IMG/VR virus record: IMGVR_UViG_3300029305_001221 | Coordinates: 1 to 64,000 of that record | Reading direction: 5' to 3' (one strand) | Length of the DNA: 64,000 nucleotides | From: a virus | Lineage: Duplodnaviria; Caudoviricetes | Shown: positions 1-64,000 of the stretch, piece after piece | Layout of the letters: the number at the start of each line of letters is the position of its first letter | Position numbering within the stretch: position 1 is the stretch's first letter | The notes under the pieces: model-generated | Told to the model about the DNA's origin: nothing | What the model saw: only the letters and a program-made list of their open reading frames with translations | Databases searched by the model: none | Made by a program: the position numbers and the translations under genes

Positions 1-5
1 CTCCT

Positions 6-1682
6 GTGGTATCGACTGTCGAGCTTAACGAAGACGATAGAGTACTCGTTGCTATTAAAAATCATACGGCTACTGTTACTGGCAATATGACGAATATCGC
101 ATTGGGCAAGATGACTGAAGGTAACCTTAGATCTGAGATTAGTCAGACTGCGGAGAAAATCACTCTATCCGCCGAGAAGCTAGAGGGTGACATTGCAACC
201 GCTAAGGCAGAATTTACTGTCGAGGCTGGTAAGATTCGAGCTGATATGACAGCTCAGGGCGATGAGTTACAAAGACTTATCGGTGAGAATAGCGACGAGA
301 TCACTGATCTAGAAAAACGTATGACGTCCGCTGAGACAGAAATTGTCGCGATTCCTGGTAGAGTTGAGTCGACCGTTAGCGCTAAGTATGCGACTATAGA
401 GACGACTGATGACCTCAATTCTAGACTCGAATCTGCGGAATCCAGCATTGTTCAGTTGCCCAACCTGATTGAAACGACGGTTAGCGGAAAATATGCCGAT
501 AAAGAGGAGTTTACTACTTTCAAACAGGAAGTAAACGGCTTCAGCTTTATGGGTAATGGCGGTACTGTTAAAATCAGCGGCGGTGATATCAACCTTACCG
601 GTGCTATTAAGTTTTCTGATCTTACTGATAGCTCTTCTGTTCAGAGTCAGATAAACAATGCTAACAATAATGCGTCCGATGCTCTTGATGCGGCAGAAAG
701 TGCTGAATCTATGGCTAGTGATGCTCAGGATACTGTCGATGGGGTATTAACAACTGTTAATGGTATCACTATTACAGAGGGTTCTAAAACCTACCTCGAT
801 GGTGAAATGATATACTCAAACTCCATCTATGCGGATGCTATGCATTTAGGCGGAAGTCTTGCGGTATATAGGACTTTATACGGCACCACCATCGGCGGAT
901 ATTTAGGTTACGACGATGGTTTCAACTCTGACTCGGGTATAGGCATCCGTTATAGTAACGGAAATACCCAGATGGTATGTACCAATTTAGCAGCACGTTT
1001 GTCTTATGGCGCGAGTTCTCCGACTGCGCAGTTCGTAGCATCGAGTTCACATGCAGCTATTGATTCTGATAGCGATATAGATATCACCGCTGGTAGACAT
1101 GCTAGAGTTACTGGTGATTACAACGTATATCTAAACGCAAAAGGTGACGGTATTATATTTCAGCTTGCTAGCAATAGTGTTGGCTGTTTTACAGCAAATA
1201 GCTTCCGTTCTTATCCATCTGGTACTAACGCCACCATCGGTGTTTCTGGACAAAGATGGGCTGCGGTATATGCTAGCAAAGTATATAACTCTAGCGGAGA
1301 GCTGACCACGTCTGACCGCAATGCTAAAAACAGTATTGAGAACCTGCCGGATAAATATATTGACCTGTTCGATAGACTTAGACCTGTGCGTTTTAAGTTC
1401 AATGACGGAACGTCTGACCGATATCACGTCGGTTATATTGCTCAGGAAGTTGAAGAAGCGATGGCTGCTTCCGGTATCGATAGTAAGGAATTCGGAGGTT
1501 TTGCTCGCGAGGTTGACGAAGATGGCAATATATTATGCATGTTGAGATACGACGAATTCGATGGCGTTCGAGATCTCAAAATTAAACGGCTTGAGAACGA
1601 TTTTCTCGCGGTCAAATCTGAAAATGAGGAACTGAAGGCTCGTATCGAGAAGCTCGAAAAGCTGTTAACTCAAAATACATAA
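6..1682 (+). CDS. Tail fibre/tail spike C-terminal part with intramolecular chaperone (Peptidase_S74-like) domain; 5' end lies outside the window
   Basis: Coiled-coil N-part and beta-rich body. C-terminal TSDRNAKNSI...LRPVRFKF...HVGYIAQEVEE...LRYDEF followed by a coiled coil is typical of the S74 chaperone. The frame is open to the window edge. Confidence 0.85.
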   Translation: MVSTVELNEDDRVLVAIKNHTATVTGNMTNIALGKMTEGNLRSEISQTAEKITLSAEKLEGDIATAKAEFTVEAGKIRADMTAQGDELQRLIGENSDEITDLEKRMTSAETEIVAIPGRVESTVSAKYATIETTDDLNSRLESAESSIVQLPNLIETTVSGKYADKEEFTTFKQEVNGFSFMGNGGTVKISGGDINLTGAIKFSDLTDSSSVQSQINNANNNASDALDAAESAESMASDAQDTVDGVLTTVNGITITEGSKTYLDGEMIYSNSIYADAMHLGGSLAVYRTLYGTTIGGYLGYDDGFNSDSGIGIRYSNGNTQMVCTNLAARLSYGASSPTAQFVASSSHAAIDSDSDIDITAGRHARVTGDYNVYLNAKGDGIIFQLASNSVGCFTANSFRSYPSGTNATIGVSGQRWAAVYASKVYNSSGELTTSDRNAKNSIENLPDKYIDLFDRLRPVRFKFNDGTSDRYHVGYIAQEVEEAMAASGIDSKEFGGFAREVDEDGNILCMLRYDEFDGVRDLKIKRLENDFLAVKSENEELKARIEKLEKLLTQNT

Positions 1683-1699
1683 AATAAGGAGCGAGAGCT

Positions 1700-1999
1700 A
1701 TGGAAGAAAAGCTGGATATAGAGCACCGCGTGACAGTAGTGGAGGATCGTAGTAAATCCAACTCTAAGCGTCTTGATGACGTCGAAAGAAGACAGGATAA
1801 CCTCGATGAATTGGTCAGTACCGTAAAGGTCCTGGCAGTTCGAGAAGAAAATGTTGAATCCGATGTCAAAGAAATTAAAACCGATGTTAAGTCATTGAAA
1901 GAGATTCCTGCCAATCGATGGAACAGCATAGTCGAGAAGATTATCTGTGTTATTGTTGGTGCAATCGTTGCTTATGCAATGACTAAAATTGGCTTGTAA
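1700..1999 (+). CDS. Holin-like / XhlA-like small membrane protein
   Basis: Coiled-coil N-terminus, one C-terminal TM (IICVIVGAIVAYAM), position after the tail fibre, AAGGAG RBS. Confidence 0.6.
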   Translation: MEEKLDIEHRVTVVEDRSKSNSKRLDDVERRQDNLDELVSTVKVLAVREENVESDVKEIKTDVKSLKEIPANRWNSIVEKIICVIVGAIVAYAMTKIGL

Positions 2000-2022
2000 A
2001 ATAAAAATGGAGGTAATTACTT

Positions 2023-2298
2023 ATGGCTAATATTGAAGGACATGGTAGACCTACCAAACGTACCGCCGCCGCTGTTGGTGATTTGTACGTCGATCTCGAC
2101 ACCGGTCATATGTACGAATGTATTTCTGCCGATGCGTATTCCCAGGTGCATGGCGACCTTATGGGTGGCTATATTTGGAAGTATGCACTTGACGTCGATC
2201 ATGTTATTGCGGCAGATGATTCTACGGGTTCGGGCTCTGGTTCTGGATCCGACTCTAATCTGATCATCATTGATTGGTCTGACGAAGAGACTGCTTAA
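2023..2298 (+). CDS. Hypothetical protein
   Basis: GGAGG RBS; followed by a hairpin and U-tract at about 2306-2345. Confidence 0.65.
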   Translation: MANIEGHGRPTKRTAAAVGDLYVDLDTGHMYECISADAYSQVHGDLMGGYIWKYALDVDHVIAADDSTGSGSGSGSDSNLIIIDWSDEETA

Positions 2299-2454
2299 AT
2301 AATAGAAGAGGGGCGGCCGCGTTGGCTTCCCCTTCTTTTATTTTTCGATTGAATGAAATTGCGGCTAGTAAATATAACACCACGACCAGAGTATATAACA
2401 TGTTCGTTTAAAATACAACTCCTATTATGGACAAATAGCAAAGGAGTGAGTGAT

Positions 2455-2670
2455 ATGGCAAAAGTATATGACTTTCCATTAAAGAAACTTCCAGAGGAGA
2501 TTGACGTACGCTTGGACGAAATCGCAAAGGATTATGTCATGGCATTATATGATGTAATGGATGATCTATGTGATGAGCTAGAGCCTGCGAATGATGAATA
2601 TGAGGAGGTTTTTATGGTAGTACTGATGACTCTTGTAGAAAAACTTGACAAAGCTATTGAAGGATTTTGA
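2455..2670 (+). CDS. Small acidic hypothetical protein (cassette)
   Basis: AAGGAG RBS before ATG 2455; upstream motif and downstream terminator. Confidence 0.7.
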   Translation: MAKVYDFPLKKLPEEIDVRLDEIAKDYVMALYDVMDDLCDELEPANDEYEEVFMVVLMTLVEKLDKAIEGF

Positions 2671-2773
2671 GGAGGGGTTGTAATAACCTCTTCTTTTATT
2701 TTTTTGTCCGAACATAGTGAAGACAATTGACCGCGATAATTACTTTTCCCTTTATAGAAAGGAGACGAGAAGT

Positions 2774-2989
2774 ATGATTACTAAGAAGGTTTATGTCACT
2801 GTTCTTAATCACGAAAAGTATGAGAAGGTTGTACAGGAACTAAATAAGCTTGGCGTTACTATACTTGAAAAAAGTTATAATGTAGCTTGTGATCGGTACG
2901 ATATTCTTACTGAGATGAATGTTGAACAGTGTTGCACGATGCTTACTTTTGTAAACAAACTCGGCGGCATTCTATGGAAAGGGGAGTAA
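2774..2989 (+). CDS. Small hypothetical protein (cassette)
   Basis: AAAGGAG RBS before ATG 2774; own motif and terminator. Confidence 0.65.
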   Translation: MITKKVYVTVLNHEKYEKVVQELNKLGVTILEKSYNVACDRYDILTEMNVEQCCTMLTFVNKLGGILWKGE

Positions 2990-3034
2990 CATCCCCTATT
3001 CTTTTTGTTTCGCTCCATTTACATACTCTATTAT

Positions 3035-3162
3035 GGAGAGGAAGAGTTCTGCCTACTTAGCGGTAGGAGTAAGAATTGTGGTCGTGGCCAGAAATGGTCG
3101 AGTTCTGCCTACTTAGCAGTAGGAGTAAGAATTGTGGCGGCTTTCTCTTTTGTTTTTTTTTT
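3035..3162 (+). ncRNA. Putative structured small RNA with two near-identical 38-nt hairpin arms
   Basis: Begins at the motif at 3010. Repeats at 3044-3081 and 3100-3137 differ at one base. Central GGCCA-GAAA-TGGTC hairpin. 5' AGAGGAAG pairs with 3' CTTTCTCT, followed by a U-tract. No RBS or credible ORF. Confidence 0.65.
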
Positions 3163-3252
3163 GCTAGAACAATGGAGAGCTTGTATATTATATCAATATA
3201 GTTCGCATATAAAGCATGTTATATTATGAGAAAACTAAAGGAGGACGACGAT

Positions 3253-3417
3253 ATGTCAAAAGAAGACATTATCAAAGCTATCGAGTTGATCGACGAACAA
3301 TTACAGAAAAATCACGAGGTTGGTGCTGTATATATTCCGACGACACGATTGCTTATGGATGTTCGAAAAATGTATGTTGACATGTTAAAGTACAAATACG
3401 GGGTTTTCTATACGTAA
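3253..3417 (+). CDS. Small hypothetical protein (cassette)
   Basis: AAGGAGG RBS; motif at 3203; terminator at 3425-3458. Confidence 0.65.
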   Translation: MSKEDIIKAIELIDEQLQKNHEVGAVYIPTTRLLMDVRKMYVDMLKYKYGVFYT

Positions 3418-3458
3418 GTGTAAAAGGCTCTGTCAAAACGACAGGGTCTCTTTTTTTT

Positions 3459-3530
3459 GTTAGAGTAACGACTTACAACATCCATAGCCAATCCTATATC
3501 CCCAATGATGTTATAACTCGTGACCCTAAC
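3459..3530. other. Candidate attP of the serine integrase
   Basis: 24-bp imperfect inverted arms (20/24 match) at 3459-3482 and 3507-3530 around a 24-bp centre, just past the integrase 3' end and its terminator. Confidence 0.5.
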
Positions 3531-3560
3531 AAAGAAACCCTTGATATACAAGGGCTCTCT
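3531..3560 (-). terminator. Intrinsic terminator of the integrase gene
   Basis: CCCTTG-tatat-CAAGGG hairpin followed by TTTCTTTG on the minus strand. Confidence 0.6.
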
Positions 3561-3567
3561 AAGTGTG

Positions 3568-5421
3568 CTATAGTTTTAAATCAATATGCAATTCAAGATC
3601 GTCCTCATCCTCTTTACGCCAGTTCAGACGTTTTGTTTTAGAATAGGTAATTTTTGCTATTATCGATTTCAAACTTTCATTCTTCTGTGGTATACTCATG
3701 TTGTCGTATTCATTTAAACATTCTTCAAGATTCGGTACTGCTTTCTTATATTTGATAAGGGTGCTATTATCGTCATCGTTTTCGAATTCTTCGAGCTGCG
3801 TCATCAGTTCGTTGAGTTCGGATTCGATATCGCCTTTTATCTCCACATAATCTTCATGCGGTATTGCATGCTCTTCCTGATTCTGTTTTCGTATTAGATT
3901 TTTACGTTCTTTCTTCAAACTTTCTATTTTATTTTTAATCTTGACGATACTCTTTTGTTTATTAGTTTGTTCCTTTACTATTTCTTTTTCATAGTTATTA
4001 ATGTAATATTTAAAATTTGCTAGTTGAACTTTTAAATCATCCAATATAGCTCGTTCAATTCTTTGCAAACAAGCTCCTACCATATTGCAATGCTGATTAC
4101 TACACACAAACATGTCGTTCAACGGCGGTGGATCTACATACGTCATTATCTGTTCGTCGAATTCGTCACTGTCGATTTCCAGAAAGAATTTTAGCTCATA
4201 CCATTTCTCAGTAAATAAGTCGCTATAATGGTTATGGTCTGGACGAGTATCAAACCATGTTACCACGTTATGTTTCTTGATATTTAGGAACTCCGCTATT
4301 TGTTGATAACTAACGGCCTTCTTTTCCTTATGCTCTCGCAGAAAAGCGTTCAATTTTGCTTTATTTATCTCATATTTACGGCGTTTCTTACGTTCTTTGT
4401 CGCGTCTAGTATTTTTAACCCTAACCAGGGAGTGATTGCATTTCTTACAGAATACTAGACCTGCTATAGGGTTTTGTAACTCTCGATTAAGTCCTACTCT
4501 AGACGACGGATTCCCTTTTATTTTTTCTTGGGCTAGATCCCACGTCTCTTTCGATACAATCGGATCATGTCGTCCTCTAACGAGCATATAATCATCGGTA
4601 CTAACCCGTATCTTTGTTATTTCTTCGTTTATCCATCTTTTTACGGTCGGTCGTTTACCCCATGCAGTCGAACCATAATATATTTCATTCTTCATAACAT
4701 GTCGCACCATCGCATCGTCCCAGAGTTTGTTTTTGCGAGGCTTCATGTGATGCTTATTTAAATAACTCGCTACCTCGATCGCTGTTAAATCCTCATCTAC
4801 AAACAATTTGTATATGGTTTCGACAATGGGAGCCTCGACTTTATTTTTAACAAGCATAAAACCTCGATCTAAAGCTTTTCTCTGATAACCAAACGGAGGC
4901 GTAGAGCCAACATATTTGCCTTCTCGAATTGATAAGTTCTTACCACGATCCATTATTTCTTTATGATATTCGAGATACTGGTTACCCTGCACTAATTGAG
5001 CTTCAAATAGCTGTCTATCAAACTTATTACTTAAATCATATGTCTTAGTTACCGTTACGACGAGCGTGTCAGTATATCTAAGAATGTCGACAACTCGTCC
5101 GCAGTCGGTCATTCCACCACGAGAAATACGCTGCGGTTCAACTACTAATAACCCGCGTATCGGTTCCTTTTCTAAACGCTGAAATACTTTCTTAATTTCA
5201 ATACGCTCGTCTAAGGTCTCTCCAGAAACTACCTCTCGATAGATATTTGCTTCGGGTATCTTTTGCCCGAATGTCTGCTCGGCGTAATCCTGTAATATTT
5301 TCTCATGTCGTGCTAAAACCTCTTCAACAGTTTCATTTCTCTCAGCCCTTGATTTTCTTAAATAAATTATTATTTGATCTACGCATATCTGCGAAAGTTC
5401 GTGTTGCGTGATTATATGCAT
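3568..5421 (-). CDS. Large serine recombinase (integrase) with an XRE-like HTH inserted in the zinc-ribbon domain
   Basis: YLRKSR catalytic motif; EVVSG, RISRG, recombinase domain (PPFGY), zinc ribbon CKKC...CSNQHC and coiled coil. Start at 5421 follows an AAGGGG RBS. Confidence 0.92.
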   Translation of the reverse strand: MHIITQHELSQICVDQIIIYLRKSRAERNETVEEVLARHEKILQDYAEQTFGQKIPEANIYREVVSGETLDERIEIKKVFQRLEKEPIRGLLVVEPQRISRGGMTDCGRVVDILRYTDTLVVTVTKTYDLSNKFDRQLFEAQLVQGNQYLEYHKEIMDRGKNLSIREGKYVGSTPPFGYQRKALDRGFMLVKNKVEAPIVETIYKLFVDEDLTAIEVASYLNKHHMKPRKNKLWDDAMVRHVMKNEIYYGSTAWGKRPTVKRWINEEITKIRVSTDDYMLVRGRHDPIVSKETWDLAQEKIKGNPSSRVGLNRELQNPIAGLVFCKKCNHSLVRVKNTRRDKERKKRRKYEINKAKLNAFLREHKEKKAVSYQQIAEFLNIKKHNVVTWFDTRPDHNHYSDLFTEKWYELKFFLEIDSDEFDEQIMTYVDPPPLNDMFVCSNQHCNMVGACLQRIERAILDDLKVQLANFKYYINNYEKEIVKEQTNKQKSIVKIKNKIESLKKERKNLIRKQNQEEHAIPHEDYVEIKGDIESELNELMTQLEEFENDDDNSTLIKYKKAVPNLEECLNEYDNMSIPQKNESLKSIIAKITYSKTKRLNWRKEDEDDLELHIDLKL

Positions 5422-5460
5422 GGAAAAATATACCCCTTTTCTGTTTGTCAATTTTACATT

Positions 5461-5477
5461 ATGCTTCAAATAGTGAA
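5461..5477. promoter_or_regulatory. Putative operator ATGCTTCAAATAGTGAA (identical copy at 6513-6529)
   Basis: 17-bp exact repeat with a TTCA-N5-TGAA dyad, upstream of the integrase and of gene 6553. Confidence 0.5.
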
Positions 5478-5527
5478 ATTCTCATATTTTACTGAATACA
5501 TACATATCTTTTATAGAGGTGATCGAC

Positions 5528-5680
5528 ATGAAAATTACTTATTCACGAAGAACCCCTACAAAGGAAGTTCTTCAACATGTTTATGACGTAATGAACAAAA
5601 ATATTAAGAATCCCAAATGTTTCTATACGTCAGAGCAGGTAAAAGAGCTAAAGAAAGATAAGAATAATATCTGGCTATAA
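5528..5680 (+). CDS. 50-aa basic protein, divergent from the integrase (not in the ORF track)
   Basis: GAGGTG RBS; MKITYSRRTPTKEVLQHVYDVMNKNIKNPKCFYTSEQVKELKKDKNNIWL. Confidence 0.6.
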   Translation: MKITYSRRTPTKEVLQHVYDVMNKNIKNPKCFYTSEQVKELKKDKNNIWL

Positions 5681-6058
5681 ACGAGACTGTTCTTTAGCAT
5701 GTAAGTATAACTTCATAATACTCTCGTACAATTCTTGTTTCTCATCCATCGGAACATTGTCATTTTCAAAAATTATTTTAGCGCGTTCTAACAAATCAAC
5801 CGTTTCTATCTCATTCGATTCGAAACCCAATGTCTCAATAGAAACGCTAAAGAAATCGGCTAAAGCTTTGATCTGATGGATGTTGAAATTTCTTTTTCCG
5901 GTCTCCAGATTCGAGATTTGACCTCGAGATAAGGGTTTGCCGGAGATTTTATCGCCTAACACTTCCCCTAGTTCGTCTTGCGTAATCCCTCTTGATTTTC
6001 TCAACTGTTTGACACGCTCGCCTATTTCTCTAGTATTAATCGACTTTTGAATGCGCAT
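5675..6058 (-). CDS. XRE-family repressor (CI-like)
   Basis: N-terminal HTH IGERVKQLRKSRGITQDELG...ISNLETGKR; next to the integrase. Confidence 0.85.
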   Translation of the reverse strand: MRIQKSINTREIGERVKQLRKSRGITQDELGEVLGDKISGKPLSRGQISNLETGKRNFNIHQIKALADFFSVSIETLGFESNEIETVDLLERAKIIFENDNVPMDEKQELYESIMKLYLHAKEQSRL

Positions 6059-6285
6059 CTTACCACAACCTTTCTTTTATTTTTTTTGACATAAAAATAT
6101 TTTTAAGAAAAACATATCTTTTTTTGATGTTTTTCATTTTTATATTTTTACATAAAAATATTCAAATAGCAAACTTTTTGATTTTTAGTTATACAAAACA
6201 CATACATATTTCACAAATTAGTTTTAATATAGTAGTGTGAAAAACAAAACATATGTTCTAATGCATAAATAAGGAGTGGGGATAC

Positions 6286-6447
6286 TTGGAGGGCGTCGCA
6301 AAAGTAATCGATGAATTAGGTTTAATGATTCTTGCCAAAAACGTTGAACTCGAAACAAAGCAAGATGAGATTGATAGACTAAAAGAGAAGATAAACTTAA
6401 TGGAGAGCTATTTAGAAGTATACGAAGAATTCTATAGTAAACTTTAG
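6286..6447 (+). CDS. 53-aa coiled-coil protein (not in the ORF track)
   Basis: AAGGAG RBS, TTG start, MEGVAKVIDELGLMILAKNVELETKQDEIDRLKEK... Confidence 0.5.
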   Translation: MEGVAKVIDELGLMILAKNVELETKQDEIDRLKEKINLMESYLEVYEEFYSKL

Positions 6448-6552
6448 TCGATAGGATATCTGGTCATGCTGAACGGTTAAGGCAACATTGTTTGGCATTT
6501 TTTTTAAAGCGAATGCTTCAAATAGTGAATTTAGAAAGGGGTATGTTAACAA

Positions 6553-6957
6553 ATGGCTACGGTAATACGTCCAGAGATATCGGAGAAGAACAAATACTAC
6601 ATAAGTAAACATAGACATTACGAGCTGAAGCATTTCTGCCTTCAATATCCGGAATGGAGACGCTCATATACAGAAGCGGATGGATTTGGACGAATTGCTT
6701 CTGAATCCGATACGAGATATTCTGATAGGACTGCTAAACACGGAACATTAAGAGCTAAGTACATAGATAGAATAAGACTTATAGAAGAAGCTGCGAGATT
6801 GGCTGATAATGATCTCTCGTCATATATTTTAAAAGGAGTAACCGAGGGTTATTCGTATACATATTTAAAAACTACAATGGGTATGCCGTGCGGTAGAGAC
6901 ATGTATTATGATCGATACAGACGATTCTTCTGGCTGCTTAGTCAATCGCGAGATTAA
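6553..6957 (+). CDS. Putative phage transcriptional regulator (ArpU/RinA-like)
   Basis: Size and the C-terminal YSYTYL...CGRDMYYDRYRRFFWLL helix pattern recall phage activators; adjacent to the immunity region. Confidence 0.45.
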   Translation: MATVIRPEISEKNKYYISKHRHYELKHFCLQYPEWRRSYTEADGFGRIASESDTRYSDRTAKHGTLRAKYIDRIRLIEEAARLADNDLSSYILKGVTEGYSYTYLKTTMGMPCGRDMYYDRYRRFFWLLSQSRD

Positions 6958-6988
6958 CCGTCCCTATTATAGAAAGGGAGTGTTAGAT

Positions 6989-7198
6989 ATGAAATGGAAA
7001 AGCATATTGTCGCATGGATTAGTATTAGTTACCGGTTATGGAATCGGGAAGATCGTTGGAGGTTTGAAAGTCTGCAAATTTATGGCAGATGAATTCGAAA
7101 AGGAATTTCCTGGTTTTAAGAAAGGAGTAACTAAGGCTGCTAGCGACAAAGTTATCGATCGCATGTTTAATGAAACCGAGGAACGCGAAGGGGTGTAA
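6989..7198 (+). CDS. Small membrane protein (cassette)
   Basis: N-terminal hydrophobic GLVLVTGYGIG; own motif and terminator. Confidence 0.7.
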   Translation: MKWKSILSHGLVLVTGYGIGKIVGGLKVCKFMADEFEKEFPGFKKGVTKAASDKVIDRMFNETEEREGV

Positions 7199-7274
7199 CA
7201 ACCCCTTTTTGTTTTGTTCGCGTATTTTTCAGCGTCCTTTATGAAGTATAAATTATTTTAGGAGGTATAAAACT

Positions 7275-7559
7275 ATGACACCTATTTATATGTACGGATT
7301 GGGCGGATACGAGGATCATTTCAGGATTATCGTACACTGGCGCATCGATGAGGATATGGACAATTACGAGGACGTATTTGATTTGTGCAAAAGCAAAGCT
7401 TCATATATGAGATATAAACATCCATCTGTGAAGGAAGTTTATGCAATATATCAGAAACCCGGATTGGCGCATGACTATCAGCGCACGGTTAAGAAGAATG
7501 ACATAGAGCATTGTGTCGCCTTCCGAGACATGCTTAGAGCAAAGGGAATGGATTTCTAA
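7275..7559 (+). CDS. Hypothetical protein (cassette)
   Basis: GGAGG RBS; motif at 7218; terminator at about 7583-7612. Confidence 0.7.
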   Translation: MTPIYMYGLGGYEDHFRIIVHWRIDEDMDNYEDVFDLCKSKASYMRYKHPSVKEVYAIYQKPGLAHDYQRTVKKNDIEHCVAFRDMLRAKGMDF

Positions 7560-7696
7560 AAGCAAGTTATACTCGAAAAGAGAAGAGCTCTTAAAACGGG
7601 CTCTTTTCGTTTTTCGGCAGAACTAAGAGACGGCAGTCGCGTATAATACAGCCCCCTTTATGAAGTAAATACATATATTTTGAGAGGAGAATAACT

Positions 7697-7963
7697 ATGA
7701 AAAAGTTATGTGTACTTATGGGGTTGGCATTAGTGATTTGCGGATGGATTGGTCTGGCAATGCTTAACAATAATGAGGTTGTATCCGATGAGGATATCGC
7801 AATGAGTTATATCATCAACGAATACGGAGAGGATGACTACGAACTAGTCATGTACGAAGAGGAGGATGATGAATATATCAAGTTTGCGGTTTTCAAGGAC
7901 GGGAAACCTTTCAGAACTTGTAGCATTTTAAGAGATTATTATCTAGTTCACGCGGATAGCTGA
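7697..7963 (+). CDS. Small exported/membrane-anchored protein (cassette)
   Basis: N-terminal signal or TM segment, acidic body. Confidence 0.7.
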   Translation: MKKLCVLMGLALVICGWIGLAMLNNNEVVSDEDIAMSYIINEYGEDDYELVMYEEEDDEYIKFAVFKDGKPFRTCSILRDYYLVHADS

Positions 7964-8058
7964 GGCTATCCCTTTTTATTTCTGAACATTAGTGAGGGGA
8001 TCGGTCGCGTAAATTGCACGTTACTTTATAGAAATAATGAAAAAGGAGATGTACTATT

Positions 8059-8244
8059 ATGGCACCTTGTGAAATGGGATATAGAGACAATTTTCAGGAT
8101 AAGAAGATCAAACACAAGAATAAGACTCAATTCAACTTGGGTAGGATTCTTGAGACGATCGCAGACTACCTGTGGATGATCGCAATATTCCCAATCGCAT
8201 TCGTCGTCAGAGTATTCAGATGGACTTATCATTACGACGACTAA
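8059..8244 (+). CDS. Small membrane protein (cassette)
   Basis: C-terminal TM LWMIAIFPIAFVV. Confidence 0.65.
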   Translation: MAPCEMGYRDNFQDKKIKHKNKTQFNLGRILETIADYLWMIAIFPIAFVVRVFRWTYHYDD

Positions 8245-8348
8245 GAGGCTTCGGCCTCTTTTTTATTTCTAAAATATCTAAGAAAATCGTCGCATAAATT
8301 ACACGCTCCTTTATGGAAACAATTTACATTACAAAGGAGACTATACAT

Positions 8349-8552
8349 ATGAAGAAGTTTGAAAAGTATTTGAAGAAGTTTGTGCTGTATCTTTGCGAAA
8401 CATACAAGAATAAGCTTTGCGCTTTGGCATTGCTTATCTGCGGATGGATTCCGTTAAAGATTAGCGGCGATGGAACTGCTTTGATGATTATTGGCTTTTT
8501 CGCAATTGGATTGTTCTTTGCGAGAACGGATTGGTTCTTAAAGAAAAATTGA
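8349..8552 (+). CDS. Small two-TM protein (cassette)
   Basis: AAGGAG RBS, two hydrophobic segments. Confidence 0.65.
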   Translation: MKKFEKYLKKFVLYLCETYKNKLCALALLICGWIPLKISGDGTALMIIGFFAIGLFFARTDWFLKKN

Positions 8553-8659
8553 GGAGACTTCGGTCTCTTCTTTTATTTTTTAAATCTAGATTAGATCTCG
8601 CGTAAATTACACATCCCTTTATGGAGTAAACAAGCATATAATCGAAAGGGGAAATAATT

Positions 8660-8830
8660 ATGTTGAACTTTATTACTATTATCGCTGGAGTTATGATTGG
8701 AACGCTTTTGGCTGGCGTTGTGACATTCGTAGTAATGACATATACGCCGTTCTTTGGCTGGTACATGAAGAAAGTCGCGAAGATGAGTAAGGAGATCACT
8801 GAGGAACTCATGGAGGAGTATGATCTGTAA
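8660..8830 (+). CDS. 56-aa membrane protein (not in the ORF track)
   Basis: MLNFITIIAGVMIGTLLAGVVTFVVM...; motif at 8598, terminator at 8842-8870. Confidence 0.65.
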   Translation: MLNFITIIAGVMIGTLLAGVVTFVVMTYTPFFGWYMKKVAKMSKEITEELMEEYDL

Positions 8831-8876
8831 ACTCAGAACGAGAGTCTAAGAAATTCTTAGGCTCTTTTTCTTTTAT

Positions 8877-8918
8877 TTCTGAAGATATCTGAGGAAATTC
8901 TGAAGTTGTCTGAGGAAA
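8877..8918 (+). repeat. 21-bp tandem repeat TTCTGAAG(A/T)T(A/G)TCTGAGGAAA x2; related copy at 49510-49530
   Basis: Direct inspection; each occurrence directly follows a terminator U-tract. Confidence 0.7.
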
Positions 8919-9052
8919 TCTAGGATAGAACTTTTAAACCTAGCTTAATAATATTCCGCACACAGACGACCATTTCAGGTGTTAAATTGATATCGTTCCG
9001 GAAAAATTCCCCGGGTTAGAAATTTCGAAAAACAAAATGAAAGGAGATAAAT

Positions 9053-9271
9053 ATGGGGTATGTAATAGTCTTCATTCTCGCATTATTACTCGGCACATTC
9101 GTAGGTATATTACTGACGCATTTAAAATCGTCTGGAATTATAAGAGTAACTGGAGCCGATGAAGACGGTATGTATTTGGGCCTAGTTGTTAGCAAGAGTC
9201 CTGCTGATTTCATGCGTCACAAGTACGTAACGTTTAAAGTCGACAACTCTTATTTCAATTCGCACAAATAA
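9053..9271 (+). CDS. Small membrane protein
   Basis: N-terminal TM; AAAGGAG RBS. Confidence 0.7.
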   Translation: MGYVIVFILALLLGTFVGILLTHLKSSGIIRVTGADEDGMYLGLVVSKSPADFMRHKYVTFKVDNSYFNSHK

Positions 9272-9323
9272 CAAGTCCTATTACGGTAATATCAAATTAT
9301 ATTTTTGAAAGGAGAAATCTAAA

Positions 9324-9716
9324 ATGATTAACGAACCTAAAAGACTGCTACGGGAGGAATTCCGAAAAGAGGTCGAGGAGCTTAGCAAGATTTCCGTTGG
9401 AACTGAAGAATACAAGGTTGCAGTTGACGGGGTCGCTAAGATTGCGGATCGAATTATCGAGATCGAAAAACTCGAAGTCGATGTTCGTGACAAGGAGGTA
9501 AATCGAGAAGTCGATGCTGACTTGAAGCGCGAGCAGATGGCTGAGGAGAAGAAAGATCGAATTATTCGAAATGCGATCACGGTCCTGACTACTGCGGCTG
9601 GATTCGGATTGACCATCTGGGGTTACTTGACTGAACTCAAGTACGACGAGAAGGGAGCTATGCCTAGAACGCTGTTAGGTAAGGAATTTGCGAAAGGATT
9701 GTTCCGCAGAAAGTAA
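9324..9716 (+). CDS. Coiled-coil protein with a C-terminal TM (cassette)
   Basis: Motif at 9260; RBS; terminator at about 9736-9767. Confidence 0.7.
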   Translation: MINEPKRLLREEFRKEVEELSKISVGTEEYKVAVDGVAKIADRIIEIEKLEVDVRDKEVNREVDADLKREQMAEEKKDRIIRNAITVLTTAAGFGLTIWGYLTELKYDEKGAMPRTLLGKEFAKGLFRRK

Positions 9717-9857
9717 GCTGATTTATCATTCTACCAAGGGGCTATGGAAACATAGTCTCTTGTTTTTGTCCGAACCTGATGAAGGTAACAGACGCGGAAA
9801 TTGCACGTCCTATTATGGAATCAATTATTTAATTAAATGGTAAAGGAGGACGATTAA

Positions 9858-9935
9858 TTGGTAATCTTAGGATTTGCACTAGTAATCGTTGGTTGCATCA
9901 TTATTATGAAAGGTTCAAGCAACGGGGGGTCGTAA
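9858..9935 (+). CDS. 25-aa TM micropeptide
   Basis: AAAGGAGG RBS, TTG start, MVILGFALVIVGCIIIMKGSSNGGS; own motif (9792) and terminator. Confidence 0.55.
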   Translation: MVILGFALVIVGCIIIMKGSSNGGS

Positions 9936-10058
9936 TGACCCCTTTTTGTTTTCTATAAGAATTCAGTAATAATGTCCTAATCTTTTCTTTTCGGCGCGAA
10001 ATTTACAGCCACCTTTATGAAAAGGAAGAGGTAAATTGAACGGAGAAAGGATTATATT

Positions 10059-10157
10059 ATGACTACTAGTATGATGTTAATGTTTATGATTGCTATTAGC
10101 ATAGGATTATCTATCGATGAGAAATTGCATGAAAACGACGGAGAGTCCGAGCAGTAA
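10059..10157 (+). CDS. 32-aa micropeptide with a hydrophobic N-half
   Basis: AAAGGA RBS, MTTSMMLMFMIAISIGLSIDEKLHENDGESEQ; own motif (9994) and terminator. Confidence 0.5.
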   Translation: MTTSMMLMFMIAISIGLSIDEKLHENDGESEQ

Positions 10158-10197
10158 TGTTCGACTCTTCATTTTTATTTTCTCCGGGAGGTGACTT

Positions 10198-10557
10198 ATG
10201 AGGTATCATTACGAAAAACCTGCCATTTTTTCATCGATGTACGGAACTACATATAAATGTGAGCATCCCGTGTATGACAAATGCACACTTTTCGAAATAG
10301 CTGGGAGAGGGCTCGCTATAATTCAACAGAGATATGACCCGAATAGCAAGCGGACCTGGTGGAGTGAGATAGATCCTTGGCTTACCGATGAGATATATCT
10401 GCATTCTAAATTTAAACAATTGTTCGATGAACGAGCTGACGAGCCTATGGATGGTTTATACCCAACTGCTAGCATACGACAGGTCATGTGGGCGCTTAAA
10501 ATGAAACCTATTCCAAAAGAGCGATGGGAAACATGTTTCGATAGACGTCTTATCTAG
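10198..10557 (+). CDS. Conserved phage hypothetical protein
   Basis: GGGAGGTG RBS, 119 aa. Confidence 0.7.
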   Translation: MRYHYEKPAIFSSMYGTTYKCEHPVYDKCTLFEIAGRGLAIIQQRYDPNSKRTWWSEIDPWLTDEIYLHSKFKQLFDERADEPMDGLYPTASIRQVMWALKMKPIPKERWETCFDRRLI

Positions 10558-10623
10558 TCGCGTAATTTGCATCCTCCTTTATGAAACCGAAACGGTTAAT
10601 ACATTATGAAAAGAGGAACGATT

Positions 10624-10857
10624 ATGGGTAAAACTATGAGCGAACGTTATAACGAGAGTATGGACAATCTGATGAAGATGTTCGGCAAGATGTTTCTGGA
10701 ATCCGATATGGATGAAGAAGCGATCAAGGCGTATGTCATTCTGAAGGATATGGTCACACTGTCGAAAGACATGGTTCGAGCTCAGGAGGAGACCATCGAG
10801 AATCAGAAGCATATTATTAAGATGCTGGAAGGGATCACAGAAAAAATTGGAGTATAA
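10624..10857 (+). CDS. Small coiled-coil protein (cassette)
   Basis: Motif at 10558; terminator at 10858-10880. Confidence 0.65.
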   Translation: MGKTMSERYNESMDNLMKMFGKMFLESDMDEEAIKAYVILKDMVTLSKDMVRAQEETIENQKHIIKMLEGITEKIGV

Positions 10858-10959
10858 GAGGGGCTTCGGCCTCTTTTATTTTTCTGACATTGTGCAGCAA
10901 TAGCAGTCGCAAATTTTACAACTTACTTTATGAAAGAATATTTTAAGGAGGTTTAAATT

Positions 10960-11085
10960 ATGAAAACTTTTCTGAGCTTTGTGACAGGCGTGTTCGTCGG
11001 AGCAGTTGGCTATGCAGCGGCTACGATCACAATGCCGAGCCTGCGCGATGCGGCCGAAGTTCTCAGTTGGAAACTTACTAGATAA
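10960..11085 (+). CDS. 41-aa membrane peptide
   Basis: AAGGAGG RBS, MKTFLSFVTGVFVGAVGYAAA...; own motif and terminator. Confidence 0.6.
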   Translation: MKTFLSFVTGVFVGAVGYAAATITMPSLRDAAEVLSWKLTR

Positions 11086-11190
11086 TATCTTGGCGAAACG
11101 GAGTCTAAGAAATTCTTAGGCTCTTGTTTCTTGAACAAATGGATGGACGCGAAATTATCACAGGCTATTATGAAAAGGAGGTAAATAATT

Positions 11191-11370
11191 ATGATTTTAT
11201 TCACATTATTGCTGCTCACATCGATTATTTTGGCAACGGTCACGGTGATCACGCTTGTAAGCGTTGGCGCTGGATTCATTGTCATCTTTGGCGATGTGAT
11301 TGTATTCTGTGCGATCATTGTCTTTATTATGAAAGCCTTTATCAAGAAAAGAAAACAGAAGAAGAACTGA
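11191..11370 (+). CDS. 59-aa two-TM protein with a basic tail
   Basis: AAGGAGG RBS, MILFTLLLL...KKRKQKKN. Confidence 0.65.
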   Translation: MILFTLLLLTSIILATVTVITLVSVGAGFIVIFGDVIVFCAIIVFIMKAFIKKRKQKKN

Positions 11371-11436
11371 GCCCTTCGGGGCTCTTTCTCTTTCATTTTT
11401 CTCTTCGAATTCGCGAAAAAATCAAGTTCTATTATG

Positions 11437-11511
11437 GAAACGGTGAGCTCGATTGGTAGAGCATTACACTTAACCGTGTAAAGGCTGCAGGTTCGAATCC
11501 TGCACTGTTTC
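11437..11511 (+). ncRNA. tRNA-like RNA with a non-canonical anticodon loop and no encoded CCA
   Basis: Acceptor GAAACGGT/ACTGTTTC, D arm GCTC-GATTGGTA-GAGC, T arm GCAGG-TTCGAAT-CCTGC, anticodon arm TTACA-CTTAACCG-TGTAA. Confidence 0.65.
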
Positions 11512-11548
11512 TTTTTAGCTTTTACTAACCCGAAAGGTGAGGAGAAAA

Positions 11549-12322
11549 ATGGAGAAATTAGCACATCAAGCAATATTATTTTTGAAGCGCAATTCGTCAA
11601 CGGTCTTAACTTGCGTAGGAGCAGCTGGGGTAATTGCAACTTCCGTACTGGCAGTAAAAGCTACACCAAAGGCACGTATGCTTATCGATGAGGCTGAAGA
11701 TGTAAAGGGCGAGCCTCTTACAAAATTAGAGACAGTTAAAGTGGCTGGACCTGCGTATATCCCGACTGTGATTACGGGTACAGCTACTATCGCTTGTATT
11801 TTTGGAGCGAATATACTGAACAAACGAAGTCAAGCAGCCTTAACTAGCGCATATGCATTACTCGACAATTCTTATAAAGAGTATAAAAAGAAAGTCGAAG
11901 AATTATATGGCGAAGAGGCTAGCGCTAAGGTTCGAGAAGAAATAGCTAAGGATGCGTTTGAAGAACATCCGATTAAAGCGTCTAACGATAAGCAGCTATT
12001 CTATGACATGTATTCGGACAGATATTTCGAGTCTACAATGCAGAAAGTTCTGGAAGCACAGTATAGTTTGAATCGATCTTTCACAACTAAAGACTACGCA
12101 TATTTGAATGAGTTCTATGATTATCTAGAGATAGATACGATTCCTTCAGGCTATAAACTAGGATGGTCTACAGCTCAATGTTTAGAGATGTACTGGCAGT
12201 CTTGGATCGATTTCAACAACGAATTAATCACGATCGATTCTGACGACCCTGAGTACGAAGGACTTGAATGTTGTGTAATTAGCATAATGACAGATCCGAT
12301 AGTTGGATTTGAAGATTATTAA
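11549..12322 (+). CDS. DUF6353-like protein, paralog 1
   Basis: RNSSTVLTCVGAAGVIATSVLAVKATPKA N-terminus and LNEFYDYL...GW C-terminus are shared with 12593 and 15031. Confidence 0.7.
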   Translation: MEKLAHQAILFLKRNSSTVLTCVGAAGVIATSVLAVKATPKARMLIDEAEDVKGEPLTKLETVKVAGPAYIPTVITGTATIACIFGANILNKRSQAALTSAYALLDNSYKEYKKKVEELYGEEASAKVREEIAKDAFEEHPIKASNDKQLFYDMYSDRYFESTMQKVLEAQYSLNRSFTTKDYAYLNEFYDYLEIDTIPSGYKLGWSTAQCLEMYWQSWIDFNNELITIDSDDPEYEGLECCVISIMTDPIVGFEDY

Positions 12323-12365
12323 ATCGCGATAAAAGCAAACCGTTTAATGAAAGGAGGAATGTTTA

Positions 12366-12542
12366 GTGAAAACCTTTAAGAAACCCGATGCTGCGTTGAT
12401 CTGGACCGTAATTGCAGGTGTGACGTCTGTTCTTGGATTTATTGCAAATCATAAGAAAGAGGCTAGCGCTAGCAGTGCACAGGAAGATCGAATCGTAGAG
12501 AAGGCTGCTGAAAAAGTTTTACAGAAACTATCCGAAAACTAA
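12366..12542 (+). CDS. 58-aa membrane protein (not in the ORF track)
   Basis: AAAGGAGG RBS, GTG start, TM ALIWTVIAGVTSVLGFIA; own motif and terminator. Confidence 0.6.
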   Translation: MKTFKKPDAALIWTVIAGVTSVLGFIANHKKEASASSAQEDRIVEKAAEKVLQKLSEN

Positions 12543-12592
12543 AAAAGGGTCCTACGGGACCTTTTAATTTTTGAAAGGAGTATAAGTAAACA

Positions 12593-13369
12593 ATGGGCAA
12601 ATTCAATGTAATGGCGTTCGCTAAAGGTTTGCGTTCGTCCGTATCAAAACACAGTCCTGAAATTCTCACAGGTCTTGGTATCGCCGGCATGGTCGGTACG
12701 GTAGTAATGGCAGTCAGAGCAACGCCGAGAGCTATGGAGCTTATCGATGAAAAGTGTCTAGAAGATGGGGTGGATAAACTTACTCCCGTAGAAACTGTTA
12801 AAGCAGCTTGGAGACCGTATGTTCCTGCTACGATTACTGGCGCAATGTCTGTCGCATGTCTAATCGGCGCGAGTTCGGTTAATGCGAAGCGTAATGCCGC
12901 TCTAGCAGCAGCTTATACTATTTCCGATACCGCTCTAAGAGAGTATCGCGATAAGGTCATTGAGACTGTTGGCGAGAAGAAAGAGAAAACTATTCGCGAT
13001 GAAGTCGCAAAGGATCGTCTTGAAAAAAGTCAGTCTAATCCTAGCACGGTTATCGTGACTGGTGCCGGTTCTACCGTATGCTATGACGTTATCACAAGAC
13101 AGCGTTTTACGTCGAATATCGATAAGATTCGTAAGATCGAGAACGAACTTAACAAACGTATGCTGTCTGGGGAGGACTATATTTCTCTGAATGAGTTCTA
13201 TTATGAGCTTGGTCTAGATAGTGTAGCCATCGGTGACGAATTAGGCTGGAATGTTAGCTCAGGTCTTATCGATCTCGAATTTAGCGCTCAGTTAGATGCC
13301 GACGGTACTCCTTGTATCGTAATCGACTACAGAGTAGCGCCTGTTAGGGGTTATTCGACCTACGCATAA
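12593..13369 (+). CDS. DUF6353-like protein, paralog 2
   Basis: KHSPEILTGLGIAGMVGTVVMAVRATP...LNEFYYELGL...GW. Confidence 0.7.
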   Translation: MGKFNVMAFAKGLRSSVSKHSPEILTGLGIAGMVGTVVMAVRATPRAMELIDEKCLEDGVDKLTPVETVKAAWRPYVPATITGAMSVACLIGASSVNAKRNAALAAAYTISDTALREYRDKVIETVGEKKEKTIRDEVAKDRLEKSQSNPSTVIVTGAGSTVCYDVITRQRFTSNIDKIRKIENELNKRMLSGEDYISLNEFYYELGLDSVAIGDELGWNVSSGLIDLEFSAQLDADGTPCIVIDYRVAPVRGYSTYA

Positions 13370-13441
13370 TTCGCGAAAATTGCAAGTTATTTAATGGAAG
13401 AATAATAAATAAATTTTTATAACCGAAAGGAGAAAACAATT

Positions 13442-13723
13442 ATGTACGAAAACGAAATCAAGAACGAACTCATGGAGAACGAAGAGGTTCTGGTTATGAC
13501 CGAATCTACTGAAGTCGAAGAGAAGGAGTCTGGTATTGGCACTTTGGCCGCTATGGCTATCGGAGCCGGCGTTACCGCAGCAGGTATTGCTGTAGTGAAG
13601 CTGGGTAAGAAGGGCATTAAGTGGCTGAAGGCTAAGAAGGACGCTTCCAAGGCTAAGGTCGATAAGGATGCCGATGCCGAAAACGCTCCCGCTGAGAACG
13701 TTGAGGAAGCTGAGGAAAATTGA
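13442..13723 (+). CDS. Small single-TM protein with acidic ends (cassette)
   Basis: Motif at 13371; terminator at 13757-13800. Confidence 0.7.
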   Translation: MYENEIKNELMENEEVLVMTESTEVEEKESGIGTLAAMAIGAGVTAAGIAVVKLGKKGIKWLKAKKDASKAKVDKDADAENAPAENVEEAEEN

Positions 13724-13817
13724 CAACCTGGAAGGTAAGAATTAAAAGTTCTTACGAGAGGGGAGTACCTTAATAAAACGAGGTACTTTCCTCTTTATTT
13801 TTTTGAAAGGAGAGCGC

Positions 13818-14027
13818 ATGAACAATCCTGGATATCGAGCGTGGACTTATGACGGTCCGGTTTTGGAATATGGCAAAGTCATCTGCAATCGTTGGCGAGC
13901 CTCGACATATGCAGTCTCTGAGAAAAAAGCGAGAAGTAATCTAACATTTCAATATAAAAAGGAATTTAATAAGGCGCCAAACCGGAATATCACGCTTCCG
14001 GGTAAGGTTGTTCTGTTTGATCGATAG
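13818..14027 (+). CDS. Conserved phage hypothetical protein
   Basis: TTTGAAAGGAG RBS. Confidence 0.6.
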   Translation: MNNPGYRAWTYDGPVLEYGKVICNRWRASTYAVSEKKARSNLTFQYKKEFNKAPNRNITLPGKVVLFDR

Positions 14028-14038
14028 GAGGAATAAAT

Positions 14039-14656
14039 ATGGACGAATATATGCCCAATTCCCATAAGTTCAAGGAGGAGCAGAAAGTTGCTTCTACTGA
14101 AAAGAAAAAAGTAGAAAAAGTAGTTACTGGTGTTGCAAAGGTTAAAAAGAAGAGCGAGGTCAGTAAGCTTAAGGATATCTTCATTTCTGAAGACGCTTCG
14201 AATGTGAAGAGTTATATCGTCATGGATGTCCTGGTTCCGGCTATTAAGAAGGCTGTCGCAGATATCGTTACGAACGGCATTGACATGATTCTGTACGGAG
14301 AGACCGGACATTCGAAACGAGGCTCTAGTTCTTCCAAGATATCGTATCGAAGCTACTATGATCGCAAAGACGATGATAGACGCTATGATCGTGATCGCGG
14401 TCGAGTTAAGCAAGGCTATGATTATGATGATGTCATTATCGAAACTCGTGGCGAGGCAGAAGCTGTAATTTCTCGAATGGATGAAATTGTCGACATGTAT
14501 GGTCGAGTAAGCGTTGCAGATTTGTATGATCTTGTTGGTATCACTGGTAATTATACCGATAACAACTATGGATGGACAAATCTTGCTAGCGCCGAACCTA
14601 TCCGTGTACGAGATGGTTACGTCATCAAGCTGCCTAAGGCTATGCCGATTAAATAA
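14039..14656 (+). CDS. Conserved phage protein; C-terminal domain shared with 33201-34172
   Basis: YDDVIIETRGEAE...VSVADLYDLVG...YGW...GYVIKLPKA. Confidence 0.75.
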   Translation: MDEYMPNSHKFKEEQKVASTEKKKVEKVVTGVAKVKKKSEVSKLKDIFISEDASNVKSYIVMDVLVPAIKKAVADIVTNGIDMILYGETGHSKRGSSSSKISYRSYYDRKDDDRRYDRDRGRVKQGYDYDDVIIETRGEAEAVISRMDEIVDMYGRVSVADLYDLVGITGNYTDNNYGWTNLASAEPIRVRDGYVIKLPKAMPIK

Positions 14657-14844
14657 GGAGGAAGAATCCTGTGTTTGGAAAGTTTAGAAAGGGGATCAAT
14701 CGCACTATGGATGAACCGGTAAAGGTTTGTAAAGAATTTCTGGTTAATGGACAGAATCGTTTGATTCTCGGTCTGATGCTCGTCGGACTTGGCAGCGGCT
14801 TAGTAGCATCTGGCTATCTGCGGGCATCTTGTTAAGGAGGCCGC

Positions 14845-15030
14845 ATGAAAACTTATCGAGTGACCATTATCGAAACTCTGGAAAAAGTGACCGAGATCAC
14901 TGCTAATAACCCTGACGAGGCGAGAACGATCACTGAAAGTCGATGGAAAAATGGCTATCATACTCTGACGGCGGATAATTTCAGTGGTGTGAGTTTCGAT
15001 GTTGAAGAAATTGAAAAAGAAGGAGAATGA
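14845..15030 (+). CDS. DpnD/PcfM-like small protein
   Basis: MKTYRVTIIETLEKVTEITA...A...W...LTADNF pattern recalled for this family. Confidence 0.5.
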   Translation: MKTYRVTIIETLEKVTEITANNPDEARTITESRWKNGYHTLTADNFSGVSFDVEEIEKEGE

Positions 15031-16053
15031 TTGACTATGAAAAAGACTGAACTTTTAAACAGCGTAACTAGATCTTTTCATAAGGTTGGCTTCCAGTTAA
15101 AGAAGCACAGCCCTGAAATTCTGGTTGTCGCTGGTGTAATTGGTACTGTAGCGAGTGCTGTTATGGCATGTAAGGCTACTACTAAAGTGAGCGCTATTGT
15201 TGAGGAAACTAAGAGCGACCTGGAGCAGATTCACGAAGGCGTTGAGAAGCAGAAGAAACTTCCCGACGGTGAGGTCTATACTCAGGAGATTGCAAACAAA
15301 GATATGGCGATCGTCTATACTCAGACTGGACTGAAGCTTGTAAAGCTTTACGGACCGTCTGTTGCTTTGGGTGCTCTGTCTATTACTGGTATTCTGTTTT
15401 CGCATCGTATTCTGCGTAAGCGTAATATCGCACTTGCGGCAGCTTACACGACTATCGATCGTACCTTTAAGGATTATAGAGGTCGTGTGATTGAACGTTT
15501 TGGTAAAGAACTTGACCGCGAGCTGAGATATAACATCAAGGCTAAGGAAGTCGAAGAAACGGTTGTGGATGAAAACGGTAATGAAACCGTGGTGACTAAA
15601 ACGATCCAGACTGCCGAGATCCATCCGCATAGTGATTATGCTAAGTTCTTTGATGAGTTCTGCACTGGTTGGCAGAGAAATGCCGAACTGAACCTGTATT
15701 TCCTGAAATCCCAGCAGAATTACGCTAACGAGCTGCTTAAGTCTCGTGGCTATGTGTTCCTGAACGAGGTCTATGAAATGCTTGGCATTCCTAAGACTAA
15801 AGCTGGTCAGTCTGTAGGTTGGGTCTACGACGAAAAGTGTCCGATGGGCGATAATTACATTGATTTCGGTATGTACGAGATCACTAACGCAAATGCTCGC
15901 GATTTCGTGAACGGTCGTGAGAAGTCTATTCTGTTGGACTTTAACGTAGACGGTAACATCCTGGATTCTTTCTGGATGAAAACTCTGGACAATCCGGGCA
16001 GCGGTAACTGGAGACAGGATGTTCTAGACTATCCTAAGAGCTACGCAATTTAA
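15031..16053 (+). CDS. DUF6353-like protein, paralog 3
   Basis: KKHSPEILVVAGVIGTVASAVMACKATTK...FLNEVYEMLG...GW...LLDFNVDG. Confidence 0.75.
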   Translation: MTMKKTELLNSVTRSFHKVGFQLKKHSPEILVVAGVIGTVASAVMACKATTKVSAIVEETKSDLEQIHEGVEKQKKLPDGEVYTQEIANKDMAIVYTQTGLKLVKLYGPSVALGALSITGILFSHRILRKRNIALAAAYTTIDRTFKDYRGRVIERFGKELDRELRYNIKAKEVEETVVDENGNETVVTKTIQTAEIHPHSDYAKFFDEFCTGWQRNAELNLYFLKSQQNYANELLKSRGYVFLNEVYEMLGIPKTKAGQSVGWVYDEKCPMGDNYIDFGMYEITNANARDFVNGREKSILLDFNVDGNILDSFWMKTLDNPGSGNWRQDVLDYPKSYAI

Positions 16054-16067
16054 AAGGGGGAATACCA

Positions 16068-17702
16068 ATGACCGGTAGGGATTTAATCATGTACATTATG
16101 CAAAACCGCCTAGAGGATGAGTTAATTTTCAAGGACGGTGTATTCACTGGATTCATTGGTGAAGAAGAGGTCGCCGTTAGATATGGAGTCGGAGTTGCTA
16201 CCGTTCGTGCTTGGTACGAATGTGGAATGATCAAAGGCTTCAAAATCGGCGATTCACTGTTTTTCCTAAAATACTAGAAATGAGGCAATGGCGATGAATA
16301 CTAAAACAAATACTGTATCTTACACGTTAGCTGCGATAGCGGGAATAACACTAGCATGTGGTCTCGCTATCTTGTCCAGCGAAGCGAGAGTTTAGCATGG
16401 AGAGACTAGAAGAGGTTATGGAACTACTCGATGTTACATTAGATACGAAGAAGAAACGACATATTGTGGGAGGTGTTCTAGTAAGCATTTCCCTTTTATT
16501 CGGCGGGTTAGCATTCACCGTCATTACATTGAAAACGGAGGACAAACGATGAACAGCAAAGTGGTTAACGCACTCATGTTCACTGCCGGAGCTGCAATAG
16601 GCTCTGTAGTGACTTGGAAGCTTGTTAAGACAAAATATGAGCAAATTGCTCGGGAGGAAATCGCTTCTGTCAAGGAGGCTTTTTCGTTCCGTAAATTCGA
16701 GCCTAAAACATTTGAGCCCGAGGTGTTCGAGCCTAAAAAGTTCGAGCTTGAAACCGAAGAAGAGGAACCTGACCCCCGTGAGGTTGAGCGGGAGGAGTAT
16801 AAAGGTCTTCTTGAGACTTACGGTTACACCGATACTGAAGATGAAGACGACGGGAAAGGAGGATCCTATGCGGTCGTAGCCCCTTACGTCATTACTCCCG
16901 ATGAATTCGGAGGCGAGTATGAGTATGATGCTATTAGTCTCAATTACTACAAGGATAAAATCTTAGCAGATGATTGGGGCAATATTATCGAAGACGTTGA
17001 GGGTGAGGTTGGTACGGAATCTCTAAATCATTTTGGAGATCACCAGCCTGAGACTGTATTTGTCAGAAATGACAGGCTGAAAATCGATTACGAGATTGTA
17101 TGCGATGAGAGAAGCTATTCGGATGTGCACGGCATACCCCAGCATCTCGAAGATGAGTAATGACTCTCAGAGATAGAATTCACAATGAATATTTCGAGTG
17201 GATGTATGACTTGGTGTGCAGAAACAGATACTCTAAAAAGATTTCTTATAGAAAACTCTTAATGTATCTACACGACACTGAGTTTGTGTATTCAATTTCC
17301 AATGATGCAAACAGAGCAGAGGACGGTATAGATTTACGTTATCGGTTTGCCGCAAGCGTGAACTGCGATGATATCTATGAGTATATCGACGGTCCTTGTA
17401 GCGTTTTGGAAATGATGATCGCTCTGGCTATTCGTTGTGAAGAAGATATCATGGATAATCCGAATATAGGAGATAGAACTGGCCAATGGTTCTGGGGTAT
17501 GATCGTTAGCCTTGGCCTTGGTTCTATGCTCGATAGCGCATTTGATAAACCTTACGTTGAGGAGACGGTAACACGGTTTCTCGATAGAGGTTACGAATCG
17601 AACGGTAAAGGTGGCTTATTCACATGCAAACACTGCAATCGTGATTTGAGATATACCGAAATCTGGTATCAGATGTGCTACTATTTGAACGAGATTCTAT
17701 GA
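16068..17702 (+). other. Run of small conserved genes ahead of the polymerase (16068-16277 possible HTH, 16397-16552 TM, 16549-17160 TM-anchored acidic, 17160-17702)
   Basis: Overlapping stop/start junctions and RBSs. Confidence 0.65.
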
Positions 17703-17728
17703 TTCGATAAGAAAGGAGAACAAATGAG

Positions 17729-20700
17729 ATGATCGATTTCCTCTCGATTTCTACACGTAGTAAGAAATCAGGCGTTGTGGAAGTCTATCCGAAATTTATC
17801 ATTAAGAAAAGCTCCGATCTTATGATTAGAGGTAGTGACTTTTATGCTGTTTGGCTGGAGGATCGTGGGTTATGGTCGACTGAAGAAGACGATCTGATTC
17901 AGCTCGTTGACCGTGAGTTGGACAACTATGTTGAAAAGATTAAAGCTACGTCCGAAGGTTCCGTAGGCTCTCTTCATGTCATGTACATGCGAGACGCAGA
18001 CTCCGGTTCGATCGACGCGTGGCATAAGTATTGTCAGAAACAGTCGAGAGATAACTTCCACATGCTTGATGAGAAGTTGATATTCTCAAATACGCCGACC
18101 AATAAGAAGGATTATGCCAGTAAGAGGCTCGAATATCCTCTCGAAGCTGGTGAAATCACTGGCTACGAAAAGTTGATGTCGACTTTATATGACGAGAAGG
18201 AACGGCATAAGCTTGAGTGGGCAATCGGTTCGATTGTAACCGGAGATTCGAAGACTTTGCAGAAATTTATGGTTTTGTATGGTGCGGCTGGTACTGGTAA
18301 GTCAACTGTACTTAACATCGTTGAGCGCCTGTTTGAAGGATATTTCTCAGTCTTCGATGCGAAAGCCCTCGGTTCATCCAGCAACGCATTTGCATTGGAA
18401 GCTTTCAAGAATAATCCGCTTGTTGCAATTCAGCACGACGGTGACTTGTCGAAGATTGAGGATAATACCAGGCTTAACAGTCTTGTTTCTCATGAGTTAA
18501 TGACGATTAACGAGAAATTTAAGTCGACTTATTCTAACAGCTTTAAAGCTTTTCTATTCATGGGCACTAACAAGCCGGTCCGTATCACGGATGCCAAGTC
18601 TGGTCTAATTCGAAGACTGATTGATGTGACTCCGTCCGGTAATAAGTTGAGTCTTAAAGAATATCGAGCTGCTGTTAAACGAGTCGACTTTGAGCTCGGA
18701 GCAATTGCGCATCATTGTCAAGAAGTATATTTGAGCGACCCGAACGCGTATGACGATTATATTCCTATGGATATGATGGGAGCCACCAACGACTTCTATA
18801 ACTATGTTTCTGAAATGTACTTCACATTCAAACAGGAAGATGGTGTTACGCTCAAGTCTGCTTGGGAAGCTTATAAGACGTATTGCGATGATGCGAAAGT
18901 ACCCTACCCGTTTTCACAAAGAAACTTTAAAGAGGAGCTTAAAAACTATTTCCGGGACTATATGGAGCGCGGCACATTAGACGATGGAACTCGAGTGCGT
19001 AGCTACTATAGTGGATTTAAAACTGATAAATTTGACGGCCAAGATGATGATGTCGATGTAAAACCGGTCGTGAGTAATCGACATTTGATCCAGTTTGAAT
19101 CTCAACCGTCGGTATTTGACGCAGAATGTGCTAATTATCCTGCTCAATATGCGAGTTCGAATGAGACTCCGCAGAAGGCGTGGGATAATGTGACTAAGAC
19201 ATTGCGGGATTTGAATACTTCGAAACTGCATTATGTCAAAGTTCCGGAAAATCATATTGTTATCGACTTTGATATCAAAGGACCCGATGGGAGTAAATCC
19301 TTTGAGAAGAATGTCGAAGAGGCGAGTAAGTGGCCTCCTACATACGCAGAATTAAGTAAGAGTGGAGCCGGCGTCCATCTTCATTATATTTATAGTGGGG
19401 ATGTGACAAAACTTAGTCGCATATATGATGAAAATATCGAGGTTAAAGTTTTCACAGGCAAGAGTTCGCTTCGCAGAAAGTTAACGAAGTGTAATGACCT
19501 TGCTATTGCAACTATTAACGCTGGTCTACCGCTAAAGGGGGAGGATAAGGTGGTTGATTGGACCGGAGTAAAGAGTGAAAAGATTCTGCGGACGATGATC
19601 AAGCGGAATCTGAATAAAGAGTATCATGGAGCGACTACTCCGAGTATTCATTTCATTAATAAGATCTTGGATGATGCATATAACAGCGGATTGAACTATG
19701 ACGTTAGCGATATGCGAAATGCTGTGCTGAATTTTGCTGCTAATAGTACCAATCAGTCTGATGCATGTATCAAGATGGTTAATCAGATGAAGTTTAAGTC
19801 GGAAGAGATTGCTGAAATTGCTCCGACTGTTGATGAGGATGGTAGTGAGCCTCCGATCGTGTTTTACGATGTGGAGGTCATGCCCAACTTATTTATTGTT
19901 TGTTGGAAGGTTCGAGGTGAGGACAAGCCGGTTGTTAAAATGATTAACCCGAAGCCTCATGAGATTGAAGGTTTGTTGAAACATCGGCTAATCGGTTTTA
20001 ACTGCCGAAAGTACGATAACCATATACTGTATGCACGGTTAATGGGTTATACAAACGAACAGCTGTTCGATCTGTCGAATCGGATCATCAATAGCAAGAA
20101 GGGTGAAAACCGAGGCTGTTATTTCGGTCCTGCTTATAACTTGTCTTATACGGACGTATACGACTTTGCAGCAAAGAAGCAGAGCCTTAAGAAGTGGGAA
20201 ATCGAACTGTCTATCCATCACCAAGAACTTGGTCTGCCCTGGGATAAACCGGTTCCCGAAGAATTGTGGGAAAAGGTAGCCGATTATTGTTGCAATGACG
20301 TTGTCGCAACCGAAGCAGTATTTGAGCATCTGGCAGGCGACTGGATTGCTAGACAGATTCTGGCCGAGTTGTCTGGTGGCTCCGTTAACGATACTACCAA
20401 TACTCTTACTACTAAGATCATTTTCGGCAATGAGCGAAAGCCCAAGCTGGTCTATACTGACTTGGCTACCGGTGAACAGTTTTATGATGAAGCTAGTCCT
20501 TCGGTAAAAACGCCTAACAATTCTTTCCATGGATATTCGTTCGAGTATTCTGATAAGGATAAAAAGTACCACAACATGTATCGCGGTACGGATATCGGTT
20601 TCGGAGGATACATTATAAGCTATCCCGGAATATATGGAAATGTCGCGTTGTTAGATATTGCATCGCTGCATCCCAACTCTATCCGAGCGATGAATTGTTT

Positions 20701-21820
20701 CGGAGAGTATACGAAAAACTTCACGGATATTATCGACGCACGAGTGGCTATCAAGCATAAGGATCTCGATGCTGCTCGACATATGCTGGACGGCAGACTC
20801 GCTCCTTATCTGGACGATGAATCTAAGGCAAAGGATCTGGCACAGGCGCTTAAAATTGCAATCAACTCTGTGTATGGCTTAACGGCTGCCAGCTTCGACA
20901 ATCCGTTTAGAGATAAGCGGAATAAAAACAATATCGTTGCCCTACGCGGAGCCTTGTTCATGAGAACGCTTCAGGACGAAATCGAAAGTCGTGGTTTCCA
21001 GATCGTAGCTATCAAAACCGACTCTATCAAGATTGCCGACGCAACGAAAGAGATTATCGAATTCTGCATGGACTTTGCAAAGCAGTATAACTACACGTTT
21101 GAGCATGAGGCCACGTATGATCGCATTTGTCAGGTGAACGATGCCGACTATGTTGCCAGAATTAAAGAGCCGGAATGGTGTATCACTCACTATGGTTATG
21201 CTCCTGGTGAGAATGCTAAACATGGTGGAGAGTGGACTGTTACCGGCGCTCGATTTGCAGTGCCGTACGTGTTTAAGAAACTGTTTACCCATGAGGATAT
21301 CGAATTCGGAGATCTTTGCGAGACCAAGGAAGTTAAAACGGCTTTATATTTGGATATGAACGAGAGCCTTCCCGAAGATGAGCATGACTATCATTTTGTC
21401 GGAAAGGTCGGTTTGTTCTGCCCGATTAAGTCTGGATGCGGCGGAGGCCTACTGCTTCGAGAAGCTAAGGATGGCGACGGGAATATTAAGTACGATTCTG
21501 CTACTGGCGCAAAGGGTTATCGTTGGCTTGAAGCAGAGATGGTCAATGAGCTCGGTAAGGAAGCCGATATTGATCGGTCTTACTATGATTCTCTAGTCGA
21601 TGATGCTATTTATGGTAGCGGAACTGGCAAACAGAGAAAGCCTGGTATTGCAGATTTCGGAGACTACGAATGGTTCGTTTCCGACGATCATTATATCGGA
21701 CCTCAGTATGACGCTAACGGCAGACCCGTTTATTATCCGTTTGAAGCAAATTACCACGATCAAGTATCTGACGATTCTCCTCCCTGGGATGAGGATGACG
21801 GGTCGTTTGATAGAAGATAA
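17729..21820 (+). CDS. Replicative fusion: SF3 helicase + AEP-type primase/polymerase + 3'-5' exonuclease + family B DNA polymerase
   Basis: Walker A GAAGTGKST; AEP-like IVIDFDIK...SKSGAGVHLHY; ExoI FYDVE and ExoII FNCRKYD; PolB motifs LDIASLHP, KIAINSVYG and IKTDSI. Confidence 0.85.
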   Translation: MIDFLSISTRSKKSGVVEVYPKFIIKKSSDLMIRGSDFYAVWLEDRGLWSTEEDDLIQLVDRELDNYVEKIKATSEGSVGSLHVMYMRDADSGSIDAWHKYCQKQSRDNFHMLDEKLIFSNTPTNKKDYASKRLEYPLEAGEITGYEKLMSTLYDEKERHKLEWAIGSIVTGDSKTLQKFMVLYGAAGTGKSTVLNIVERLFEGYFSVFDAKALGSSSNAFALEAFKNNPLVAIQHDGDLSKIEDNTRLNSLVSHELMTINEKFKSTYSNSFKAFLFMGTNKPVRITDAKSGLIRRLIDVTPSGNKLSLKEYRAAVKRVDFELGAIAHHCQEVYLSDPNAYDDYIPMDMMGATNDFYNYVSEMYFTFKQEDGVTLKSAWEAYKTYCDDAKVPYPFSQRNFKEELKNYFRDYMERGTLDDGTRVRSYYSGFKTDKFDGQDDDVDVKPVVSNRHLIQFESQPSVFDAECANYPAQYASSNETPQKAWDNVTKTLRDLNTSKLHYVKVPENHIVIDFDIKGPDGSKSFEKNVEEASKWPPTYAELSKSGAGVHLHYIYSGDVTKLSRIYDENIEVKVFTGKSSLRRKLTKCNDLAIATINAGLPLKGEDKVVDWTGVKSEKILRTMIKRNLNKEYHGATTPSIHFINKILDDAYNSGLNYDVSDMRNAVLNFAANSTNQSDACIKMVNQMKFKSEEIAEIAPTVDEDGSEPPIVFYDVEVMPNLFIVCWKVRGEDKPVVKMINPKPHEIEGLLKHRLIGFNCRKYDNHILYARLMGYTNEQLFDLSNRIINSKKGENRGCYFGPAYNLSYTDVYDFAAKKQSLKKWEIELSIHHQELGLPWDKPVPEELWEKVADYCCNDVVATEAVFEHLAGDWIARQILAELSGGSVNDTTNTLTTKIIFGNERKPKLVYTDLATGEQFYDEASPSVKTPNNSFHGYSFEYSDKDKKYHNMYRGTDIGFGGYIISYPGIYGNVALLDIASLHPNSIRAMNCFGEYTKNFTDIIDARVAIKHKDLDAARHMLDGRLAPYLDDESKAKDLAQALKIAINSVYGLTAASFDNPFRDKRNKNNIVALRGALFMRTLQDEIESRGFQIVAIKTDSIKIADATKEIIEFCMDFAKQYNYTFEHEATYDRICQVNDADYVARIKEPEWCITHYGYAPGENAKHGGEWTVTGARFAVPYVFKKLFTHEDIEFGDLCETKEVKTALYLDMNESLPEDEHDYHFVGKVGLFCPIKSGCGGGLLLREAKDGDGNIKYDSATGAKGYRWLEAEMVNELGKEADIDRSYYDSLVDDAIYGSGTGKQRKPGIADFGDYEWFVSDDHYIGPQYDANGRPVYYPFEANYHDQVSDDSPPWDEDDGSFDRR

Positions 21821-21848
21821 GTTTTTATATTTCTGAAAGGAGAAAAAC

Positions 21849-22004
21849 ATGTTTCACACTAAGGTATTGAATGACATCAAGCTGATCCCTGATGTCGAAC
21901 ATCCTGGTCGGACCTACTTCGAGGTTCCCGACGGTTATCGTTTCATTTTCGAGAACGGTAAGTATGTAGGTCGCTATGACCCTAATCTGGAAACTGTAAT
22001 TTGA
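21849..22004 (+). CDS. 51-aa hypothetical protein (not in the ORF track)
   Basis: [39 protein letters not shown]... Confidence 0.55.
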
Positions 22005-22041
22005 TGAGTTTTATATTTTAACAAAAAAGGAGACTACTATC

Positions 22042-22521
22042 ATGGCTTATAGAAGAGTTGACAATCTGATGATCGAGAACGCCCGCATTATGTGGCCTAA
22101 CTTTGCTGGCGAGGAAAAGCAGTACAATCGTAAGGGCGATCGTAACTTCTGTGTCGTTATTGACGATCCCGACGAAGCACAGCGTCTGTCTGAAGATGGC
22201 TGGAATGTAAAGATCCTGGCTCCTCGCGATGAAGACGAGATGCCTCTGCATTATATTCAGGTTACTGTTCGCTTCGACAACTTCCCGCCTAAGGTGTGGA
22301 TGATTACCGGTCGCAAGAAGAACCTGCTGGATGAGGACTCTGTCGGTTGTCTGGACTATGCTGAGATCCAGAATGCCGACGTTATCATTAGCGGTTCTTG
22401 CTGGGAGGTTAATGGTAAGACCGGTATTAAGGCTTATCTGAAGACTGCTTACGTTGTCATCGAGCAGGACGATTTCGCTAGCAAGTATAACTGGGAAGAA
22501 GACGAGATCTCTGCGTTTTGA
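22042..22521 (+). CDS. Single-stranded DNA-binding protein
   Basis: Follows the polymerase; aromatic beta-rich body and acidic C-tail EEDEISAF. Confidence 0.65.
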
Positions 22522-22585
22522 TGAGCTCCACGGCATGCTCGAGACGTTAGAACATTGCTATTCCGGTCTACTTTCTGAGGATTAG

Positions 22586-22612
22586 ACGCGAGATAAACAG
22601 TCCCTTTTATGA
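22586..22612 (+). promoter_or_regulatory. 27-bp motif copy
   Basis: ACGCGAGATAAACAGTCCCTTTTATGA. Confidence 0.8.
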
Positions 22613-22628
22613 AGGGAGATGTCGGAAG

Positions 22629-22715
22629 ATGGCTAACGAAAACGTTGTAAGAGAACTAGGAAGTATTGCGGTGATTATCGCATACTTCATATTCATCTAC
22701 AAGATTCTTAAGTGA
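22629..22715 (+). CDS. 28-aa TM micropeptide
   Basis: MANENVVRELGSIAVIIAYFIFIYKILK; between motif 22586 and terminator 22738-22773. Confidence 0.5.
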   Translation: MANENVVRELGSIAVIIAYFIFIYKILK

Positions 22716-22776
22716 ATCTGATGACTTTAACTTATAAGGGGAGATCTGGTAAATAACTGGGTCTCCTCTTTATTCT

Positions 22777-22853
22777 GGGCCTTTAGCTCAGCTGGTCAGA
22801 GCCCCCGGCTCATAACCGGGTAGTCCAGGGTTCGAACCCCTGAAGGCCCACCA
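22777..22853 (+). tRNA. tRNA with CAT anticodon, probably Ile2 (elongator Met possible)
   Basis: GGGCCTT/AAGGCCC acceptor, CCCGG-CTCATAA-CCGGG anticodon arm, TTCGAAC T-loop, encoded ACCA. Confidence 0.9.
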
Positions 22854-22956
22854 TTGCTAGGTTTTCTGGAGAGATAAAAAACGGGAATGTAACAAATCCA
22901 GTAAAATACAAAACGTTTCCTAGCTCAAAAATTATACCCACAGGGAGTGGATCAGC

Positions 22957-23988
22957 ATGAACGAACAAGTAGAAAGAGAAATTAATATGTATGACGGTAA
23001 AGTCTTTGGTAAAGAGGTATCTAAATACGGTCTTGAGAATGGATATTTGGATTACCTTACGCTTTCTAAGATTGTTGGTGATTGCATTTTAAACAACAAT
23101 ATTGTCGAATTTGTAGGTTATGAGAATTGGGAACTCGTAAACGGAGATTATGAGAATGATAGTTATTTTGAAATCTTTCAGTATTTCATTATCTCATATG
23201 ACGGTTACTCAATTCTTGAAACATTCACAGACGAGCTAGTGTATTATCACGAGGGACTCGACATGTTTGTATGGGGCATTACTCATTTCGGTACAGGCTG
23301 GGATTACGTACTTACCGATATCAAACTCAAGGAAATAAAGTAAGATGGCTAGACGACTAATTATTAGAACTCAATGTCCTATTTGTGGAAAGCAAGTTGA
23401 AGCTGTTCCAGACGGAGTTCTAAAACAGAATCCTGGTACGAGTAATGCTGAAATGGTGGTAACAAGAACTGGTTATAAGCAATATATTCACAGTTCTTGC
23501 TGGTATGGAATGATCGCGGAACAAAAACAGAAACGACCGACTCGTAAACTAAAGGAGGCCGAGTGATATGGATAAGTATGAACGCTGGTATCACAGACGT
23601 TTGCATAATTATTTCATGGAACATTATGAAGAAGCTGAAAATGCTGACGAAATAGAGTGGTTCAATGATCCGGCTCCTAATCAATGGTTATTCGATATTC
23701 CAAAATCAAATGTCCGAGTGGAGCTCAGTTGTGATAAAAAGGGCGTCGTTACTGAGGTAACATATCAATTAAAAGGGGATAGTTAAAATGGGTATAAAAC
23801 ATTGGTACAACATAGAACTGACACGAGAAGGTGCAGAGATATTAAAACGATATTTGGCTAGTCACTCAATCGATTATGAACCGAGTGAATGTGACAATCT
23901 TATACACATCGAATGTCTGATCGATGAATATGAGGCTGAGAATATCGAGGATTACTTATCTGCGAACTGGGCTCTATTTACTAGTTAA
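22957..23988 (+). other. Four small hypothetical genes (22957-23343, 23345-23566 Zn-finger-like, 23568-23786, 23788-23988)
   Basis: Tightly packed ORFs with RBSs. Confidence 0.65.
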
Positions 23989-24003
23989 ACACAAGATGTA
24001 TTC

Positions 24004-24088
24004 GTAGGAGTGGCGGAATTGGAAGACGTGACAGATTTAGGTTCTGTTGCTTTATGGCGTGTGGGTTCAAGTCCCATCTCCTACACCA
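24004..24088 (+). tRNA. tRNA-Leu(TAG)
   Basis: GTAGGAG/CTCCTAC acceptor, ACAGA-TTTAGGT-TCTGT, long variable arm, ACCA. Confidence 0.9.
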
Positions 24089-24176
24089 GAGTTCTAAGAG
24101 GATGGGTGTCACCGCTCTTTGTCAGAGTTGGTGGCATCTGTCCGTTTTAATCTCTATCATAAAGGAGGCAATTTTG

Positions 24177-24539
24177 ATGGACGACATTAACATTTACGAA
24201 TGTAAGGACGGACGGCTTAGAGTGTATATAAAAGCCGAAAAGAGAGTTATGTCATATCCAAAGTATTTAATGGAGAAAGCTATCGGACGAAAATTAATGG
24301 AGAACGAGCAGACACATCATCTTGATAAAGATCCACTAAATAACGATCCTAGTAATCTGGAGCTCACAGTACGCGGAGAACATCAAAGATTACATAACCC
24401 TCGTAAGTATTTTGATAAGCTAGTCTGCTGCGAATGGTGTGGGAAAGAATTCGTCTGGACAGCTCAGCAACAGTCGAATCATTACGGAAATCATACCAAA
24501 AACTCAGGACGTGAAGCCACTCTCGGAAAGCCATTTTGA
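24177..24539 (+). CDS. HNH endonuclease, apparently truncated in its C-terminal Zn finger
   Basis: THHLDKDPLNNDPSNLE...H HNH motif; CEWC...F(TGA)SKSC. Confidence 0.75.
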   Translation: MDDINIYECKDGRLRVYIKAEKRVMSYPKYLMEKAIGRKLMENEQTHHLDKDPLNNDPSNLELTVRGEHQRLHNPRKYFDKLVCCEWCGKEFVWTAQQQSNHYGNHTKNSGREATLGKPF

Positions 24540-24587
24540 TCAAAATCATGTTCTGGAAAATTCGGCAAACATATTCAGCAAATAAAC

Positions 24588-24673
24588 GCGGGATTGGCGA
24601 AATAGGCAGTACGCTACGGTCTTAAAAACCGTTGGAGATATCCGTGAGGGTTCGAATCCCTCATCCCGCACCA
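24588..24673 (+). tRNA. tRNA-Leu(TAA)
   Basis: GCGGGAT/ATCCCGC acceptor, ACGGT-CTTAAAA-ACCGT, long variable arm, ACCA. Confidence 0.9.
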
Positions 24674-24704
24674 AATTTATATCTCAAGAAAGGAGGAGGT
24701 GTGA

Positions 24705-25988
24705 ATGAGAAAAGAAAAACCGCCCTTCCTCTATCCATACCAAATGGACGCTGTGAAGAGAATGCGAAATGGCTGTATCTTATGCGGAGGCGTCGGGAGT
24801 GGCAAGAGCAGAACTGGTTTATATTACTATTTCAAAGAACAAGGCGGTAGTATAGATCCAGATTATATTCCTATGAAAAAACCAAAAGATCTATACATTA
24901 TAACGACTGCCCGTAAGAGAGATACTTTGGAGTGGGAAGGCGAACTTGCTAATTTCATAATCTCAAAAAATCCGGAGGCAAGTTATTACAAAAACAAAGT
25001 AGTTGTCGACTCGTGGAATAACATTGGTAAGTACGTGGATGTGAAAGGCGCATTCTTCATTCTAGACGAGCAGAGGCTAGTCGGAAGCGGTGCCTGGGTC
25101 AAAGCGTTCTATAAAATCGCTGCGAAAAACGATTGGATTCTACTATCCGCTACTCCAGGAGATACATGGCAAGACTACAGACCGGTATTTATCGCAAACG
25201 GTTTCTATAAAAACAAAACCCATTTTAATAGGGATCATATTGTGTGGGACCATCGAGTTAAGAAATATCCGAAAATCGATAGGTATATAAACGAAGGTCG
25301 ACTGATTAGACTGCGTAATCGTATTCTAGTTGATATGGATTTTAATCGACCGACTACTTCTCACCATGAAGACGTATATGTGCATTATGATATTCAGCTA
25401 TACAAGGATACGACCCGAAATCGAGTCAACCCATTCGAGATGGAAGTCTGGGATGACGGATCTGAACATAATCCTCCCATTAAAAGTGCTAGCGAGTTGT
25501 GTTATATTTGGCGCAAAATTGTTAATTCTGCTGAATCTCGTCAAGTTGCATTATGTGAGCTATTTGAGAAGCATCCGAAGATGATCGTGTTTTACAATTT
25601 TGACTATGAACTTGATATTTTAAAGAGTATCTATTTCGGCGAAGATGTCGAGGTAGCAGAATGGAATGGACATAAGCATCAACCGGTCCCAACAAGCGAT
25701 AGGTGGGTATATTTATGCCAATATACGAGTTCTTGTGAGGGTTGGAATTGCATAACGACCGATACCGTCGTCTTCTATTCTCAGAATTACTCTTATAAAG
25801 TTATGGAGCAAGCCTCTGGTCGAATTGATAGATTGAATACTCCTTTCCGAGACCTATATTATTATCACCTCAAAACGCGGGCTGGTATTGATTTGGCCAT
25901 TAGTAAAGCTCTGAAAGAGAAGAAGAATTTCAACGAGGGTCGTTATGTGCAGCGAATGTCTAAAGGTTATGAGAGAAGAGCCGCATAA
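24705..25988 (+). CDS. SF2 (SNF2/DEAD-like) helicase
   Basis: YPYQ Q-motif, GVGSGKS, FILDEQ, LLSATP, CEGWN, QASGRIDR. Confidence 0.9.
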   Translation: MRKEKPPFLYPYQMDAVKRMRNGCILCGGVGSGKSRTGLYYYFKEQGGSIDPDYIPMKKPKDLYIITTARKRDTLEWEGELANFIISKNPEASYYKNKVVVDSWNNIGKYVDVKGAFFILDEQRLVGSGAWVKAFYKIAAKNDWILLSATPGDTWQDYRPVFIANGFYKNKTHFNRDHIVWDHRVKKYPKIDRYINEGRLIRLRNRILVDMDFNRPTTSHHEDVYVHYDIQLYKDTTRNRVNPFEMEVWDDGSEHNPPIKSASELCYIWRKIVNSAESRQVALCELFEKHPKMIVFYNFDYELDILKSIYFGEDVEVAEWNGHKHQPVPTSDRWVYLCQYTSSCEGWNCITTDTVVFYSQNYSYKVMEQASGRIDRLNTPFRDLYYYHLKTRAGIDLAISKALKEKKNFNEGRYVQRMSKGYERRAA

Positions 25989-26993
25989 TTAACAGCTCCT
26001 ATTATAGAAAGGAGTTGATTTCTCATGAAAGAGAAACGAAATTTCAAACAAGAGTTTAAAGACTGGTGGAACGAAAACAAGAAAGTCATTAAGACTGGAG
26101 GTCTGTGTCTACTCATCGGGGCTTTTTACGGCTTTGTCAAAGGAGTTAGCAGTGGTACTGAACTTACTGGAAGACTGATTGACAGAATCCCGTATCAAAA
26201 CAACGATAAGGACGAAGACTTCGTGTATGACGAAACAAATGTCGATGATCCAGAACTGCTCGAGTTGATTCGTCTCGAGAATGAGGAGAAGTAACAAATT
26301 TTCGAAGAGATCGCATGGTCTCTTCTTTTTATGAAATTCGCTTTCGCGAAGTTTTCAGACTCCTTTATAGAAGGGAGTTGAACAACTATGGATAAAAACG
26401 ATAGACGAGGAAGATGTTCGCGGTGTGAATATTGCGTAATACTGTATATGCAAGACGACCCCTGGAAGCGGGTGATGGCAAAATGTATGTGTGGTCACGT
26501 TAGAGGCGTGATGATACATCAACGTTGCTCTCACCTTGATACAGTAACGGTCGAGGCAGCTAGAACTGAGGTACGCGATTTGTGCGAGCGTTTGCTTTCG
26601 CCTAAATGGTGTCCATTGGACAAAAACTAACAAAGGCAAGAAGAGATCGCATGGTCTCTTCACTTTCGCGAAGTTTTCACGTTGTATTATGAAGGGAGGT
26701 CTAGAATATGACTCGTAAACAAATCGACAGCATGAGAGAAGCGAGACTTTGGTTGGGACAGATTTTCGTTCCGGTGGCGTTAGGCACCATGACGATTATG
26801 TCTAATCCTGAACTGAAGGAAAAAGTTAAGAAAAAGGCGTCGACTGTTAAGAACGTATTGACAGGCCGATACAAAATTAAAGTTGTAAAAGACGAAGAAT
26901 AAAAAGATTGAGGGGGATCTGGCGTAATAACCAGGTCTCCTAGTCTTTTGGTCTCTAACTTCACTTTCGCGAAATTTGCAAAACGTATTATGA
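25981..26993 (+). promoter_or_regulatory. Four motif copies (25981, 26344, 26666, 26967) driving three small cassette genes (26025-26294, 26388-26630, 26708-26902) and a leader hairpin
   Basis: Each gene is followed by a hairpin terminator; terminator GAAGAGATCGCATGGTCTCTTC is identical at 26304 and 26640. Confidence 0.8.
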
Positions 26994-27063
26994 GAGGGAA
27001 ACCACCGCGTATCCCTCTTTTCTATTTCGAGGAACAACATTTATATTTTAGGAGGAACTATAT

Positions 27064-27360
27064 ATGACTCATTCGGTCTACTATGAAGAAGCCTTCACGC
27101 AGGCTACAGCAAGACGCCACGCAATCTGGAAACTGGTTAATGAGAACGAGCAACTCAGGACTGAGTTTCAGCAAACGTACCCATTTGTTTTCGACCGGGA
27201 TAAGTTCACTCAGAATATCGAGAAATTTATTTCGGATAAAGGAATCACTATTATCGAAGAAACCCCGATCGTAGAGGTCACGAAAGAAGGAAACTATCGA
27301 GTCGATGTTTTATTCACAATTGATATTCCAGATGAGAATGACGATACGATGACGGTTTAA
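27064..27360 (+). CDS. Hypothetical protein
   Basis: AGGAGG RBS. Confidence 0.65.
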   Translation: MTHSVYYEEAFTQATARRHAIWKLVNENEQLRTEFQQTYPFVFDRDKFTQNIEKFISDKGITIIEETPIVEVTKEGNYRVDVLFTIDIPDENDDTMTV

Positions 27361-27377
27361 AAAGAAAGGAGTTAAAA

Positions 27378-27890
27378 ATGAGAATTGAAAATTGGCAGGG
27401 TCATGAGATCCGTTTCGTCGAGGTTAGGGGCGAGTGGTATGCCATTCTTAAAGATATTTGCGACGCCCTGGATCTGAGAACTGATGGTGTAGTTCAGAGA
27501 CTTGATCCAGACATGATGACGCGAGTGAAGATTGAAGTATCTGACCCCACTTCAACTGGGGATAGATCCAGAGGCGAAAACAAAACTCGCTGGATGATCG
27601 CCGTCAATGAGATCGGTGTCTATGAAGCCCTGTTCGCTAGCCGACGTCTGGAAGCTCGTCAGCTGAGACGATGGACTGCTACTGTTCTGCAGAAGTTGCG
27701 TACTCATGTTGGTCTGCAAGGTTATGAGGTAATGCGAATGACCGAGACCGAGGTGCAGGAAGACATCGACGCGTTCTTAGACGATCTCTTCTGGGATGAG
27801 GATAAGAAAATGCTTATGATGAGCGTCACTGTTGCCGGTGGCGATGTCGAGCAGGTTCCGTTCGAGGATCAGGATTTGTTTAAGGATTGA
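27378..27890 (+). CDS. BRO-N domain protein (antirepressor-like)
   Basis: EIRFVEVRGEWYAILKDICDAL...VNEIGVYEALFASRRLEARQLRRW. Confidence 0.8.
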   Translation: MRIENWQGHEIRFVEVRGEWYAILKDICDALDLRTDGVVQRLDPDMMTRVKIEVSDPTSTGDRSRGENKTRWMIAVNEIGVYEALFASRRLEARQLRRWTATVLQKLRTHVGLQGYEVMRMTETEVQEDIDAFLDDLFWDEDKKMLMMSVTVAGGDVEQVPFEDQDLFKD

Positions 27891-27903
27891 AAGGAGATAA
27901 AAG

Positions 27904-28560
27904 ATGCGATTTTGTGAAAAGATAGGACCTAAAACTCATATCAGTCGATATGCTGTTTGTAAAGAGGCATGTGCTCAGTTAGATCTTAAGTACTCGGACG
28001 ATAATATCGATTCCCTGTATCCGAAGATGATCATGAAAGAAGCCTTTTTAAACTATTACAATACTCTGCGTGATAACAACCAGCCTATCAGCCATGAGCT
28101 GCGAGCAATCGCCGAACGTTACGCACAGCAGGATGTTGAGTTTACAAAAATCGTCGAAAGAAGGATTAATGAAATGAAAAATAAACATCGCATGCCCCAG
28201 ATCAAAAACGTCATCTTCAATGACCCCGCGACTATCGTGCTCTGGGAAGATGGCACCAAGACCGTAGTCAAGTGCGGTGACTATGATATTTACGATCCTG
28301 AAAAGGGTCTGGCCATGGCTATCGCCAAGAAGACTCTCGGTAATCAGGGTAGCTATTATGAAACCTTCAAGAAGTGGTTGCCTGAAGAAGGCGAATGGGA
28401 TACCACTCAGCCGTTTATCGATGAAAAGTCTCGTCTTGACGTAGAAACTGCGTATAAGATGCTGGTCGAGGTAGCTAGAAATAAGAAAGCGACTAAAGCG
28501 GATCTTGCTATGGCGATTGGAGACGCCATTGGTTATCTTGGGGAGGTGCTGGCCGAATGA
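27904..28560 (+). CDS. Hypothetical protein with the VIFNDPATIV domain
   Basis: IKNVIFNDPATIVLWEDGTKTVVKC...DPEKGLAMAIAKK shared with 33201. Confidence 0.75.
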   Translation: MRFCEKIGPKTHISRYAVCKEACAQLDLKYSDDNIDSLYPKMIMKEAFLNYYNTLRDNNQPISHELRAIAERYAQQDVEFTKIVERRINEMKNKHRMPQIKNVIFNDPATIVLWEDGTKTVVKCGDYDIYDPEKGLAMAIAKKTLGNQGSYYETFKKWLPEEGEWDTTQPFIDEKSRLDVETAYKMLVEVARNKKATKADLAMAIGDAIGYLGEVLAE

Positions 28561-29276
28561 AAGGTAAACATGTGACAACTGCTGAAAGGAACACTCAGGG
28601 CATTATCTGGATCGCTATCGTCACTCTTCTGCTGTCTACTTTATGTTTCAACCGTGTCGTTATCAACTTGGAAAGCGAACTCGCAGCCCTTCAGGAAAGT
28701 TACAACGAACTGGTAGAAGAAGTGGAAGCTTTAAAAACTGATATTTCTGAACCTATCGTCAAAACCGTTTATCTTGGCCCGAGCCCCGAAGCTGTTATGG
28801 AACCGGAAGTCATTGAGGTAATCGAAGAAGAGTCTGTCGAGTTTCCTGAATTAGATGAGTCGTATGACGAAGCGGCAATTTATCTGGCAAAGACCGTTTG
28901 GGGAGAGGCTAGAGGATGCTCCACTACTGAGCAGAGTGGGGTTATTTGGTGTATTCTGAATCGAGTCGACAGCGACCTGTCCTATATGCCGAACGACATC
29001 ATTAGCGTTATTACGCAGAAAGATGCGTTCCATGGATATAGTTCAAAACATCCAACAATCGATGACGAGGGTCAAGACCTGGTGGAGTTAAGCAAGGATG
29101 TCATTCAACGATGGCTTGCTGAAAAAGAAGGGATCGAAGACGTCGGACGTGTTTTGCCTGAGGAATATCTCTACTTCGCATCTGACGGCAAGGGTCATAA
29201 TCGATTCCGAAGCGAATACAAAGGTACTGATTACTGGGATTGGTCGTTAGAAAGTCCTTACGAGGAGGTAGGTTAA
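28557..29276 (+). CDS. Membrane-anchored SleB-like cell-wall hydrolase (Hydrolase_2)
   Basis: N-terminal TM, coiled coil, LAKTVWGEARG...ILNRV...VITQ...F. Confidence 0.8.
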   Translation: MKGKHVTTAERNTQGIIWIAIVTLLLSTLCFNRVVINLESELAALQESYNELVEEVEALKTDISEPIVKTVYLGPSPEAVMEPEVIEVIEEESVEFPELDESYDEAAIYLAKTVWGEARGCSTTEQSGVIWCILNRVDSDLSYMPNDIISVITQKDAFHGYSSKHPTIDDEGQDLVELSKDVIQRWLAEKEGIEDVGRVLPEEYLYFASDGKGHNRFRSEYKGTDYWDWSLESPYEEVG

Positions 29277-29492
29277 TATGATCGAGGCAGGTCAAAAAGT
29301 CAAATTCAAACCTTTCGAAGATATGGGTATGAGATTTCCGAGGATGTTCGATGAGGATACGAGCGGAATTGTCGTATATGTTCACAAAAAACATGGATGG
29401 TTTATGGTTGAGTACGGCAATTGTCATAATCGGATCAGCTTTAAGTTCAGCGATATCGGTAACAACGTACATATTGTAAATGACGAGGAGTA

Positions 29493-29819
29493 ATGCATAT
29501 TATGAACTTCCATGTTATAGCCGTCGATTTCGACGATACGCTTAGTCTCGACGCTAAATGGCCTGATTGCGGTAAGCCAAATGAACCGCTGATTCGACAT
29601 CTAATAAATCAGCAAAGACGTGGCAGCAAACTAATTCTCTGGACGTGCCGTTGCGGAGAAGATCTTGATGCTGCTATCGCTTGGTGCAAGGAGCATGGTC
29701 TTAATTTCGACGCCGTGAATGACAATATCCCGGAGGCTATTGAACTATTCAAGGATAATAGTCGGAAAGTATTTGCTCACGTCTATATCGATGATAAGAA
29801 CTCATACATGAGGTGGTAA
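29493..29819 (+). CDS. HAD-superfamily phosphatase
   Basis: IAVDFDDTL, ILWTCR, YIDDK. Confidence 0.8.
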   Translation: MHIMNFHVIAVDFDDTLSLDAKWPDCGKPNEPLIRHLINQQRRGSKLILWTCRCGEDLDAAIAWCKEHGLNFDAVNDNIPEAIELFKDNSRKVFAHVYIDDKNSYMRW

Positions 29820-29892
29820 AAACATTTTAAAATTTCTTTTTAAGGGCTGCTGTAGGAGGGCGGCCCTTTTATAATTTGAAAGGAGAAAAAAT

Positions 29893-31947
29893 ATGGAATT
29901 CATGAAGGTTAAGGAAAGACTGGCAGCCAACTTCGCAAACGTGCTGGGCGATAAGTATCTGCTCGAGGTTGAGTTGGATAAGGACGAGCTGTGGAACGTC
30001 TATCTCGATAGCTTCCCCGAGGGCACCAACCCTATCTATCGTACTCGTCGAGAATACGACTGTAGCTGCTGCCGACACTTCATCAAGAATATTGGCGGCA
30101 CCGTGTTTATCGATGAGAATCTTGAAGTTCACACTATCTTTGAGTTTGATACCGATAGCGCTGTGTTCCAGCCTGTAATGGATGCTCTAGATACTTTCGT
30201 CAAGAGCAAGCCCATTGCAGATCTGTATCTGAGCAATGATCGTACTGTTGGTACTGATAAGTCTCGCGAACTCAGCCCTGGTGGTTCCGTCATTGTATGG
30301 GATCATTTCTTCCTGAGACTGCCCGATCAGTGCATTACTCGTGGCGATTATCGAGACAGTATCGGCACTCTGAAGGGTCGTTTCCGCGATCGTCGAAATG
30401 TCTTCAAGCGGTCTCTGGATGAGATCAGCATGGATGCTATCGACACTGTCCTGGAACTGATCGCCTCTAACACTCTGTACAAGGGTGAAGAGTGGAAAAA
30501 TAACCTCAATATCCTCAAGGAACATAAGACCGCATATGAGAATCTTTCTGACGAAAAGAAAGAACTGTATACCTGGTATCACGCTACTACGATCGGCGAT
30601 GTCCTGGGTAAGATCCGCAACCATTCCATCGGCGTCCTGCTGACTGATATTTCTGAAGGCATGGAGCTGGATGCTGCGGTGAGACGTTATGAAAAGATCG
30701 TCGCCCCCTCTAACTACAAGCGCCCCAAAGCTATCTTCACTAAGCGTATGCTGGAGGATGCGAAGAAGACCATTACCGAACTTGGTTATATGGATTCTCT
30801 GCAGCGCAGATACGCCACTCTGGATGATATCACCGTAAATAATATTCTGTTCTCCAATCGCGATGCGGCTAAGCGTATTGCTGGCGATGTATTCGATGAC
30901 ATGATGGCCGACATCCCAGTAAAGCAGTTCTCCAAAATCGAAGAAGTCAGCGTAGATAAGTTCGTGTCTGATATTCTCCCCACTGCTAAGGAAATCGAAG
31001 TTCTGCTGGAAAATAAGCATGCTCAGAACATGGTTTCTCTGATTGCTCCCGTTAATAAAGACGCTAAGACCATGTTCAAGTGGGACAACGGTTTCAGCTG
31101 GGCATATTCCGGTAACATCACCGATAGCGACATGCGTGAACGTGTTAAGAATGCCGGTGGTAACGTCGATGGCGTCCTGCGTTTCAGCATTCAGTGGAAT
31201 GACATCGAAGGCGCAGTGCATGACGGAAATGACCTGGATGCGCACTGTATTACTCCCTGTGGTCGGGCTGACCATATTTTCTTTGGTCATAAGCATTCCA
31301 TTAGTACCGGCGGTTTCCTGGACGTCGATATCATTAATCCTATTCCTGGCAAGCCTGCGGTTGAGAATATCGCATGGTCTACTAAGAACCACATGATTCC
31401 CGGAGAATATGCGTTCTTCGTGAATTGTTATAGCAATCGAGGTGGACGAAACGGTTTCCGAGCCGAGATTGAGTTCGACGGCAAGATTTATAGCTATGAC
31501 TATAAGAATACTCTGCGCACTGGAGAAAACGTTGTCGTCGCAACCGTCATTCTGGATAAGAACGGCAACTTCGCCATTAAGGAAAAGCTGAAGTCTACTC
31601 AGGCTTCTCGTGAGGTCTGGGGTCTGAAGACTAATACCTTCATTCCTGCTACGGTTGTTATGTATTCGCCTAACTACTGGGATGATCAGCAGGGTATCGG
31701 TCATAGACATTATTTCTTCATGCTCAAGGACTGTGTAAACCCCGAGAATCCCAATTCCTTCTACAACGAGTTCCTGAAGCATGACCTGGAGAAGCATAAG
31801 CGAGTATTCGAAGCTCTGGGTAGCAAGCTGGCTGTTAAATCTGCTGATGATCAGCTCTCTGGTCTCGGCTTCAGCGCAACCAAGCGTAACGATCTGACCG
31901 TCAAGGTAAAGGGCGCTACTGAACGCGTCATTAAGATTAAGTTCTAA
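29893..31947 (+). CDS. 684-aa conserved phage protein of unknown function
   Basis: N-terminal YDCSCCRHF; C-terminal FSIQWN...DLDAHC beta-rich domain. Confidence 0.75.
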   Translation: MEFMKVKERLAANFANVLGDKYLLEVELDKDELWNVYLDSFPEGTNPIYRTRREYDCSCCRHFIKNIGGTVFIDENLEVHTIFEFDTDSAVFQPVMDALDTFVKSKPIADLYLSNDRTVGTDKSRELSPGGSVIVWDHFFLRLPDQCITRGDYRDSIGTLKGRFRDRRNVFKRSLDEISMDAIDTVLELIASNTLYKGEEWKNNLNILKEHKTAYENLSDEKKELYTWYHATTIGDVLGKIRNHSIGVLLTDISEGMELDAAVRRYEKIVAPSNYKRPKAIFTKRMLEDAKKTITELGYMDSLQRRYATLDDITVNNILFSNRDAAKRIAGDVFDDMMADIPVKQFSKIEEVSVDKFVSDILPTAKEIEVLLENKHAQNMVSLIAPVNKDAKTMFKWDNGFSWAYSGNITDSDMRERVKNAGGNVDGVLRFSIQWNDIEGAVHDGNDLDAHCITPCGRADHIFFGHKHSISTGGFLDVDIINPIPGKPAVENIAWSTKNHMIPGEYAFFVNCYSNRGGRNGFRAEIEFDGKIYSYDYKNTLRTGENVVVATVILDKNGNFAIKEKLKSTQASREVWGLKTNTFIPATVVMYSPNYWDDQQGIGHRHYFFMLKDCVNPENPNSFYNEFLKHDLEKHKRVFEALGSKLAVKSADDQLSGLGFSATKRNDLTVKVKGATERVIKIKF

Positions 31948-32008
31948 AAATCCTCATTAGCATTCGGACTATTCTCATCATTATTCAAATAGAAAAGGAG
32001 AAAAAACT

Positions 32009-32401
32009 ATGAACATTCGTGTTGAAAACATTTTTGAGATGGCTACCCGCAATAAGTATCGTTTCCCCTACAAGGGCATGATCTCCGTGGAAGACCTGTG
32101 GGATCTGAACCAGACTCAGCTGGACAGCATCTACAAGGCTCTGAATAAGGAAGTTAAGGCAAACCAGGAAGATTCTCTGATGTTCTCTCAGACTCAGACC
32201 GATCTGGATCTGCAGGCTAAGATCGACATCGTGAGACATATTTACACTACTAAGGAGCAGGATGCTGCACGCCGTTCCGCTGCTGCTGAGAACGCTGAGA
32301 AGAAGCGTCGCATTCTGGAGATCCTGGAACAGAAGCAGGAAGACTCTCTGAAGAATAAGTCCGAGGACGAGCTCCTCAAGATGCTGAACGAAATCGGCTA
32401 A
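32009..32401 (+). CDS. Helical protein following the 684-aa gene
   Basis: AAAAGGAG RBS; coiled-coil C-terminus. Confidence 0.75.
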   Translation: MNIRVENIFEMATRNKYRFPYKGMISVEDLWDLNQTQLDSIYKALNKEVKANQEDSLMFSQTQTDLDLQAKIDIVRHIYTTKEQDAARRSAAAENAEKKRRILEILEQKQEDSLKNKSEDELLKMLNEIG

Positions 32402-33200
32402 GAAAAAAAAAAGACCGGCACCGCAGCGGTATATCTGCGGCCCATTTGAAAGGAGAAGGGTATGACTGATATTTACAAACGTCTCGGTTTTAAACAACCA
32501 GCCTTTTTAGAAAATCATGTTGGAATTCGAATCTATATCGGTTCCATTGGTAAAGATGACTGGACGGTCGTAATCCCTAAGGAAATTGCTCAGAAAAAAT
32601 GTCCGAATTACACTTTGCAGTCCGATTATGTGAACTATCTGGTTACGGAATCTGAAGCGCTTAGAATTGCCGAGGAATTCACCACGTTGGCTGAAAGGAG
32701 AAAAGACTATCGAGCGCCTACTTCTTCTAAGCCTAAGAGCGAACGGTTGATCCTAGAGCCTGATAAATATGCAGATGCTGACTGGGAAACTATCGTGAAT
32801 GCTTTCGGTATGGCACATGCTGAGCAAATCATTATCGAAGACTGCACGATATATTATTGAAAAGGAGACCAGTATGAACGACCCTAAGGAAATGTTGAAT
32901 AACATGTTCGAAGCTTATAGACATCGACAGGATTATAAAGACGATTCGATGGTGGAGATCATGTGCAAACGTGAAAAATTCGAACAGAATCTCGATGATA
33001 TTTGGCATAATATCAGTTTCAATGCTAAACAGATCGTGGAGTATAAAAAGGCCGTAAAGCAGATCAAAGAAGCCGGTCTGGTTGTGATGCGTAACAGCGT
33101 TGGTAAACACAAGATTGTTTATAAGAAGTAAGAGGAGTAACTTATGATTTTGTTTTCACAAAGACGCAAGCTCGAAATCCTAATCGAAAAGGAGTAAAGC

Positions 33201-34172
33201 ATGTTATACAACAATAGAACATGGAATAAGGTACTGGAGAAAACTATGAACACTGGTAAGTGGAAAGTTATCGAAGCAACTATCGAACAAGAACTTTACG
33301 GAACAGATGAGCTTCAAGTTCGTATCGTGAAAGACGGCATGTATCCTTATTGCAGTTTTGATGATATCAAGAAAGATGTTGAAGCTAAACTGAATCCTCC
33401 TGAAGAGTTTTGGCCTAAAGAAAACCCTCATATTTATATTTCCTCGGCTCGTGCCTGTGGGAAATCTATGTCTCAGTTAGAAATCTATAAGGAGTTGTTT
33501 AATAGTATGTATGGTTCTAGAAAAGCAATTTACAAACCCTATATCGATCCTATGGAAATCAAAGACGTCATCTTCAACGACCCTGCGACTATTGTCTTCT
33601 GGGCTGACGGTACTAAGACTGTCGTGAAATGCCAGGAAGGCGACGAGTTCGATCCCGAGAAGGGTCTGACTATGGCTATCGCTAAGAAGGTCTATGGCAA
33701 CAAGGGCTCCTACTGCAACGCGATCAAGAAGTGGACTGAGCCTTATCATGAGAAGCAGCAAGAAAAGAACGATCTGGTAGCAAAAATCTGCGATCTCGGT
33801 AAGAAGGCAAGTGCAGCATTGGCGGCGTTGACTATTGCTGAAACGGCGATCGTTAACGCAAAGAAGCGTGAAGAAAAGCATTATACCCTGGTTACAGATA
33901 ATACTTTTAACTACGACGAAGTCATTTTCGATACTAGAGGGGACGCCGAAAAGTGTCTTGATATCCTCAAAGATCTCATCGAAACGTATGGTTGTGCGAC
34001 AGTTGCAGATATGTATGAAGCTTCGGGTATCGAAGATGTTGTGCACTATATGATGAATAGGTACGGCTGGACTAGTCTTAAAGACTCCAAAATTTATCGG
34101 TCTCGTCATGGTTATATTATCGATCTTCCTAAAGCAACGCTGATCGGTTCCGAAGAGAGTGATTCTAAGTGA
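33201..34172 (+). CDS. Chimeric protein: VIFNDPATIV domain plus the C-domain of 14039
   Basis: Two internal paralogous segments seen by eye. Confidence 0.75.
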   Translation: MLYNNRTWNKVLEKTMNTGKWKVIEATIEQELYGTDELQVRIVKDGMYPYCSFDDIKKDVEAKLNPPEEFWPKENPHIYISSARACGKSMSQLEIYKELFNSMYGSRKAIYKPYIDPMEIKDVIFNDPATIVFWADGTKTVVKCQEGDEFDPEKGLTMAIAKKVYGNKGSYCNAIKKWTEPYHEKQQEKNDLVAKICDLGKKASAALAALTIAETAIVNAKKREEKHYTLVTDNTFNYDEVIFDTRGDAEKCLDILKDLIETYGCATVADMYEASGIEDVVHYMMNRYGWTSLKDSKIYRSRHGYIIDLPKATLIGSEESDSK

Positions 34173-37100
34173 AAAATGCAGAATACTTCGAGAAAATGTT
34201 GACTGAACTAACAGAGACCCTGACCGATGATCATTTCATTGACGACGAAGGTAATTTGATGTTCTGCGAGAGATCAGAAGGTAGCGCTAGGATCGATTTC
34301 GATAATCCTCGAAAAGAAGTCAGTACTCTTACCGTGGATTTGGATAGCGTGGACATTGCTCTCGAGATGGAGATGTTGGACGAGTATTATGCGAAGCATG
34401 ATCCCTACCATGACTACAAAGCCGGTAGGGTATTACAGATGATGAAAGAGAAAGGATTTATGTCATGAGCTGTAAAACTTGCGGTAATGCAATATTCGAT
34501 GCGCTTTGGGGTGACTGGAAGTGCTCGGTACATAAGAGACTATGTCGTAAGACGGAGCTAGATGAAGGCTGCGATAAGTATAAAAATGGAAAACCTAAGG
34601 AGTCTGCTTCGAATGCGGAATATAGGCGGAGTCACGAAGAGGAGACGAAATAATGAGCGGCTATATGTCTAAGAAAAATGCATATAAGAACGAAGCACTT
34701 ACCGCGGCTATGGAACTTAATTACGGTAAGGACGTTCTCGATGCAATTCAAGCAGCCAAGACTGATGCTGAAATTACTCGGATTTTGTCGACTGCTAGAA
34801 ATGGTGGGTATAAGAAGGAGAAGTAAAGATGGATCTTAATCTCAACAAATGTTTGGAATGTAAGTATATCTTCTTTTCCTGGTGCGCTAAACGTGGAAAT
34901 ATCGCTGATCATGATATTTGTAAGGATTGCGATATGAGTACGGGCGATGGTTGCCACTGTCTTACCGTTGATAATTCTGATGAATGCGAACGTTTTATAC
35001 CTAAGGAGGAATCTGATGAGAATTAAAAGAGATGAACCCGTTGACGTGACCGTTCATTATGAATATGAATGTTCCGTCTGTCATGCATGTGTTACTGAAA
35101 CTGAGAATTACTGTGCTGTGTGTGGAACTCAATTGGATGAGACTCTGATTGCGGTTGCTGTCGCGACGGTTAAGGAGAATTCTGATGAGTCGCATAAAAG
35201 AGGTGATTAATATGGCATATGCGAATAGGGGTCTGTCTTGCCCTAAGTGTGAGCACAAGACGTTTATTTCAGACAGTGTTGCAGATAAGGAAAACAATGA
35301 AATCTATAGAGAGCGGACTTGCACTAATCCTAAGTGCTGTAATGTCTTCTTTACTAGTGAATTTATTGTTGAGGACAATGCAGTATTCCGCGAGTTGTGG
35401 CACGAAATGAAACGCCAATATAATCGGAATCAGAAAAAAGAAAGGGAGAAACGAGATGCCGATCAAGACCGACGAACTCTGTAAGCAGTGTAAGTATAGC
35501 ACCAAACACGATTGTTACGTAAACAAAGGATGTTACGGATGCAATATGAAAGACCGCAAAACAGGTCGTTGCATCTGTCTTACCATCAAAGAAGGCGCGA
35601 ACTGCAATCGATTTATCCCTTATGACCAGAATATGAAAGGAGAAAAAGAAATGAAGAATAACTTATTCGTTGACAATTGCGGCGATACTCTGGATTTGAG
35701 TAAAATGGCCTCGGCTATCGGAACCTTTGATCCGTATAAAATTTCTTATGATCCGTCCCTCACTTCCATTCATATCGGAGCTGGTCCTGCTAGTGAACCC
35801 AAAAAGCCTGAGGAATGGATCTGGGTTGTCGGCTATAAGGGGACCAATAGCGATATGTCTTGTCGAGATGTCAAGTATGAGATCGGTAAGCAGTTCGATA
35901 TGCCTGAAGACTCTGAAATCGAAGCGTGTCGCAACGGCTATCATCTGTGTATGAACCTGCGCGATGTGTTCGGATATTATGAGATCGGCAAAGGTCATCG
36001 ATTCTTTGAGGTTAAGGCTCTGGTTCGAAAGAGCGATATTGCTAATTATCCCGCATACACTCAGAGACCGTATACCGGCAACAGTAATATGAGTTTGTGG
36101 AGTGTAGATTCTCGAAAGCTCGCAGCCAAGTCTATCGAATTTGTCAGAGAATGCACTCTCGACGAGATCTTCAAGGACACTATTGCTGCCGACTGGGATG
36201 AGAAGTATAAGAAGATGGCTCTGACTAGCGGTATCGGTGAGACCGAGAGTATGATTCAGGTTGAGGAGCTGACTCAGTATGGATATTCTCTGCCGTTTGC
36301 CGATTATATCATTCAACAGGGTCGTTATGAGCAGGCCAAAGCCGTCGGTTCTCAGTCTGATCTGAGCATGGATATGAAGGCTCTGTGGATTTTAAAAATG
36401 TGAGGTGTGATGTATGGAAATCGTATTCATCTGTGACAGCATAAAACAGCGTCAACAGGTATTTAGAATGTTTCAAGAGGTTTATCAGGACGAGCTTCGA
36501 CATGTTAATTTCCGCGACTATTCGTTCGAGTATAAAGGATTGTTTACAAAGTTCGTCACCCCGTATAACGAGGAACAGTATCTTCGTGGACGTAGAGATG
36601 TCACACTGGCTTATCCCGAACACGTCCTGCCGTTGCTGAAGAAGCTGTTGAAGGAAAAGGAGAAAACAAAATGAAGCTTATTGACGCCCCTGTCGGATTG
36701 TTTATGTACGGTCGAACGATGTGTTTAAAAACCGAATATATCGTCGAATGGGGCGTTGAAGCTTATATTGTGTCGACCGGCGAAGCCTTTTGGGGCGGTG
36801 TGAAAACTGCAGAAGAACGTAACAATTTAGAGGTTACACCCATCAAAGTAAAACCCGTTCGACATGGCCGGTGGAAAAGCATAGGTCTCGCGACACTGAG
36901 ATGTAGCAGGTGCCGATACGAAGACTTTAATAAAATGTATCACAAATATTGTCCCGGCTGTGGGGCTAAAATGGACGGTTGAAAGGAGAGTAAAAATGAG
37001 CAAGTACACTGAAATGAAGGAGTTCTATGAAGTAGAAATAAAAGACCTGAGAAAAGCAGTCGATTATTGGTGTTCGAGAGCTTCCGAACTCGGTTGTGAA

Positions 37101-37298
37101 AAACGTATGCTCGATGGTAAAGTCGAAATCTATGAAAAGGTCTTTAGCAAAATTATGGATGGTCCGAATAAACACACCGACGCTGTTGTTATATTCGAAG
37201 GAAAGACCTATAGTATTACTGGCTTCAATCTGAACCATACCGAGGGTGAGGCTGACACCTTGACCGTCGAGTGTACCAGAGTAAACCTTCCCGGTTGA
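34169..37298 (+). other. Run of small, mostly Cys-rich hypothetical genes, including 35456-36403 (Cys module fused to a GYKG...ACRNGYHLC domain) and 36671-36982 (PVRHGRW Zn ribbon)
   Basis: Contiguous + strand ORFs with RBSs. Confidence 0.6.
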
Positions 37299-37319
37299 TA
37301 TTTTGAAAGGAGAAGTAAA

Positions 37320-37901
37320 ATGAACTTTAACGACATTGTTAGTAACGTCCACGTATACGGTCTCGAAAATGCTATTCGAGGTAGCAAGTTTCCCATGGCT
37401 ACTGATATTAGCAAACTCACCGATACTCCCACTACGCGTACCGTTAGCCTTGCTCAGTGTGAGCGGGGTAGTGGTCACGATCAGTTTCTCACCGGTATTA
37501 TCGTTCAGTTCGATCTGACACTCACTGTTAAGGCTTGGACCGAAGCTGAGCGTTACCATTTCCTCGATTTTATTTCCAGCCAATCTACCATGCACCGTAT
37601 TGCTAAATTTGACCTCGATAAGCAGTACATCACCTATACGGATCCCCGTATTATCGAAATCATGAACGAGCTTAAAGATCGTTATAATGAGAGTCAGGAT
37701 CCTGAGGACTATCTCCGTTTGTTATATTCCAATCCTTGTGGATTCAAACTCACTGCCGCAATGACTACTAATTATCGTCAGCTCAAGACTATCTATGCTC
37801 AGCGTAAGACGCACCGACTTCCGGAATGGAGAGCTCTGGCGGCATGGATCGAAACGCTCCCCGAAAGCTGGATGATTACTGGTGCTCCTCATAACGTGTG
37901 A
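37320..37901 (+). CDS. Divergent ThyX-like (FAD-dependent thymidylate synthase fold) protein
   Basis: GHDQFL, ERYHF...SSQS and HRLPEW align loosely with ThyX motifs; the canonical RHR motif is absent. Confidence 0.55.
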   Translation: MNFNDIVSNVHVYGLENAIRGSKFPMATDISKLTDTPTTRTVSLAQCERGSGHDQFLTGIIVQFDLTLTVKAWTEAERYHFLDFISSQSTMHRIAKFDLDKQYITYTDPRIIEIMNELKDRYNESQDPEDYLRLLYSNPCGFKLTAAMTTNYRQLKTIYAQRKTHRLPEWRALAAWIETLPESWMITGAPHNV

Positions 37902-37915
37902 AAGGAGAAAAAAAC

Positions 37916-39805
37916 ATGAACAACACTAATTACTACGACTTCATGACCGTGAAGGATCTCAAGGATATTCTCACTGATCTCCCTGACGAGATGCTGGTTG
38001 TTATTCCTGTCGTTGATGTAGACGATGTGAATGATATTTTGGCTTTCCGAAAAGTAAGAACCGCTGGCATCCTGCGATGCGAATTCGAGCGAGAAAACGA
38101 AGTATTTTGTCTCACTGGTGCTTCTAATGGCTACGATATCGCCGACCAGGTTGACTCCAGCGGAAAGGAGATCAGTGCGGTGAAAGTTCTGTATGGAAAG
38201 CATGAAAATGATGAGGTGAAGAAGGATGAGGCATAAAACCACATATGATATCGTGGCATACGATAAAGATGCAGATGTATATGTGCGTATAGCAACTATT
38301 TACTACTCTCTGTCGTTAGCCATTGCATGCGCAGATCGAGCATCTGAATTACGTCTAAAACGATCTAATGGAGAGCCGTTCGATTGGATTGAGGTTATAA
38401 CTCCGCACGCCAATGTTATGCATTATCAGGTGCCTTGTAAGTAACCGGCTTTATATTTGAAAGGAGCTGAACTGACAATGCGACCAATTGATGCTGATGC
38501 GCTGTTACACAAATTAGTGAATACTGACCCGAACACAAAGGGGAAGTTTGGCGATGGCATAGCGAAAGCATTATGCTTTATTATTAACGCTCCTGCCATC
38601 GAAGCTGAACCTGTGAGACATGGTCGGTGGGATAGAGGACAGTGTACTAATTGCAAGGTCATAAACCCCGCCTACAACAAAGATTGGAGCGGAGACTATA
38701 TATTCAAAGAAACGCCGTATTGCCCAAACTGCGGAGCGAAGATGGATAAGGAGGGGTGATATGTACGGAGAATATTGTAACACTTGTGCTTGTGTTAATG
38801 TTTGTAAAGATAAAGCAGCCCACATTCGTAATTGTCCCGACCGCATTGAACCTGTGCGGCATGGTCGGTGGATTATCGAAAAGAGACATTCCGTTTCAAA
38901 AAATCCTTATATGGACGATAACTACTTTGCCAGCGCAACTTGTTCTGAATGTGGTTTTTGTATCCATGCTGAAATCAAAAGCTTTGGCTATCCAGAGTTG
39001 AATGTAACAAACTACTGCCCCCATTGTGGAGCGAAGATGAATTTTTGAAAGGAGAATAATATGGATTGCGTAGGCTATGTTTTTTTCGGAATTGCCATTG
39101 GATGTTTTATCTGTTTGATTATTAACTTGTGCGGAGATAGATAGGGAAAGAGGAGAAAATTATGCTTGAACTGAAAAACTGGAATGAGGTAACAACAGGC
39201 CTTTATCGTTACGTGATTGCAGCGAAAGTATGCTATGAAATTCATGTTTTTCACCATGACGAAGGTACTGATATTTTAAATGCAGAAGCAAGTCTTTTTC
39301 TTGTCGGACTGTGGCGAGGCGAACGCGGTGGGTACTTCGAGCGGGAATGCTTGCTTGAGGGACTGCCTGTTTTCGAGTGCTTGAAAATGGCGCAGAAAGA
39401 TAATGAGGAAAACAATGCCTAGTGATATTTTAGCCCCTATCGCTTTTATGGTTTTCTTTATTGTTTTTGTTGCTTGGTCTTGCAAAGAGAACACCTAATG
39501 GATATTTGAAAGGAGAAAAAATGAAAGTCGTCTATGATCCTGGCGAGAAGGAACGATTGGAAAAAATCCATAGCCAATATGGAAAATTCGTATTCGGAGA
39601 TGAGTCGGAAGGAAAGATGTATGGTTTGACTTTCAAGGTTACCAATCCTGCGATTGCAGAATACGTCCTTACCGGTTTGCTTCATAATCATCTGAAGGAT
39701 TTCGATATCGGCATCGATGTGCAGTCTATCGAATTTAACACTATCACGATGAACAGAAGCGAGCTTAAGAGAGAACTTATGGAGTATATCGATAAACTTC
39801 TGTGA
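37916..39805 (+). other. Small hypothetical genes, including two more PVRHGRW Zn-ribbon proteins (38478-38759, 38761-39048)
   Basis: ORF track plus RBSs. Confidence 0.6.
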
Positions 39806-39824
39806 TATTTGAAAGGAGTAAAAA

Positions 39825-40388
39825 ATGAAAAAGTTTGTAATCGTCATGCTGGCCGCTGTTATGCTGCTGGTTGTTTGCGCTGGATGCGAGTTCGAAGAAA
39901 CTGCTTTCCAGGAAGATGTAAAGACCACGATCGAGAATGCTAATAAGCTGCTTGATAATCAGCCTACCCCGTCTGATATCGATTATTCGTTGGAACGCTA
40001 TAACCTGATTCGTCGAGCATATTGGGTTAACGGTCATCGAGAAAAGGCTATGTCCGTTACCTGCCCTCTGGATAAGCCTCTCGGTTATATTGTTCTGTTT
40101 ACAGACAATGGTGCCGTTGTTAACAAGTTCATCGTCGATGGTAAGGTATCCAGTCTGAACAGCTACCTGACTCCCGACTCCATGTATTACGAAGTCGCTG
40201 GCGATTATGTGGCAAATAGTAACACCGAAAACGAATGGCTGGCTGATGTTGATGGTTCTTACGGTGCGAACGATAACGGTATTTTCTTCTTCACTCCCGA
40301 TGGTAAGTATGTCGAATGGACCGGCACTTATCTGTACTCCGATATTCCGTTCGAAATCGATGATCCTGTTGTAAAGATTGGAGGCTAA
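39825..40388 (+). CDS. Lipoprotein
   Basis: Signal peptide with lipobox VCAG-C. Confidence 0.7.
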   Translation: MKKFVIVMLAAVMLLVVCAGCEFEETAFQEDVKTTIENANKLLDNQPTPSDIDYSLERYNLIRRAYWVNGHREKAMSVTCPLDKPLGYIVLFTDNGAVVNKFIVDGKVSSLNSYLTPDSMYYEVAGDYVANSNTENEWLADVDGSYGANDNGIFFFTPDGKYVEWTGTYLYSDIPFEIDDPVVKIGG

Positions 40389-40389
40389 C

Positions 40390-40764
40390 ATGAAAGTTGT
40401 TGCTTGGATTCTGGTTCTTGTTCTGGTGGTCGGTGGCTGTACCGCTTTCGGCTTTGTCAGTCATTATATCGACAATAAAGTCGAGTATGCTCATAACAAG
40501 ATCGATGAGGCTACCAGCTATGAGCTGAAAAAAGAAGTGGAAGATACTTGTCGCGCTATGATCTCTTCTTATGAAGCTGATCGTATGACTTATATTCAGT
40601 ATAAGGATAGTACGAATTCTGAACAGAAGTCCTGGGCTGATCAGGCTAAGATGCGCGCTAATCGCACTGCTTCCAATTACAACAATTATATTCTGAAGAA
40701 CTCTTATGTCTGGAAGGGTAATGTTCCTTCGGACATTCGAGAGACTTTGGATATTGTGGATTAA
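40390..40764 (+). CDS. Membrane-anchored protein paired with the lipoprotein
   Basis: N-terminal TM; directly follows the lipoprotein stop. Confidence 0.7.
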   Translation: MKVVAWILVLVLVVGGCTAFGFVSHYIDNKVEYAHNKIDEATSYELKKEVEDTCRAMISSYEADRMTYIQYKDSTNSEQKSWADQAKMRANRTASNYNNYILKNSYVWKGNVPSDIRETLDIVD

Positions 40765-40972
40765 GGAGGTATACTATGACTTTCGGCATTTGTCAGATTA
40801 TCTTCACCGGCTTGCTGTTCCTGTCTCTCGGAATGCACCTGGCTATGGACGGAAAACCCAAGACTGGTAACTATAGCTTCTGGACTGCGTTGGTAAGTTG
40901 CGTTATTCAGTTCGTGCTGCTTTATTTCGGCGGCTTTTACGGTTAATTGTACATATTTGAAAGGAGAAAATC

Positions 40973-41368
40973 ATGCTGTTCTTTGTGTTTATCGCTATTC
41001 TTGTCGCGTCGCTCGTTATATTTGACAAGGCGTTTGACAGTGATCTTATCGCTGGTAGTTGTGCTGTTTTAGCTGTGCTTGCTATTGTCGCTGTTATTGT
41101 GTCTCTTATTATCATGGGTGTCAACTACATCAACGTTGACGGCTATGTTGATAGGATGAATGTTCGATATGATACTCTGGTCTATCAGTACGAGAATGAT
41201 ATTTACGACAATGACAACGATCTTGGTAAGCGTGAGCTGATGAAGGACATTCAGAATTGGAACGAGGATCTGGCAGCTAATCGCGAGAGACAGGACGACT
41301 TCTGGGTTGGCATTTATCAGCCTAACATCTATGATCAGTTCGAGTTCATCCAGTTGGAGAAGGAGTAA
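40973..41368 (+). CDS. Two-TM membrane protein
   Basis: Two hydrophobic helices, then a soluble tail. Confidence 0.65.
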   Translation: MLFFVFIAILVASLVIFDKAFDSDLIAGSCAVLAVLAIVAVIVSLIIMGVNYINVDGYVDRMNVRYDTLVYQYENDIYDNDNDLGKRELMKDIQNWNEDLAANRERQDDFWVGIYQPNIYDQFEFIQLEKE

Positions 41369-41643
41369 GATATGTTTCTCTTTGTCTATCATTATGTCTC
41401 AAAAGATACGAGAAGTGATCGGAAGGAATATGAGATCATTAGTGCTTATAACTGGCGCACCGCTCTGATTAAGCTCTTCGATAAAGTGAGTACGAAGGTG
41501 GAGATCGATATTGGTATGTTTGAAAAAATGATCACCGCTGTAAGTGATGACGATGCAGTGGCCATGTTCAACGCTCTTACCAGCTACCATATCGATAAGA
41601 TTTACAAGAACCTTGAAGAATTCTATACAGAACCTGTGGTTAA

Positions 41644-42390
41644 GGAGGAAGTATGACTAATTGTGTAAAGGAGACTCTGTGCACTTCTTGTGTGCATCGT
41701 GAGGTCTGTTCGAAAAAAGAAGAGTACTTGGCCGCGCAAAAGGCCGTGGATAATCTGTTCGTGAAGAAGAATGACGTTATCGGCAATTACCTCAATACTA
41801 TGACATGGATCAAACCTGTGCAGCTGCAGTGTATTTACCATATGAGTAATTGCTATAGTACCGTTCGTGGAATTACTGTTACGGACTGCACCGGCAGCAC
41901 TAGCGACAACGTCTTTAGCCATATTGTTGGTGGGGATACGATTGCCAGATAAGGAGGACGTATGACTTGGCTGGAAAAATTCTATGCGGATAACCCTAGT
42001 AGACTAGGCGCTAGTCCCCATAGCATCGGTTGTCCTACAGATTATTACGCCAGAACGGATTGTCCCAAAGAAACAGACGGATCTACAATGACTTGTGTAA
42101 GATGCTGGAACCGAGAAATGCCTGAAATCCCCGAAGAAAAAGAAAAGGAGAATGAACCCGCTATGGAACTGAAGATCAAAGATTCTGCTAGCCTTAACAT
42201 GATCGTTGAGGCTTTGACCAGAAACGGTTACCATTTGGAGATTGCTACTAAATGGAAAGAGTGGCCGCAGAATGGTATCGACTATTTCTGTGTCTTGGTG
42301 AAGGAAAGGGAGGAAGTATGACTAATTGTGTAAAGGAGACTCTGTGCACTTCTTGTGTGCATCGTGAGGTCTGTTCGAAAAAAGAAGAGT
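41644..42390 (+). repeat. 82-bp identical direct repeat (41644-41725 and 42309-42390) marking a tandem two-gene duplication
   Basis: RBS plus the first 24 codons (MTNCVKETLCTSCVHREVCSKKEE) are identical; period 665 bp. Confidence 0.9.
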
Positions 42391-43073
42391 TCCAGGCTGC
42401 TCAGGACGCTGTATATAATCTGCGTATCGGCGCTACGGAGACTAGCACGGGCGTTTATCTTAACAGCATTTCGTGGATTCGTCCGGTACAGCTGCAGTGT
42501 ACTTATTACATGAGTAATGGCTATGGAACTCTTCGCGGTGTCACTGTTACGGGATGTCTTGACGCTGTTAGCGATTACCACAATGCTGATAAGATTGCCA
42601 GTGCTACAGTTGGCGGTCCGACGATTGCTAGATAAGGAGGATGTATGACCTATAGAGAGAAATTCCATATGGAACATCCTGATAGAGATACTGTTAATAC
42701 TCTAGGACTGGGATGCCCTGCGGATTACGAGCACAATGACAATTGTCCTGAGTACTCTGATGGCACTGTTATGTCTTGCAAAGATTGCTGGGACCGTGAA
42801 ATCCCTGAAGAAAAAGAAGAAAAGGAGAATAAACCTATGAAGAAGACCAAGGCTATGCTGGAGGAAGAGCTGGATCAGAAGAGAGCCGAGATCGAGGATC
42901 TGAAGAAGGAACTCGAGAATGAGATCAATAGAACTGAGAAGTATAAGCAGTTTGAAGAGTGTGCGGATGATCTCAAGGCTCTTCAGAACAGCTTTATCAA
43001 TTCTGGTTTCAGCGATAAGCAGGCTTTCATGATGGTTCTTCAGATCATTGGTGGCGCTCATCCGAGAACTTAA
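41653..43073 (+). other. Duplicated gene pairs A1 41653-41952, B1 41962-42321, A2 42318-42635, B2 42645-43073
   Basis: A1 and A2 are paralogous; B1 and B2 share a GCP..CP..CxxCWxREIPE module. Confidence 0.75.
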
Positions 43074-43082
43074 GGAGGAAGT

Positions 43083-43583
43083 ATGACTACACTCGAAGAA
43101 AAAATTGATCTGGTTCTGAGATGGATCATGACGGACGATAGTCTTGAGAAGATGGATATCGAAATGCAGATCTCGAAAATTCTCAACGACACCTCTACGA
43201 ATGCGCAGCCCTCGGAAACCGAAACTGAGATTATTAAGAGCTACCTTCTCGAGATCGGTATTATGCCTAATCTCGCTGGGTTCCGGTATCTGACTCGTGC
43301 TATCGAGCTGTATAGAGATCGACGTGATTATTACCGAGAGGGTATTACCAGCCGTCTCTATCCGGACGTCGCTAGGTGGTTTGACACTACCCCTCCCCGA
43401 GTAGAACGCTCTATCAGACATGCTATCGAGACCGCTTATGATGGAGGTCTTGGCTATAAGCATCACGCTGCAGATTTCAGTAGTAGCGTTAATTTCAAGA
43501 AGGGTAAATGTACAAATTCGGCCTTTATCGCTATCTGCGATGAGGTCATCGAGAGAAGAATGAAGAGGAGGGTGTGCGTATGA
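43083..43583 (+). CDS. Spo0A C-terminal (effector/DNA-binding) domain protein lacking the receiver domain
   Basis: LLEIGIMPNLAGFRYLTRAI...ITSRLYPDVA...TTPPRVERSIRHAIE. Confidence 0.85.
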   Translation: MTTLEEKIDLVLRWIMTDDSLEKMDIEMQISKILNDTSTNAQPSETETEIIKSYLLEIGIMPNLAGFRYLTRAIELYRDRRDYYREGITSRLYPDVARWFDTTPPRVERSIRHAIETAYDGGLGYKHHAADFSSSVNFKKGKCTNSAFIAICDEVIERRMKRRVCV

Positions 43584-44503
43584 CCACTTTCAGAGAAAAA
43601 CTGATTCAAGAGCATCCGGAGAAAAAAACCTTACGCATCACTGCGGTCGGCTGTCCGGCTGACTATGACTATGAGCATTATGAAAACGACCATTTCAAGT
43701 GCCCTCCTGGCGTTGTTAGATGTGAGGAATGCTGGGACCGTGAGATTCCTGAGACCAATCTCGTGGTCGGTGATTCTAAGGTAGAACATCCCGATACGGA
43801 TATTTCTGAGAAAAAAGAAGAGAATAAAATGATTTACGCTCATATCGGTTGTACCGATTCTATTGACGACATTAACGAAGGTCCTATGAGTGAAGAATAT
43901 AATCGCATTCTCAAAGAGCATCTTGCCAAGAATAGCGAGCCTGTAAACTCTCCCAAAATCCTCGACGAACAGACTAAACCCAAAGTCATCTGCATCTCTG
44001 GCAAGGCTCAGCATGGTAAAGACACCACTGCTGGATATTTGAAAGAGTATCTGGAGGAGAAGGGTAAACGGGTTCTCATCGCTCATTACGGAGATCTGGT
44101 CAAGTATATCTGTACGACCTTCTTTGATTGGGACGGACAGAAAGACGAGCGCGGACGTTCTCTTCTCCAGGAGGTCGGTACGGATGCTGTTCGCACTAAA
44201 ACTCCTGACTTCTGGGTTAAGTTCATCAAGGATGTTCTCGATCACTTCCCGGATAAATGGGATTATGTCATTATTCCCGATTGTCGATTCCCGAATGAGG
44301 TTGAGTATCTGAAAGAGCATGGATATTCTGTCAAGCACGTCCGTGTTATTCGGAGTAACTTCATCAGCCCTCTGACCATCGAGCAGCAGAAGCATGTATC
44401 TGAGGTAGCTCTGGATGATGTGATTCCCGACGTGATTCTGTTCAATACTTTTGGTCTGGAAGAGTTGAGATACGCTGTAAGAAATAGGGGGTTGGATAAG
44501 TAA
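43580..44503 (+). CDS. Deoxynucleoside monophosphate kinase with an N-terminal Cys-rich module
   Basis: ISGKAQHGKDT, RSLLQEVGT, IIPDCRFPNE. Confidence 0.8.
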   Translation: MTTFREKLIQEHPEKKTLRITAVGCPADYDYEHYENDHFKCPPGVVRCEECWDREIPETNLVVGDSKVEHPDTDISEKKEENKMIYAHIGCTDSIDDINEGPMSEEYNRILKEHLAKNSEPVNSPKILDEQTKPKVICISGKAQHGKDTTAGYLKEYLEEKGKRVLIAHYGDLVKYICTTFFDWDGQKDERGRSLLQEVGTDAVRTKTPDFWVKFIKDVLDHFPDKWDYVIIPDCRFPNEVEYLKEHGYSVKHVRVIRSNFISPLTIEQQKHVSEVALDDVIPDVILFNTFGLEELRYAVRNRGLDK

Positions 44504-44910
44504 TGAAAATACTAACTACAGACGACCTCATCTTACTGCTCCGTCATCACAAAAGTAATACTTTTTCGCTTGAAGATCTTGGGCGCGTGCTGGATCACTA
44601 TGGCGATGATTGGTTTATCGAGGGCGACAGGTGGGTCAAATTCAGAGATAACGAGAAAATGGCCGAGTTTCGGAACAGAATTAATGGCGGAGGCAATATC
44701 CTCAAACCCTGCCCGTTCTGTGGTGGCGAAGCGAGACTTGTAAAGGACACCGAATGCTGGGGTCATGGCGAATATCACGATGTCAGATATATTGCTTGTA
44801 CAAAGTGCGGAATCAAAGGCCCGAGCGTTTGTGACATGGAAGTAATGTATGAAAAAACAGCCACTTGGGATTCTGTTGCCGAGAGATGGAATAGGAGAGT
44901 TGGAGTGTGA
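44503..44910 (+). CDS. Protein with a C-terminal Lar-like (restriction alleviation) Zn finger
   Basis: LKPCPFCGGEA...CTKCG...WNRR. Confidence 0.65.
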   Translation: MKILTTDDLILLLRHHKSNTFSLEDLGRVLDHYGDDWFIEGDRWVKFRDNEKMAEFRNRINGGGNILKPCPFCGGEARLVKDTECWGHGEYHDVRYIACTKCGIKGPSVCDMEVMYEKTATWDSVAERWNRRVGV

Positions 44911-45358
44911 TCGCTATTAAGATGTTCCTTATATGGCTTGGTCATATGGCGCTAGCTATGCTCGTGTTCGGTCTACGGCCTGATTTTCTGCGGTATAACA
45001 CATTTATGTCCGGAATGCTGTTCGCTTTGGCGATGTGTATATCGACAGTAATGCTGTATCTATTGTTTGACATTTTGGAGTAAGGAGGCGCTGGGTGGTT
45101 AACAGTATCGATACCAATAACCTAATCGAAGCGTGCAAACGAGTCGATCTGTTTACGTTTTGTAATTGGCGCGAGCAGACTGTATATTTCATCTATCGAG
45201 ACGAACGAACTTTAACGATCGGTCAAGAAGCTGCTATCCGCAGTTTGATCAGATCGCATTTGCCAGATTACGAGATTGTATTTGGTAAATGTAAACCGGC
45301 TACATAACTAAATAAAAGGAGGAGGTCTGAGATACGGCTTCCTCCTTTTAATTAACCC

Positions 45359-45680
45359 TCGCGAAGGAAACAAGCTCCTTTGTGAAAGGAGATGAGCTAA
45401 ATGCTTGTTATTAATGAGGGGTTTAAACTAACCACTTATCCGGAGAATGAGAATAAGCTAATGGATATTCTAGACGCATTCGATGTGGCTATAACTGACA
45501 AACGATATATGTATAATTATCAAATCAGTAAAGAGCCCGTTCGACTGGTATTAGAATGCCACATTAGGGACTCTGAGTATGCCGAATTTGTGGATTACTT
45601 GAGAAATCACTTTGATGGCTGGATTAGTTTAGTCGAATAAAAAAACGAAGAGCTTCGGAGAAATCTGAGGCTCTTTACTT
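45359..45680 (+). other. Isolated cassette: motif 45359, gene 45401-45640, terminator about 45648-45680
   Basis: TCGCGAAGGAAACAAGCTCCTTTGTGA, preceded by a terminator at 45315-45349. Confidence 0.75.
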
Positions 45681-45709
45681 TTAATTTTTAACATCAAAGG
45701 AGTAGCACT

Positions 45710-48700
45710 ATGATATTTCTAAAGATAGTTTTATGGACAGCGATTGTTACCGCATCATTAGTCGCCATTGCGTTTTTATGTATCACGATCTGCGAATATT
45801 CTAGTTACAAAAAAGATACTTTACGCTATACATATCAGAAATTAAACGCCAAGGTATTCATGTCTACATATCATCTGTTTCCCAATCGATATAGTTATGA
45901 TTGGTCCGGAGATGGATATATCGAATCATTAACCTACGCGATTGTTGAACCTGGCGGTAATGCGTTTTTCCCAAATAAAACAGAGTATTGTATTTTGCTC
46001 AACTTTATCGATTACTGCAGGGTTAACGTGTTTTTAACTAGAGAAGAGTCGACAAAGAAACATAAAGAAATCGTTGACCGTGAAACTAACGTCGTTTTGG
46101 AAGACCTGCAGAAATTAACCAAAGAGGAAATTGAAAAGGCTAGTCGAGAAGTCGATAACGCGATTGCAGATGTTAGAAAGCATATGGTGAATGTTTGAGG
46201 AGGTGGAGGAATGGATCGTAAAGAAGCGATAATGCGTATTGTGGAGCATATGCATATTCACAAAATCGGGGAGTATCCGCATATTTATATCAAAGAAGCT
46301 TTAGTAATGGCGATCGCAGCTTTGCAGGAAGAACCTGTGAAACATGGACGGTGGGTTGATCGATATGGCGGGAAATATGCAAACTCATTATATGAGTGTT
46401 CTGAATGCAAAGGGAAGGCTCTTTACAAGTTCGAGGTGGATGTATTAGATCGCGAGCAGATCGTTCAGGCGTTGACCGCTATTTGCCCCCATTGCGGAGC
46501 GAAGATGGATAAGGAGGAATAACGATGTCTATATTATTCAACAAAGATCGTTCTGAAATGATCGTTTCTTGTAAATGCGGATGTGAGGATAGTGTTCATA
46601 TTCGAATCGATAAGGACGATCCGGACACCTTTGCTATTGTAACATACCTTAATGGCAACTTCTACTCCGAGCAGAACGAAAAAGTATTTCGTATTATTGG
46701 CGAGAAACTCAAGAAAATCTGGGCCATTATTCGAAATAAGGACTATTACTATTCTGACATTCTGATGTCTAAGTCGGAATGGGAAGAGTTCGTCGAGTTT
46801 GTGAATGGGTGTCTGGAGGACTAAGTCTATGAAGTTTGTACTTATGGAAGATGGTTTTGATGAGGCGGTCAACGATATTCGAGGTTACTTAAAGAAGGCT
46901 CTGGAAACTAAAAATACAAAAGAAAAAAATCTTATGATTGCCCATGCCAGTGGTATTGCCAACGCGATTTATAAGCTGGTGACAACGAGAGAAGAGGAGA
47001 AGGCTGGGAAGTATGAAGATTCTAGTGAATAAAATGCCTGAGAAAAAAGAGGCGTGTCTGTTCTATAGAACGGAAAAATACTACGATCGTGTTATGCGTG
47101 TATATTGTGGCGTGAATAATAAACCGTGCAGCTTCAAGGATGGCAGTTGCAGATGTTTGCGAATGAATGTCGATAAGGTGGAGTAATAACATCTATGGTA
47201 GATTACGTTTTCGCTGGTATTGCTTTCGGTTGTTTCATCTGTCTTGTTATCATGACCGCTGCTAAATTTATGAGGTGAAAAAATGAAAGTAGAAGATCTG
47301 ACAGTCGATGCTTCGATGTTGGCTGATGGCTGTTATGCTATCCGTGTCCCTAAACACGTAGCCACAATAACCATTTGCGGTGCGGTTCACTGTGTCATCG
47401 ATGATACTATGAGTTTTACAAAACCTACGCCGGAGCAAATTAAGAATCTAAAAGAGACGTTTTGCATTGACGTAGAATTATTTGATGAGGAATAAGGAGG
47501 AATAAAAAATGGATGGAGCAAGCTTTTTCACTGCGGAACTGAATAAGGTATTCGGTAAAGAAATGGCAAACATGATCTCTGCGGAGATTACAGACGAGGA
47601 ACTGCTGCGGCATGCTAAAAATGCTTGGCAGGATATTACTACTTCGAGGAATTACTACAGCGATCCTGAACTCCGGTCGTATCTCAAGAAGGAATACATG
47701 GAGCGTCTTAAGAAACACATCAGCGACGTTATCCAGGAACAGGACGAAAAAGCCCTGCGAGCAGAAGCTGAGAGTATCGTTAAGCAAATCATGGACGAGG
47801 CTCGCAAGAAGATGATCGATCAGGTTAGCGATAATATGGCTTATCTGGTATGCGGCAGCCCTCAGGGCGGCGGTATGAGATCGTTCACGGAGCATATTAT
47901 TTATGATGTGATGAATCGGTAAGGAGTGATGATGCGCAATGGAAGAGTATGTTCTGGATAATGGACGAATAAAACTCGGTCCAGATTGCATGGGCGCTGT
48001 CGAGTTTGAAGATGGTCGTTACGAACCTATTACCAGTATAGATTTCATTACGAAAGCTTATTTCCGATTCATGACAGCGAGCGGTTTGTATGCTTACAAG
48101 GAAGGCTATGAACAAGAAGAAATATTATATTGCGATCCGAGACCGTATACATTTTTCCATTTGAGATACGAGTTTGGAAAATTTGATTATGATCGGTTGG
48201 AATGGATGCATATAAGTAACATAGCTAGAGTGTACGTATACGAACCTGCTTTTTCAGATGTGTTTAATAAGGAGGAAGTATGAACGAAATAAATTACAAC
48301 GAACTCTCGCTGGAAGAGTTGAGTACGGTGGTTAGATCGGCTTTATCGACTATCTACAATAAACTTCGAGAAGAAGAGGACTTCAGTTGGGATCAAAAGT
48401 GCGTGGTCGAGAATTTCGGCGGTGAAGAGCACGAAGTACAACTTCTTATCTTTAACGGCACTTCTGGTACTCCGGGTATTCACTGGCCCGAAACATATTA
48501 TATTTAACTATGAAATCCACAAGCTCAATAATTAAGTGCTGTTACAAATGTATCGACAGATTCATAGGCTGCCATAGTACGTGCGAGAGGTACAAAGCCG
48601 AAAAACAACACTATGAGGGGTTGAAGGCTGAATATAACAAAGGTCATGAAGCAGATGCGTATACAATGCAGGGTTCGCTTCAGAGACGAAACAGGGCAGC

Positions 48701-49176
48701 TCTAGCTCGGAGAAAAAATGTAACATTCAGGCGAAATTACAAGTGAGGTCATTATGGAAGTATTGAAACACGGTGGTAAGATCTATGGAGGTAGGTTGAC
48801 TGCTGCTGAGAAAAAGGCTTTGCAGCTTGAACTCGATAGAATGATTGCGGAAGAACGAGCTGCTATGAAAGCCGAGTACGAGAAAATGCGGCAGGATATT
48901 CTCAAGGATCTTGAGGAATTTAACAACAATAATTTAAAAGAGATCGATGCTATGTTCCTCTGGAGACTACATGAGCATGAGGGCTGGGGTCGTATTAAAA
49001 TGAAGCGCTTTTATATTGACTTTCACAACGATATGAAGGCTTTGGGTGAGCGCTATGAGATGGAGACCTCTGAGGAGAAGATCTGGCTCTGCACTCATAA
49101 GCTTAAGGAATATGGCGTTGATCTCGATGAGTGGGAGAAGGAAGTAAAAATGCTGAACTCTGAGGACGCGAAGTAA
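45710..49176 (+). other. Run of small hypothetical genes, including a fourth PVKHGRW Zn-ribbon gene (46211-46522)
   Basis: ORF track plus RBSs. Confidence 0.6.
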
Positions 49177-49510
49177 ACAGACTCCTTTATGAAAGGAGTG
49201 ATTGTTATGATCATCAAAATTATTATCATTTGGATTGTATTGCAGATTATCGCTGGCATTATCGTCGGTGTAATTCAGGCTAAGAAACAGGAGCGAGCTG
49301 AAATCGAATTCGCTAATAAACCTAAAGAGGAACTATTAGCAATCGCATTACAGCAACCTAATCTCGAGGCTGCGTATTACACATTCGGCAGATGTATGCC
49401 ATATGACGAAGCTGCAGACCTTGTGATTAATAAAATGTTGATAGATCTGCGCATCATTGGCTATCGAAAAGACGAGGAGGAGCTCTGAACAAGGGCTCTT
49501 TCGTTTTATT
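49166..49510 (+). other. Isolated cassette: motif 49166, TM gene 49207-49488, terminator about 49480-49510
   Basis: ACGCGAAGTAAACAGACTCCTTTATGA overlaps the stop codon of the upstream gene. Confidence 0.75.
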
Positions 49511-49847
49511 TCTGAAGTTATCTTAGGAAATTCTGAAGGTAGGTGAAAAAAATGCCAAAATATATCGATATGGAAAAAGTGTGGTGTGGCTCTTGCAGTT
49601 ATAGATCTGTTTGTCCTGATGCTGCGCTCTTTTGTAAGCTGAAAGATCTGGAGACTATTGATATTCCGACTAGATCTGAGGAAGGTTGCGAGTATTGCAA
49701 TAATACCGAAGTCCCTAATGATTGGAAGTTTGACGGTAGAGATTTCATTGTCGGAGATAAGGAATATTTACCGAATATAGACGATGAATACTATTCTTTT
49801 ACGAGAACTGTAAAGTTCTGTCCCAAGTGCGGAAGGCGGTTGAATAA

Positions 49848-50189
49848 ATGCCTGAAATAAAAATTTACGATAAGCTCGTTCGTGATCGGATTCCCGAAAT
49901 TATTGAGAAAAGCGGGCGAAAAGCGTGTTATTGGGAACTTGGGGATGAAGCATTCGAACTCGAACTGAGACGTAAGCTGGTTGAAGAAGCTAACGAATTG
50001 CTGAATGCCAAGACAAAGGACGAGTTTTATGAAGAGCTGGCCGATGTTATGCAGGTTTTGGATAGTTTTCTCGATATGATCGAAGGTACTGAGGCTGATC
50101 GCGTTGTCGATACCATTTACCTCGATAAGCGTAGCGAAAAGGGCGCTTTCGATAAACACATTTACCTGCATAGTGTGGAAGGCGGTTGA
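49848..50189 (+). CDS. MazG-like / PRA-PH nucleotide pyrophosphohydrolase
   Basis: KLVRDRIPEII...KLVEEANE...EELADV. Confidence 0.8.
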   Translation: MPEIKIYDKLVRDRIPEIIEKSGRKACYWELGDEAFELELRRKLVEEANELLNAKTKDEFYEELADVMQVLDSFLDMIEGTEADRVVDTIYLDKRSEKGAFDKHIYLHSVEGG

Positions 50190-50205
50190 ATAAGGAGAAA
50201 AAAGT

Positions 50206-50466
50206 ATGGAATGGTTAAGTGTTAAAGATCGACTTCCTCCGTGCGAGGGGTATCTCGATTGCATGGTTGTAGTTAAGGTCGGAGACGAGTATCACATCGA
50301 CTGCGGTGGTTGGACTTGCGCTACGAGCTGGGATGAAAACGGTAACCGGGTTGAAACTTGGGGTTGGTGGGTTATGAATGACTGGGATGAAGGACAGGGT
50401 TGCATTGTTCAATATTGGATGCCTTATCCAGAACTTCCCCCGGAGATTTCTAATAATCTAAAGTAA
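50206..50466 (+). CDS. DUF551-like protein
   Basis: MEWLSVKDRLP...VQYWMPYPELP. Confidence 0.7.
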   Translation: MEWLSVKDRLPPCEGYLDCMVVVKVGDEYHIDCGGWTCATSWDENGNRVETWGWWVMNDWDEGQGCIVQYWMPYPELPPEISNNLK

Positions 50467-50821
50467 GGATTCGAGATTTGAAATTAGAGAAACTCTATAT
50501 TCGAACGACTGGAGGATGACTAAATGAGGATATTTACAAGAGGTCGTGATGCAGCGGAATATATGCAAAAACTTGAAAGTATGGTTATTGCAATGGCTGT
50601 AGATATTTCTAAATTACTGCAAACTGCTGACACCAATATATGTTTATATACTGCTGAAGAAATTATCGACAATTATACATTTGTTACGTCAGAGCCGTCA
50701 GTTTTAGAAGAGGTATTATATCAACAAAACGGGACTCCATATCTTGAAAGAGAGAGCATACTTGCTTATCTTGTAAGAACGGGCGTTGTTGTGCGAGATG
50801 AATATATGAAGGGATGATTCT

Positions 50822-51376
50822 ATGAAAGTTCTTGTAGTTGTAGACATGCAAAACGATTTCGTTAGCGGTTCTCTAGGTACTCCTGAAGCTCAGGCTATCG
50901 TGCCGAAGGTAAAGAGAAAAATCGAGGAGTATCGTGAAAATGGTGATTTGGTTTGCTTTACGCTAGACACGCACTCTGGTGATTATCTTGAGACTAGAGA
51001 AGGTAAAAAACTTCCTGTAAAGCATTGTATTTACCCTACTTGGGGGTTTCAGATCGTAGACGAATTGTGTGATGGGTCAGAAGCCCTTATTGTCAATAAA
51101 CACACTTTCGGATCCGAAAAGCTTGTCGAATTGCTCAAAGAAGAACGCGAATGCCGCATTGAAAATGACTATATGTATACAAATATTGATGAGATCGAGT
51201 TAGTCGGCCTTTGTACTGATATTTGTGTGGTGAGTAACGCGCTGATGCTGAAGGCAGCTTTCTACAATGATTGCGAGATCTCTGTTGACGCTAATTGCTG
51301 TGCTGGTACAACTCCCGAGATGCATGAGGCAGCTTTGAAAGTTATGGAGTCCTGTCAGATTAATGTGAAGCGTTGA
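50822..51376 (+). CDS. Isochorismatase-family cysteine hydrolase (nicotinamidase-like)
   Basis: VVDMQNDF, LDTH, HC, NKHTFG, GLCTDICV (Asp-Lys-Cys triad). Confidence 0.85.
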   Translation: MKVLVVVDMQNDFVSGSLGTPEAQAIVPKVKRKIEEYRENGDLVCFTLDTHSGDYLETREGKKLPVKHCIYPTWGFQIVDELCDGSEALIVNKHTFGSEKLVELLKEERECRIENDYMYTNIDEIELVGLCTDICVVSNALMLKAAFYNDCEISVDANCCAGTTPEMHEAALKVMESCQINVKR

Positions 51377-51389
51377 AGGAGCATGCTAA

Positions 51390-51722
51390 TTGACTACTAA
51401 ACAACTCGTAGAGATCAGACGACGAAACGAAGCTGGGGAAAGCGATACCATGATTTCAGAAGCTCTTGGAATCGATCAATCTTACGTGTCCCATTGGCGA
51501 AGAACTCTTGGATTAAAACCGCAGGGTATCCATAAGCATCGCACCAAATACATATATTATATTTGGGATTCGAAAACTGACGAGCTATTATTCGTAGGTA
51601 GAGCCTCTGAGTGCGCTGAATTTCTCGGATATACAGCTATACAGAGCTTCTACGCATTGGCCAGCAGATCGAAGCATAAGCGCCGTAATACATATTACGT
51701 ATTAAAGGAGAAAGAGGAGTAA
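51390..51722 (+). CDS. HTH-containing hypothetical protein
   Basis: SDTMISEALGIDQSYVSHWRR. Confidence 0.55.
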   Translation: MTTKQLVEIRRRNEAGESDTMISEALGIDQSYVSHWRRTLGLKPQGIHKHRTKYIYYIWDSKTDELLFVGRASECAEFLGYTAIQSFYALASRSKHKRRNTYYVLKEKEE

Positions 51723-51725
51723 ATT

Positions 51726-52562
51726 ATGCAATACATAAACTGTAAGGAATACGCTCAGGAGATCTTGGATAAGGTTAGAGATACTCCTGCTGAGAAAAAG
51801 AAAAAGTTGCTCATTTTGACTGTTGGTAACGATCCTGCTTCGGCTTCTTATGTGAAGGGAAAGATCAAGGATTGCGAGTATTGTGGGATTCCGTATGAGC
51901 ATGTGAAGATTGATGACACTTGTTCTAAGATTGGCGACATTTATGTACGCGAAGCTGATATTCTACTCAAACATCGCATTGCGGATGGAAACCGTGATCC
52001 CGAGGTCGGTGGTATTATCGTTCAGTTACCTTTGCCTGGTGATTTGGATGAGGATCGATTTACGCATCTGGTGTTTCCTGAAAAAGACGTGGATGGGTTC
52101 ACATATGCCAGTCATTTCAAGCCTTGCACGCCTGAGGGAATCGTATATCTGCTGAAAAAAGAGCTTGGCGAGAATTTAGCAGGTAAAGATATTCTGCTCA
52201 TCGGTAAAGGTAAGCTTGTCGGTAAGCCTCTGATCGAGATGTTGCTAGACGAGGGCGCGACGTTGACAATTGCTCATAGTAAGACGAAAGATTTGGGTAA
52301 ACTGTTGTGGCAGATGCGAGATGCTATTGTCACTGCTGTCGGGATCCCGGAGCTTGTTCATCTTGATACTACAAAGGCCAGAGTCGTTATCGATGCTGGT
52401 ATTGCTCGAGGTAAGGATGGGAAGCTGCATGGAGATTGCTATGGGTTCGATGGAGCTGAGTATAGCAGACCTACTCGTGTGACTCCTGTTCCTGGTGGAG
52501 TGGGTCTTATGACTCGGGCCATGCTTATGAGTCATATGGTTAGAGATTTGGAGGAAAAGTAA
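51726..52562 (+). CDS. folD: Bifunctional 5,10-methylene-THF dehydrogenase/cyclohydrolase
   Basis: SASYVKGK, GGIIVQLPLP, PEKDVDG, PCTPEGI, VIDAGI, TPVPGGVGLMTRAML. Confidence 0.93.
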   Translation: MQYINCKEYAQEILDKVRDTPAEKKKKLLILTVGNDPASASYVKGKIKDCEYCGIPYEHVKIDDTCSKIGDIYVREADILLKHRIADGNRDPEVGGIIVQLPLPGDLDEDRFTHLVFPEKDVDGFTYASHFKPCTPEGIVYLLKKELGENLAGKDILLIGKGKLVGKPLIEMLLDEGATLTIAHSKTKDLGKLLWQMRDAIVTAVGIPELVHLDTTKARVVIDAGIARGKDGKLHGDCYGFDGAEYSRPTRVTPVPGGVGLMTRAMLMSHMVRDLEEK

Positions 52563-53999
52563 TGCTTAGTTTCTTACTCGCCTTGGTTGCTATTTATATT
52601 CTGTTAGCGGTACCAAGGTCATACATACGGTTTCTGGTAGTATTGTCGATTGCGTTGGATGCTCTTCTGATTGGCGGAGCGTTGTGGTTGATTTTTGGGA
52701 GATAATTTATGCGTGATAAAAAGAATTTACGTAGAGTGAGCTTTGTGGTTAATTCGCAAACCCTTTGGCATTTGAAAAAGCTGGCTTCTGAGGCTGGATA
52801 TTCTGATCGGGAGCTGGGAAGAGTTATAGATAAACTGGTTCGCGAGAGAGTTGCGGAAAGGAATAATGACAGATGACAGAATGTAAATATGCCAGGAATT
52901 ATGGTGCTGATCGAGTTGGTCTAGTTGATATTCGCTGTATGGGAACTAAAGAGTTAGATCCATGTTCTGGGTTTGATAACTGTCCGCGGTACACGCCGAA
53001 TTATAAGACGAACGAGAATTGGCTGAAGGGTCTGAGTAAAACTGAGTTTGCTCGGTTTATGGCTACGACTACCGATATTTGTCAGCATTGTGCTAGTCTA
53101 GACTGCTACGAGGTTGACTGTATTGATGCGTGGGAACACTGGCTTGGTTTGGAACATACGGAGGGCAAGTGATGGATACGTGGGACTTTAAATATCGAAT
53201 TCCTTGTCTTATTTGCGGTGATGTGGTCGAGACAGTTTATCCTGATACCAATCCTAAGATCTGCGAGTCTTGTCGGTGTACGATAATGGCTCTGAAAAAG
53301 AGAAAATGTTTGATTTGTGGTGAGGATGTGGAGGATGCAGGTGACCAGTTCGTGTGCAATTCTTGTAAAGGGGTAATAGCGCCATTTAGATATCCTAGAG
53401 AAGTTGACGCCGATGTGGCCGTGCATGAATTAATGACGAAGCATCTGATTATTCCTGTCGAGACTGCGGAACCTATGAAAGATCCTTGTATCGACTGTGA
53501 TAAGAGTTGGACTGATAGTTCGGGTTGGAAATGCAAATATGAGTGCCCGAAGAGATTCGCGTATCTGGATAGTTTGATGAATGGGTAGGAGGAGGCTCTG
53601 TAATTATGATTGATGTTATCGACGATATCATGACTGAACTTAAGGATTGTAAAGCTAGAATCAATGAACTTGAGGCGGAACTTGATAAGGTTAAGCGCGA
53701 ACGAGATGGATATTTTCGTAAATTGGAGATCGTTCGGAAGTATTTGAATACTCTCCAGAAGCAGGGCAAACAAGCTAAGCCGGTAAAGAAAGCGTGAGCA
53801 AATGTGGTGGCATTGGATTAAGGTTATTTATCTCGCTATTTCTGGCACTGTATTCTTTTGGCTTATGAATACAGAGAAAGAGCATATCGGTTTTACGGAG
53901 GTTTTGGCGGGCCTGATTGTCGGTGGTTTATGGCCTATTGCGCTCGTAATTGGGTGGTTTAAGGTTCTTAAAAAGTAGTGAAAAGGGTGGTGAAACTTA

Positions 54000-54227
54000 T
54001 TGAATCGTAAGGAATTTGGCGATATGTTTCGAGAAAAAGTGGCTGGCGAGCTCGTTAAGCAGGGTATTAATAAGGCTGAATTGGCTCGAAAATCTGGCTT
54101 GGCAGCCTCTACTGTGACCGAATATATGCACGGGGATAAGGTCCCAAGCCTTCTAAATGCTGCAAAAATTGCGTCTGTTTTAGGCTTTTCACTGAGCGAA
54201 TTTGACGTTGAAAATAGGAAAAGATGA
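54000..54227 (+). CDS. XRE-family HTH protein
   Basis: KAELARKSGLAASTVTEYMHGDKVPS. Confidence 0.8.
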   Translation: MNRKEFGDMFREKVAGELVKQGINKAELARKSGLAASTVTEYMHGDKVPSLLNAAKIASVLGFSLSEFDVENRKR

Positions 54228-54246
54228 GTAAAATCATAAAAATTCG

Positions 54247-54617
54247 TGGCCACTTTTAAAAACAGGATTTGGCCAATTGGACAAATATTTGGCCAATTTT
54301 GCAACTTTTTAAGAAAAACGTTGTTCGAGGTCACTTAAATATTCTTAATCGGGCTCGAAAAATTGACCAATTTTGCTCGTTTTTCGGCATTTTTTGGCCA
54401 TTTTTTGCATTAGGATTTGGCCATTGGCCACTTTTGAAAATGGATTTGGCCACGGGAAAACCCAGTAATTGCAAGGGTTTGAGGGCTCTCTGGCCAAATG
54501 GTCAATTATTTTTCTTATTTAGTATAGAGTAAAATTGTAAAATATTTAATTTTAAAATTAAAAAAAGTGAAATTTCAATTCTATAATAAATAAGGGTAAA
54601 ATGCGGAAAAGTGGCCA
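54247..54617. repeat. TGGCCA iteron-like cluster with an AT-rich tract; candidate replication origin
   Basis: Nine TGGCCA palindromes at 54247, 54270, 54290, 54395, 54418, 54425, 54447, 54491 and 54612; AT-rich stretch at about 54505-54600; intergenic. Confidence 0.6.
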
Positions 54618-54651
54618 CAAGTTGATTTTATGCGTAACAAGGAGAACTTCT

Positions 54652-55095
54652 ATGGAATACGTGAATAACGCTGCTCGACTAGTCTATGACGATTTCGTCA
54701 ACAATTATCCAAATCTGGCTAGAGAGATTGTCGACTGGTATCAGAGCGGTCAACTAGAGATTGTAATTAAACTTCGTAATGATGAACGTCTCGCCTATGA
54801 CTTCACAAATCATACCTATAGATATTTGAAAAAGTTTAAAGAGAGCGAGTACGGCCTACCCGACTTCTCGGAAGAAGAATGGTCTAGAGGTTTCGCTAGT
54901 AAACTTAGAAAAAAAATGCGAGTCAAGGGCATGAGTGGAAAAGAGCTTGCAGCTCGATCTGGAATTAGCGAGTCTCGCATTAGTCAATACTTAAATGGTA
55001 AGACAGTGCCGAGTGCAGTGGCCGTCGCTAGACTTGCCCTTGCGCTGGAATGCTCCGTGTCGGAATTGTCGTGGTTCGCTGAGTTGAGTTTGTGA
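54652..55095 (+). CDS. Protein with a C-terminal XRE HTH
   Basis: MSGKELAARSGISESRISQYLNGKTVPS; AAGGAG RBS before ATG 54652. Confidence 0.75.
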   Translation: MEYVNNAARLVYDDFVNNYPNLAREIVDWYQSGQLEIVIKLRNDERLAYDFTNHTYRYLKKFKESEYGLPDFSEEEWSRGFASKLRKKMRVKGMSGKELAARSGISESRISQYLNGKTVPSAVAVARLALALECSVSELSWFAELSL

Positions 55096-55388
55096 GGGTG
55101 GAGGAGAGGGAAGTAAAATGAAAAAGAAGAGTAATAGAAAAGATACCATTGACGACATTAAAAGAAAGATCGAGAGTTTGAACGGGCGCATCAATGCCGC
55201 GAACATACGTAACGATAAAATTAAACGGTCCAAACCTCGTGGTATCACAGATATTGTTATTAACCAACATACTATAGATCGGAATGACCGCATCATTGCT
55301 AAAAACCAACATGACGTCGAAGTGCTAAGAGAAGCCGCCCATATCTTAGCTGGAAGAACTTATAAGGTGGACTTCTAATACATATTCT

Positions 55389-55852
55389 TCGCGAATCTAA
55401 CAATCAGCTTTATAGAAAGGAGTGAACTTTATGTTCGGAAACACGATTTTCAAAAACACACAAGGTTACTTCACCAAAGCAGCTAGCGATCAGCTCGATG
55501 TTACTCTCGAAGCTGCCAAGAAACTTGTGAAACTTACTTCTATGGATTGGTATCTTGTAGAAGGAACACTGTATAACAAGGTTCGTGGTGCTTGCTTCGC
55601 AGAGGGCATCGTATGCGGTCTGGCCTGCGCTGGTGCAGCCTGTGTGGTAAACAAAGCTGTCAAGAAGCATAAAGAAGAAACCTAATTTAAAGACTAGAGG
55701 TTTGCGTAAAACACGCAGCCTCTTTTCTTTTTCTGGGAGAGCGCAGCGATAGCAGCCTCTTTTATTTTTTTGTCCGAAAGTATTGAAGACAATCCACCTC
55801 CACATAATTTTACTCAAAAATAGGGACGCGAAAAAAACAGGTCCTTTTATGG
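55389..55852 (+). promoter_or_regulatory. Motif copies at 55389 (cassette gene 55422-55685) and 55826 (head of the RNAP operon)
   Basis: TCGCGAATCTAACAATCAGCTTTATAG; ACGCGAAAAAAACAGGTCCTTTTATGG. Confidence 0.8.
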
Positions 55853-55959
55853 AGAGAAGAGAAAATAAACGGCGAAATTTTACAAACACCATTATTTTTT
55901 CATTCTCTCTGAGACTGTAACGATATTGAATAAAAACTAACAAGAAAGGAGGCTCATTC

Positions 55960-56259
55960 GTGGCAAGAAGTTCAAAATTAGAAAGCGGATTTCAAGACAG
56001 ACTTATTTCGGAACTTAAAACGCTTTTCCCAGGCTGCATGGTCTTCAAGATGGACCAGATTCAAGGCATCCCTGATCTACTCATTCTATATGGAAAGAAA
56101 TGGGCCTCCCTTGAAAATAAGAAATCGCTCAAAGCTAAGCGTCAACCAAATCAAGAGTACTATGTGGAGCTTATGAACAAGATGTCGTTCTCGAGATTCA
56201 TCTGTCCAGAGAACAAGGAGGAAGTGTTAAGTGAACTTCGCAAAGTTTTTATGGGCTAA
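55960..56259 (+). CDS. VRR-NUC / Holliday-junction-resolvase-like PD-(D/E)xK nuclease
   Basis: ESGFQ...GIPDLLIL...LENKK. Confidence 0.75.
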   Translation: MARSSKLESGFQDRLISELKTLFPGCMVFKMDQIQGIPDLLILYGKKWASLENKKSLKAKRQPNQEYYVELMNKMSFSRFICPENKEEVLSELRKVFMG

Positions 56260-56752
56260 GGACTTCGAGTATAACGTCGACAAGTTCGGTAAAGATCCGA
56301 AACATAATGTCTTATACATCGTGGGTCTTAGCGGTTCTGGAAAAACATACACCGCTGAAAGACTTGCGGATGCTGACACGGACGTTGTGAATCTTGACGA
56401 CTATAACAATGATTATCTATCAGACGAAGCTTACTATTATACAGTCGATAGAATCATTTATGATAGTACACAATTTGCGAGTAACCTGTATCCGAAGCGA
56501 AAACTAATTGTCGAAGGGATACAGCTGATCGACATGCATCCCAATTTCTTCAAGGACTACTGTCTTATTGTAAAGCGCACTAACATCCTTACTGCTTTTT
56601 ACAGAAAGACCGAACGAGATAGAGGTGAAGAGAGTCTCGTAAAAACTCTTTGGAGAAATCGGCACTATTTGAAATGGTACATAACCTGTAGTAGGAAATT
56701 AAACACTCTTGTGAAAAGTTTGAGGGGAGACGCTTATGGGATTCGTATTTAA
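56231..56752 (+). CDS. P-loop NTPase/kinase
   Basis: IVGLSGSGKT Walker A; LIVEG. Confidence 0.7.
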   Translation: MNFAKFLWAKDFEYNVDKFGKDPKHNVLYIVGLSGSGKTYTAERLADADTDVVNLDDYNNDYLSDEAYYYTVDRIIYDSTQFASNLYPKRKLIVEGIQLIDMHPNFFKDYCLIVKRTNILTAFYRKTERDRGEESLVKTLWRNRHYLKWYITCSRKLNTLVKSLRGDAYGIRI

Positions 56753-57299
56753 TGAACATCACAAATTATCAGGTCTGCATGCGCCTTTCAGTCCTAGTCA
56801 GCCTAGCTGGTTGAACTACGATGATGAGAAGGTTCTAGATGTATACCGAAATAAGAAAGCCGCTGAGATGGGCACCAGACTTCATGCCTGGGCAAAGGAG
56901 ACCATCGATCTCGGCATCAAACAGCCTCGTTCCAAGAAAACTCTTTGCGCATATGTAAATGATGCAATTGGTTTCGGTATGGACACAGAGGTTGTTCTAT
57001 TTTATTCTGAAAGATTCTTTGGCACTGCTGATGCTATCTGCTTTAGAGATGGCGTTCTCAGAATTCATGATCTTAAAACTGGAAGCACTAAAGTCAAGAT
57101 TGAACAGTTGGAAGTCTATGCTGCCCTTTTCTGTCTTGAGTATCAGATCAAACCTACTAAGATCGAATTCGAGTTAAGAATCTATCAGAATGACGAAGTG
57201 CTATACGCAAATCCGACTCCTGAAAAGATTCAGGAAACTATGGATACGATTGTCCATCTTGACAAATTATTACAAAAAGCTGAGTACGAGGGGGTATAA
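56736..57299 (+). CDS. Cas4/RecB-like PD-(D/E)xK exonuclease
   Basis: MGTRLH, FGTADAI, IHDLKTG, QLEVYA. Confidence 0.75.
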   Translation: MGFVFNEHHKLSGLHAPFSPSQPSWLNYDDEKVLDVYRNKKAAEMGTRLHAWAKETIDLGIKQPRSKKTLCAYVNDAIGFGMDTEVVLFYSERFFGTADAICFRDGVLRIHDLKTGSTKVKIEQLEVYAALFCLEYQIKPTKIEFELRIYQNDEVLYANPTPEKIQETMDTIVHLDKLLQKAEYEGV

Positions 57300-57302
57300 A
57301 CC

Positions 57303-60050
57303 ATGAATTCCGTTGTGGAAGAAATGAGAGCCATACTCGAAGGCGACGAAGATGCGCTGTTACACTATGGCGTCAAGAGACGTTCTGGCAGATACCCCTG
57401 GGGCTCGGGGGATACGCCTTTCCAGCGTAGCGGAGATCTATTGAGTCGAGTTGATGAACTCAAAGATCAGGGCTTGTCTGAGAAAGAAATTGCTGACAGC
57501 ATTGGTCTGTCTACCACTGATTTGAGAATGCAGGTTCGAGTTGCTAATCATGAGAGAAAGCAGCTTGAATACGACAGAATCAAGTCTATTATGGACGACG
57601 GTATTACTAGTCCTACTGAGATTGGTAGAATTATGGGTAAATCTGAATCTACCATTCGTTCTATGATTAAGGAAAACACCGTTGCCAATCGTAACAGAGC
57701 TCGTGCTACTGCCGAGACTCTTAAGGCCGAGCTTGAGACGAAGGGAATCCTGGACGTTGGTGCTAATGTCGAATATGACTTGGGCTGTTCTAAGGGAACT
57801 CTGAAAGAAGCTCTGTTTATTCTGGAAACTGAAGGCTATAAGCACTTTGGTGTTGGTATGCCTCAGGTTACTAACAAGAAGCAGCAGACTAACCTGGAAT
57901 TGATTGCTAAATCCGATAAGGATATTAGTGAACTTCAGAGAGACGTTTACAATGACTATAGTCTTGTTAAGTCTGTCGGTGAATACCATTCCAAAGATGG
58001 TGGTAAAACCTATGCAAAGCTTGAGTATCCTGCTAGTTTGGACTCTAATCGAGTAGGTATTCGTTATGCCGAAGAAGGCGGTAAGAGTAAAGATGGCGTC
58101 ATGGAGATTCGTCGTGGTTGCGCTGATCTGGATCTCGGTAACTCTCATTATGCTCAGGTTCGAATCCTTGTTGATGGAACTCACTATCTCAAGGGCATGG
58201 CTATGTATGGTGATGACAAGGACTTTCCTCCTGGCATCGACCTGATGTTCAATACTAACAAGTCTGTTGGTACCGATAAGATGAAGGTCCTTAAGAAGAT
58301 TAAGGAAGATGACCCTGACAATCCGTTTGGTGCGAACATCAAAGCCAACGGTCAGAGTAAATACATAGACAAAGACGGTGTTGAAAAGCTTTCTCCTATT
58401 AATAAATTAAAAGAAGAAGGCGAATGGGACACTGCATCTTCTAAGAATCTGTCGTCTCAGTTCCTTTCTAAGCAGCCTATGCAGCTTATTAGAAAGCAGC
58501 TTGATCTTACTTATGCTGACGCAGCTGCTGAATACGATGAGATCTGTTCTCTGAACAACCCGACCATCAAGAAGAAACTCTTGCTTGAATTCGCTGATAA
58601 CTGTGACGGTTCTGCCGTCCATCTTAAGGCTGCAGCTCTGCCTAGACAGAAGACTCAGGTTATCCTGCCTGTCGATGCATTAAGAGACAACGAGATCTAC
58701 GCTCCTAACTTTAGACATGGCGAAGAAGTATTCCTGGTTCGTTATCCTCATGGTGGTACTTTCGAAATCCCTCGTCTGAAGGTTAACAACAATAATAAGT
58801 CTGCTAAGAATGCCTTGGGTAACACTACTGATGCAGTTGGTATTAACTCCAAGGTTGCAGAGAAGCTGTCTGGTGCGGACTTCGATGGTGATACTGTCAT
58901 CGTCATCCCTAGTAACAACAAGGTTAAGATCTCGTCCAAGGATACGCTGAAGGATCTTAAGGACTTCGATGCTAAGGTCCAGTACTCCACTGAAGGTAAG
59001 ACTGGTATCCGTCTGATGAAGGAGTCTGAGAAGCAGAAGCAGATGGGGATTGTCTCTAACCTTATTACTGACATGACCCTGCAGGGGGCTAAGGAATCGG
59101 AGATTGCTAGAGCGGTTAAGCACAGCATGGTTGTTATCGATGCTGTTAAGCATAAGCTGGACTTCAAGCAGTCTGAAAAAGACAACGGTATTGCCGAGCT
59201 TAAACAGCGGTACCAGAAGCACATCAATGAGGATGGTACTGAGAAGTATGGTGGCGCATCCACTCTGCTCTCTCGCCGTAAACAGACGGTAGAAGTACCT
59301 GAGACTAGAGGCTCCGGTAGGATAGACCCCGAGACTGGTAAGGTTATCTACAAGACTACTGGTCGTACCTACATCGATAAGGATGGTAAGGTTAAGGAGG
59401 CTACTAAGAAGGAGAAGCTCCTCCTCATGGTGGATGATCTACACGACCTATCTACTGGTACCCCTCAGGAGGAGGCCTATGCTGACTATGGTAATAAGAT
59501 GAAGGCGTTAGCTAACCAGGCTCGTAAAGAGTATCTGGCAACCCCTCGTCTTAAGTACGATCCTAGTGCAAACGTTACTTATAAGGATGAGGTTAACTCT
59601 CTGCTGTCTAAGCTTAATACTGCAGCTAAGAACGCTCCTAGAGAACGACAGGCACAGGCTATTGCTAACTCTGTAGTCAAGGCCAAGACCAATGCTAATC
59701 CTGATATGGGTAAAGATGAGGTTAAGAAGCTTAGAGATCGTGAGCTTCATAAAGCTCGTGAATCTGTTGGCGCTGACAGTAAGGGCTCTAAGTTCACACT
59801 TACTGACAGAGAATGGGAAGCTATTCAGGCTGGCGCTATCAGTGACTCTAGACTGACCAGCATTCTTCGCTACACTGAAGACAGTGAGATCAGACAGCGC
59901 GCAACGCCTAGAACTGTTAGCACATTGTCTAGCGCTCAAGTCACTAGAATCAAAGCCCTTGCCGCGAATGGTCACACAAACCAAGAGATCGCTGACATCA
60001 TGGGCAAATCTACATCTACAATTTCTAAGTATTTGAAAGGAAGTGATTGA
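57303..60050 (+). CDS. Single-chain two-barrel (double-psi beta-barrel) DNA-dependent RNA polymerase with N- and C-terminal HTHs
   Basis: Catalytic GADFDGD, upstream RYPHGG, HSMVVID..KH; HTHs SEKEIADSIG, SPTEIGRIMG and TNQEIADIMGKSTSTISKYL. Confidence 0.8.
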   Translation: MNSVVEEMRAILEGDEDALLHYGVKRRSGRYPWGSGDTPFQRSGDLLSRVDELKDQGLSEKEIADSIGLSTTDLRMQVRVANHERKQLEYDRIKSIMDDGITSPTEIGRIMGKSESTIRSMIKENTVANRNRARATAETLKAELETKGILDVGANVEYDLGCSKGTLKEALFILETEGYKHFGVGMPQVTNKKQQTNLELIAKSDKDISELQRDVYNDYSLVKSVGEYHSKDGGKTYAKLEYPASLDSNRVGIRYAEEGGKSKDGVMEIRRGCADLDLGNSHYAQVRILVDGTHYLKGMAMYGDDKDFPPGIDLMFNTNKSVGTDKMKVLKKIKEDDPDNPFGANIKANGQSKYIDKDGVEKLSPINKLKEEGEWDTASSKNLSSQFLSKQPMQLIRKQLDLTYADAAAEYDEICSLNNPTIKKKLLLEFADNCDGSAVHLKAAALPRQKTQVILPVDALRDNEIYAPNFRHGEEVFLVRYPHGGTFEIPRLKVNNNNKSAKNALGNTTDAVGINSKVAEKLSGADFDGDTVIVIPSNNKVKISSKDTLKDLKDFDAKVQYSTEGKTGIRLMKESEKQKQMGIVSNLITDMTLQGAKESEIARAVKHSMVVIDAVKHKLDFKQSEKDNGIAELKQRYQKHINEDGTEKYGGASTLLSRRKQTVEVPETRGSGRIDPETGKVIYKTTGRTYIDKDGKVKEATKKEKLLLMVDDLHDLSTGTPQEEAYADYGNKMKALANQARKEYLATPRLKYDPSANVTYKDEVNSLLSKLNTAAKNAPRERQAQAIANSVVKAKTNANPDMGKDEVKKLRDRELHKARESVGADSKGSKFTLTDREWEAIQAGAISDSRLTSILRYTEDSEIRQRATPRTVSTLSSAQVTRIKALAANGHTNQEIADIMGKSTSTISKYLKGSD

Positions 60051-60053
60051 TGA

Positions 60054-60326
60054 ATGAGAGTTTCCATGTTAACTACTGTTGACAATCCTTACGATCCTTT
60101 CGATAACTTCGATTCTTGGTATCGTTATGACATGGACAAAGGTTATTCTACTTGCTGCTATCTCGATAGAATCTCTCGAACTTCCGATCAATTGACTGAG
60201 GAAGAGAATAATGATGAGAATGAACGTGCTATCAACGAGATTCTTAAGTATGATTTCCAAAATCTATACAAAAAAGTTAGCAGAGAAGAAACAAACGAGA
60301 TACGTGTGAGTACTGGTGAGGAGTAA
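60054..60326 (+). CDS. Conserved small protein following the RNAP
   Basis: [17 protein letters not shown]. Confidence 0.7.
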
Positions 60327-60327
60327 A

Positions 60328-60420
60328 CCACCCAAGGGGGGGGTCTTCGAAAAATACACCCCCTACCCAGATCGCGCGCCTCATTGATATTTTCCCGGGG
60401 GTCGATTTTTGAAAAACAAT
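60328..60420. other. Candidate cos/packaging region
   Basis: G-run/C-run dyad (GGGGGGGT...ACCCCC), GC-rich 9-mer CGCGCGCCT at 60373-60381 and TTTTCCCGGGGG, at the junction between the RNAP operon and the structural genes. Confidence 0.45.
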
Positions 60421-60483
60421 TTCACTTTTCGCCCCCTGGGTTGTTTTATATTATCAGAAATTTTAGAAAGGAGCTGACATCCG

Positions 60484-62112
60484 ATGGCCCATGAACATAG
60501 GATCTATGATACTGACAGGCATTTTCAGATCAATCCTGTTACTCGAGCAATTTCTAATCCCAGTAACAAGGTAACTCTTATTCAGTATGACCATAATTCA
60601 GAGCTGTTCGGCTTTGAGATTCCGCGTTATGTCGACGGCCACGACATGTCGCTCTGTAATCGCGTCGAAGTTCATTATATTAACATCGGTGCGAAGTCTC
60701 AGAATACTGGTTTATACGAAGTAACTGATTTACAGGTTCTTCCCGAAGATGAGGATATAGTTACTTGTACCTGGCTTATTTCTCAGAATGCAACACAGCT
60801 TGTCGGTAGTCTTCATTTCATTGTTAGATATGCTTGTGTCGAGGAAGATAATACAATTTCCTATAACTGGAACACGGCAATTTATTCTAGCATTAAGGTC
60901 TCGAGCGGTATCTATAACTCTGAGCATGTGATCGATCAGTATGCCGACATTCTCGAGGAGTGGAAACAGGCTCTCTATGCAGAAGGTCTTAAGATTAGTT
61001 CTGTTGAACAGACTGTTGTCTCCACAGAGGATAGTGGTGTAAATGAGTTTACCTTTACCATGACTGACGGTAGTAAAAACATTTTCATCGTGAGAAATGG
61101 TTCCAAGGGTGATATTGGTAATCCTTTCACTTATGAGGATTTTACTGCTGAACAGTTGGCAGCACTTACTGGACCGACTGGCTCCTCCATCAAGACTATC
61201 ACTAGAACTTCTGGCACTGGAGCTGCTGGTACCATCGACACTTACACGGTCGCTATGACCGATGGTTCAACTTCGACTTTCCAGGTTTATAATGGCGCTG
61301 ATGGTGAGGATGGAGCCTCTATTCAGTCTATTACTCGAACTTCTGGTACAGGTGCCGCTGGTACTACTGACACTTACACCGTTACTCGGACTGACGGAAC
61401 TGTGTGTGGCACCTTTAATGTCTATAACGGCGCTAACGGAACAGGTGCTGGCGATATGACTATGGCTGTCTATGATCCTCAGGGAAAGGCGCAGGATATT
61501 TTTGCTTATGTCGATAACGCAATTAGCGACATTCCGACTCCTGATGTATCCGGACAGATCAAGATTCATAATACCGACACCACTGCTCACGCGGATATTC
61601 GTGCTGCCATAGACGCGATTGAGATCCCGACGGTTCCCACCAAGGTGAGTGCGCTTGAGAATGATAGTGGCTATATAACTGCAGACGTAATTCCCACGGA
61701 TGTAAGCGCTTTTACGAATGATAGCGGCTATATCACTACAGATGCAATTCCTACGAAGACTAGCGAATTGACTAATGATAGCGGTTATATCACCGAAAGC
61801 GCAGTTCCTACGAAGACTAGCGAATTGACTAACGATAGCGGCTATATCACTACAGATGCAATTCCTACGAAGACTAGCGAATTGACTAATGATAGCGGTT
61901 ATATCACTGCAGACGCAATTCCTACGGTTCCTACGAATGTTAGCGCTTTTACAAATGATAGTGGCTATATAACCGCGGAAGCAATTCCTACGATTCCGAC
62001 CAACGTAAGCGCGTTCACGAACGACAGCGGTTATGCGACTGAGACATATGTGGACTCCGCTATCGGCGATATCGCTACTGTACTCGATTCTATTAATGGC
62101 GAGGTGATCTAA
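60484..62112 (+). CDS. Fibre-like structural protein: BppU-like N-domain, Gly/Thr repeats and seven NDSGY repeats
   Basis: QYDHNSE..FEIPRYVDGHD; two TRTSGTGAAGT units; 19-aa units (57-nt DNA period near 61747-61907). Confidence 0.7.
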   Translation: MAHEHRIYDTDRHFQINPVTRAISNPSNKVTLIQYDHNSELFGFEIPRYVDGHDMSLCNRVEVHYINIGAKSQNTGLYEVTDLQVLPEDEDIVTCTWLISQNATQLVGSLHFIVRYACVEEDNTISYNWNTAIYSSIKVSSGIYNSEHVIDQYADILEEWKQALYAEGLKISSVEQTVVSTEDSGVNEFTFTMTDGSKNIFIVRNGSKGDIGNPFTYEDFTAEQLAALTGPTGSSIKTITRTSGTGAAGTIDTYTVAMTDGSTSTFQVYNGADGEDGASIQSITRTSGTGAAGTTDTYTVTRTDGTVCGTFNVYNGANGTGAGDMTMAVYDPQGKAQDIFAYVDNAISDIPTPDVSGQIKIHNTDTTAHADIRAAIDAIEIPTVPTKVSALENDSGYITADVIPTDVSAFTNDSGYITTDAIPTKTSELTNDSGYITESAVPTKTSELTNDSGYITTDAIPTKTSELTNDSGYITADAIPTVPTNVSAFTNDSGYITAEAIPTIPTNVSAFTNDSGYATETYVDSAIGDIATVLDSINGEVI

Positions 62113-63008
62113 TGGGAACGATTGTTGATAAGTTGAATAAACTCCTTTCTACGAAGAATGCGATTAAGGCTTCTATCATAGCTAAGGGTCAGACTATTTC
62201 CGATACCGACCCCTTCGCTAGCTACCCCGCAAAGATCGATGCCATTGAGACCGGAGTTGACACGAGCGACGCTACAGCTACTGCTGGCGATCTACCAGAA
62301 GGTGTGACTGCTTATGTTAATAGTGAGAAGGTAACTGGTACTGTTCCTGTAAGTAAGGCCGGAAGCTCTTTACCATCTGATTATTACACAGTAGGTGTAA
62401 GCGCAAACGGAGTCGTTGCAAGAGGTAAGGTAACATCTGACTACTTAGTTCGCTCTGGTGGATATACCAGAATCGAGATTCCCGCAGAAAATTTCGGTGA
62501 CGCTACCGCCGTCGATGTTGCTTCCGGCAAGACCTTCACTAGTGCTGCTGGTTTGAAAGTTACCGGTACCATGGTTGCAGATGGTTGGGAAAAAGTTCAA
62601 TTCATGCTCGAAGGTTCCGGAGAAGCTAGTTTGTCGACTGATATTTACGGCAACGGCGTGTTTTATATAGATTTCGCATCTCCTATATCGGATTTTTGCG
62701 GTTTATCTATATTTTACGAATACGATGATGGTCCTGGTTATCAATCGTATGCTTCGTCTATTGTGCCCGGATTTAGTGATGATACGTTTATAGGTATGTA
62801 TCATAATTTTGACTGGGCTAATGAAGATTCTGATGGATTTATTTCTGGAACAGAGGGAGACGCCCTCTATGATTGGGGTATTACTGCTTCCTTAGTATCG
62901 TCCACGAGAATTAAAGTAGATATGAACGAATTAGGCAATTGGCTCATGGACTCTAGTGATGCTAGCGGTCACTATGGGACCGGAACCGTCTTTGTCAAAT
63001 ACGTATAA
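62112..63008 (+). CDS. Minor structural / fibre-associated protein
   Basis: KNAIKASIIAKG...YPAKIDAI; DATA...GVTAYVN..KVTGT repeats. Confidence 0.6.
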   Translation: MGTIVDKLNKLLSTKNAIKASIIAKGQTISDTDPFASYPAKIDAIETGVDTSDATATAGDLPEGVTAYVNSEKVTGTVPVSKAGSSLPSDYYTVGVSANGVVARGKVTSDYLVRSGGYTRIEIPAENFGDATAVDVASGKTFTSAAGLKVTGTMVADGWEKVQFMLEGSGEASLSTDIYGNGVFYIDFASPISDFCGLSIFYEYDDGPGYQSYASSIVPGFSDDTFIGMYHNFDWANEDSDGFISGTEGDALYDWGITASLVSSTRIKVDMNELGNWLMDSSDASGHYGTGTVFVKYV

Positions 63009-63048
63009 TAATATACACACGCTGCCAATGTTAAAAGGAGGAATGTCC

Positions 63049-63873
63049 ATGTCTGTTTATAAAATTCCTCGCAAAATTGCACGCTTTGAGATTTTTCGAC
63101 CCAAGACGACGTTAAAGTCCTGGCTATCGAAACAGTCGGATAAACCTGATATTCTGTTTAATGCGAGCTTATATACAGGCTCATACGTTCCATGTGGCAC
63201 GATATGGAACGATGGGGAATTAGTTAGCAACCAGGGTAAAGGTTTCGGCTTCGGTACAGTTGATAAAAAGACTGTTGAATTTGGACAACCTTGGGACAAG
63301 AAATGGTACGATTTTATAACCGGTTATTATGGGCTTGTCCAAAACGGTAAAGCTATCGACCCTCCCTGGAAGGACGCTTATGTATTCGACAAAGCTCTGA
63401 ACCGTATCGCTTTTGGTCAACTTAAGTCCGGAGAATTCGCAATATTCTGTGAAAATGGAAAAACCATCAAGCAGTATGCTGTCGATGCGGAACGAGCTGG
63501 TTTCAAATCCCTCTGTAATCTGGACGGCGGAGGTTCCAGAGCCCTCTATTGGCTCGGCAAGTGGGTTCACACTAGCACGAGAACTCCGTACAACGCCGTC
63601 GCTATATGGTTGGAGCCAAAGAAAACTATCGTAAAACCATCTATAAGTGCTGGTAAAGAGGTGAGTTCTGTGCAGGTAGTCTGTAATGCGAAGACGAAAG
63701 TCTACAATTCTAGTGGTAAAGTCGAAATTGGTCGCTATATCACCAAAGGCGACATTTGTGAACTGACGAACAAACTAGACCTCGACAATCTTCAGGTTGA
63801 GATCATCTATCCTGCAGGTGTCAACATGCGAACTGCGTATATTAAAGACTTGGCTAATTTTACCAAACTATAA
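63049..63873 (+). CDS. Phosphodiester glycosidase (NAGPA-like) family protein
   Basis: FNASLY, RIAFG, NLDGGGS; AAGGAGG RBS. Confidence 0.7.
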   Translation: MSVYKIPRKIARFEIFRPKTTLKSWLSKQSDKPDILFNASLYTGSYVPCGTIWNDGELVSNQGKGFGFGTVDKKTVEFGQPWDKKWYDFITGYYGLVQNGKAIDPPWKDAYVFDKALNRIAFGQLKSGEFAIFCENGKTIKQYAVDAERAGFKSLCNLDGGGSRALYWLGKWVHTSTRTPYNAVAIWLEPKKTIVKPSISAGKEVSSVQVVCNAKTKVYNSSGKVEIGRYITKGDICELTNKLDLDNLQVEIIYPAGVNMRTAYIKDLANFTKL

Positions 63874-63951
63874 AATCATTAATTAAGGTCGGGAGGGGAT
63901 GCATAGTGCTTCTCCTCTCTATATCTTATTACTAAGGAGGTTATATAACAT

Positions 63952-64000
63952 ATGTCTTTTAACGCACGAATTAAAAACAAAAGAGACACAGCTTCCAATT
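63952..64000 (+). CDS. Start of a gene running off the window
   Basis: AAGGAGG RBS, MSFNARIKNKRDTASN. Confidence 0.5.
   Translation, partial: MSFNARIKNKRDTASN

Follow-up and report, generated by a model that had tools for sequence, protein, structure and literature searches.

A 27-bp phage motif as the candidate promoter class of a single-chain two-barrel RNA polymerase

Promoters of the phage two-barrel RNA polymerases of AR9 and phiKZ have been characterised. To our knowledge, among the phage enzymes of this kind only the PHROG 4291 family and YonO are without one. The promoters of gp96 and gp64 of phage P23-45, likewise two-barrel polymerases, have also been described (bioRxiv 10.1101/2022.12.01.518664), so that a preceding sequence-only reading of the DNA analysed here, which knew of no characterised promoter for this RNAP group, needs correcting on this point. 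The protein family itself had already been predicted in print (2010, 2021); a literature search found no paper linking it with the motif described below. The window, a 64,000-nucleotide stretch of virus record IMGVR_UViG_3300029305_001221, encodes a 915-aa homologue of this family (57303–60050, + strand) and carries 28 copies of a 27-bp motif. Judged from sequence comparison, we consider it likely (probability about 0.65) that a phage transcription system with this polymerase as its enzyme uses the motif as its promoter class.

All 28 copies were verified at the starts claimed by the sequence-only reading, without indels and on the + strand, as it had said. A position weight matrix (PWM) built from these 28 copies themselves and scanned on both strands of the window scores them at 22.8–35.6 bits, against a maximum of 12.1 anywhere else. 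The degenerate pattern CGC-N8-CA-N5-YWTWRTRR matches 24 times on the + strand and never on the − strand (expected from 100 dinucleotide shuffles, 0.09 ± 0.29). Positions C2, G3, C4, C13, A14, T22, T23, A24, T25, R26 and R27 are invariant or nearly so, and the conserved blocks are spaced by 10–10.5 bp; with their centres approximately 10 bp apart, they would lie on one face of the DNA helix. The rest of the virus record (18.5 kb of 82,536 bp) contains zero copies, and none lies in the host-type module of serine integrase and XRE repressor (3230–6945), in agreement with the earlier claim. The source is a gut phage, and the copies precede early and middle genes.

More than 12 + strand terminator-like hairpins are found within a few tens of nucleotides upstream of motif copies, and such hairpins are enriched in 1–20 kb (35 versus 14.1 ± 3.8). 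Terminators precede copies 2 (2731–2757; terminator 2669–2695), 3 (3010–3036; 2980–2997), 6 (7218–7244; abutting, 7187–7208), 7 (7637–7663; 7580–7608), 8 (8005–8031; 7954–7971), 9 (8290–8316; 8243–8260), 10 (8598–8624, the top score at 35.6 bits; 8551–8570), 12 (9792–9818; 9735–9762), 13 (9994–10020; 9924–9944), 15 (10907–10933; 10854–10879), 16 (11147–11173; 11100–11124), 22 (26344–26370; 26304–26325) and 24 (26967–26993; 26912–26941). The statement that each copy follows a terminator or gene end needs a small correction: copies 5 (6946–6972, the first to the right of the repressor module), 11 (9260–9286), 21 (25981–26007, at the end of a helicase ORF) and 26 (49166–49192) begin within the final codons of the preceding ORF, and no terminator intervenes, which makes them candidates for internal promoters rather than cassette heads. 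The remaining copies are copy 1 (2404–2430; 25.7 bits), a CGT variant with T at position 4 that precedes a 71-aa ORF, and copies 4 (3203–3229), 14 (10558–10584), 17 (11411–11437), 18 (12324–12350), 19 (13371–13397), 20 (22586–22612), 23 (26666–26692), 25 (45359–45385), 27 (55389–55415) and 28 (55826–55852); copy 19 is the last before a gene run that includes a DUF5906 (primase/polymerase-type) gene at 17729–21820.

Downstream, the claim that a ribosome-binding site or structured RNA follows was borne out: 26 of the 28 copies lead to a ribosome site and start codon 15–71 nt away (ORFs of at least 25 aa counted), copy 17 to a tRNA-like gene and copy 28 to a structured leader. In 11 of the 28 (copies 2, 5, 16, 18, 20–23 and 25–27) the Shine-Dalgarno sequence (SD) begins 1–2 nt past the motif, at 1 nt in copy 2. 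Copy 3 is followed by a structured RNA of approximately 130 nt ending in a U-run, and copy 24 directly by a hairpin and U-run leader. RNA pairing from the final purines, also claimed earlier, was found in the folds after 3010, 11411, 26967 and 55826, which pair from nt 1–2 past position 26, at z-scores of modest significance (−0.2, −3.4, −1.3 and −2.1, respectively). The tRNA-like gene fused to copy 17 (11437–11512, + strand; ARAGORN 11437–11512; Rfam tRNA, 52 bits, 11438–11511) has an abnormal anticodon loop and its 5' end at motif position 27/28; in 10 phages, this one and nine others, tRNA-like genes begin at motif positions 26–31.

The same arrangement bears on whether the motif is a promoter at all. 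It might instead be a regulator's DNA operator, an RNA-level processing or translation-control signal, or a cassette junction kept by recombination, a family of readings that we regard as improbable. Positions 17–21 (TCCYT) are complementary to the following SD, making an 8-bp hairpin possible in several copies, and the motif occurs inside some RNA contigs. An operator is suggested by a Spo0A-type DNA-binding protein gene at 43083–43583 and by the resemblance of CGCGAA in the motif to the 0A box (TGNCGAA). The hairpin, however, shows no site-specific covariation (−5.35 kcal/mol with a copy's own partner versus −5.19 with permuted ones, p 0.37), and with a terminator directly upstream of many copies, the motif would seldom be transcribed. 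Actinobacteria are without Spo0A, yet the motif is kept in their phages. Conserved blocks every 10–10.5 bp are expected of duplex DNA recognition, and the strict orientation, together with the fixed 15–71 nt between motif and start codon or RNA 5' end, fits a promoter. As for the RNA contigs, some metatranscriptome contigs of relatives span the motif at 7218 and extend at most 15 nt further upstream; these count against the promoter reading favoured here and would represent read-through, DNA carry-over or another start.

If the motif is a promoter, the host holoenzyme could be its reader. The AT box would then serve as the −10 element, and the CGC(G/A) and ACA blocks, bound by a phage activator or sigma-appropriation factor, would substitute for a −35 element, with T4 MotA/AsiA at middle promoters as the model. 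Either the HTH domains of the 915-aa protein or a 90-aa acidic protein encoded next to it could supply this factor, the two-barrel core having another role. The T4 MotA box sits near −30, as CGCG would if the AT box were −10. Several observations favour such an arrangement: Arthrobacter, Gordonia and many gut relatives have a perfect TATAAT as the AT box, the distance from the actinophage copies to the SD leaves room for a host sigma-70 start, a primary sigma factor is no less universal than the motif, and the 90-aa protein is about the size of an anti-sigma factor or appropriator. The announcement of Gordonia phage Vardy, moreover, printed a motif that we checked to be the same, interpreting it as a sigma-70 promoter (PMC9671010). 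In the window, however, a sigma-70 start, 6–8 nt past the box, would lie within the SD at 11 copies, and in 10 phages it would lie 4–6 nt inside the tRNA-like genes. The essential A at the −11-equivalent position is present in only 11 of the 28 copies and absent from 17, and nearly all copies of FP_oengus have T there. No −35 hexamer was found 16–18 bp from the AT box, and sigma-70-like sites are nowhere enriched over shuffles in the window. The non-sigma-70 character that had been proposed is thus upheld and, as far as sequence can decide, this geometry excludes sigma-70 recognition of the AT box. The holoenzyme would also leave the invariant catalytic residues of the polymerase without a role, and we hold its involvement to be unlikely.

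A scan of relatives revealed the same motif with the polymerase gene across bacterial phyla. Faecalibacterium, Lactococcus, Arthrobacter, Streptomyces and Gordonia phages all carry both the motif and an HTH-flanked two-barrel homologue (PHROG 4291). The common form, on the coding strand of the relatives, is C-G-C, 8 nt, CA, 5 nt, the AT box and two purines; C2, C4, A12-C13-A14, T22, T25 and R26 are kept despite widely differing host and genome G+C contents (34–60%). On the polymerase-coding strand there are 15–16 copies in FP_oengus, about 6 in Lactococcus 1706, 7 in Arthrobacter Mudcat, 12–13 in Streptomyces Rima and at least 8 in Gordonia Vardy; records of this phage group carry 5–17, on one strand, which is that of the polymerase. 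Forty-four IMG/VR loci anchored on the polymerase gene yielded 49 matches on the coding strand and 0 on the opposite one, and five unrelated control records had zero copies. In the reverse direction, a search of viral contigs found the exact pattern in at least 114 stretches versus 8 with one extra spacer base. The polymerase gene is present in 30 of 41 motif-bearing records and in 13 of the 14 rated at least 90% complete; the fourteenth also has no terminase, portal or capsid genes, indicating truncation exactly at the polymerase region, and those inspected among the 11 without the gene are fragments. That the motif travels across phyla with one single-chain polymerase gene makes it most likely that enzyme's own promoter, within the limit that, inside a single phage lineage, co-occurrence does not distinguish the polymerase from another lineage-wide factor such as the 90-aa protein.

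The polymerase (phrog_4291, '1706 family'; E 0, 4–908/909) contains the DFDGD motif at residues 526–530 of 915, as reported; with R480-x-P482 it forms the catalytic loop region (58740–58892, + strand), and both motifs are invariant in 18 homologues. The protein matches Pfam RdRP (E 1.3e-4), and Foldseek searches with a moderate predicted model (pLDDT 71, pTM 0.57) gave QDE-1, RDR2, P74 gp62 and P23-45 gp96 as best matches (E ~1e-5). HTH modules occur at both ends: an N-terminal helical region (aa 39–147; 57417–57743, + strand) with a sigma70_r4-like match at 106–123, NarL and Sleeping Beauty-type HTH matches and helices in the model, and a C-terminal HTH (aa 875–912; 59925–60038, + strand; Pfam HTH_38, E 9e-11; Sigma70_r4_2, E 4e-7). 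The motif could in principle be the promoter of a different, unrecognised phage polymerase or sigma-like factor, with the two-barrel protein serving, for example, in priming or RNA-templated synthesis; of all the readings considered, this seems to us the least probable. Most ORFs of the window are without family assignment, the database label of the family is RNA-dependent RNA polymerase, and both DNA- and RNA-dependent activities are described for QDE-1, the best structural match (PMC9508822). However, HTH domains fused at both ends suggest targeting of double-stranded DNA, and among approximately 55 window ORFs scanned none matches a sigma factor, a T7-like polymerase family or any other polymerase. 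Since the motif is conserved from Lactococcus to Streptomyces phages, its reader must be conserved too, and the universal gene set offers no other candidate: about 10 gene families are universal in the phage group (bioRxiv 10.1101/842583), and those neither structural nor concerned with replication or nuclease functions are only the HTH-polymerase and the small protein after it. The proposal that the 915-aa polymerase reads the motif is thus partly supported, by co-occurrence in both directions, by geometry and by the lack of another reader, while unaided ('orthogonal') reading is something we infer.

Copy 28 heads the polymerase operon. From motif position 26 extends a predicted 5' leader hairpin (55851–55910, + strand; z −2.1), with a hairpin and U-tract at the equivalent place in relatives; its statistical support is weak. 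On the same strand follow an endonuclease gene (55960–56259; phrog_93, E 1e-13), placed likewise in FP_oengus, Mudcat, Rima and Vardy, a P-loop ATPase-like ORF (56231–56752; weak AAA matches only), a Cas4/RecB-type exonuclease (56736–57299; phrog_3953, E 2e-75; PDDEXK), the polymerase gene and, directly after it, the conserved gene for the 90-aa acidic protein (60054–60326; phrog_4303). The latter, a universal 'conserved hypothetical' of the phage group (bioRxiv 10.1101/842583), has tblastn matches in about 70 loci, lies directly downstream in every polymerase-anchored locus, and is possibly a cofactor of the polymerase. In 16 related loci an equivalent motif copy lies 905–1832 nt upstream of the polymerase gene; the positive autoregulation via 55826 proposed earlier fits this arrangement. 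Counting against the model, a search for sigma-70-like sites yielded no convincing host-type promoter from which the operon could supply the first polymerase molecules after prophage induction. No copy follows for approximately 29 kb (late genes), so that transcription of the structural and lysis genes, too, probably starts at 55826.

In the model that we propose from these data, the polymerase would approach one face of the DNA with the HTH modules at its N and C termini, which would bind CGC(G/A) and ACA, the two upstream blocks. The AT box, YWTTAT in this phage and either TATAAT or TATAGT in relatives, would be melted, and RNA would start at the conserved purines 26–27, immediately past the box. 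Each copy would either head a longer operon or drive a short unit, mostly ending at an intrinsic terminator and consisting of a small gene, a small RNA or a tRNA-like RNA. The Lactococcus phage 1706 homologue (orf75) is annotated as a 'structural protein', which suggests that the enzyme may arrive with the virion, in which case early transcription may begin independently of the host polymerase; in a lysogen, lack of the enzyme would keep all 28 promoters silent. The identity of the reader, exact start site, virion delivery and regulatory logic of this model are what we infer. In the proposed position of the start the motif would resemble T7-type promoters, at which transcription begins right after the AT box, and differ from sigma-70 promoters, at which it begins 6–8 nt downstream.

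The sequence-only reading listed 28 starts of a 27-bp motif in the window, and the motif was present in register at all of them (28/28), always on the + strand. Scored with a position weight matrix built from these copies, they reached 22.8–35.6 bits versus at most 12.1 bits anywhere else on either strand, and the remaining 18.5 kb of the virus record contains no copies. Both ends of that record (IMG/VR, 82,536 bp, rated complete; bases 1–64000 form the window; G+C 42%) interrupt coding sequence, which makes a circularly permuted assembly probable. Conservation within the motif is concentrated at positions 2–5, 12–14 and 20–27, blocks with a spacing of ~10 bp, and the pattern CGC-N8-CA-N5-YWTWRTRR matched the window 24 times on the + strand and never on the − strand, against 0.09 expected. 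The serine integrase/XRE module at 3568–6058 contains no copies, in agreement with the sequence-only reading.

A Shine-Dalgarno sequence (SD) and start codon lie 15–71 nt downstream of 26 of the 28 copies, the SD beginning only 1–2 nt past the motif in 11, and a tRNA-like gene directly abuts the copy at 11411. Terminator-like hairpins are enriched in the first part of the window (35 versus 14.1 in shuffled sequence, 1–20 kb), many of them just 5' of the next motif copy, while a consensus scan found sigma-70-like sites nowhere in the window above the level of shuffles. Seven metatranscriptome runs from pig gut and anaerobic digester contain 5–6% of the words of the region 6900–13500. The RNA contigs, from four of these runs, derive from relatives at 90–95% identity; they are mostly 150–425 nt long with a single cassette each, running from 10–50 nt past the predicted start as far as the terminator, and those at 7218, 8005, 8290 and 10558 contain the motif itself. 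Such contigs cannot define RNA ends and are at most a weak hint. Behind the copy at 3010 lies a small RNA candidate (3035–3165) in which two hairpin arms of nearly the same sequence flank a central hairpin with a GAAA cap, and which also has a U-run; shuffled sequences fold equally well (z −0.24).

The gene at 57303–60050 (+) encodes a 915-aa product that matches phrog_4291 over its full length (E 0, residues 11–914 against 4–908/909) and the Pfam RdRP family weakly. Helix-turn-helix (HTH) domains are found at both termini, HTH_38 at 875–912 (E 9e-11) and a sigma70_r4-like match at 106–123. The DFDGD sequence on which the gene had been assigned to the two-barrel polymerases, and which in that superfamily forms the metal-binding loop of the beta-prime-like barrel, is indeed present as D526-F-D-G-D530 and is invariant across 18 homologues in an alignment spanning 43–77% identity. 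Equally invariant in these homologues, upstream of the aspartate loop, are R480 and P482 in the sequence LVRYPH; the equivalent R-x-P residues are R446/P448 in Rpb1 and R962/P964 in QDE-1 (PMC2919709). Together, R480, P482 and D526-F-D-G-D530 account for five of the eight residues given as common to two-barrel polymerases (PMC2919709). The second, beta-like barrel of the superfamily contributes one Asp and two basic residues. Between residues 264 and 331, in a segment that is beta-rich in the model, the invariant D, K and R residues are D264, D275, R287, K297, D304, D313, K320 and K331. When the AlphaFold model (pLDDT 71) was compared with the PDB by Foldseek, two-barrel polymerases were matched first, supporting the expected fold at a TM score of only ~0.27: QDE-1 (E 1.3e-5), plant RDR2, P74 gp62, P32 gp64 and P23-45 gp96 headed the matches, followed by Rpb1/beta-prime chains. 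Sequence and profile searches of the PDB returned HTH-type matches only, and the catalytic core matched nothing. A 2010 paper introduced the family as the 1706 family of YonO-like proteins (PMC2919709), and in 2021 it was presented as a putative polymerase flanked by HTHs that marks an actinophage supercluster together with FP_oengus and Lactococcus phage 1706 (bioRxiv 10.1101/842583). Database labels of its members are mostly "HTH DNA-binding protein" or "RNA-dependent RNA polymerase".

Our main proposal is that the 27-bp motif is the promoter read by this putative polymerase. The protein was detected by tblastn in 250 phage records at 37–54% identity, with hosts in Arthrobacter, Gordonia, Streptomyces, Lactococcus, Curtobacterium, Microbacterium, Rhodococcus and Faecalibacterium. 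Co-occurrence of motif and gene held in all five relatives compared (FP_oengus, Mudcat, Rima, Vardy and 1706), where the motif lies on the coding strand 5' of small genes past the tail module, with one further copy before the endonuclease/exonuclease/polymerase operon. On that strand it reads ACGCGAAAAAT-ACA-N5-CTTTATGG in FP_oengus, TCGCGTAAAWTACA-N5-TATAATGA in the Arthrobacter phage Mudcat, YCRCATGTTTTACA-N5-CTATAGTAG in 1706, and TCGCA-N6-TACA-N5-TATARTGA followed by GACCCCTAC in Rima and Vardy. The motif thus varies by lineage, with CGCG, CGCA or CACA in its upstream part and TTTATG, TATAATG or TATAGTG at the AT box. In 44 metagenomic loci anchored on the polymerase gene, a relaxed pattern gave 49 matches on the gene strand and none on the other. 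The exact 26-nt pattern occurs in at least 114 viral stretches, compared with eight for an off-register control with one extra spacer base. Members of the group carry 5–17 copies each, always on the polymerase strand, and five unrelated control records carry none.

Conversely, the polymerase is encoded in 30 of 41 motif-bearing records, and in 13 of the 14 of these rated at least 90% complete. The fourteenth, record G023, has nine motif copies and appeared to be a 90%-complete genome with the motif and without the polymerase. Synteny mapping removed it as such a case: terminase, portal and capsid genes are missing from the contig too, as is the entire segment in which the operon would be expected. 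Only about ten gene families occur throughout the group, and all are structural or replicative save the HTH-polymerase and one small hypothetical protein (bioRxiv 10.1101/842583). The polymerase homologue of locus L024 (10001–12748) contains one in-frame stop codon, which may reflect a disrupted gene, recoding or an error in sequencing. In the Streptomyces phage Rima and in Vardy, the conserved GACCCCTAC after the motif is often matched by its complement, TAGGGGTC, just 5' of the next motif, so that each cassette transcript would have complementary 5' and 3' ends. The protein family and the motif are each already in print; we found no paper that connects them.

The motif has been published under a different reading. 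A 50-bp intergenic motif of Vardy (Gordonia cluster DJ), which belongs to the same motif family as that of the window, was described as a promoter of host sigma-70 type, its AT box serving as the −10 element with a start at least ~7 nt further on, and no link to the polymerase gene was drawn (PMC9671010). Vardy has at least eight copies of TCGCA-N6-TACA-N5-TATAATGA on the coding strand of its small-gene region, and its polymerase gene, gene 89, is annotated "hypothetical protein". The window copies carry T25, at the position equivalent to −7, as a conserved base. Their AT box, mostly YTTTAT, lies right against the SD, and this is at odds with the sigma-70 reading of Vardy. The conserved CGCG is 14 bp and the ACA 5 bp upstream of the AT box, not 16–18 bp as for a −35 element, and position 21, where sigma-70 requires the A at −11, is A in 11 of 28 copies and T in 17; in FP_oengus it is T in almost all. 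Judging by the layout, a start 6–8 nt past the box would cut the SD in 11 copies. The loss of these SDs and the 17 copies without A at −11 argue that the sigma-70 reading fails in the window.

The location of the start under the phage-polymerase reading can be narrowed by the same logic. tRNA-like genes begin at motif positions 26–31 in 10 different phages, and starts farther downstream would truncate them, which places the RNA start at or before position ~28; the conserved purines at 26–27 are the natural candidates for the start bases. The sequence-only reading had also pointed to paired RNA beginning at the final purines. In folds, the leaders after 26967 and 55826 do pair from their first base, but a control showed such evidence to be weak: leader hairpins begin at position 26 at the polymerase-operon promoters of 9 of 15 loci versus 33% of random windows, and they were set aside as too weak to carry weight. 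An anti-SD hairpin across the start was likewise dropped as a functional element, showing no site-specific covariation. Nor was a promoter hairpin of the N4 type found, as a hairpin spans the start only where an SD is adjacent and site-specific pairing is absent (p 0.37).

tRNA-like genes abutting the motif were observed at 11437–11512 in the window and in the loci L161, L162, L082, L085, L067, L079, L061, L125, L149 and L177:21550. At least 10 phages of the group carry such genes, and for most of them ARAGORN fails to read the anticodon loop and gives a two-letter "anticodon". The last of these loci is Vardy, published as lacking tRNAs, with its tRNA-like sequence in the same place. The window also carries three ordinary tRNA genes in its replication region, Met-CAT (22777–22853), Leu-TAG (24004–24088) and Leu-TAA (24588–24673).

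The gene at 43083–43583 encodes a protein homologous to the DNA-binding C-terminal domain of Spo0A (Pfam Spo0A_C, E 1.5e-24), which suggests a spore-forming Firmicute host and, possibly, interference with sporulation control. It prompted a reading of CGCGAA as a Spo0A box, rejected as a general explanation because the actinophages keep the motif. Auxiliary genes encode a dNMP kinase (43574–44503), a Lar-like restriction-alleviation protein (44503–44910), an isochorismatase-family protein (50822–51376) and FolD, a methylene-THF dehydrogenase/cyclohydrolase (51726–52562). Three DUF6353 paralogues lie at 11537–12322, 12593–13369 and 15031–16053 (E 1e-66 to 6e-84), and FP_oengus likewise has three.

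The polymerase gene sits in a conserved neighbourhood at 55960–60326, in which the order endonuclease, Cas4 exonuclease, polymerase, small protein is shared with FP_oengus, Mudcat, Rima, 1706 and Vardy. The small gene (60054–60326) lies directly 3' of the polymerase gene in the loci anchored on the latter and elsewhere in the group. Its acidic 90-aa product has invariant T8, D10-N-P12, P15, W22, D26, Y31, L37 and R39 and matches no Pfam family; a complex prediction with polymerase residues 42–915 had a median score of 0.07, which gives no verdict on binding. In several relatives a hairpin and U-tract immediately 3' of the polymerase-operon promoter suggest attenuation.

Past the copy at 55826, ~29 kb are free of the motif, comprising the polymerase operon, an element at 60335–60420, the structural genes and, after wrap-around, the lysis region up to 2404. 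The interval 60327–60483 contains neither a motif copy nor a clear host promoter for the late genes. In linear relatives the genome ends right after the polymerase gene and the small gene, so the late genes may be read from the polymerase-operon promoter across joined ends, by analogy with phage lambda, whose late genes are read in this way. The non-coding element at 60335–60420, right after the small gene, consists of a G-run, TCT(T)C(G)AAAAATACA, a C-run and a second GC-rich dyad. Its DNA is conserved with L023:6080–6180 and L025:9197–9297, loci of relatives whose polymerases are only 45–46% identical, and as its position corresponds to the genome end of linear relatives, a role as cos/pac site or terminator is possible. 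Sigma-70-like sites occur at both XRE-type genes, a good rightward one (6009–6036 (+); TTGACA, 16 nt, TAGTAT) inside the repressor gene 5675–6058 (−) and another (54558–54587) belonging to the HTH gene 54601–55095 (+) just 5' of the polymerase operon. These are possible entry points of host polymerase for induction.

In its strongest form, the proposal is that the 915-aa protein is a self-sufficient polymerase, predicted to use its own sigma-4-like HTHs without sigma or host subunits, to start right after the AT box and to be carried in the virion; we give this a probability of little more than one in three. The sole lead for a virion location is orf75 of Lactococcus 1706, a polymerase homologue with the GenBank label "structural protein"; a packaged enzyme would enter the cell along with the DNA. 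Virion-packaged polymerases that transcribe the earliest genes are those of N4, phiKZ and crAss-like phages and gp96 of P23-45. If true, one polypeptide and one 27-bp element would make a host-independent transcription system, nearly unchanged from Lactococcus and Clostridia phages to Streptomyces phages, and in temperate members absence of the enzyme alone would keep the entire lytic programme silent. All cellular transcription is carried out by two-barrel polymerases, which rely on separate factors for initiation; a minimal enzyme of one chain, with its DNA-binding modules fused on and its promoter defined, would reveal how little promoter-specific initiation needs. The proposal would also supply a promoter for a family found in 250 phage records and many metagenomic contigs, and would revise the published host sigma-70 reading of the motif. 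The comparison makes the question testable, since the 27-bp site is precisely defined, its start base is predicted and its blocks can be mutated, and cultivable models exist in Lactococcus 1706 and the SEA-PHAGES Arthrobacter, Gordonia and Streptomyces phages. Should the enzyme work unaided, it would form with the motif a compact orthogonal expression system for high- and low-G+C Gram-positive bacteria.

Among known systems, the closest is the PHROG 4291/1706 family, with which the window protein shares a full-length match, the residues of R-x-P and DxDGD, and an HTH at either end (PMC2919709, bioRxiv 10.1101/842583). This protein is a signature of an actinobacteriophage supercluster (AM, AU, AW, BI, CC, DJ, EL) and of the Lactococcus 1706 and Faecalibacterium FP_oengus phages; published work predicts the enzyme without naming its promoter. 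The members described are mostly lytic with genomes of 44–62 kb, whereas the window phage has a temperate 82.5-kb genome with a serine integrase and XRE repressor.

The sequence-only reading knew of no characterised promoter for this polymerase group; that claim was mistaken, as promoters of other phage two-barrel polymerases are known. P23-45 gp96/gp64 are likewise single-chain enzymes with motif-defined promoters, relatives without the enzyme also lack the motif, and one enzyme is virion-delivered (bioRxiv 10.1101/2022.12.01.518664). Structures of this type (8h2n; homologues 8f5m, 8f72) are among the Foldseek matches, although sequence similarity to the window polymerase is undetectable and the promoter sequences differ. 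Fused HTH domains are unmentioned for these enzymes (bioRxiv 10.1101/2022.12.01.518664), whereas the window protein has them at both ends; their promoters were defined by start-site mapping and ChIP-seq, the one proposed here by sequence comparison.

YonO of the Bacillus prophage SPbeta is a single-chain two-barrel DNA-dependent RNA polymerase from a temperate Firmicute phage, as here; it is rifampicin-independent and transcribes phage late genes, with its promoter sequence undefined and one mapped start for a single late operon versus dozens of sites here (PMC5467207). It belongs to a different family within the YonO-like group (PMC2919709), and no HTH domains are described for it in PMC5467207 or PMC2919709. 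A phmmer search of the PDB set gave no YonO match to the window protein.

T7-like polymerase families have no match among the ~55 ORFs scanned in the window, and the T7-type fold (right-hand, Pol I-like) is unrelated to the double-psi beta-barrel of the window polymerase. Promoters of the T7/SP6 type are one contiguous ~25-bp element in which specificity blocks lie upstream and an AT-rich segment runs up to +1, where RNA starts with a purine; they are present in dozens of copies on one strand in terminator-bounded units. The window motif would work alike, a likeness that implies no membership in that group.

Follow-up and report, generated by a model that had tools for sequence, protein, structure and literature searches.

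Promoter/terminator junctions probably serve as portable short-homology exchange sites for gene cassettes in the phage studied here, in a PeSL-like and moron-like manner; we put the probability of this reading at roughly 0.65. The main array lies at positions 2300-13800 of the window, the 64,000-nt stretch of DNA analysed. Its carrier is a temperate FP_oengus-like phage of gut Clostridia with a genome of 82.5 kb, of which the array forms the accessory early/middle part. The array is a fixed conserved scaffold interleaved with self-contained expression units. Genome comparisons have shown turnover of the accessory units among relatives under a constant scaffold order, with promoter-to-promoter gain or loss of units as the typical event; they also support recombination at the junctions.

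Architecture of the cassette array

Each unit opens with a 30-nt promoter and closes with an intrinsic terminator; the cargo in between is a single small gene, in most cases a membrane ORFan, or an RNA (Table 1). The initial annotation had described about 20 such units in this region. The promoter-gene-terminator array is confirmed by 19 motifs and an enrichment of terminators; the count was slightly too high, and the 72-aa and 119-aa genes have no motif of their own. The first 16 kb contain 29 terminator-like hairpins with a T-run, versus 10.8 +/- 3.3 in shuffled sequences, and approximately 18 of the 29 are located on the + strand directly 3' of small genes. TM-like helices occur in 13 of 21 cargo proteins.

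The scaffold order is 134-aa gene, 130-aa gene, 119-aa gene, tRNA-like RNA, and three DUF6353 paralogues. In all relatives, the array begins at the stop codon of the 134-aa gene, and units located after conserved genes have no terminator upstream of them. The lysogeny module (serine recombinase and XRE repressor) lies inside the stretch, yet outside the cassette array and its mechanism.

Table 1. Features of the array at 2300-13800 and related elements elsewhere in the window
Feature	Position	Strand	Details
Unit 1	2404..2700	+	variant motif 2405 (CGTT for CGCG); 71-aa gene 2455-2670; terminator 2669-2695
Unit 2	2731..3005	+	motif 2732; 71-aa gene 2774-2989; terminator 2980-2997; 90% protein cluster, 72 members
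Unit 3	3010..3162	+	motif 3011; non-coding RNA, two 38-nt repeats (3044-3081, 3100-3137); T-run
Unit 4	3203..3460	+	motif 3204; 54-aa gene 3253-3417; terminator 3425-3449
Large serine recombinase (phage integrase)	3568..5469	-	Resolvase, Recombinase, Zn_ribbon_recom; phrog_95
XRE/CI-type repressor	5675..6058	-	lysogeny switch
134-aa scaffold gene, conserved	6553..6957	+	phrog_11237; first conserved gene past lysogeny switch
Unit 5	6946..7215	+	motif 6947 over stop of 134-aa gene; 69-aa gene 6989-7198; terminator 7187-7208
Unit 6	7218..7615	+	motif 7219; 94-aa gene 7275-7559; terminator 7580-7608
Unit 7	7637..7980	+	motif 7638; 88-aa membrane/lipoprotein-like gene 7697-7963; terminator 7954-7971
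Unit 8	8005..8268	+	motif 8006; 61-aa gene 8059-8244; terminator 8243-8260, hairpin GGCTTCGGCC, repeat copy at 10862
Unit 9	8290..8580	+	motif 8291; 67-aa gene 8349-8552; terminator 8551-8570; 90% cluster, 39 members
Unit 10	8598..8875	+	motif 8599; 56-aa gene 8660-8830; terminator 8840-8866, 25 nt shared with 11101
72-aa membrane protein gene	9053..9271	+	no own motif
Unit 11	9260..9770	+	motif 9261 over upstream stop; 130-aa gene 9324-9716 (semi-conserved, phrog_15866, 47/80 loci); terminator 9735-9762
Unit 12	9792..9952	+	motif 9793; 25-aa hydrophobic micro-ORF 9858-9935; terminator 9924-9944
Unit 13	9994..10180	+	motif 9995; 32-aa micro-ORF 10059-10157; weak hairpin + T-run
119-aa scaffold gene, conserved	10198..10557	+	phrog_17256, 74/80 loci; no own motif
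Unit 14	10558..10885	+	motif 10559 adjoining stop of 119-aa gene; 77-aa gene 10624-10857; terminator 10854-10879
Unit 15	10907..11130	+	motif 10908; 41-aa gene 10960-11085; terminator 11100-11124 (= 8842 repeat)
Unit 16	11147..11395	+	motif 11148; 59-aa membrane gene 11191-11370; terminator 11369-11384
Unit 17	11411..12322	+	motif 11412; tRNA-like RNA 11437-11512 directly past TTATG; DUF6353 paralogue 1, 11549-12322
Unit 18	12324..12570	+	motif 12325; 58-aa gene 12366-12542; terminator 12544-12565
DUF6353 paralogue 2, scaffold gene	12593..13369	+	
Unit 19	13371..13800	+	motif 13372; 93-aa gene 13442-13723; terminator 13756-13795
Single-strand annealing / ssDNA-binding protein	22042..22521	+	phrog_4787; PF24083
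Second small array	25981..27040	+	motifs 25982, 26345, 26667, 26968
PD-(D/E)XK exonuclease	56736..57299	+	candidate partner of annealing protein
915-aa two-barrel (YonO/RdRP-like) RNA polymerase	57303..60050	+	C-terminal HTH

Identical terminators and junctions border unrelated cassettes in the window genome. The terminators at 8842 and 11101 form an exact repeat of 24-25 nt (shuffles expect 0); GGCTTCGGCCTCTTTT recurs exactly at 8247 and 10862, GAAGAGATCGCATGGTCTCTTC at 26304 and 26640, and CTTTCGCGAAGTTTTCA at 26341 and 26663. These four of the five junction repeats listed initially are far beyond chance. The fifth, GCAGC(A/G)ATAGCAG near 10894 and 55745, is present, but a rough estimate places a 13-mer with one free position at about chance level in 64 kb. 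Genome-wide, exact direct repeats of at least 15 nt amount to 75, compared with 4.65 in Markov-1 simulations. In the second small array, the cassette 26345-26667 lies between near-identical terminator-plus-promoter junctions (26303-26361 and 26639-26683). Exact identity in the window genome reaches 25 nt between terminators and 15-17 nt between promoter copies, whose identity over 34 nt does not exceed 76%; the local recombination substrate is therefore short.

The motif and its putative polymerase

The 30-nt motif, TCGCGnAAATTnCA-N5-CTTTATG, has 19 copies on the + strand of 2300-13800 (sites 2405-13372), most of them preceding a single small gene or RNA with a hairpin and T-run at its end. 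A position weight matrix trained on the window detects 28 sites in the 82.5-kb genome, all on the + strand; the same scan reveals no site on the - strand and no site scoring 12-20 bits on either. Outside the main array, sites are located at 22587, 45360, 49167, 55390, 55827, and in the second small array. Single units within operons, placed by the initial annotation at 25981, 45359, 49166 and 55389, thus coincide with motif sites at 25982, 45360, 49167 and 55390. The overlap with the last codons of the upstream gene, noted there for 6946, 9260, 25981 and 49166, likewise holds, as upstream stop codons lie inside the motif at 6947, 9261, 25982 and 49167; they adjoin it at 10559, 12325 and 13372.

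Across 222 related loci (3.38 Mb), 1894 sites map to the + strand versus 0 to the - strand. Among the tRNA or tRNA-like genes on the gene strand, 76 of 91 begin 0-5 nt past TTATG, and therefore the motif reaches the transcription start and is not sigma-70-like. It is a candidate phage-specific promoter with a conserved block up to the start site.

The phage's own two-barrel RNA polymerase is the likely reader of this promoter. The enzyme is encoded in five of five diverse relatives and in 250 phage records, and the motif is also carried by Arthrobacter phage Dynamite, at the equivalent genome position (10 versus 0 sites by strand). Reading by the host polymerase together with the 134-aa protein, which is found in FP_oengus-like records only, is a doubtful alternative.

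Turnover of cassettes and breakpoints among relatives

The test for cassette exchange was run at the family level, on the 222 related loci. Conserved scaffold genes are collinear in 164 of 164 loci, and the units between scaffold anchors vary there from 1-10 and 2-11. Scaffold genes are found in 47-80 of 80 related loci, in which most small window genes have no homologue; small cassettes between scaffold genes are hypervariable among related loci, and replacements of entire cassettes span the interval from a conserved promoter to the following junction. The reordering proposed initially applies to accessory cassettes, with one RNA cassette at three distinct array positions, but not to the scaffold with its single order.

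That cassettes are gained and lost at junctions, as the initial annotation held, is borne out at this level: content varies, and indel breakpoints cluster in promoter/terminator junctions. A first set of 44 events had the left breakpoint at the motif in 30 cases (null 5.8) and both ends in 13 (null 0.8). The expanded set, a comparison of close relatives, comprises 33 clusters and 91 events, 48 being pure indels; both ends fall at the motif in 26 of the 91 versus a null of 2.1 (maximum 8, 2000 trials). Motif-to-motif indels (21 of the 48) show overlapping homology on the promoter (median 38 bp, range 11-82), and junction alignments reveal chimeric promoters on some short alleles. Promoter copies around an indel are 67% identical, versus 55% in other adjacent pairs (p = 6e-6). 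Among cultured phages, a two-cassette indel separates Dynamite from Arcadia and Cheesy, and its overlap of 66 bp falls on the motif. Some indels extend between successive terminator tails rather than promoters, about one quarter of the in-array indels of the expanded set lie within gene bodies, and the majority of right-hand ends of its replacements are away from the motif.

It should be added that a promoter-headed unit landing before another promoter gives overlapping alignments under any insertion mechanism. Selection against broken units would likewise crowd surviving breakpoints into junctions.

These data can also be read as an ordinary multi-promoter early region, in which functional constraint makes junctions alike, homology-independent illegitimate recombination strikes anywhere, and selection keeps intact units, i.e., classic Hendrix mosaicism. 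We consider this unlikely. The low exact identity of the promoter copies in the window genome would fit, as would several indels with 0-9 bp overlap that end at terminator T-tails or within genes, and the UUCG-capped GC hairpins at 8247 and 10862 could be convergent. However, the promoter overlaps of the 21 indels, the chimeric promoters, and the significantly greater likeness of indel-flanking promoters argue against it, and exact 22-25-nt terminator repeats with unrelated flanks exceed what constraint alone would produce.

Single-cassette islands of 88-95% identity, with edges at motifs, connect otherwise divergent loci. Along the window array, units whose 90%-identity clusters are shared with ~97-kb contigs alternate one by one with private ones: the Unit 6 cluster is present on more than 200 other contigs, and the Unit 7 gene is private to the window phage. 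At the gene level, these cluster sizes suggest that the array is mosaic unit by unit. No relative of the conserved 134-aa gene exceeds 72% once its own 90% cluster is set aside. Cluster-size asymmetry could partly stem from unequal evolutionary rates instead of exchange.

Local tandem duplication (promoter included) or replication slippage, with cargo diverged beyond recognition and junction likeness as a remnant of descent, appears improbable. It would explain that neighbouring promoters are slightly more similar than distant ones (p = 0.007 against random pairs) and that the junction pair 26304-26683 encloses a single cassette, and the three DUF6353 paralogues demonstrate that duplication happens in the array. 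Yet neighbouring cargo genes have no detectable similarity, cluster sizes alternate as described, and the same cassette occurs at 85-100% identity, at three positions, in phages otherwise divergent.

A true integron-like or site-specific system, in which a recombinase such as the serine integrase would act on the motif or the hairpins, is close to refuted. A recombinase gene does lie within the stretch, and repeated sequences, hairpins included, bound the cassettes; however, crossovers spread over 11-82 bp with no single fixed core, and indels of this kind also occur in lytic Arthrobacter phages that lack an integrase. A dedicated recombinase site is not needed, in line with the initial proposal of exchange without an integron integrase. 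The label "integron-like" itself is not upheld, as the phage genome contains no tyrosine recombinase or IntI. An integron with a common promoter and promoterless cassettes was rejected, each cassette having its own promoter; so were the hairpins as integron-type recombination sites, a GC stem plus T-run on the coding strand marking ordinary terminators.

Under the exchange-site reading, the repeated promoter and terminator tail would provide portable sites of short homology. If two copies recombine or undergo copy-choice, the intervening units would be deleted or released as a circle, and recombination with another phage bearing the same signal would insert or swap units. The annealing protein, a candidate enzyme for short-homology recombination, and the exonuclease would probably catalyse these steps.

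Relation to known systems

Junction-mediated cassette shuffling is already known from T4-type phages, where promoter-early stem-loops (PeSLs) were published by Arbiol et al. 2010 (PMC2839356) and Comeau et al. 2014 (PMC4122927). It is the closest known system: there too, composite promoter-plus-stem-loop junctions ahead of ORFans in hyperplastic regions (PMC2839356, PMC4122927) bound insertions, deletions and replacements between close relatives, and the mechanism proposed for them is that repeated regulatory cassettes recombine with one another. In contrast, the promoter described here is not sigma-70-like, is conserved up to the start site, and is accompanied by a two-barrel phage RNA polymerase in both Firmicutes and Actinobacteria phages. 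The carriers, temperate or lytic, are siphoviruses of 55-100 kb rather than T4-like myoviruses, and the terminator is a separate hairpin before the promoter that does not overlap the promoter boxes.

Morons of lambdoid and other temperate phages were reportedly described by Juhala, Hendrix and colleagues in 2000. A moron combines a gene with a promoter and a terminator of its own, sits between conserved genes and is variably present among relatives; morons are usually single, have promoters of host type and are active in the prophage. The units here are likewise self-contained, variably present and located between conserved genes, but up to ~10 stand in tandem, share one phage-specific promoter, and have the promoters themselves as exchange sites.

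The SPO1 host-takeover module and the early clusters of phages K and T5 are dense groups of tiny early genes with a promoter and terminator each or every few genes, encoding many small membrane or host-directed proteins. The window array likewise packs very small early genes, with signals of their own, closely together; the SPO1 module, located in the terminal redundancy, uses host sigma-A promoters, whereas the window array has phage-specific ones. To our knowledge, junction-mediated shuffling has not been shown for the SPO1 module. The resemblance to integrons is limited to the broad concept of single-gene cassettes that can be exchanged within an array: recognised attI or attC sites and a common Pc promoter are absent, cassettes bring their own promoters and terminators, and exchange is homology-based.

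YonO of SPbeta is a single-chain two-barrel RNA polymerase (PMC5467207), and an enzyme of this kind, which the window genome encodes as well, is predicted for the actinophage/1706/FP_oengus supercluster (bioRxiv 10.1101/842583). In this literature, activity is predicted and no promoter is named (PMC5467207, bioRxiv 10.1101/842583). The motif sites described here supply a candidate promoter set, which would double as the cassette boundary.

Architecture of the array and its junctions

The window represents the first 64 kb of a virus record of 82,536 bp that CheckV rated complete. Its primase-polymerase reveals 61% identity to the counterpart in Faecalibacterium phage FP_oengus and about 50% identity to those in many Gordonia, Arthrobacter, and Streptomyces phages. 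Tail genes are located 5' of the array (2300-13800); replication genes, an annealing protein, an exonuclease, and an RNA polymerase lie 3' of it (see Table). The phage is temperate; a serine recombinase and an XRE repressor are encoded inside the 2300-13800 stretch.

Using a weight matrix built from the window, 28 copies of a motif, TCGCGnAAATTnCA-N5-CTTTATG(R)AA, were identified, all of them on the plus strand and with scores above 20 bits, cleanly apart from the background. 19 copies fall within 2405-13372, a region of approximately 21 genes in which most units are closed by terminators. At 15-60 nt 3' of nearly every copy, a Shine-Dalgarno sequence and a small ORF of 25-130 aa are found, and 13 of the 21 cargo proteins contain a TM-like helix. 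Two copies precede an RNA instead of an ORF, namely a 38-nt tandem-repeat RNA (3044-3137) and a tRNA-like RNA. The former belongs to a promoter-driven non-coding RNA whose two 38-nt repeats (3044-3081 and 3100-3137) differ by one base. The three DUF6353 paralogues of the region all possess a hydrophobic segment at the N-terminus. The first 16 kb contain 29 terminator-like hairpins, compared to 10.8 ± 3.3 in shuffled sequences, and about 18 of them close plus-strand units. Inspected by eye, they consist of GC stems followed by T-runs on the coding strand, and are thus regarded as terminators.

Features discussed in the text, with window coordinates
Feature	Coordinates	Strand	Remark
Promoter-driven non-coding RNA	3036-3162		
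Large serine recombinase	3568-5469	-	inside 2300-13800
XRE repressor	5675-6058	-	inside 2300-13800
134-aa protein	6553-6957		phrog_11237
tRNA-like RNA	11437-11512		
DUF6353 paralogues	11549-12322, 12593-13369, 15031-16053		phrog_2152; interleaved with variable cassettes
Single-strand annealing protein	22042-22521		
82-nt exact direct repeat	41644-41725, 42309-42390		
PD-(D/E)XK exonuclease	56736-57299		
915-aa single-chain two-barrel (YonO/RdRP-like) RNA polymerase	57303-60050		phrog_4291
Conserved element of about 90 nt	60328-60440		

The initial annotation had described an array of promoter-gene-terminator cassettes with repeated junctions, and this observation is confirmed. Four of the repeats it quoted are real: a 24/25-nt terminator at 8842 and 11101 (0 expected), a 22-nt terminator at 26304 and 26640, a 17-nt promoter half at 26341 and 26663, and a 16-nt UUCG hairpin at 8247 and 10862. 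The fifth, the 13-mer GCAGC(A/G)ATAGCAG at 10894 and 55745, is at about chance level by a rough estimate. Genome-wide, 75 exact repeats of at least 15 nt compare to 4.65 expected. The spacer from terminator tail to promoter is partly conserved as well (2688-2735 resembles 55752-55800), and hence the junction is a composite element; the cassette at 26345-26667 is flanked by near-identical terminator-plus-promoter junctions on both sides. Promoter copies in this genome share at most 17 nt of exact identity, so that recombination has a short substrate locally, and neighbouring promoters resemble each other slightly more than random pairs do (p = 0.007).

Outside the motif arrays, the 82-nt direct repeat spans, in two genes, the ribosome-binding site along with the 5' end, and shorter repeats of ribosome-binding site and gene start occur at 41640, 43070, and 48268. 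Together, these repeats point to a recent gene duplication or conversion.

Turnover of cassettes among relatives

Related arrays were found on IMG/VR contigs, in human-gut metagenomes, and in prophages of Lachnospiraceae, Oscillospiraceae, Ruminococcus, Hungatella, Enterocloster, and others. Even the closest of the 222 loci from the IMG/VR, metagenome, and GTDB collections is at most about 68% identical to the window on the nucleotide level, with no HSP reaching 85%, and a megablast search of the array against the INPHARED phages gave no match. Used as queries, the 94-aa cassette gene at 7275 retrieved nothing usable from IMG/VR or INPHARED and one weak match (33%) from about 800 Clostridia genomes, and the 130-aa gene at 9324 a single INPHARED match (38%).

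The proteins of the array were compared to 80 related loci by tblastn. The 134-aa protein is present in 80/80, the 119-aa protein in 74, each of the three DUF6353 paralogues in 73, a 205-aa protein in 67, and the 130-aa protein in 47, and about a dozen other small array genes have no match in these loci. In 164 of 164 loci the order of these scaffold genes is identical, and the intervals separating the anchors hold 1-10 and 2-11 motif units. It is thereby confirmed that the array carries ORFans as cargo amid the conserved genes of a hyperplastic region, and cassette content is not fixed among relatives.

Since no locus exceeds approximately 68% identity to the window, breakpoints were mapped within clusters of close relatives from the family, not in the window's own lineage. 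A first set of 16 clusters, compared by chained BLAST alignments, yielded 44 non-redundant in-array events. Upstream homology ends between -20 and +75 nt of the motif start in 30 of them, compared to 5.8 for random positions (largest value 15 in 5000 trials), and both ends lie at a motif in 13 (0.8 expected). When all 222 loci were included, 33 clusters revealed 91 events, 48 pure indels and 43 replacements, with both ends at a motif in 26 of the 91 (2.1 expected, largest value 8 in 2000 trials). 21 of the 48 pure indels run from motif to motif and comprise one unit in 16 cases, two in four, and three in one; the alignments on either side have 11-82 bp in common (median 38), and this shared stretch is the promoter. 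The promoter copies flanking an indel show 67% identity over 55 nt, compared to 55% for other adjacent pairs (Mann-Whitney p = 6e-6), and short alleles carry chimeric promoters whose 5' side corresponds to the left copy and whose 3' side corresponds to the right copy (for example in the locus pairs L079/L080 and L059/L060). Of the 43 replacements, 34 have their left boundary at a promoter; right boundaries are placed less regularly. In a few events both ends are terminator tails and the overlap is 9 bp, and about one quarter of the indels fall in gene bodies. The cultured Mudcatvirus phages provide a further example, a two-cassette indel between Dynamite on the one hand and Arcadia and Cheesy on the other, with flanks overlapping by 66 bp on the motif. 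At one site 5' of the 134-aa gene, three different cassettes (L021:8835-9115, L022:8775-9114, and L023:8988-9115) alternate with an empty allele (L010, position ~9114), in which the upstream promoter half alone is fused to the terminator T-tail. Thus, as the initial annotation had anticipated, breakpoints are concentrated at junctions, with homology inside the junction, in relatives of the window.

In one of two close relatives, a 1.3-kb insertion (L057:2838-4136 versus L055:4059-4062) is located in the loop or stem of a terminator hairpin; possibly, it is a mobile element or a homing endonuclease gene.

The breakpoint pattern, as seen in sequence comparison, is the kind that direct repeats give rise to through short-homology recombination or copy-choice. 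Selection for intact units surely also shapes the events that survive. Selection alone, however, leaves both the homology tracts and the higher similarity of the flanking copies unexplained. When one promoter copy recombines with another, the units in between would be deleted, leaving a chimeric promoter, or alternatively a circle with one promoter would be released. Cargo would be swapped when the recombination partner is a co-infecting relative or a resident prophage carrying the same signal. The annealing protein and the exonuclease of the phage are candidate enzymes for these steps.

Islands of 88-95% identity occur between otherwise divergent loci and often extend from motif to motif. A mobile non-coding cassette of about 150-190 nt, closed by an 11-bp stem and bearing a U-tail, is found at three positions in 11 loci (L031:13783-13971 and 10 others). 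Seven of these loci carry it between the 119-aa gene and the first DUF6353 gene, one carries it between the 134-aa gene and the 130-aa gene, and three carry it 5' of the 134-aa gene. Rfam has no matching family, and the fold energy of the cassette does not stand out (z = -0.9).

For the window itself, mosaicism was assessed by exact look-ups of its proteins in 90%-identity clusters. Large clusters (11-72 members) contain the DNA polymerase, the RNA polymerase, the second DUF6353 paralogue, and the cassette genes at 2774, 7275, 8349, 9324, 10624, and 12366; small ones (1-4 members) contain the genes at 6553, 7697, 8059, 8660, 9053, 10198, 11549, 13442, and 14039. Both classes alternate along the array. 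For most large clusters, members lie on contigs as long as about 97 kb, in some cases on more than 100 contigs, and Logan/ENA contigs of about 97 kb have several window cassettes in common at ≥90%. Few genes of the family are as well conserved as the 134-aa gene, yet its nearest relative outside its own cluster is only 72% identical. As unequal rates alone do not readily account for a conserved gene that has diverged further than the ORFans beside it, this gene-level evidence makes unit-scale mosaicism the simpler reading of the window's own array.

Promoter class and its candidate reader

In the 222 related loci and this genome (3.38 Mb), 1894 motif sites are located on the gene strand and 0 on the opposite strand. 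Among the 91 tRNA and tRNA-like genes on the gene strand, 76 begin 0-5 nt (mostly 1-2 nt) after TTATG. Transcription would therefore start at or just after this G, and the conserved block would cover approximately -26 to -1. Positions -12 to -7, where the -10 box of a sigma-70 promoter would be, are variable and GC-rich, and a host sigma-70 promoter was rejected on this geometry. The geometry matches that of a phage-polymerase promoter: as in this class with its T7-like logic, the block is contiguous and includes the start site, a single strand is used, and a phage RNA polymerase co-occurs.

This polymerase shows a sub-threshold match to a Pfam RdRP domain at residues 517-627 and a C-terminal HTH at 875-912 (HTH_38/sigma-region-4-like). 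All 5 of the diverse relatives examined encode it, and so do 250 cultured phages of Actinobacteria and Firmicutes, with the gene at their right genome end. For the supercluster of actinophages, 1706, and FP_oengus, the polymerase has been predicted with no promoter mentioned (bioRxiv 10.1101/842583), and the YonO promoter is likewise not known (PMC5467207).

Alternatively, the motif might be read by the host polymerase together with the 134-aa protein. This protein, conceivably a sigma factor, activator, or antiterminator, is always the first conserved gene product after the lysogeny switch and is encoded immediately 5' of the array. Its family, which comprises more than 5,000 protein clusters in public databases, has an invariant ELKHFCLQY..W block and an HTH-like C-terminal part. 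Searches against Pfam and NCBIfam and a profile search of the PDB gave no match. With its AlphaFold model (pLDDT 79), Foldseek found nothing at E ≤0.001, with only weak matches to sigma-factor chains, and VIA-align reached a best Z of 6.3, which is noise level for helical proteins, with a chain of a phage Q antiterminator complex at Z 6.1. The 134-aa gene is detectable only in FP_oengus-like records. Arthrobacter phage Dynamite, the one actinophage checked, encodes the polymerase without a detectable 134-aa homologue, and carries the same motif before small post-lysis genes with a strand ratio of 10:0. Owing to these distributions, the phage polymerase is favoured as the predicted reader, with a probability of roughly 0.7, and a reader composed of host polymerase and 134-aa protein seems unlikely.

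The tRNA-like RNA occurs in the window and in 76 places in related loci; throughout the family it follows a motif promoter immediately and lies just 5' of the first DUF6353 gene. It matches the Rfam tRNA model with 52 bits, and ARAGORN could name no anticodon. After the polymerase gene and one small conserved gene, the element of about 90 nt with G8 and C5 runs, GGGGGGGGTC..ACACCCCCT..CATCGCG..CTCCGGGGG..TTTTTGAAAA, is shared with the relatives L223, L225, L226, and L227. The contig of one relative ends within it, and the same position is the physical genome end in lytic relatives; the element is a candidate cos site or late promoter.

Comparison with known systems and implications

Of the proposed integron-like array, junction-bounded turnover stands for the relatives, while the likeness to an integron does not. 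Integrons carry an IntI-type tyrosine recombinase beside the array and promoterless cassettes behind one common Pc. Here, a search for PF00589 gave no match in the complete 82.5-kb genome (control positive in 14 of 14 genomes), the local recombinase is of the large serine type, about 21 genes are served by 19 motif promoters, and crossover points are variable. An integron and a site-specific recombinase system were both rejected on this recombinase content and on the indel in the Mudcatvirus phages, which are lytic and lack an integrase.

The closest known system is the PeSL of T4-type phages, in which the ORFans of hyperplastic regions are flanked by strong early promoters combined with stem-loops; these elements delimit the indels between phi1 and RB49 and give rise to mini-circles (PMC2839356, PMC4122927). 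Array and PeSLs agree in architecture, a composite junction of stem-loop terminator and promoter before ORFans in a hyperplastic region, and in comparative signature, with indels and replacements of close relatives (here, relatives of the window) bounded by junctions with homology. They differ in phage lineage, host range, and promoter class, as the motif is not a strong early promoter of sigma-70 type and also occurs in an actinophage. Each unit further qualifies as a moron by its own promoter and terminator, by its position between conserved genes, and by its variable presence. SPO1-type host-takeover modules, which are located in the terminal redundancy, differ in promoter type by their host sigma-A promoters.

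Members of this phage family abound in gut metagenomes and among the prophages of Lachnospiraceae, Oscillospiraceae, and Ruminococcus, and their accessory genes are nearly all unknown small membrane proteins and RNAs. If the junctions are exchange sites, the boundaries of accessory genes would be predictable from sequence alone, the array would amount to a natural inventory of host-takeover or anti-defence genes, each selected independently, and these phages could be engineered with the signal as a landing pad. Cultured relatives in which the idea can be tested directly exist: Arthrobacter phages on ATCC 21022, Lactococcus 1706-like phages, and FP_oengus. Speculatively, the promoter of the phage two-barrel RNA polymerase might double as a universal portable recombination site across the very large supercluster of Firmicutes and Actinobacteria phages. 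Any gene behind the 30-nt signal would then be both expressible and exchangeable throughout this supercluster, and unit circles or short-homology crossovers via the phages' own annealing protein would feed a cross-phylum market of small host-takeover and anti-defence genes. Apart from this speculation, the findings extend the PeSL idea, developed for T4-type phages with host-type promoters, to an unrelated lineage with its own polymerase, which suggests that regulatory repeats drive phage gene turnover in general.

What the first reader, a model, noticed from the sequence alone, without database searches (positions are those of the whole stretch)
3035..3162. Small RNA built from two near-identical 38-nt hairpin arms: candidate protein decoy or antitoxin mimic
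Seen: its own motif (3010), then GAGTTCTGCCTACTTAGC(G/A)GTAGGAGTAAGAATTGTGG at 3044-3081 and 3100-3137. The only difference lies in the hairpin loop. Each arm folds as AGTTCT/AGAATT, a G x AGTA internal loop, and CCTAC-TTAGCR-GTAGG. Between the arms is a GNRA-capped hairpin (GGCCA GAAA TGGTC), and a terminal stem plus U-tract closes the RNA. There is no credible ORF. Established: phages use RNA repeats as decoys, e.g. pseudo-ToxI against type III toxin-antitoxin systems (repeats of about 36 nt) and repeat-like Racr RNAs against Cas complexes. Inference: a bivalent RNA sponge for a host or defence protein.
Basis: partly seen in the sequence, partly recalled or inferred. Interest (0 to 1): 0.75.

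Follow-up and report, generated by a model that had tools for sequence, protein, structure and literature searches.

The report
Modular hairpin small RNA in gut phages
This is a real, previously undescribed gene for a small folded RNA of about 117 bases in gut phages, built from one or two copies of a conserved hairpin and swapped like a cassette between phages, which most likely binds a protein, though its partner is still unknown.

Summary
Two 38-nt copies lie at 3044-3081 and 3100-3137, with one difference, inside a unit that has its own phage promoter motif (3011-3036) and a closing stem plus U-run (3142-3162). No Rfam family matches.

I found 17 further copies in other assemblies, giving 5 distinct two-arm RNAs and one single-arm form. 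Across them 98.7% of proposed pairs hold. The inner stem of the hairpin covaries: 4 of 6 pairs are doubly compensated, and 0 of 500 shuffles reach the observed score. The outer stem, the G/AG(U/C)A internal loop, the UAGC loop and the GUGG tail never change. A new helix (3081-3085 with 3137-3141) turns the fold into two nested three-way junctions.

The unit is mobile. In relatives it lies in the early region beside an odd tRNA-like gene. The window's closest sister phages carry a different end-clamped RNA in exactly this slot.

Tests for a ToxI mimic, a CRISPR-repeat mimic, an ANTAR target and a tRNA were not met. The single-arm form shows that two arms are not essential.

Best reading: a trans-acting RNA whose hairpin is a sequence-specific protein-binding module (decoy or RNP). 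This is inferred, not shown.

The scan's earlier notes touch this RNA only on this same window, not on other DNA.

The parts
3011..3036 (+). Phage-type promoter motif (CGC-N17-TTATGG). The transcript probably starts at about G3035.
   Evidence: The motif has 14 copies on the + strand and 2 on the - strand, against a shuffle mean of 2.4. The same motif precedes every homologue and the neighbouring tRNA-like genes.
3035..3043 (+). P1, 5' strand (GGAGAGGAA), pairs with 3142-3150.
   Evidence: 98% of cells are paired; one pair shows a change on both sides and one a one-sided change.
3044..3081 (+). Repeat copy 1. It consists of G3044, arm 1 hairpin 3045-3077 (outer stem 3045-3050/3072-3077, G3051 opposite AGUA 3068-3071, inner stem 3052-3057/3062-3067, UAGC loop 3058-3061) and the GUGG tail 3078-3081.
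   Evidence: model R2, 64.7 bits.
3081..3085 (+). P1b, 5' strand (GUCGU), pairs with 3137-3141 (GCGGC).
   Evidence: 100% paired; two pairs change on one side and keep pairing.
3086..3099 (+). P3 hairpin GGCCA-GAAA-UGGUC. The stem is invariant; the loop is GGCA in all relatives.
3100..3137 (+). Repeat copy 2. It consists of G3100, arm 2 hairpin 3101-3133 and the GUGG tail 3134-3137, whose last G opens the 3' strand of P1b.
   Evidence: model R2, 64.9 bits.
3137..3150 (+). 3' strands of P1b (3137-3141) and P1 (3142-3150).
3148..3162 (+). U-rich run directly after P1. This is the probable terminator: the end clamp followed by U's.
   Evidence: The same clamp-plus-U design is seen in every neighbouring RNA cassette.

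Best explanation
SHOWN. The region 3011-3162 is a self-contained gene for a non-coding RNA of about 117 nt in a temperate gut phage of the Oengusvirus-like group. It has the phage's own non-sigma70 promoter motif. Its first 9 bases pair with its last 9 bases (P1), and a U-run follows directly. Inside P1 the RNA forms two nested three-way junctions: P1 / arm 1 / P1b, then P1b / P3 / arm 2. The functional module is the 33-nt bulged hairpin, which relatives carry in one or two copies. Its inner stem is free to covary. Its outer stem, the single G opposite AG(U/C)A, the UAGC loop and the 3' GUGG are invariant. The gene behaves as an exchangeable cassette.

INFERRED. A pattern of invariant unpaired bases on a helix that is free to covary is what a sequence-specific protein-binding site looks like. 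I propose that the RNA is made early by the phage's YonO-like RNA polymerase and acts in trans. Each arm would capture one copy, or one subunit, of a host or phage RNA-binding protein, as a decoy/sponge or as the RNA part of a small RNP. The second arm would raise valency or avidity without being essential. It is accessory, variable and early, and it sits next to tRNA-like genes with altered anticodon loops. Given that position, a counter-defence role is the most likely use.
For: Gene status:
- Promoter motif statistics support a real transcription unit.
- The phage carries a YonO/crAss-like RNA polymerase at 57303-60050 (phrog_4291, E=0; bioRxiv 10.1101/842583 for the FP_oengus homologue).
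- The end clamp plus U-run is shared by all neighbouring RNA cassettes.
- The next promoter copy, at about 3203, serves the next ORF.

Structure:
- The proposed fold lies within 1.2-3.7 kcal/mol of the minimum free energy in all five two-arm variants, and RNAalifold recovers it.
- In the 7 distinct arms 98.8% of cells pair, 4 of the 6 inner-stem pairs are doubly compensated, and 0 of 500 shuffles reach the score. Versions with the partner slid by 1-3 columns pair only 33-55%.
- For the whole RNA 98.7% of cells pair and 7 pairs are doubly compensated.
- 22 of the 25 variable columns are in stems; 28 of the 31 unpaired columns are invariant.
- About nine G.U pairs, and a much weaker minus-strand fold (-24.1 versus -36.6 kcal/mol), point to a + strand RNA.

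Selection and mobility:
- The RNA is 80-86% identical between phages whose flanking proteins are 45-61% identical, and it sits at a different genomic place in them.
- Sister phages of the window (upstream 71-aa gene 85-92% identical) carry another clamped RNA in the same slot.
- One-arm and two-arm forms both persist in several studies.
Against: - There is no expression data: no RNA run holds the locus.
- No partner protein has been identified.
- No similar hairpin exists in the host genome G001 or elsewhere in the phage that the RNA could be imitating.
- The dinucleotide-shuffle z-score of the fold is unremarkable (+0.46). The support is comparative, not thermodynamic.
- All known copies come from one phage lineage, and there are only 6 distinct whole sequences, so the covariation statistics rest on few independent events.
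- An RNA-RNA target or a small-molecule ligand is not excluded.
Confidence: 0.4

Rival explanations
1. The RNA works in the tRNA pathway together with the neighbouring tRNA-like genes. For example, the arms (5-bp stem plus a 6-nt loop, UUAGCR) could imitate an anticodon arm and so occupy an anticodon nuclease, a modification enzyme or a dimeric synthetase.
For: In all 17 L004-type copies the RNA lies directly upstream of a tRNA-like gene with an abnormal anticodon loop (ARAGORN 'gaaa'; Rfam tRNA 47.5 bits). The window has a similar odd tRNA at 11437-11512 under the same promoter. All of these share the end-clamp design. Two-hairpin anticodon-arm mimicry for a dimeric enzyme has a precedent in the E. 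coli thrS operator (my knowledge, not tested here).
Against: Neither ARAGORN nor the Rfam tRNA model sees the element. In the window it is 8 kb away from the odd tRNA. The loop has a pyrimidine where position 37 should be a purine. The invariant internal loop and GUGG tail have no tRNA counterpart.
Confidence: 0.15
2. The RNA is a CRISPR-repeat mimic. The single-arm form would be a solitary repeat unit (Racr). The two-arm form would be a repeat / 18-nt spacer / repeat mini-array (crRNA-like regulatory RNA) that loads Cas proteins.
For: The architecture resembles both forms. The repeat starts with GAGUUC and carries a hairpin, as some class 1 repeats do (my recollection, a lead only). Racr and viral crlRNA precedents exist (PMC10651486; bioRxiv 10.1101/2024.10.29.618823; abstracts seen).
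Against: A scan of 185,579 species genomes with the stems left free found no array of such repeats, only one prophage copy. Host genome G001 has no similar sequence elsewhere and no cas1, with a working control. The two arms of one RNA differ in their inner stems by compensating changes, which is unlike repeats in an array. The 'spacer' is itself a conserved hairpin paired into the fold. A 5'-3' clamp is not a feature of crRNA.
Confidence: 0.06
3. The RNA is a type III antitoxin mimic (pseudo-ToxI-like) that neutralises a ToxN/CptN/TenpN-type endoribonuclease.
For: It is a repeated RNA unit of about 38 nt in a phage, and the copy number varies (1 or 2). This recalls the repeat expansion seen in PhiTE (PMC3475682).
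Against: ToxI units are contiguous 36-nt repeats that fold as pseudoknots. Here the period is 56 nt, with a structured spacer, and the unit is a covarying hairpin. There is no ToxN family hit in the phage or in G001, although the tool's control was silent, so this is weak evidence. No related repeat occurs next to any gene in G001.
Confidence: 0.03
4. The element is cis-acting, either as a leader or attenuator for the downstream gene, or as a DNA-level site (operator, recombination or cassette-junction site).
For: It lies between a terminator and the next gene, and cassette exchange happens at exactly this place.
Against: The downstream neighbour differs: a 54-aa ORF with its own promoter in the window, and a tRNA-like gene with its own promoter in relatives. 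The many G.U pairs work on one strand only. Compensatory changes preserve an RNA fold rather than a fixed DNA sequence. It does not meet the ANTAR dual-hairpin leader rules.
Confidence: 0.05

Closest known systems
pseudo-ToxI of phage PhiTE / ToxI antitoxin RNA (type III toxin-antitoxin; PMC3475682)
   Same: Both are phage-borne non-coding RNAs made of repeated units of about 36-38 nt. In both the copy number varies between phages, and both are proposed to act by binding a protein.
   Different: ToxI units are contiguous and fold as pseudoknots processed by ToxN. Here the units are bulged hairpins 56 nt apart, embedded in a clamped multi-junction fold. No cognate host repeat or toxin gene was found.
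Racr / viral crRNA-like RNAs (PMC10651486; bioRxiv 10.1101/2024.10.29.618823)
   Same: These are solitary or paired repeat-like hairpin RNAs in phage genomes, with their own promoter, proposed as decoys for an RNA-binding immune complex.
   Different: No CRISPR repeat resembling the arm was found in any of 185,579 species genomes or in the host genome. The arms within one RNA differ by compensating changes. The 18-nt 'spacer' is a conserved structural hairpin.
EutX/Rli55-type sponge sRNAs with ANTAR dual-hairpin sites (ANTAR rules from PMC3369931; the sponge role is from my knowledge)
   Same: A trans-acting sRNA presents two similar small hairpins with conserved loop bases to a dimeric RNA-binding protein.
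   Different: ANTAR sites need A1 and G4 in both hexaloops and a 5-12 nt linker. Here the loop is UUAGCR, the arms are 56 nt apart, and a one-arm form exists. The only ANTAR-like protein signal in the phage is at noise level.
Phage tRNA and tRNA-like genes of the same cassette array
   Same: They share the same promoter motif, the same design in which a 5'-3' end stem followed by U's makes the terminator, and the same early, accessory location. They are often direct neighbours.
   Different: The element has no D, anticodon or T arm. The tRNA detectors do not see it.

Membership tests
Any Rfam 15 family | Covariance-model match | tested here: not met
   cmscan of 2600-3600 on both strands, with E up to 10, gave no hit on 3035-3162. 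The relatives L129, L138 and L139 gave only the neighbouring tRNA.
Type III antitoxin (ToxI / pseudo-ToxI) | Contiguous head-to-tail repeats of about 34-45 nt | tested here: not met
   The 38-nt copies are 56 nt apart with a structured 18-nt spacer. A one-copy form exists. ToxI features are taken from PMC3475682.
Type III antitoxin (ToxI / pseudo-ToxI) | The unit folds as a pseudoknot | tested here: not met
   The unit is a 12-bp bulged hairpin with compensatory changes.
Type III antitoxin (ToxI / pseudo-ToxI) | Similarity to a host repeat array placed before a ToxN-type toxin gene | tested here: inconclusive
   There is no other arm-like sequence in host genome G001. PF13958 was not found in G000 or G001, but the control genomes were silent too. 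The CptN and TenpN families were not searched.
Racr / CRISPR mini-array mimic | Repeat closely similar to a CRISPR repeat of the host or of related bacteria | tested here: not met
   A pattern with free stems, scanned over 185,579 species genomes and 241 million metagenome records, gave one prophage copy and no array. There is no similar sequence and no cas1 in G001.
Racr / CRISPR mini-array mimic | Binding or processing by Cas proteins | not testable with these tools
   This needs biochemistry.
ANTAR target RNA | Two hairpins with hexaloops carrying A at position 1 and G at position 4 | tested here: not met
   The loops are UUAGCG and UUAGCA: U at position 1, G at position 4. The rule is from PMC3369931.
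ANTAR target RNA | Linker of about 5-12 nt between the two hairpins | tested here: not met
   The inner hairpins are about 50 nt apart, and a single-arm form exists.
tRNA / tRNA-like | Cloverleaf with D, anticodon and T arms | tested here: not met
   ARAGORN finds four tRNAs in the window but not this element. There is no Rfam tRNA hit.
Independent phage transcription unit of this genome's cassette array | Phage promoter motif immediately upstream, and a stem plus U-run at the end | tested here: met
   Motif at 3011-3036; P1 plus U-run at 3142-3162; the same layout in all homologues.

The most novel reading that the evidence does not exclude
Oengusvirus-like gut phages may carry an exchangeable arsenal of small, end-clamped RNAs transcribed by their own single-subunit RNA polymerase: this hairpin-module RNA, at least three other unrelated folds, and tRNA-likes with altered anticodon loops. 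On this reading these RNAs are RNA-based counter-defence genes, and the conserved hairpin is a decoy for a host RNA-binding immune protein that has not yet been described. One or two arms would set the dose.
Probability: 0.2. Interest if true: 0.85.

Novelty: new variant of a known kind. Interest (0 to 1): 0.6.

Why it matters
Few phage-encoded structured RNAs other than tRNAs have a known role. The known RNA decoys (pseudo-ToxI, Racr) were recognised because they copy a host sequence. This RNA copies nothing that can be found, yet it evolves like a functional RNA-protein interface: the helix covaries while the unpaired bases stay frozen. It comes in natural one-arm and two-arm forms. It also occupies a slot where related phages place other unrelated clamped RNAs.

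That makes it a ready-made experimental system for three things:
- finding a new RNA-binding partner;
- testing whether phages trade RNA genes as they trade anti-defence protein genes;
- studying promoters and terminators of a YonO-like phage RNA polymerase.

A cultured strain that probably carries a related prophage exists (Clostridiaceae bacterium strain 9, QXXE01000065.1).

Tried and rejected
- Rfam: no hit.
- BLASTN of 2400-3800 against 50,697 phage records: no match.
- Four viral contigs pattern scans: nothing found, or only chance or coding hits. A fifth pattern scan found one single-arm copy, L145.
- Integrase-based search for relatives in viral contigs: nothing.
- Whole-RNA model R1: 0 of 150 other genomes of G001's family; 0 of 80 related IMG/VR loci within 10 kb either side of a marker gene; none in FP_oengus or MT835485.
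- Arm model R2: weak hits in L041, L040, L046 and L098 turned out to be coding sequence. Nothing in the sister-phage contigs L120-L128.
- Genome and metagenome pattern hits L003 and L005-L014 were chance matches without a stem.
- Sequencing runs: no RNA holder is listed. Four animal-faeces DNA runs hold identical low-depth fragments and add no variation.
- ANTAR lead: window 27904-28560 gave PF03861 at E=0.0067, below the cut-off. Ten of 20 homologues gave equally weak hits, alongside other noise families. None of the listed best hits of this family (7,960 proteins at E <= 0.001) carries ANTAR in the precomputed Pfam. The AlphaFold model has mean pLDDT 53 with only two C-terminal helices. No fold search was run on it. 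The lead was rejected.
- Coding reading of ORF 3005-3229: rejected.
- Resemblance of the window's GUAGGAGU...GAAUUG to the 5' end of its own tRNA-Leu(UAG): rejected as chance, because relatives have other inner stems.
- Resemblance of P3 to the anticodon arm of the odd tRNA: not conserved and not pursued.
- Complex prediction was not used, because there is no candidate partner.

Full report
WHAT IS THERE

The window is bases 1-64000 of an 82.5-kb IMG/VR virus record. Around the finding it reads as a temperate phage:
- tail fibre at 3-1682;
- holin-like gene at 1700-1999;
- small ORFs, then a terminator at 2980-2997;
- the element;
- a 54-aa ORF at 3253-3417 with its own terminator;
- a large serine integrase at 3568-5469 on the minus strand;
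- a cI-like repressor at 5675-6058.

The closest named phage is Faecalibacterium phage FP_oengus, whose DNA polymerase is 61% identical.

THE OBSERVATION

They differ at one base and are unique in the window. The arm, the middle hairpin, the end stem and the U-run are all present. Nothing in Rfam 15 matches, even at E up to 10.

THE PROMOTER

CG[CT]-N17-T[TA]AT[GA]G occurs 14 times on the + strand and twice on the - strand, against 2.4 in shuffles. Each copy lies just before a small gene or an RNA. It does not fit sigma70 spacing. The phage encodes a YonO/crAss-type single-chain RNA polymerase at 57303-60050 (phrog_4291, E=0). The FP_oengus homologue is discussed in bioRxiv 10.1101/842583. That this enzyme reads the motif is an inference. 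Earlier notes of this scan on the same window say the same.

HOMOLOGUES

Exact and near-exact searches of phage and viral collections found nothing.

A pattern that left the inner stem free found one true copy in 185,579 species genomes. It is L004, on a 24-kb all-phage contig of Clostridiaceae bacterium strain 9.

In that lineage the small membrane-protein gene upstream has no stop codon before the RNA, so gene callers translate through it. A protein search with that read-through ORF therefore recovered further copies. Fetching their contigs gave 16 more loci, and a relaxed viral scan gave one more, L145.

In total there are 5 distinct two-arm RNAs (window, L004, L139 group, L129 group, L131 group) and one single-arm RNA (L134-L138 and L145). 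Together they contain 7 distinct arms.

STRUCTURE

The two linkers that follow the arms pair with each other: 3081-3085 with 3137-3141. This turns the simple cloverleaf into two nested three-way junctions. RNAalifold recovers this fold. It lies within 1.2-3.7 kcal/mol of the minimum free energy in every two-arm variant.

Pair counts:
- Arms: 98.8% of cells pair. Four of the six inner-stem pairs change on both sides. None of 500 shuffles reaches the observed pairing or covariation. Slid controls pair only 33-55%.
- Whole RNA: 98.7% of cells pair, and 7 pairs change on both sides.
- Of 25 variable columns, 22 are in stems. Of the 31 unpaired columns, 28 are invariant. The exceptions are two bases of the P3 loop and the U/C in AG(U/C)A.

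The outer stem AGUUCU/AGAAUU, including its G.U pair, never changes in any arm. The many G.U pairs and the weak minus-strand fold show that the + strand RNA is the selected object.

The window's single G/A difference converts a U.G pair into a U-A pair next to a UAGC loop.

One caveat: all copies belong to one phage lineage and the number of independent changes is small. The shuffle controls therefore overstate significance somewhat.

MOBILITY

L004-type phages are collinear with window 6500-21800, and their proteins are 30-61% identical to the window's. Yet their RNA, 80-86% identical to the window's, sits in the early region directly before a tRNA-like gene with an abnormal anticodon loop. 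The window's copy sits between the lysis genes and the integrase.

The reverse also holds. Contigs whose tail-fibre, holin and 71-aa genes match the window at 85-92% have, after the same terminator and promoter, a different RNA of about 150 nt. Its ends also clamp before a U-run (L125 2215-2360, z = -4.1, no Rfam hit).

Other clamped RNAs lie beside the element in L129 and L138, and the tRNA-likes use the same design.

The element is therefore one member of a set of interchangeable RNA cassettes.

WHAT IT DOES

This is inferred, not shown. A helix that is free to covary, carrying frozen unpaired bases and a frozen outer stem, is the signature of a specific recognition surface, most simply for a protein. 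The RNA is accessory, probably early, carried in one or two copies, and kept next to tRNA-likes with altered anticodon loops. This fits a trans-acting decoy or small RNP used against the host. I put this reading at about 0.4, and the bare claim 'functional structured RNA gene' at about 0.9.

THE NAMED ANALOGIES FAIL WHERE THEY COULD BE TESTED
- ToxI-type: the units are not contiguous and are not pseudoknots. No toxin gene or cognate repeat is present in the host genome or the phage.
- CRISPR-repeat mimic: there is no array of such repeats anywhere in the genome collection, and no cas1 in the host genome. The arms within one RNA differ.
- ANTAR target: the loop rule and the linker rule are both unmet. 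The one ANTAR-like protein signal is noise.
- tRNA: not detected.
- A cis-regulatory role is unlikely, because the downstream neighbours differ and have their own promoters.

BIVALENCY AND ORIGIN OF THE SECOND ARM

The single-arm RNA consists of P1, one arm and the 3' linker. It is identical in six contigs, including an 84-kb phage contig. Its arm equals arm 2 of the L139 form. It is therefore most simply a deletion between the direct repeats of a two-arm parent, or the ancestral state. Either way, two arms are not essential.

In L004-type RNAs, arm 1 (AGUA) and arm 2 (AGCA) are old and distinct. In the window the arms differ by one base, which points to a recent homogenisation or re-duplication in that lineage.

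EXPRESSION

No RNA data set holds the locus. Four animal-faeces DNA runs hold identical fragments. Transcription is therefore still unproven.

VERDICT

This is a real, new family of phage small RNA with good comparative support. Its mechanism is unknown but experimentally accessible. It is one item in an apparently larger system of exchangeable RNA cassettes.

Noticed in passing
L125:2215-2360 (also in L120, L124, L127): The window's closest sister phages carry, in exactly the slot of this element (same upstream terminator and promoter), an unrelated RNA of about 150 nt. Its 5' and 3' ends clamp before a U-run. Fold z-score is -4.1 and there is no Rfam match.
   Followed up: partly
window 11437-11512; L004 3779-3853: tRNA-like genes under the phage promoter, with abnormal anticodon loops (ARAGORN calls the anticodons 'aa' and 'gaaa'; the loops are 6 nt if the closing pair forms). 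The acceptor stem is followed directly by U's and there is no CCA. The L004-type gene always follows the hairpin RNA.
   Followed up: partly
L129:3235-3340; L138:2201-2290: Two further end-clamped small RNA cassettes lie next to the element in relatives. The L138 one has a T-arm-like hairpin. Neither matches Rfam.
   Followed up: partly
window 3452-3482 / 3507-3537: A 31-nt imperfect inverted repeat (84% complementary, 24 nt apart) lies just past the 3' end of the large serine integrase gene. It is a candidate attP core.
   Followed up: no
window 57303-60050 and 14 or more motif copies (e.g. 2405, 2732, 3011, 6947, 8006, 8291, 8599, 9793, 11412, 13372, 25982, 26345, 55390, 55827): A YonO/crAss-like single-chain RNA polymerase gene, plus a strand-specific non-sigma70 promoter motif that heads small one-gene cassettes.
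   Followed up: partly
L004 3382-3789 and proteins P0143-P0156, P0203: The small membrane-protein gene upstream of the RNA lacks an in-frame stop. Public gene calls therefore run on through one to three RNA genes and yield chimeric 'proteins'. This was useful for finding RNA homologues, but it is an annotation artefact.
   Followed up: yes
window 27904-28560: A 218-aa protein belonging to a very large uncharacterised family (7,960 hits at E <= 0.001). It has no Pfam assignment and the AlphaFold model has low confidence.
   Followed up: partly
L139, L141 and L143 at 1394-2836 (minus strand): A 480-aa DUF772 (transposase-like) gene is inserted just upstream of the membrane-protein and RNA unit in one sub-lineage.
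   Followed up: no
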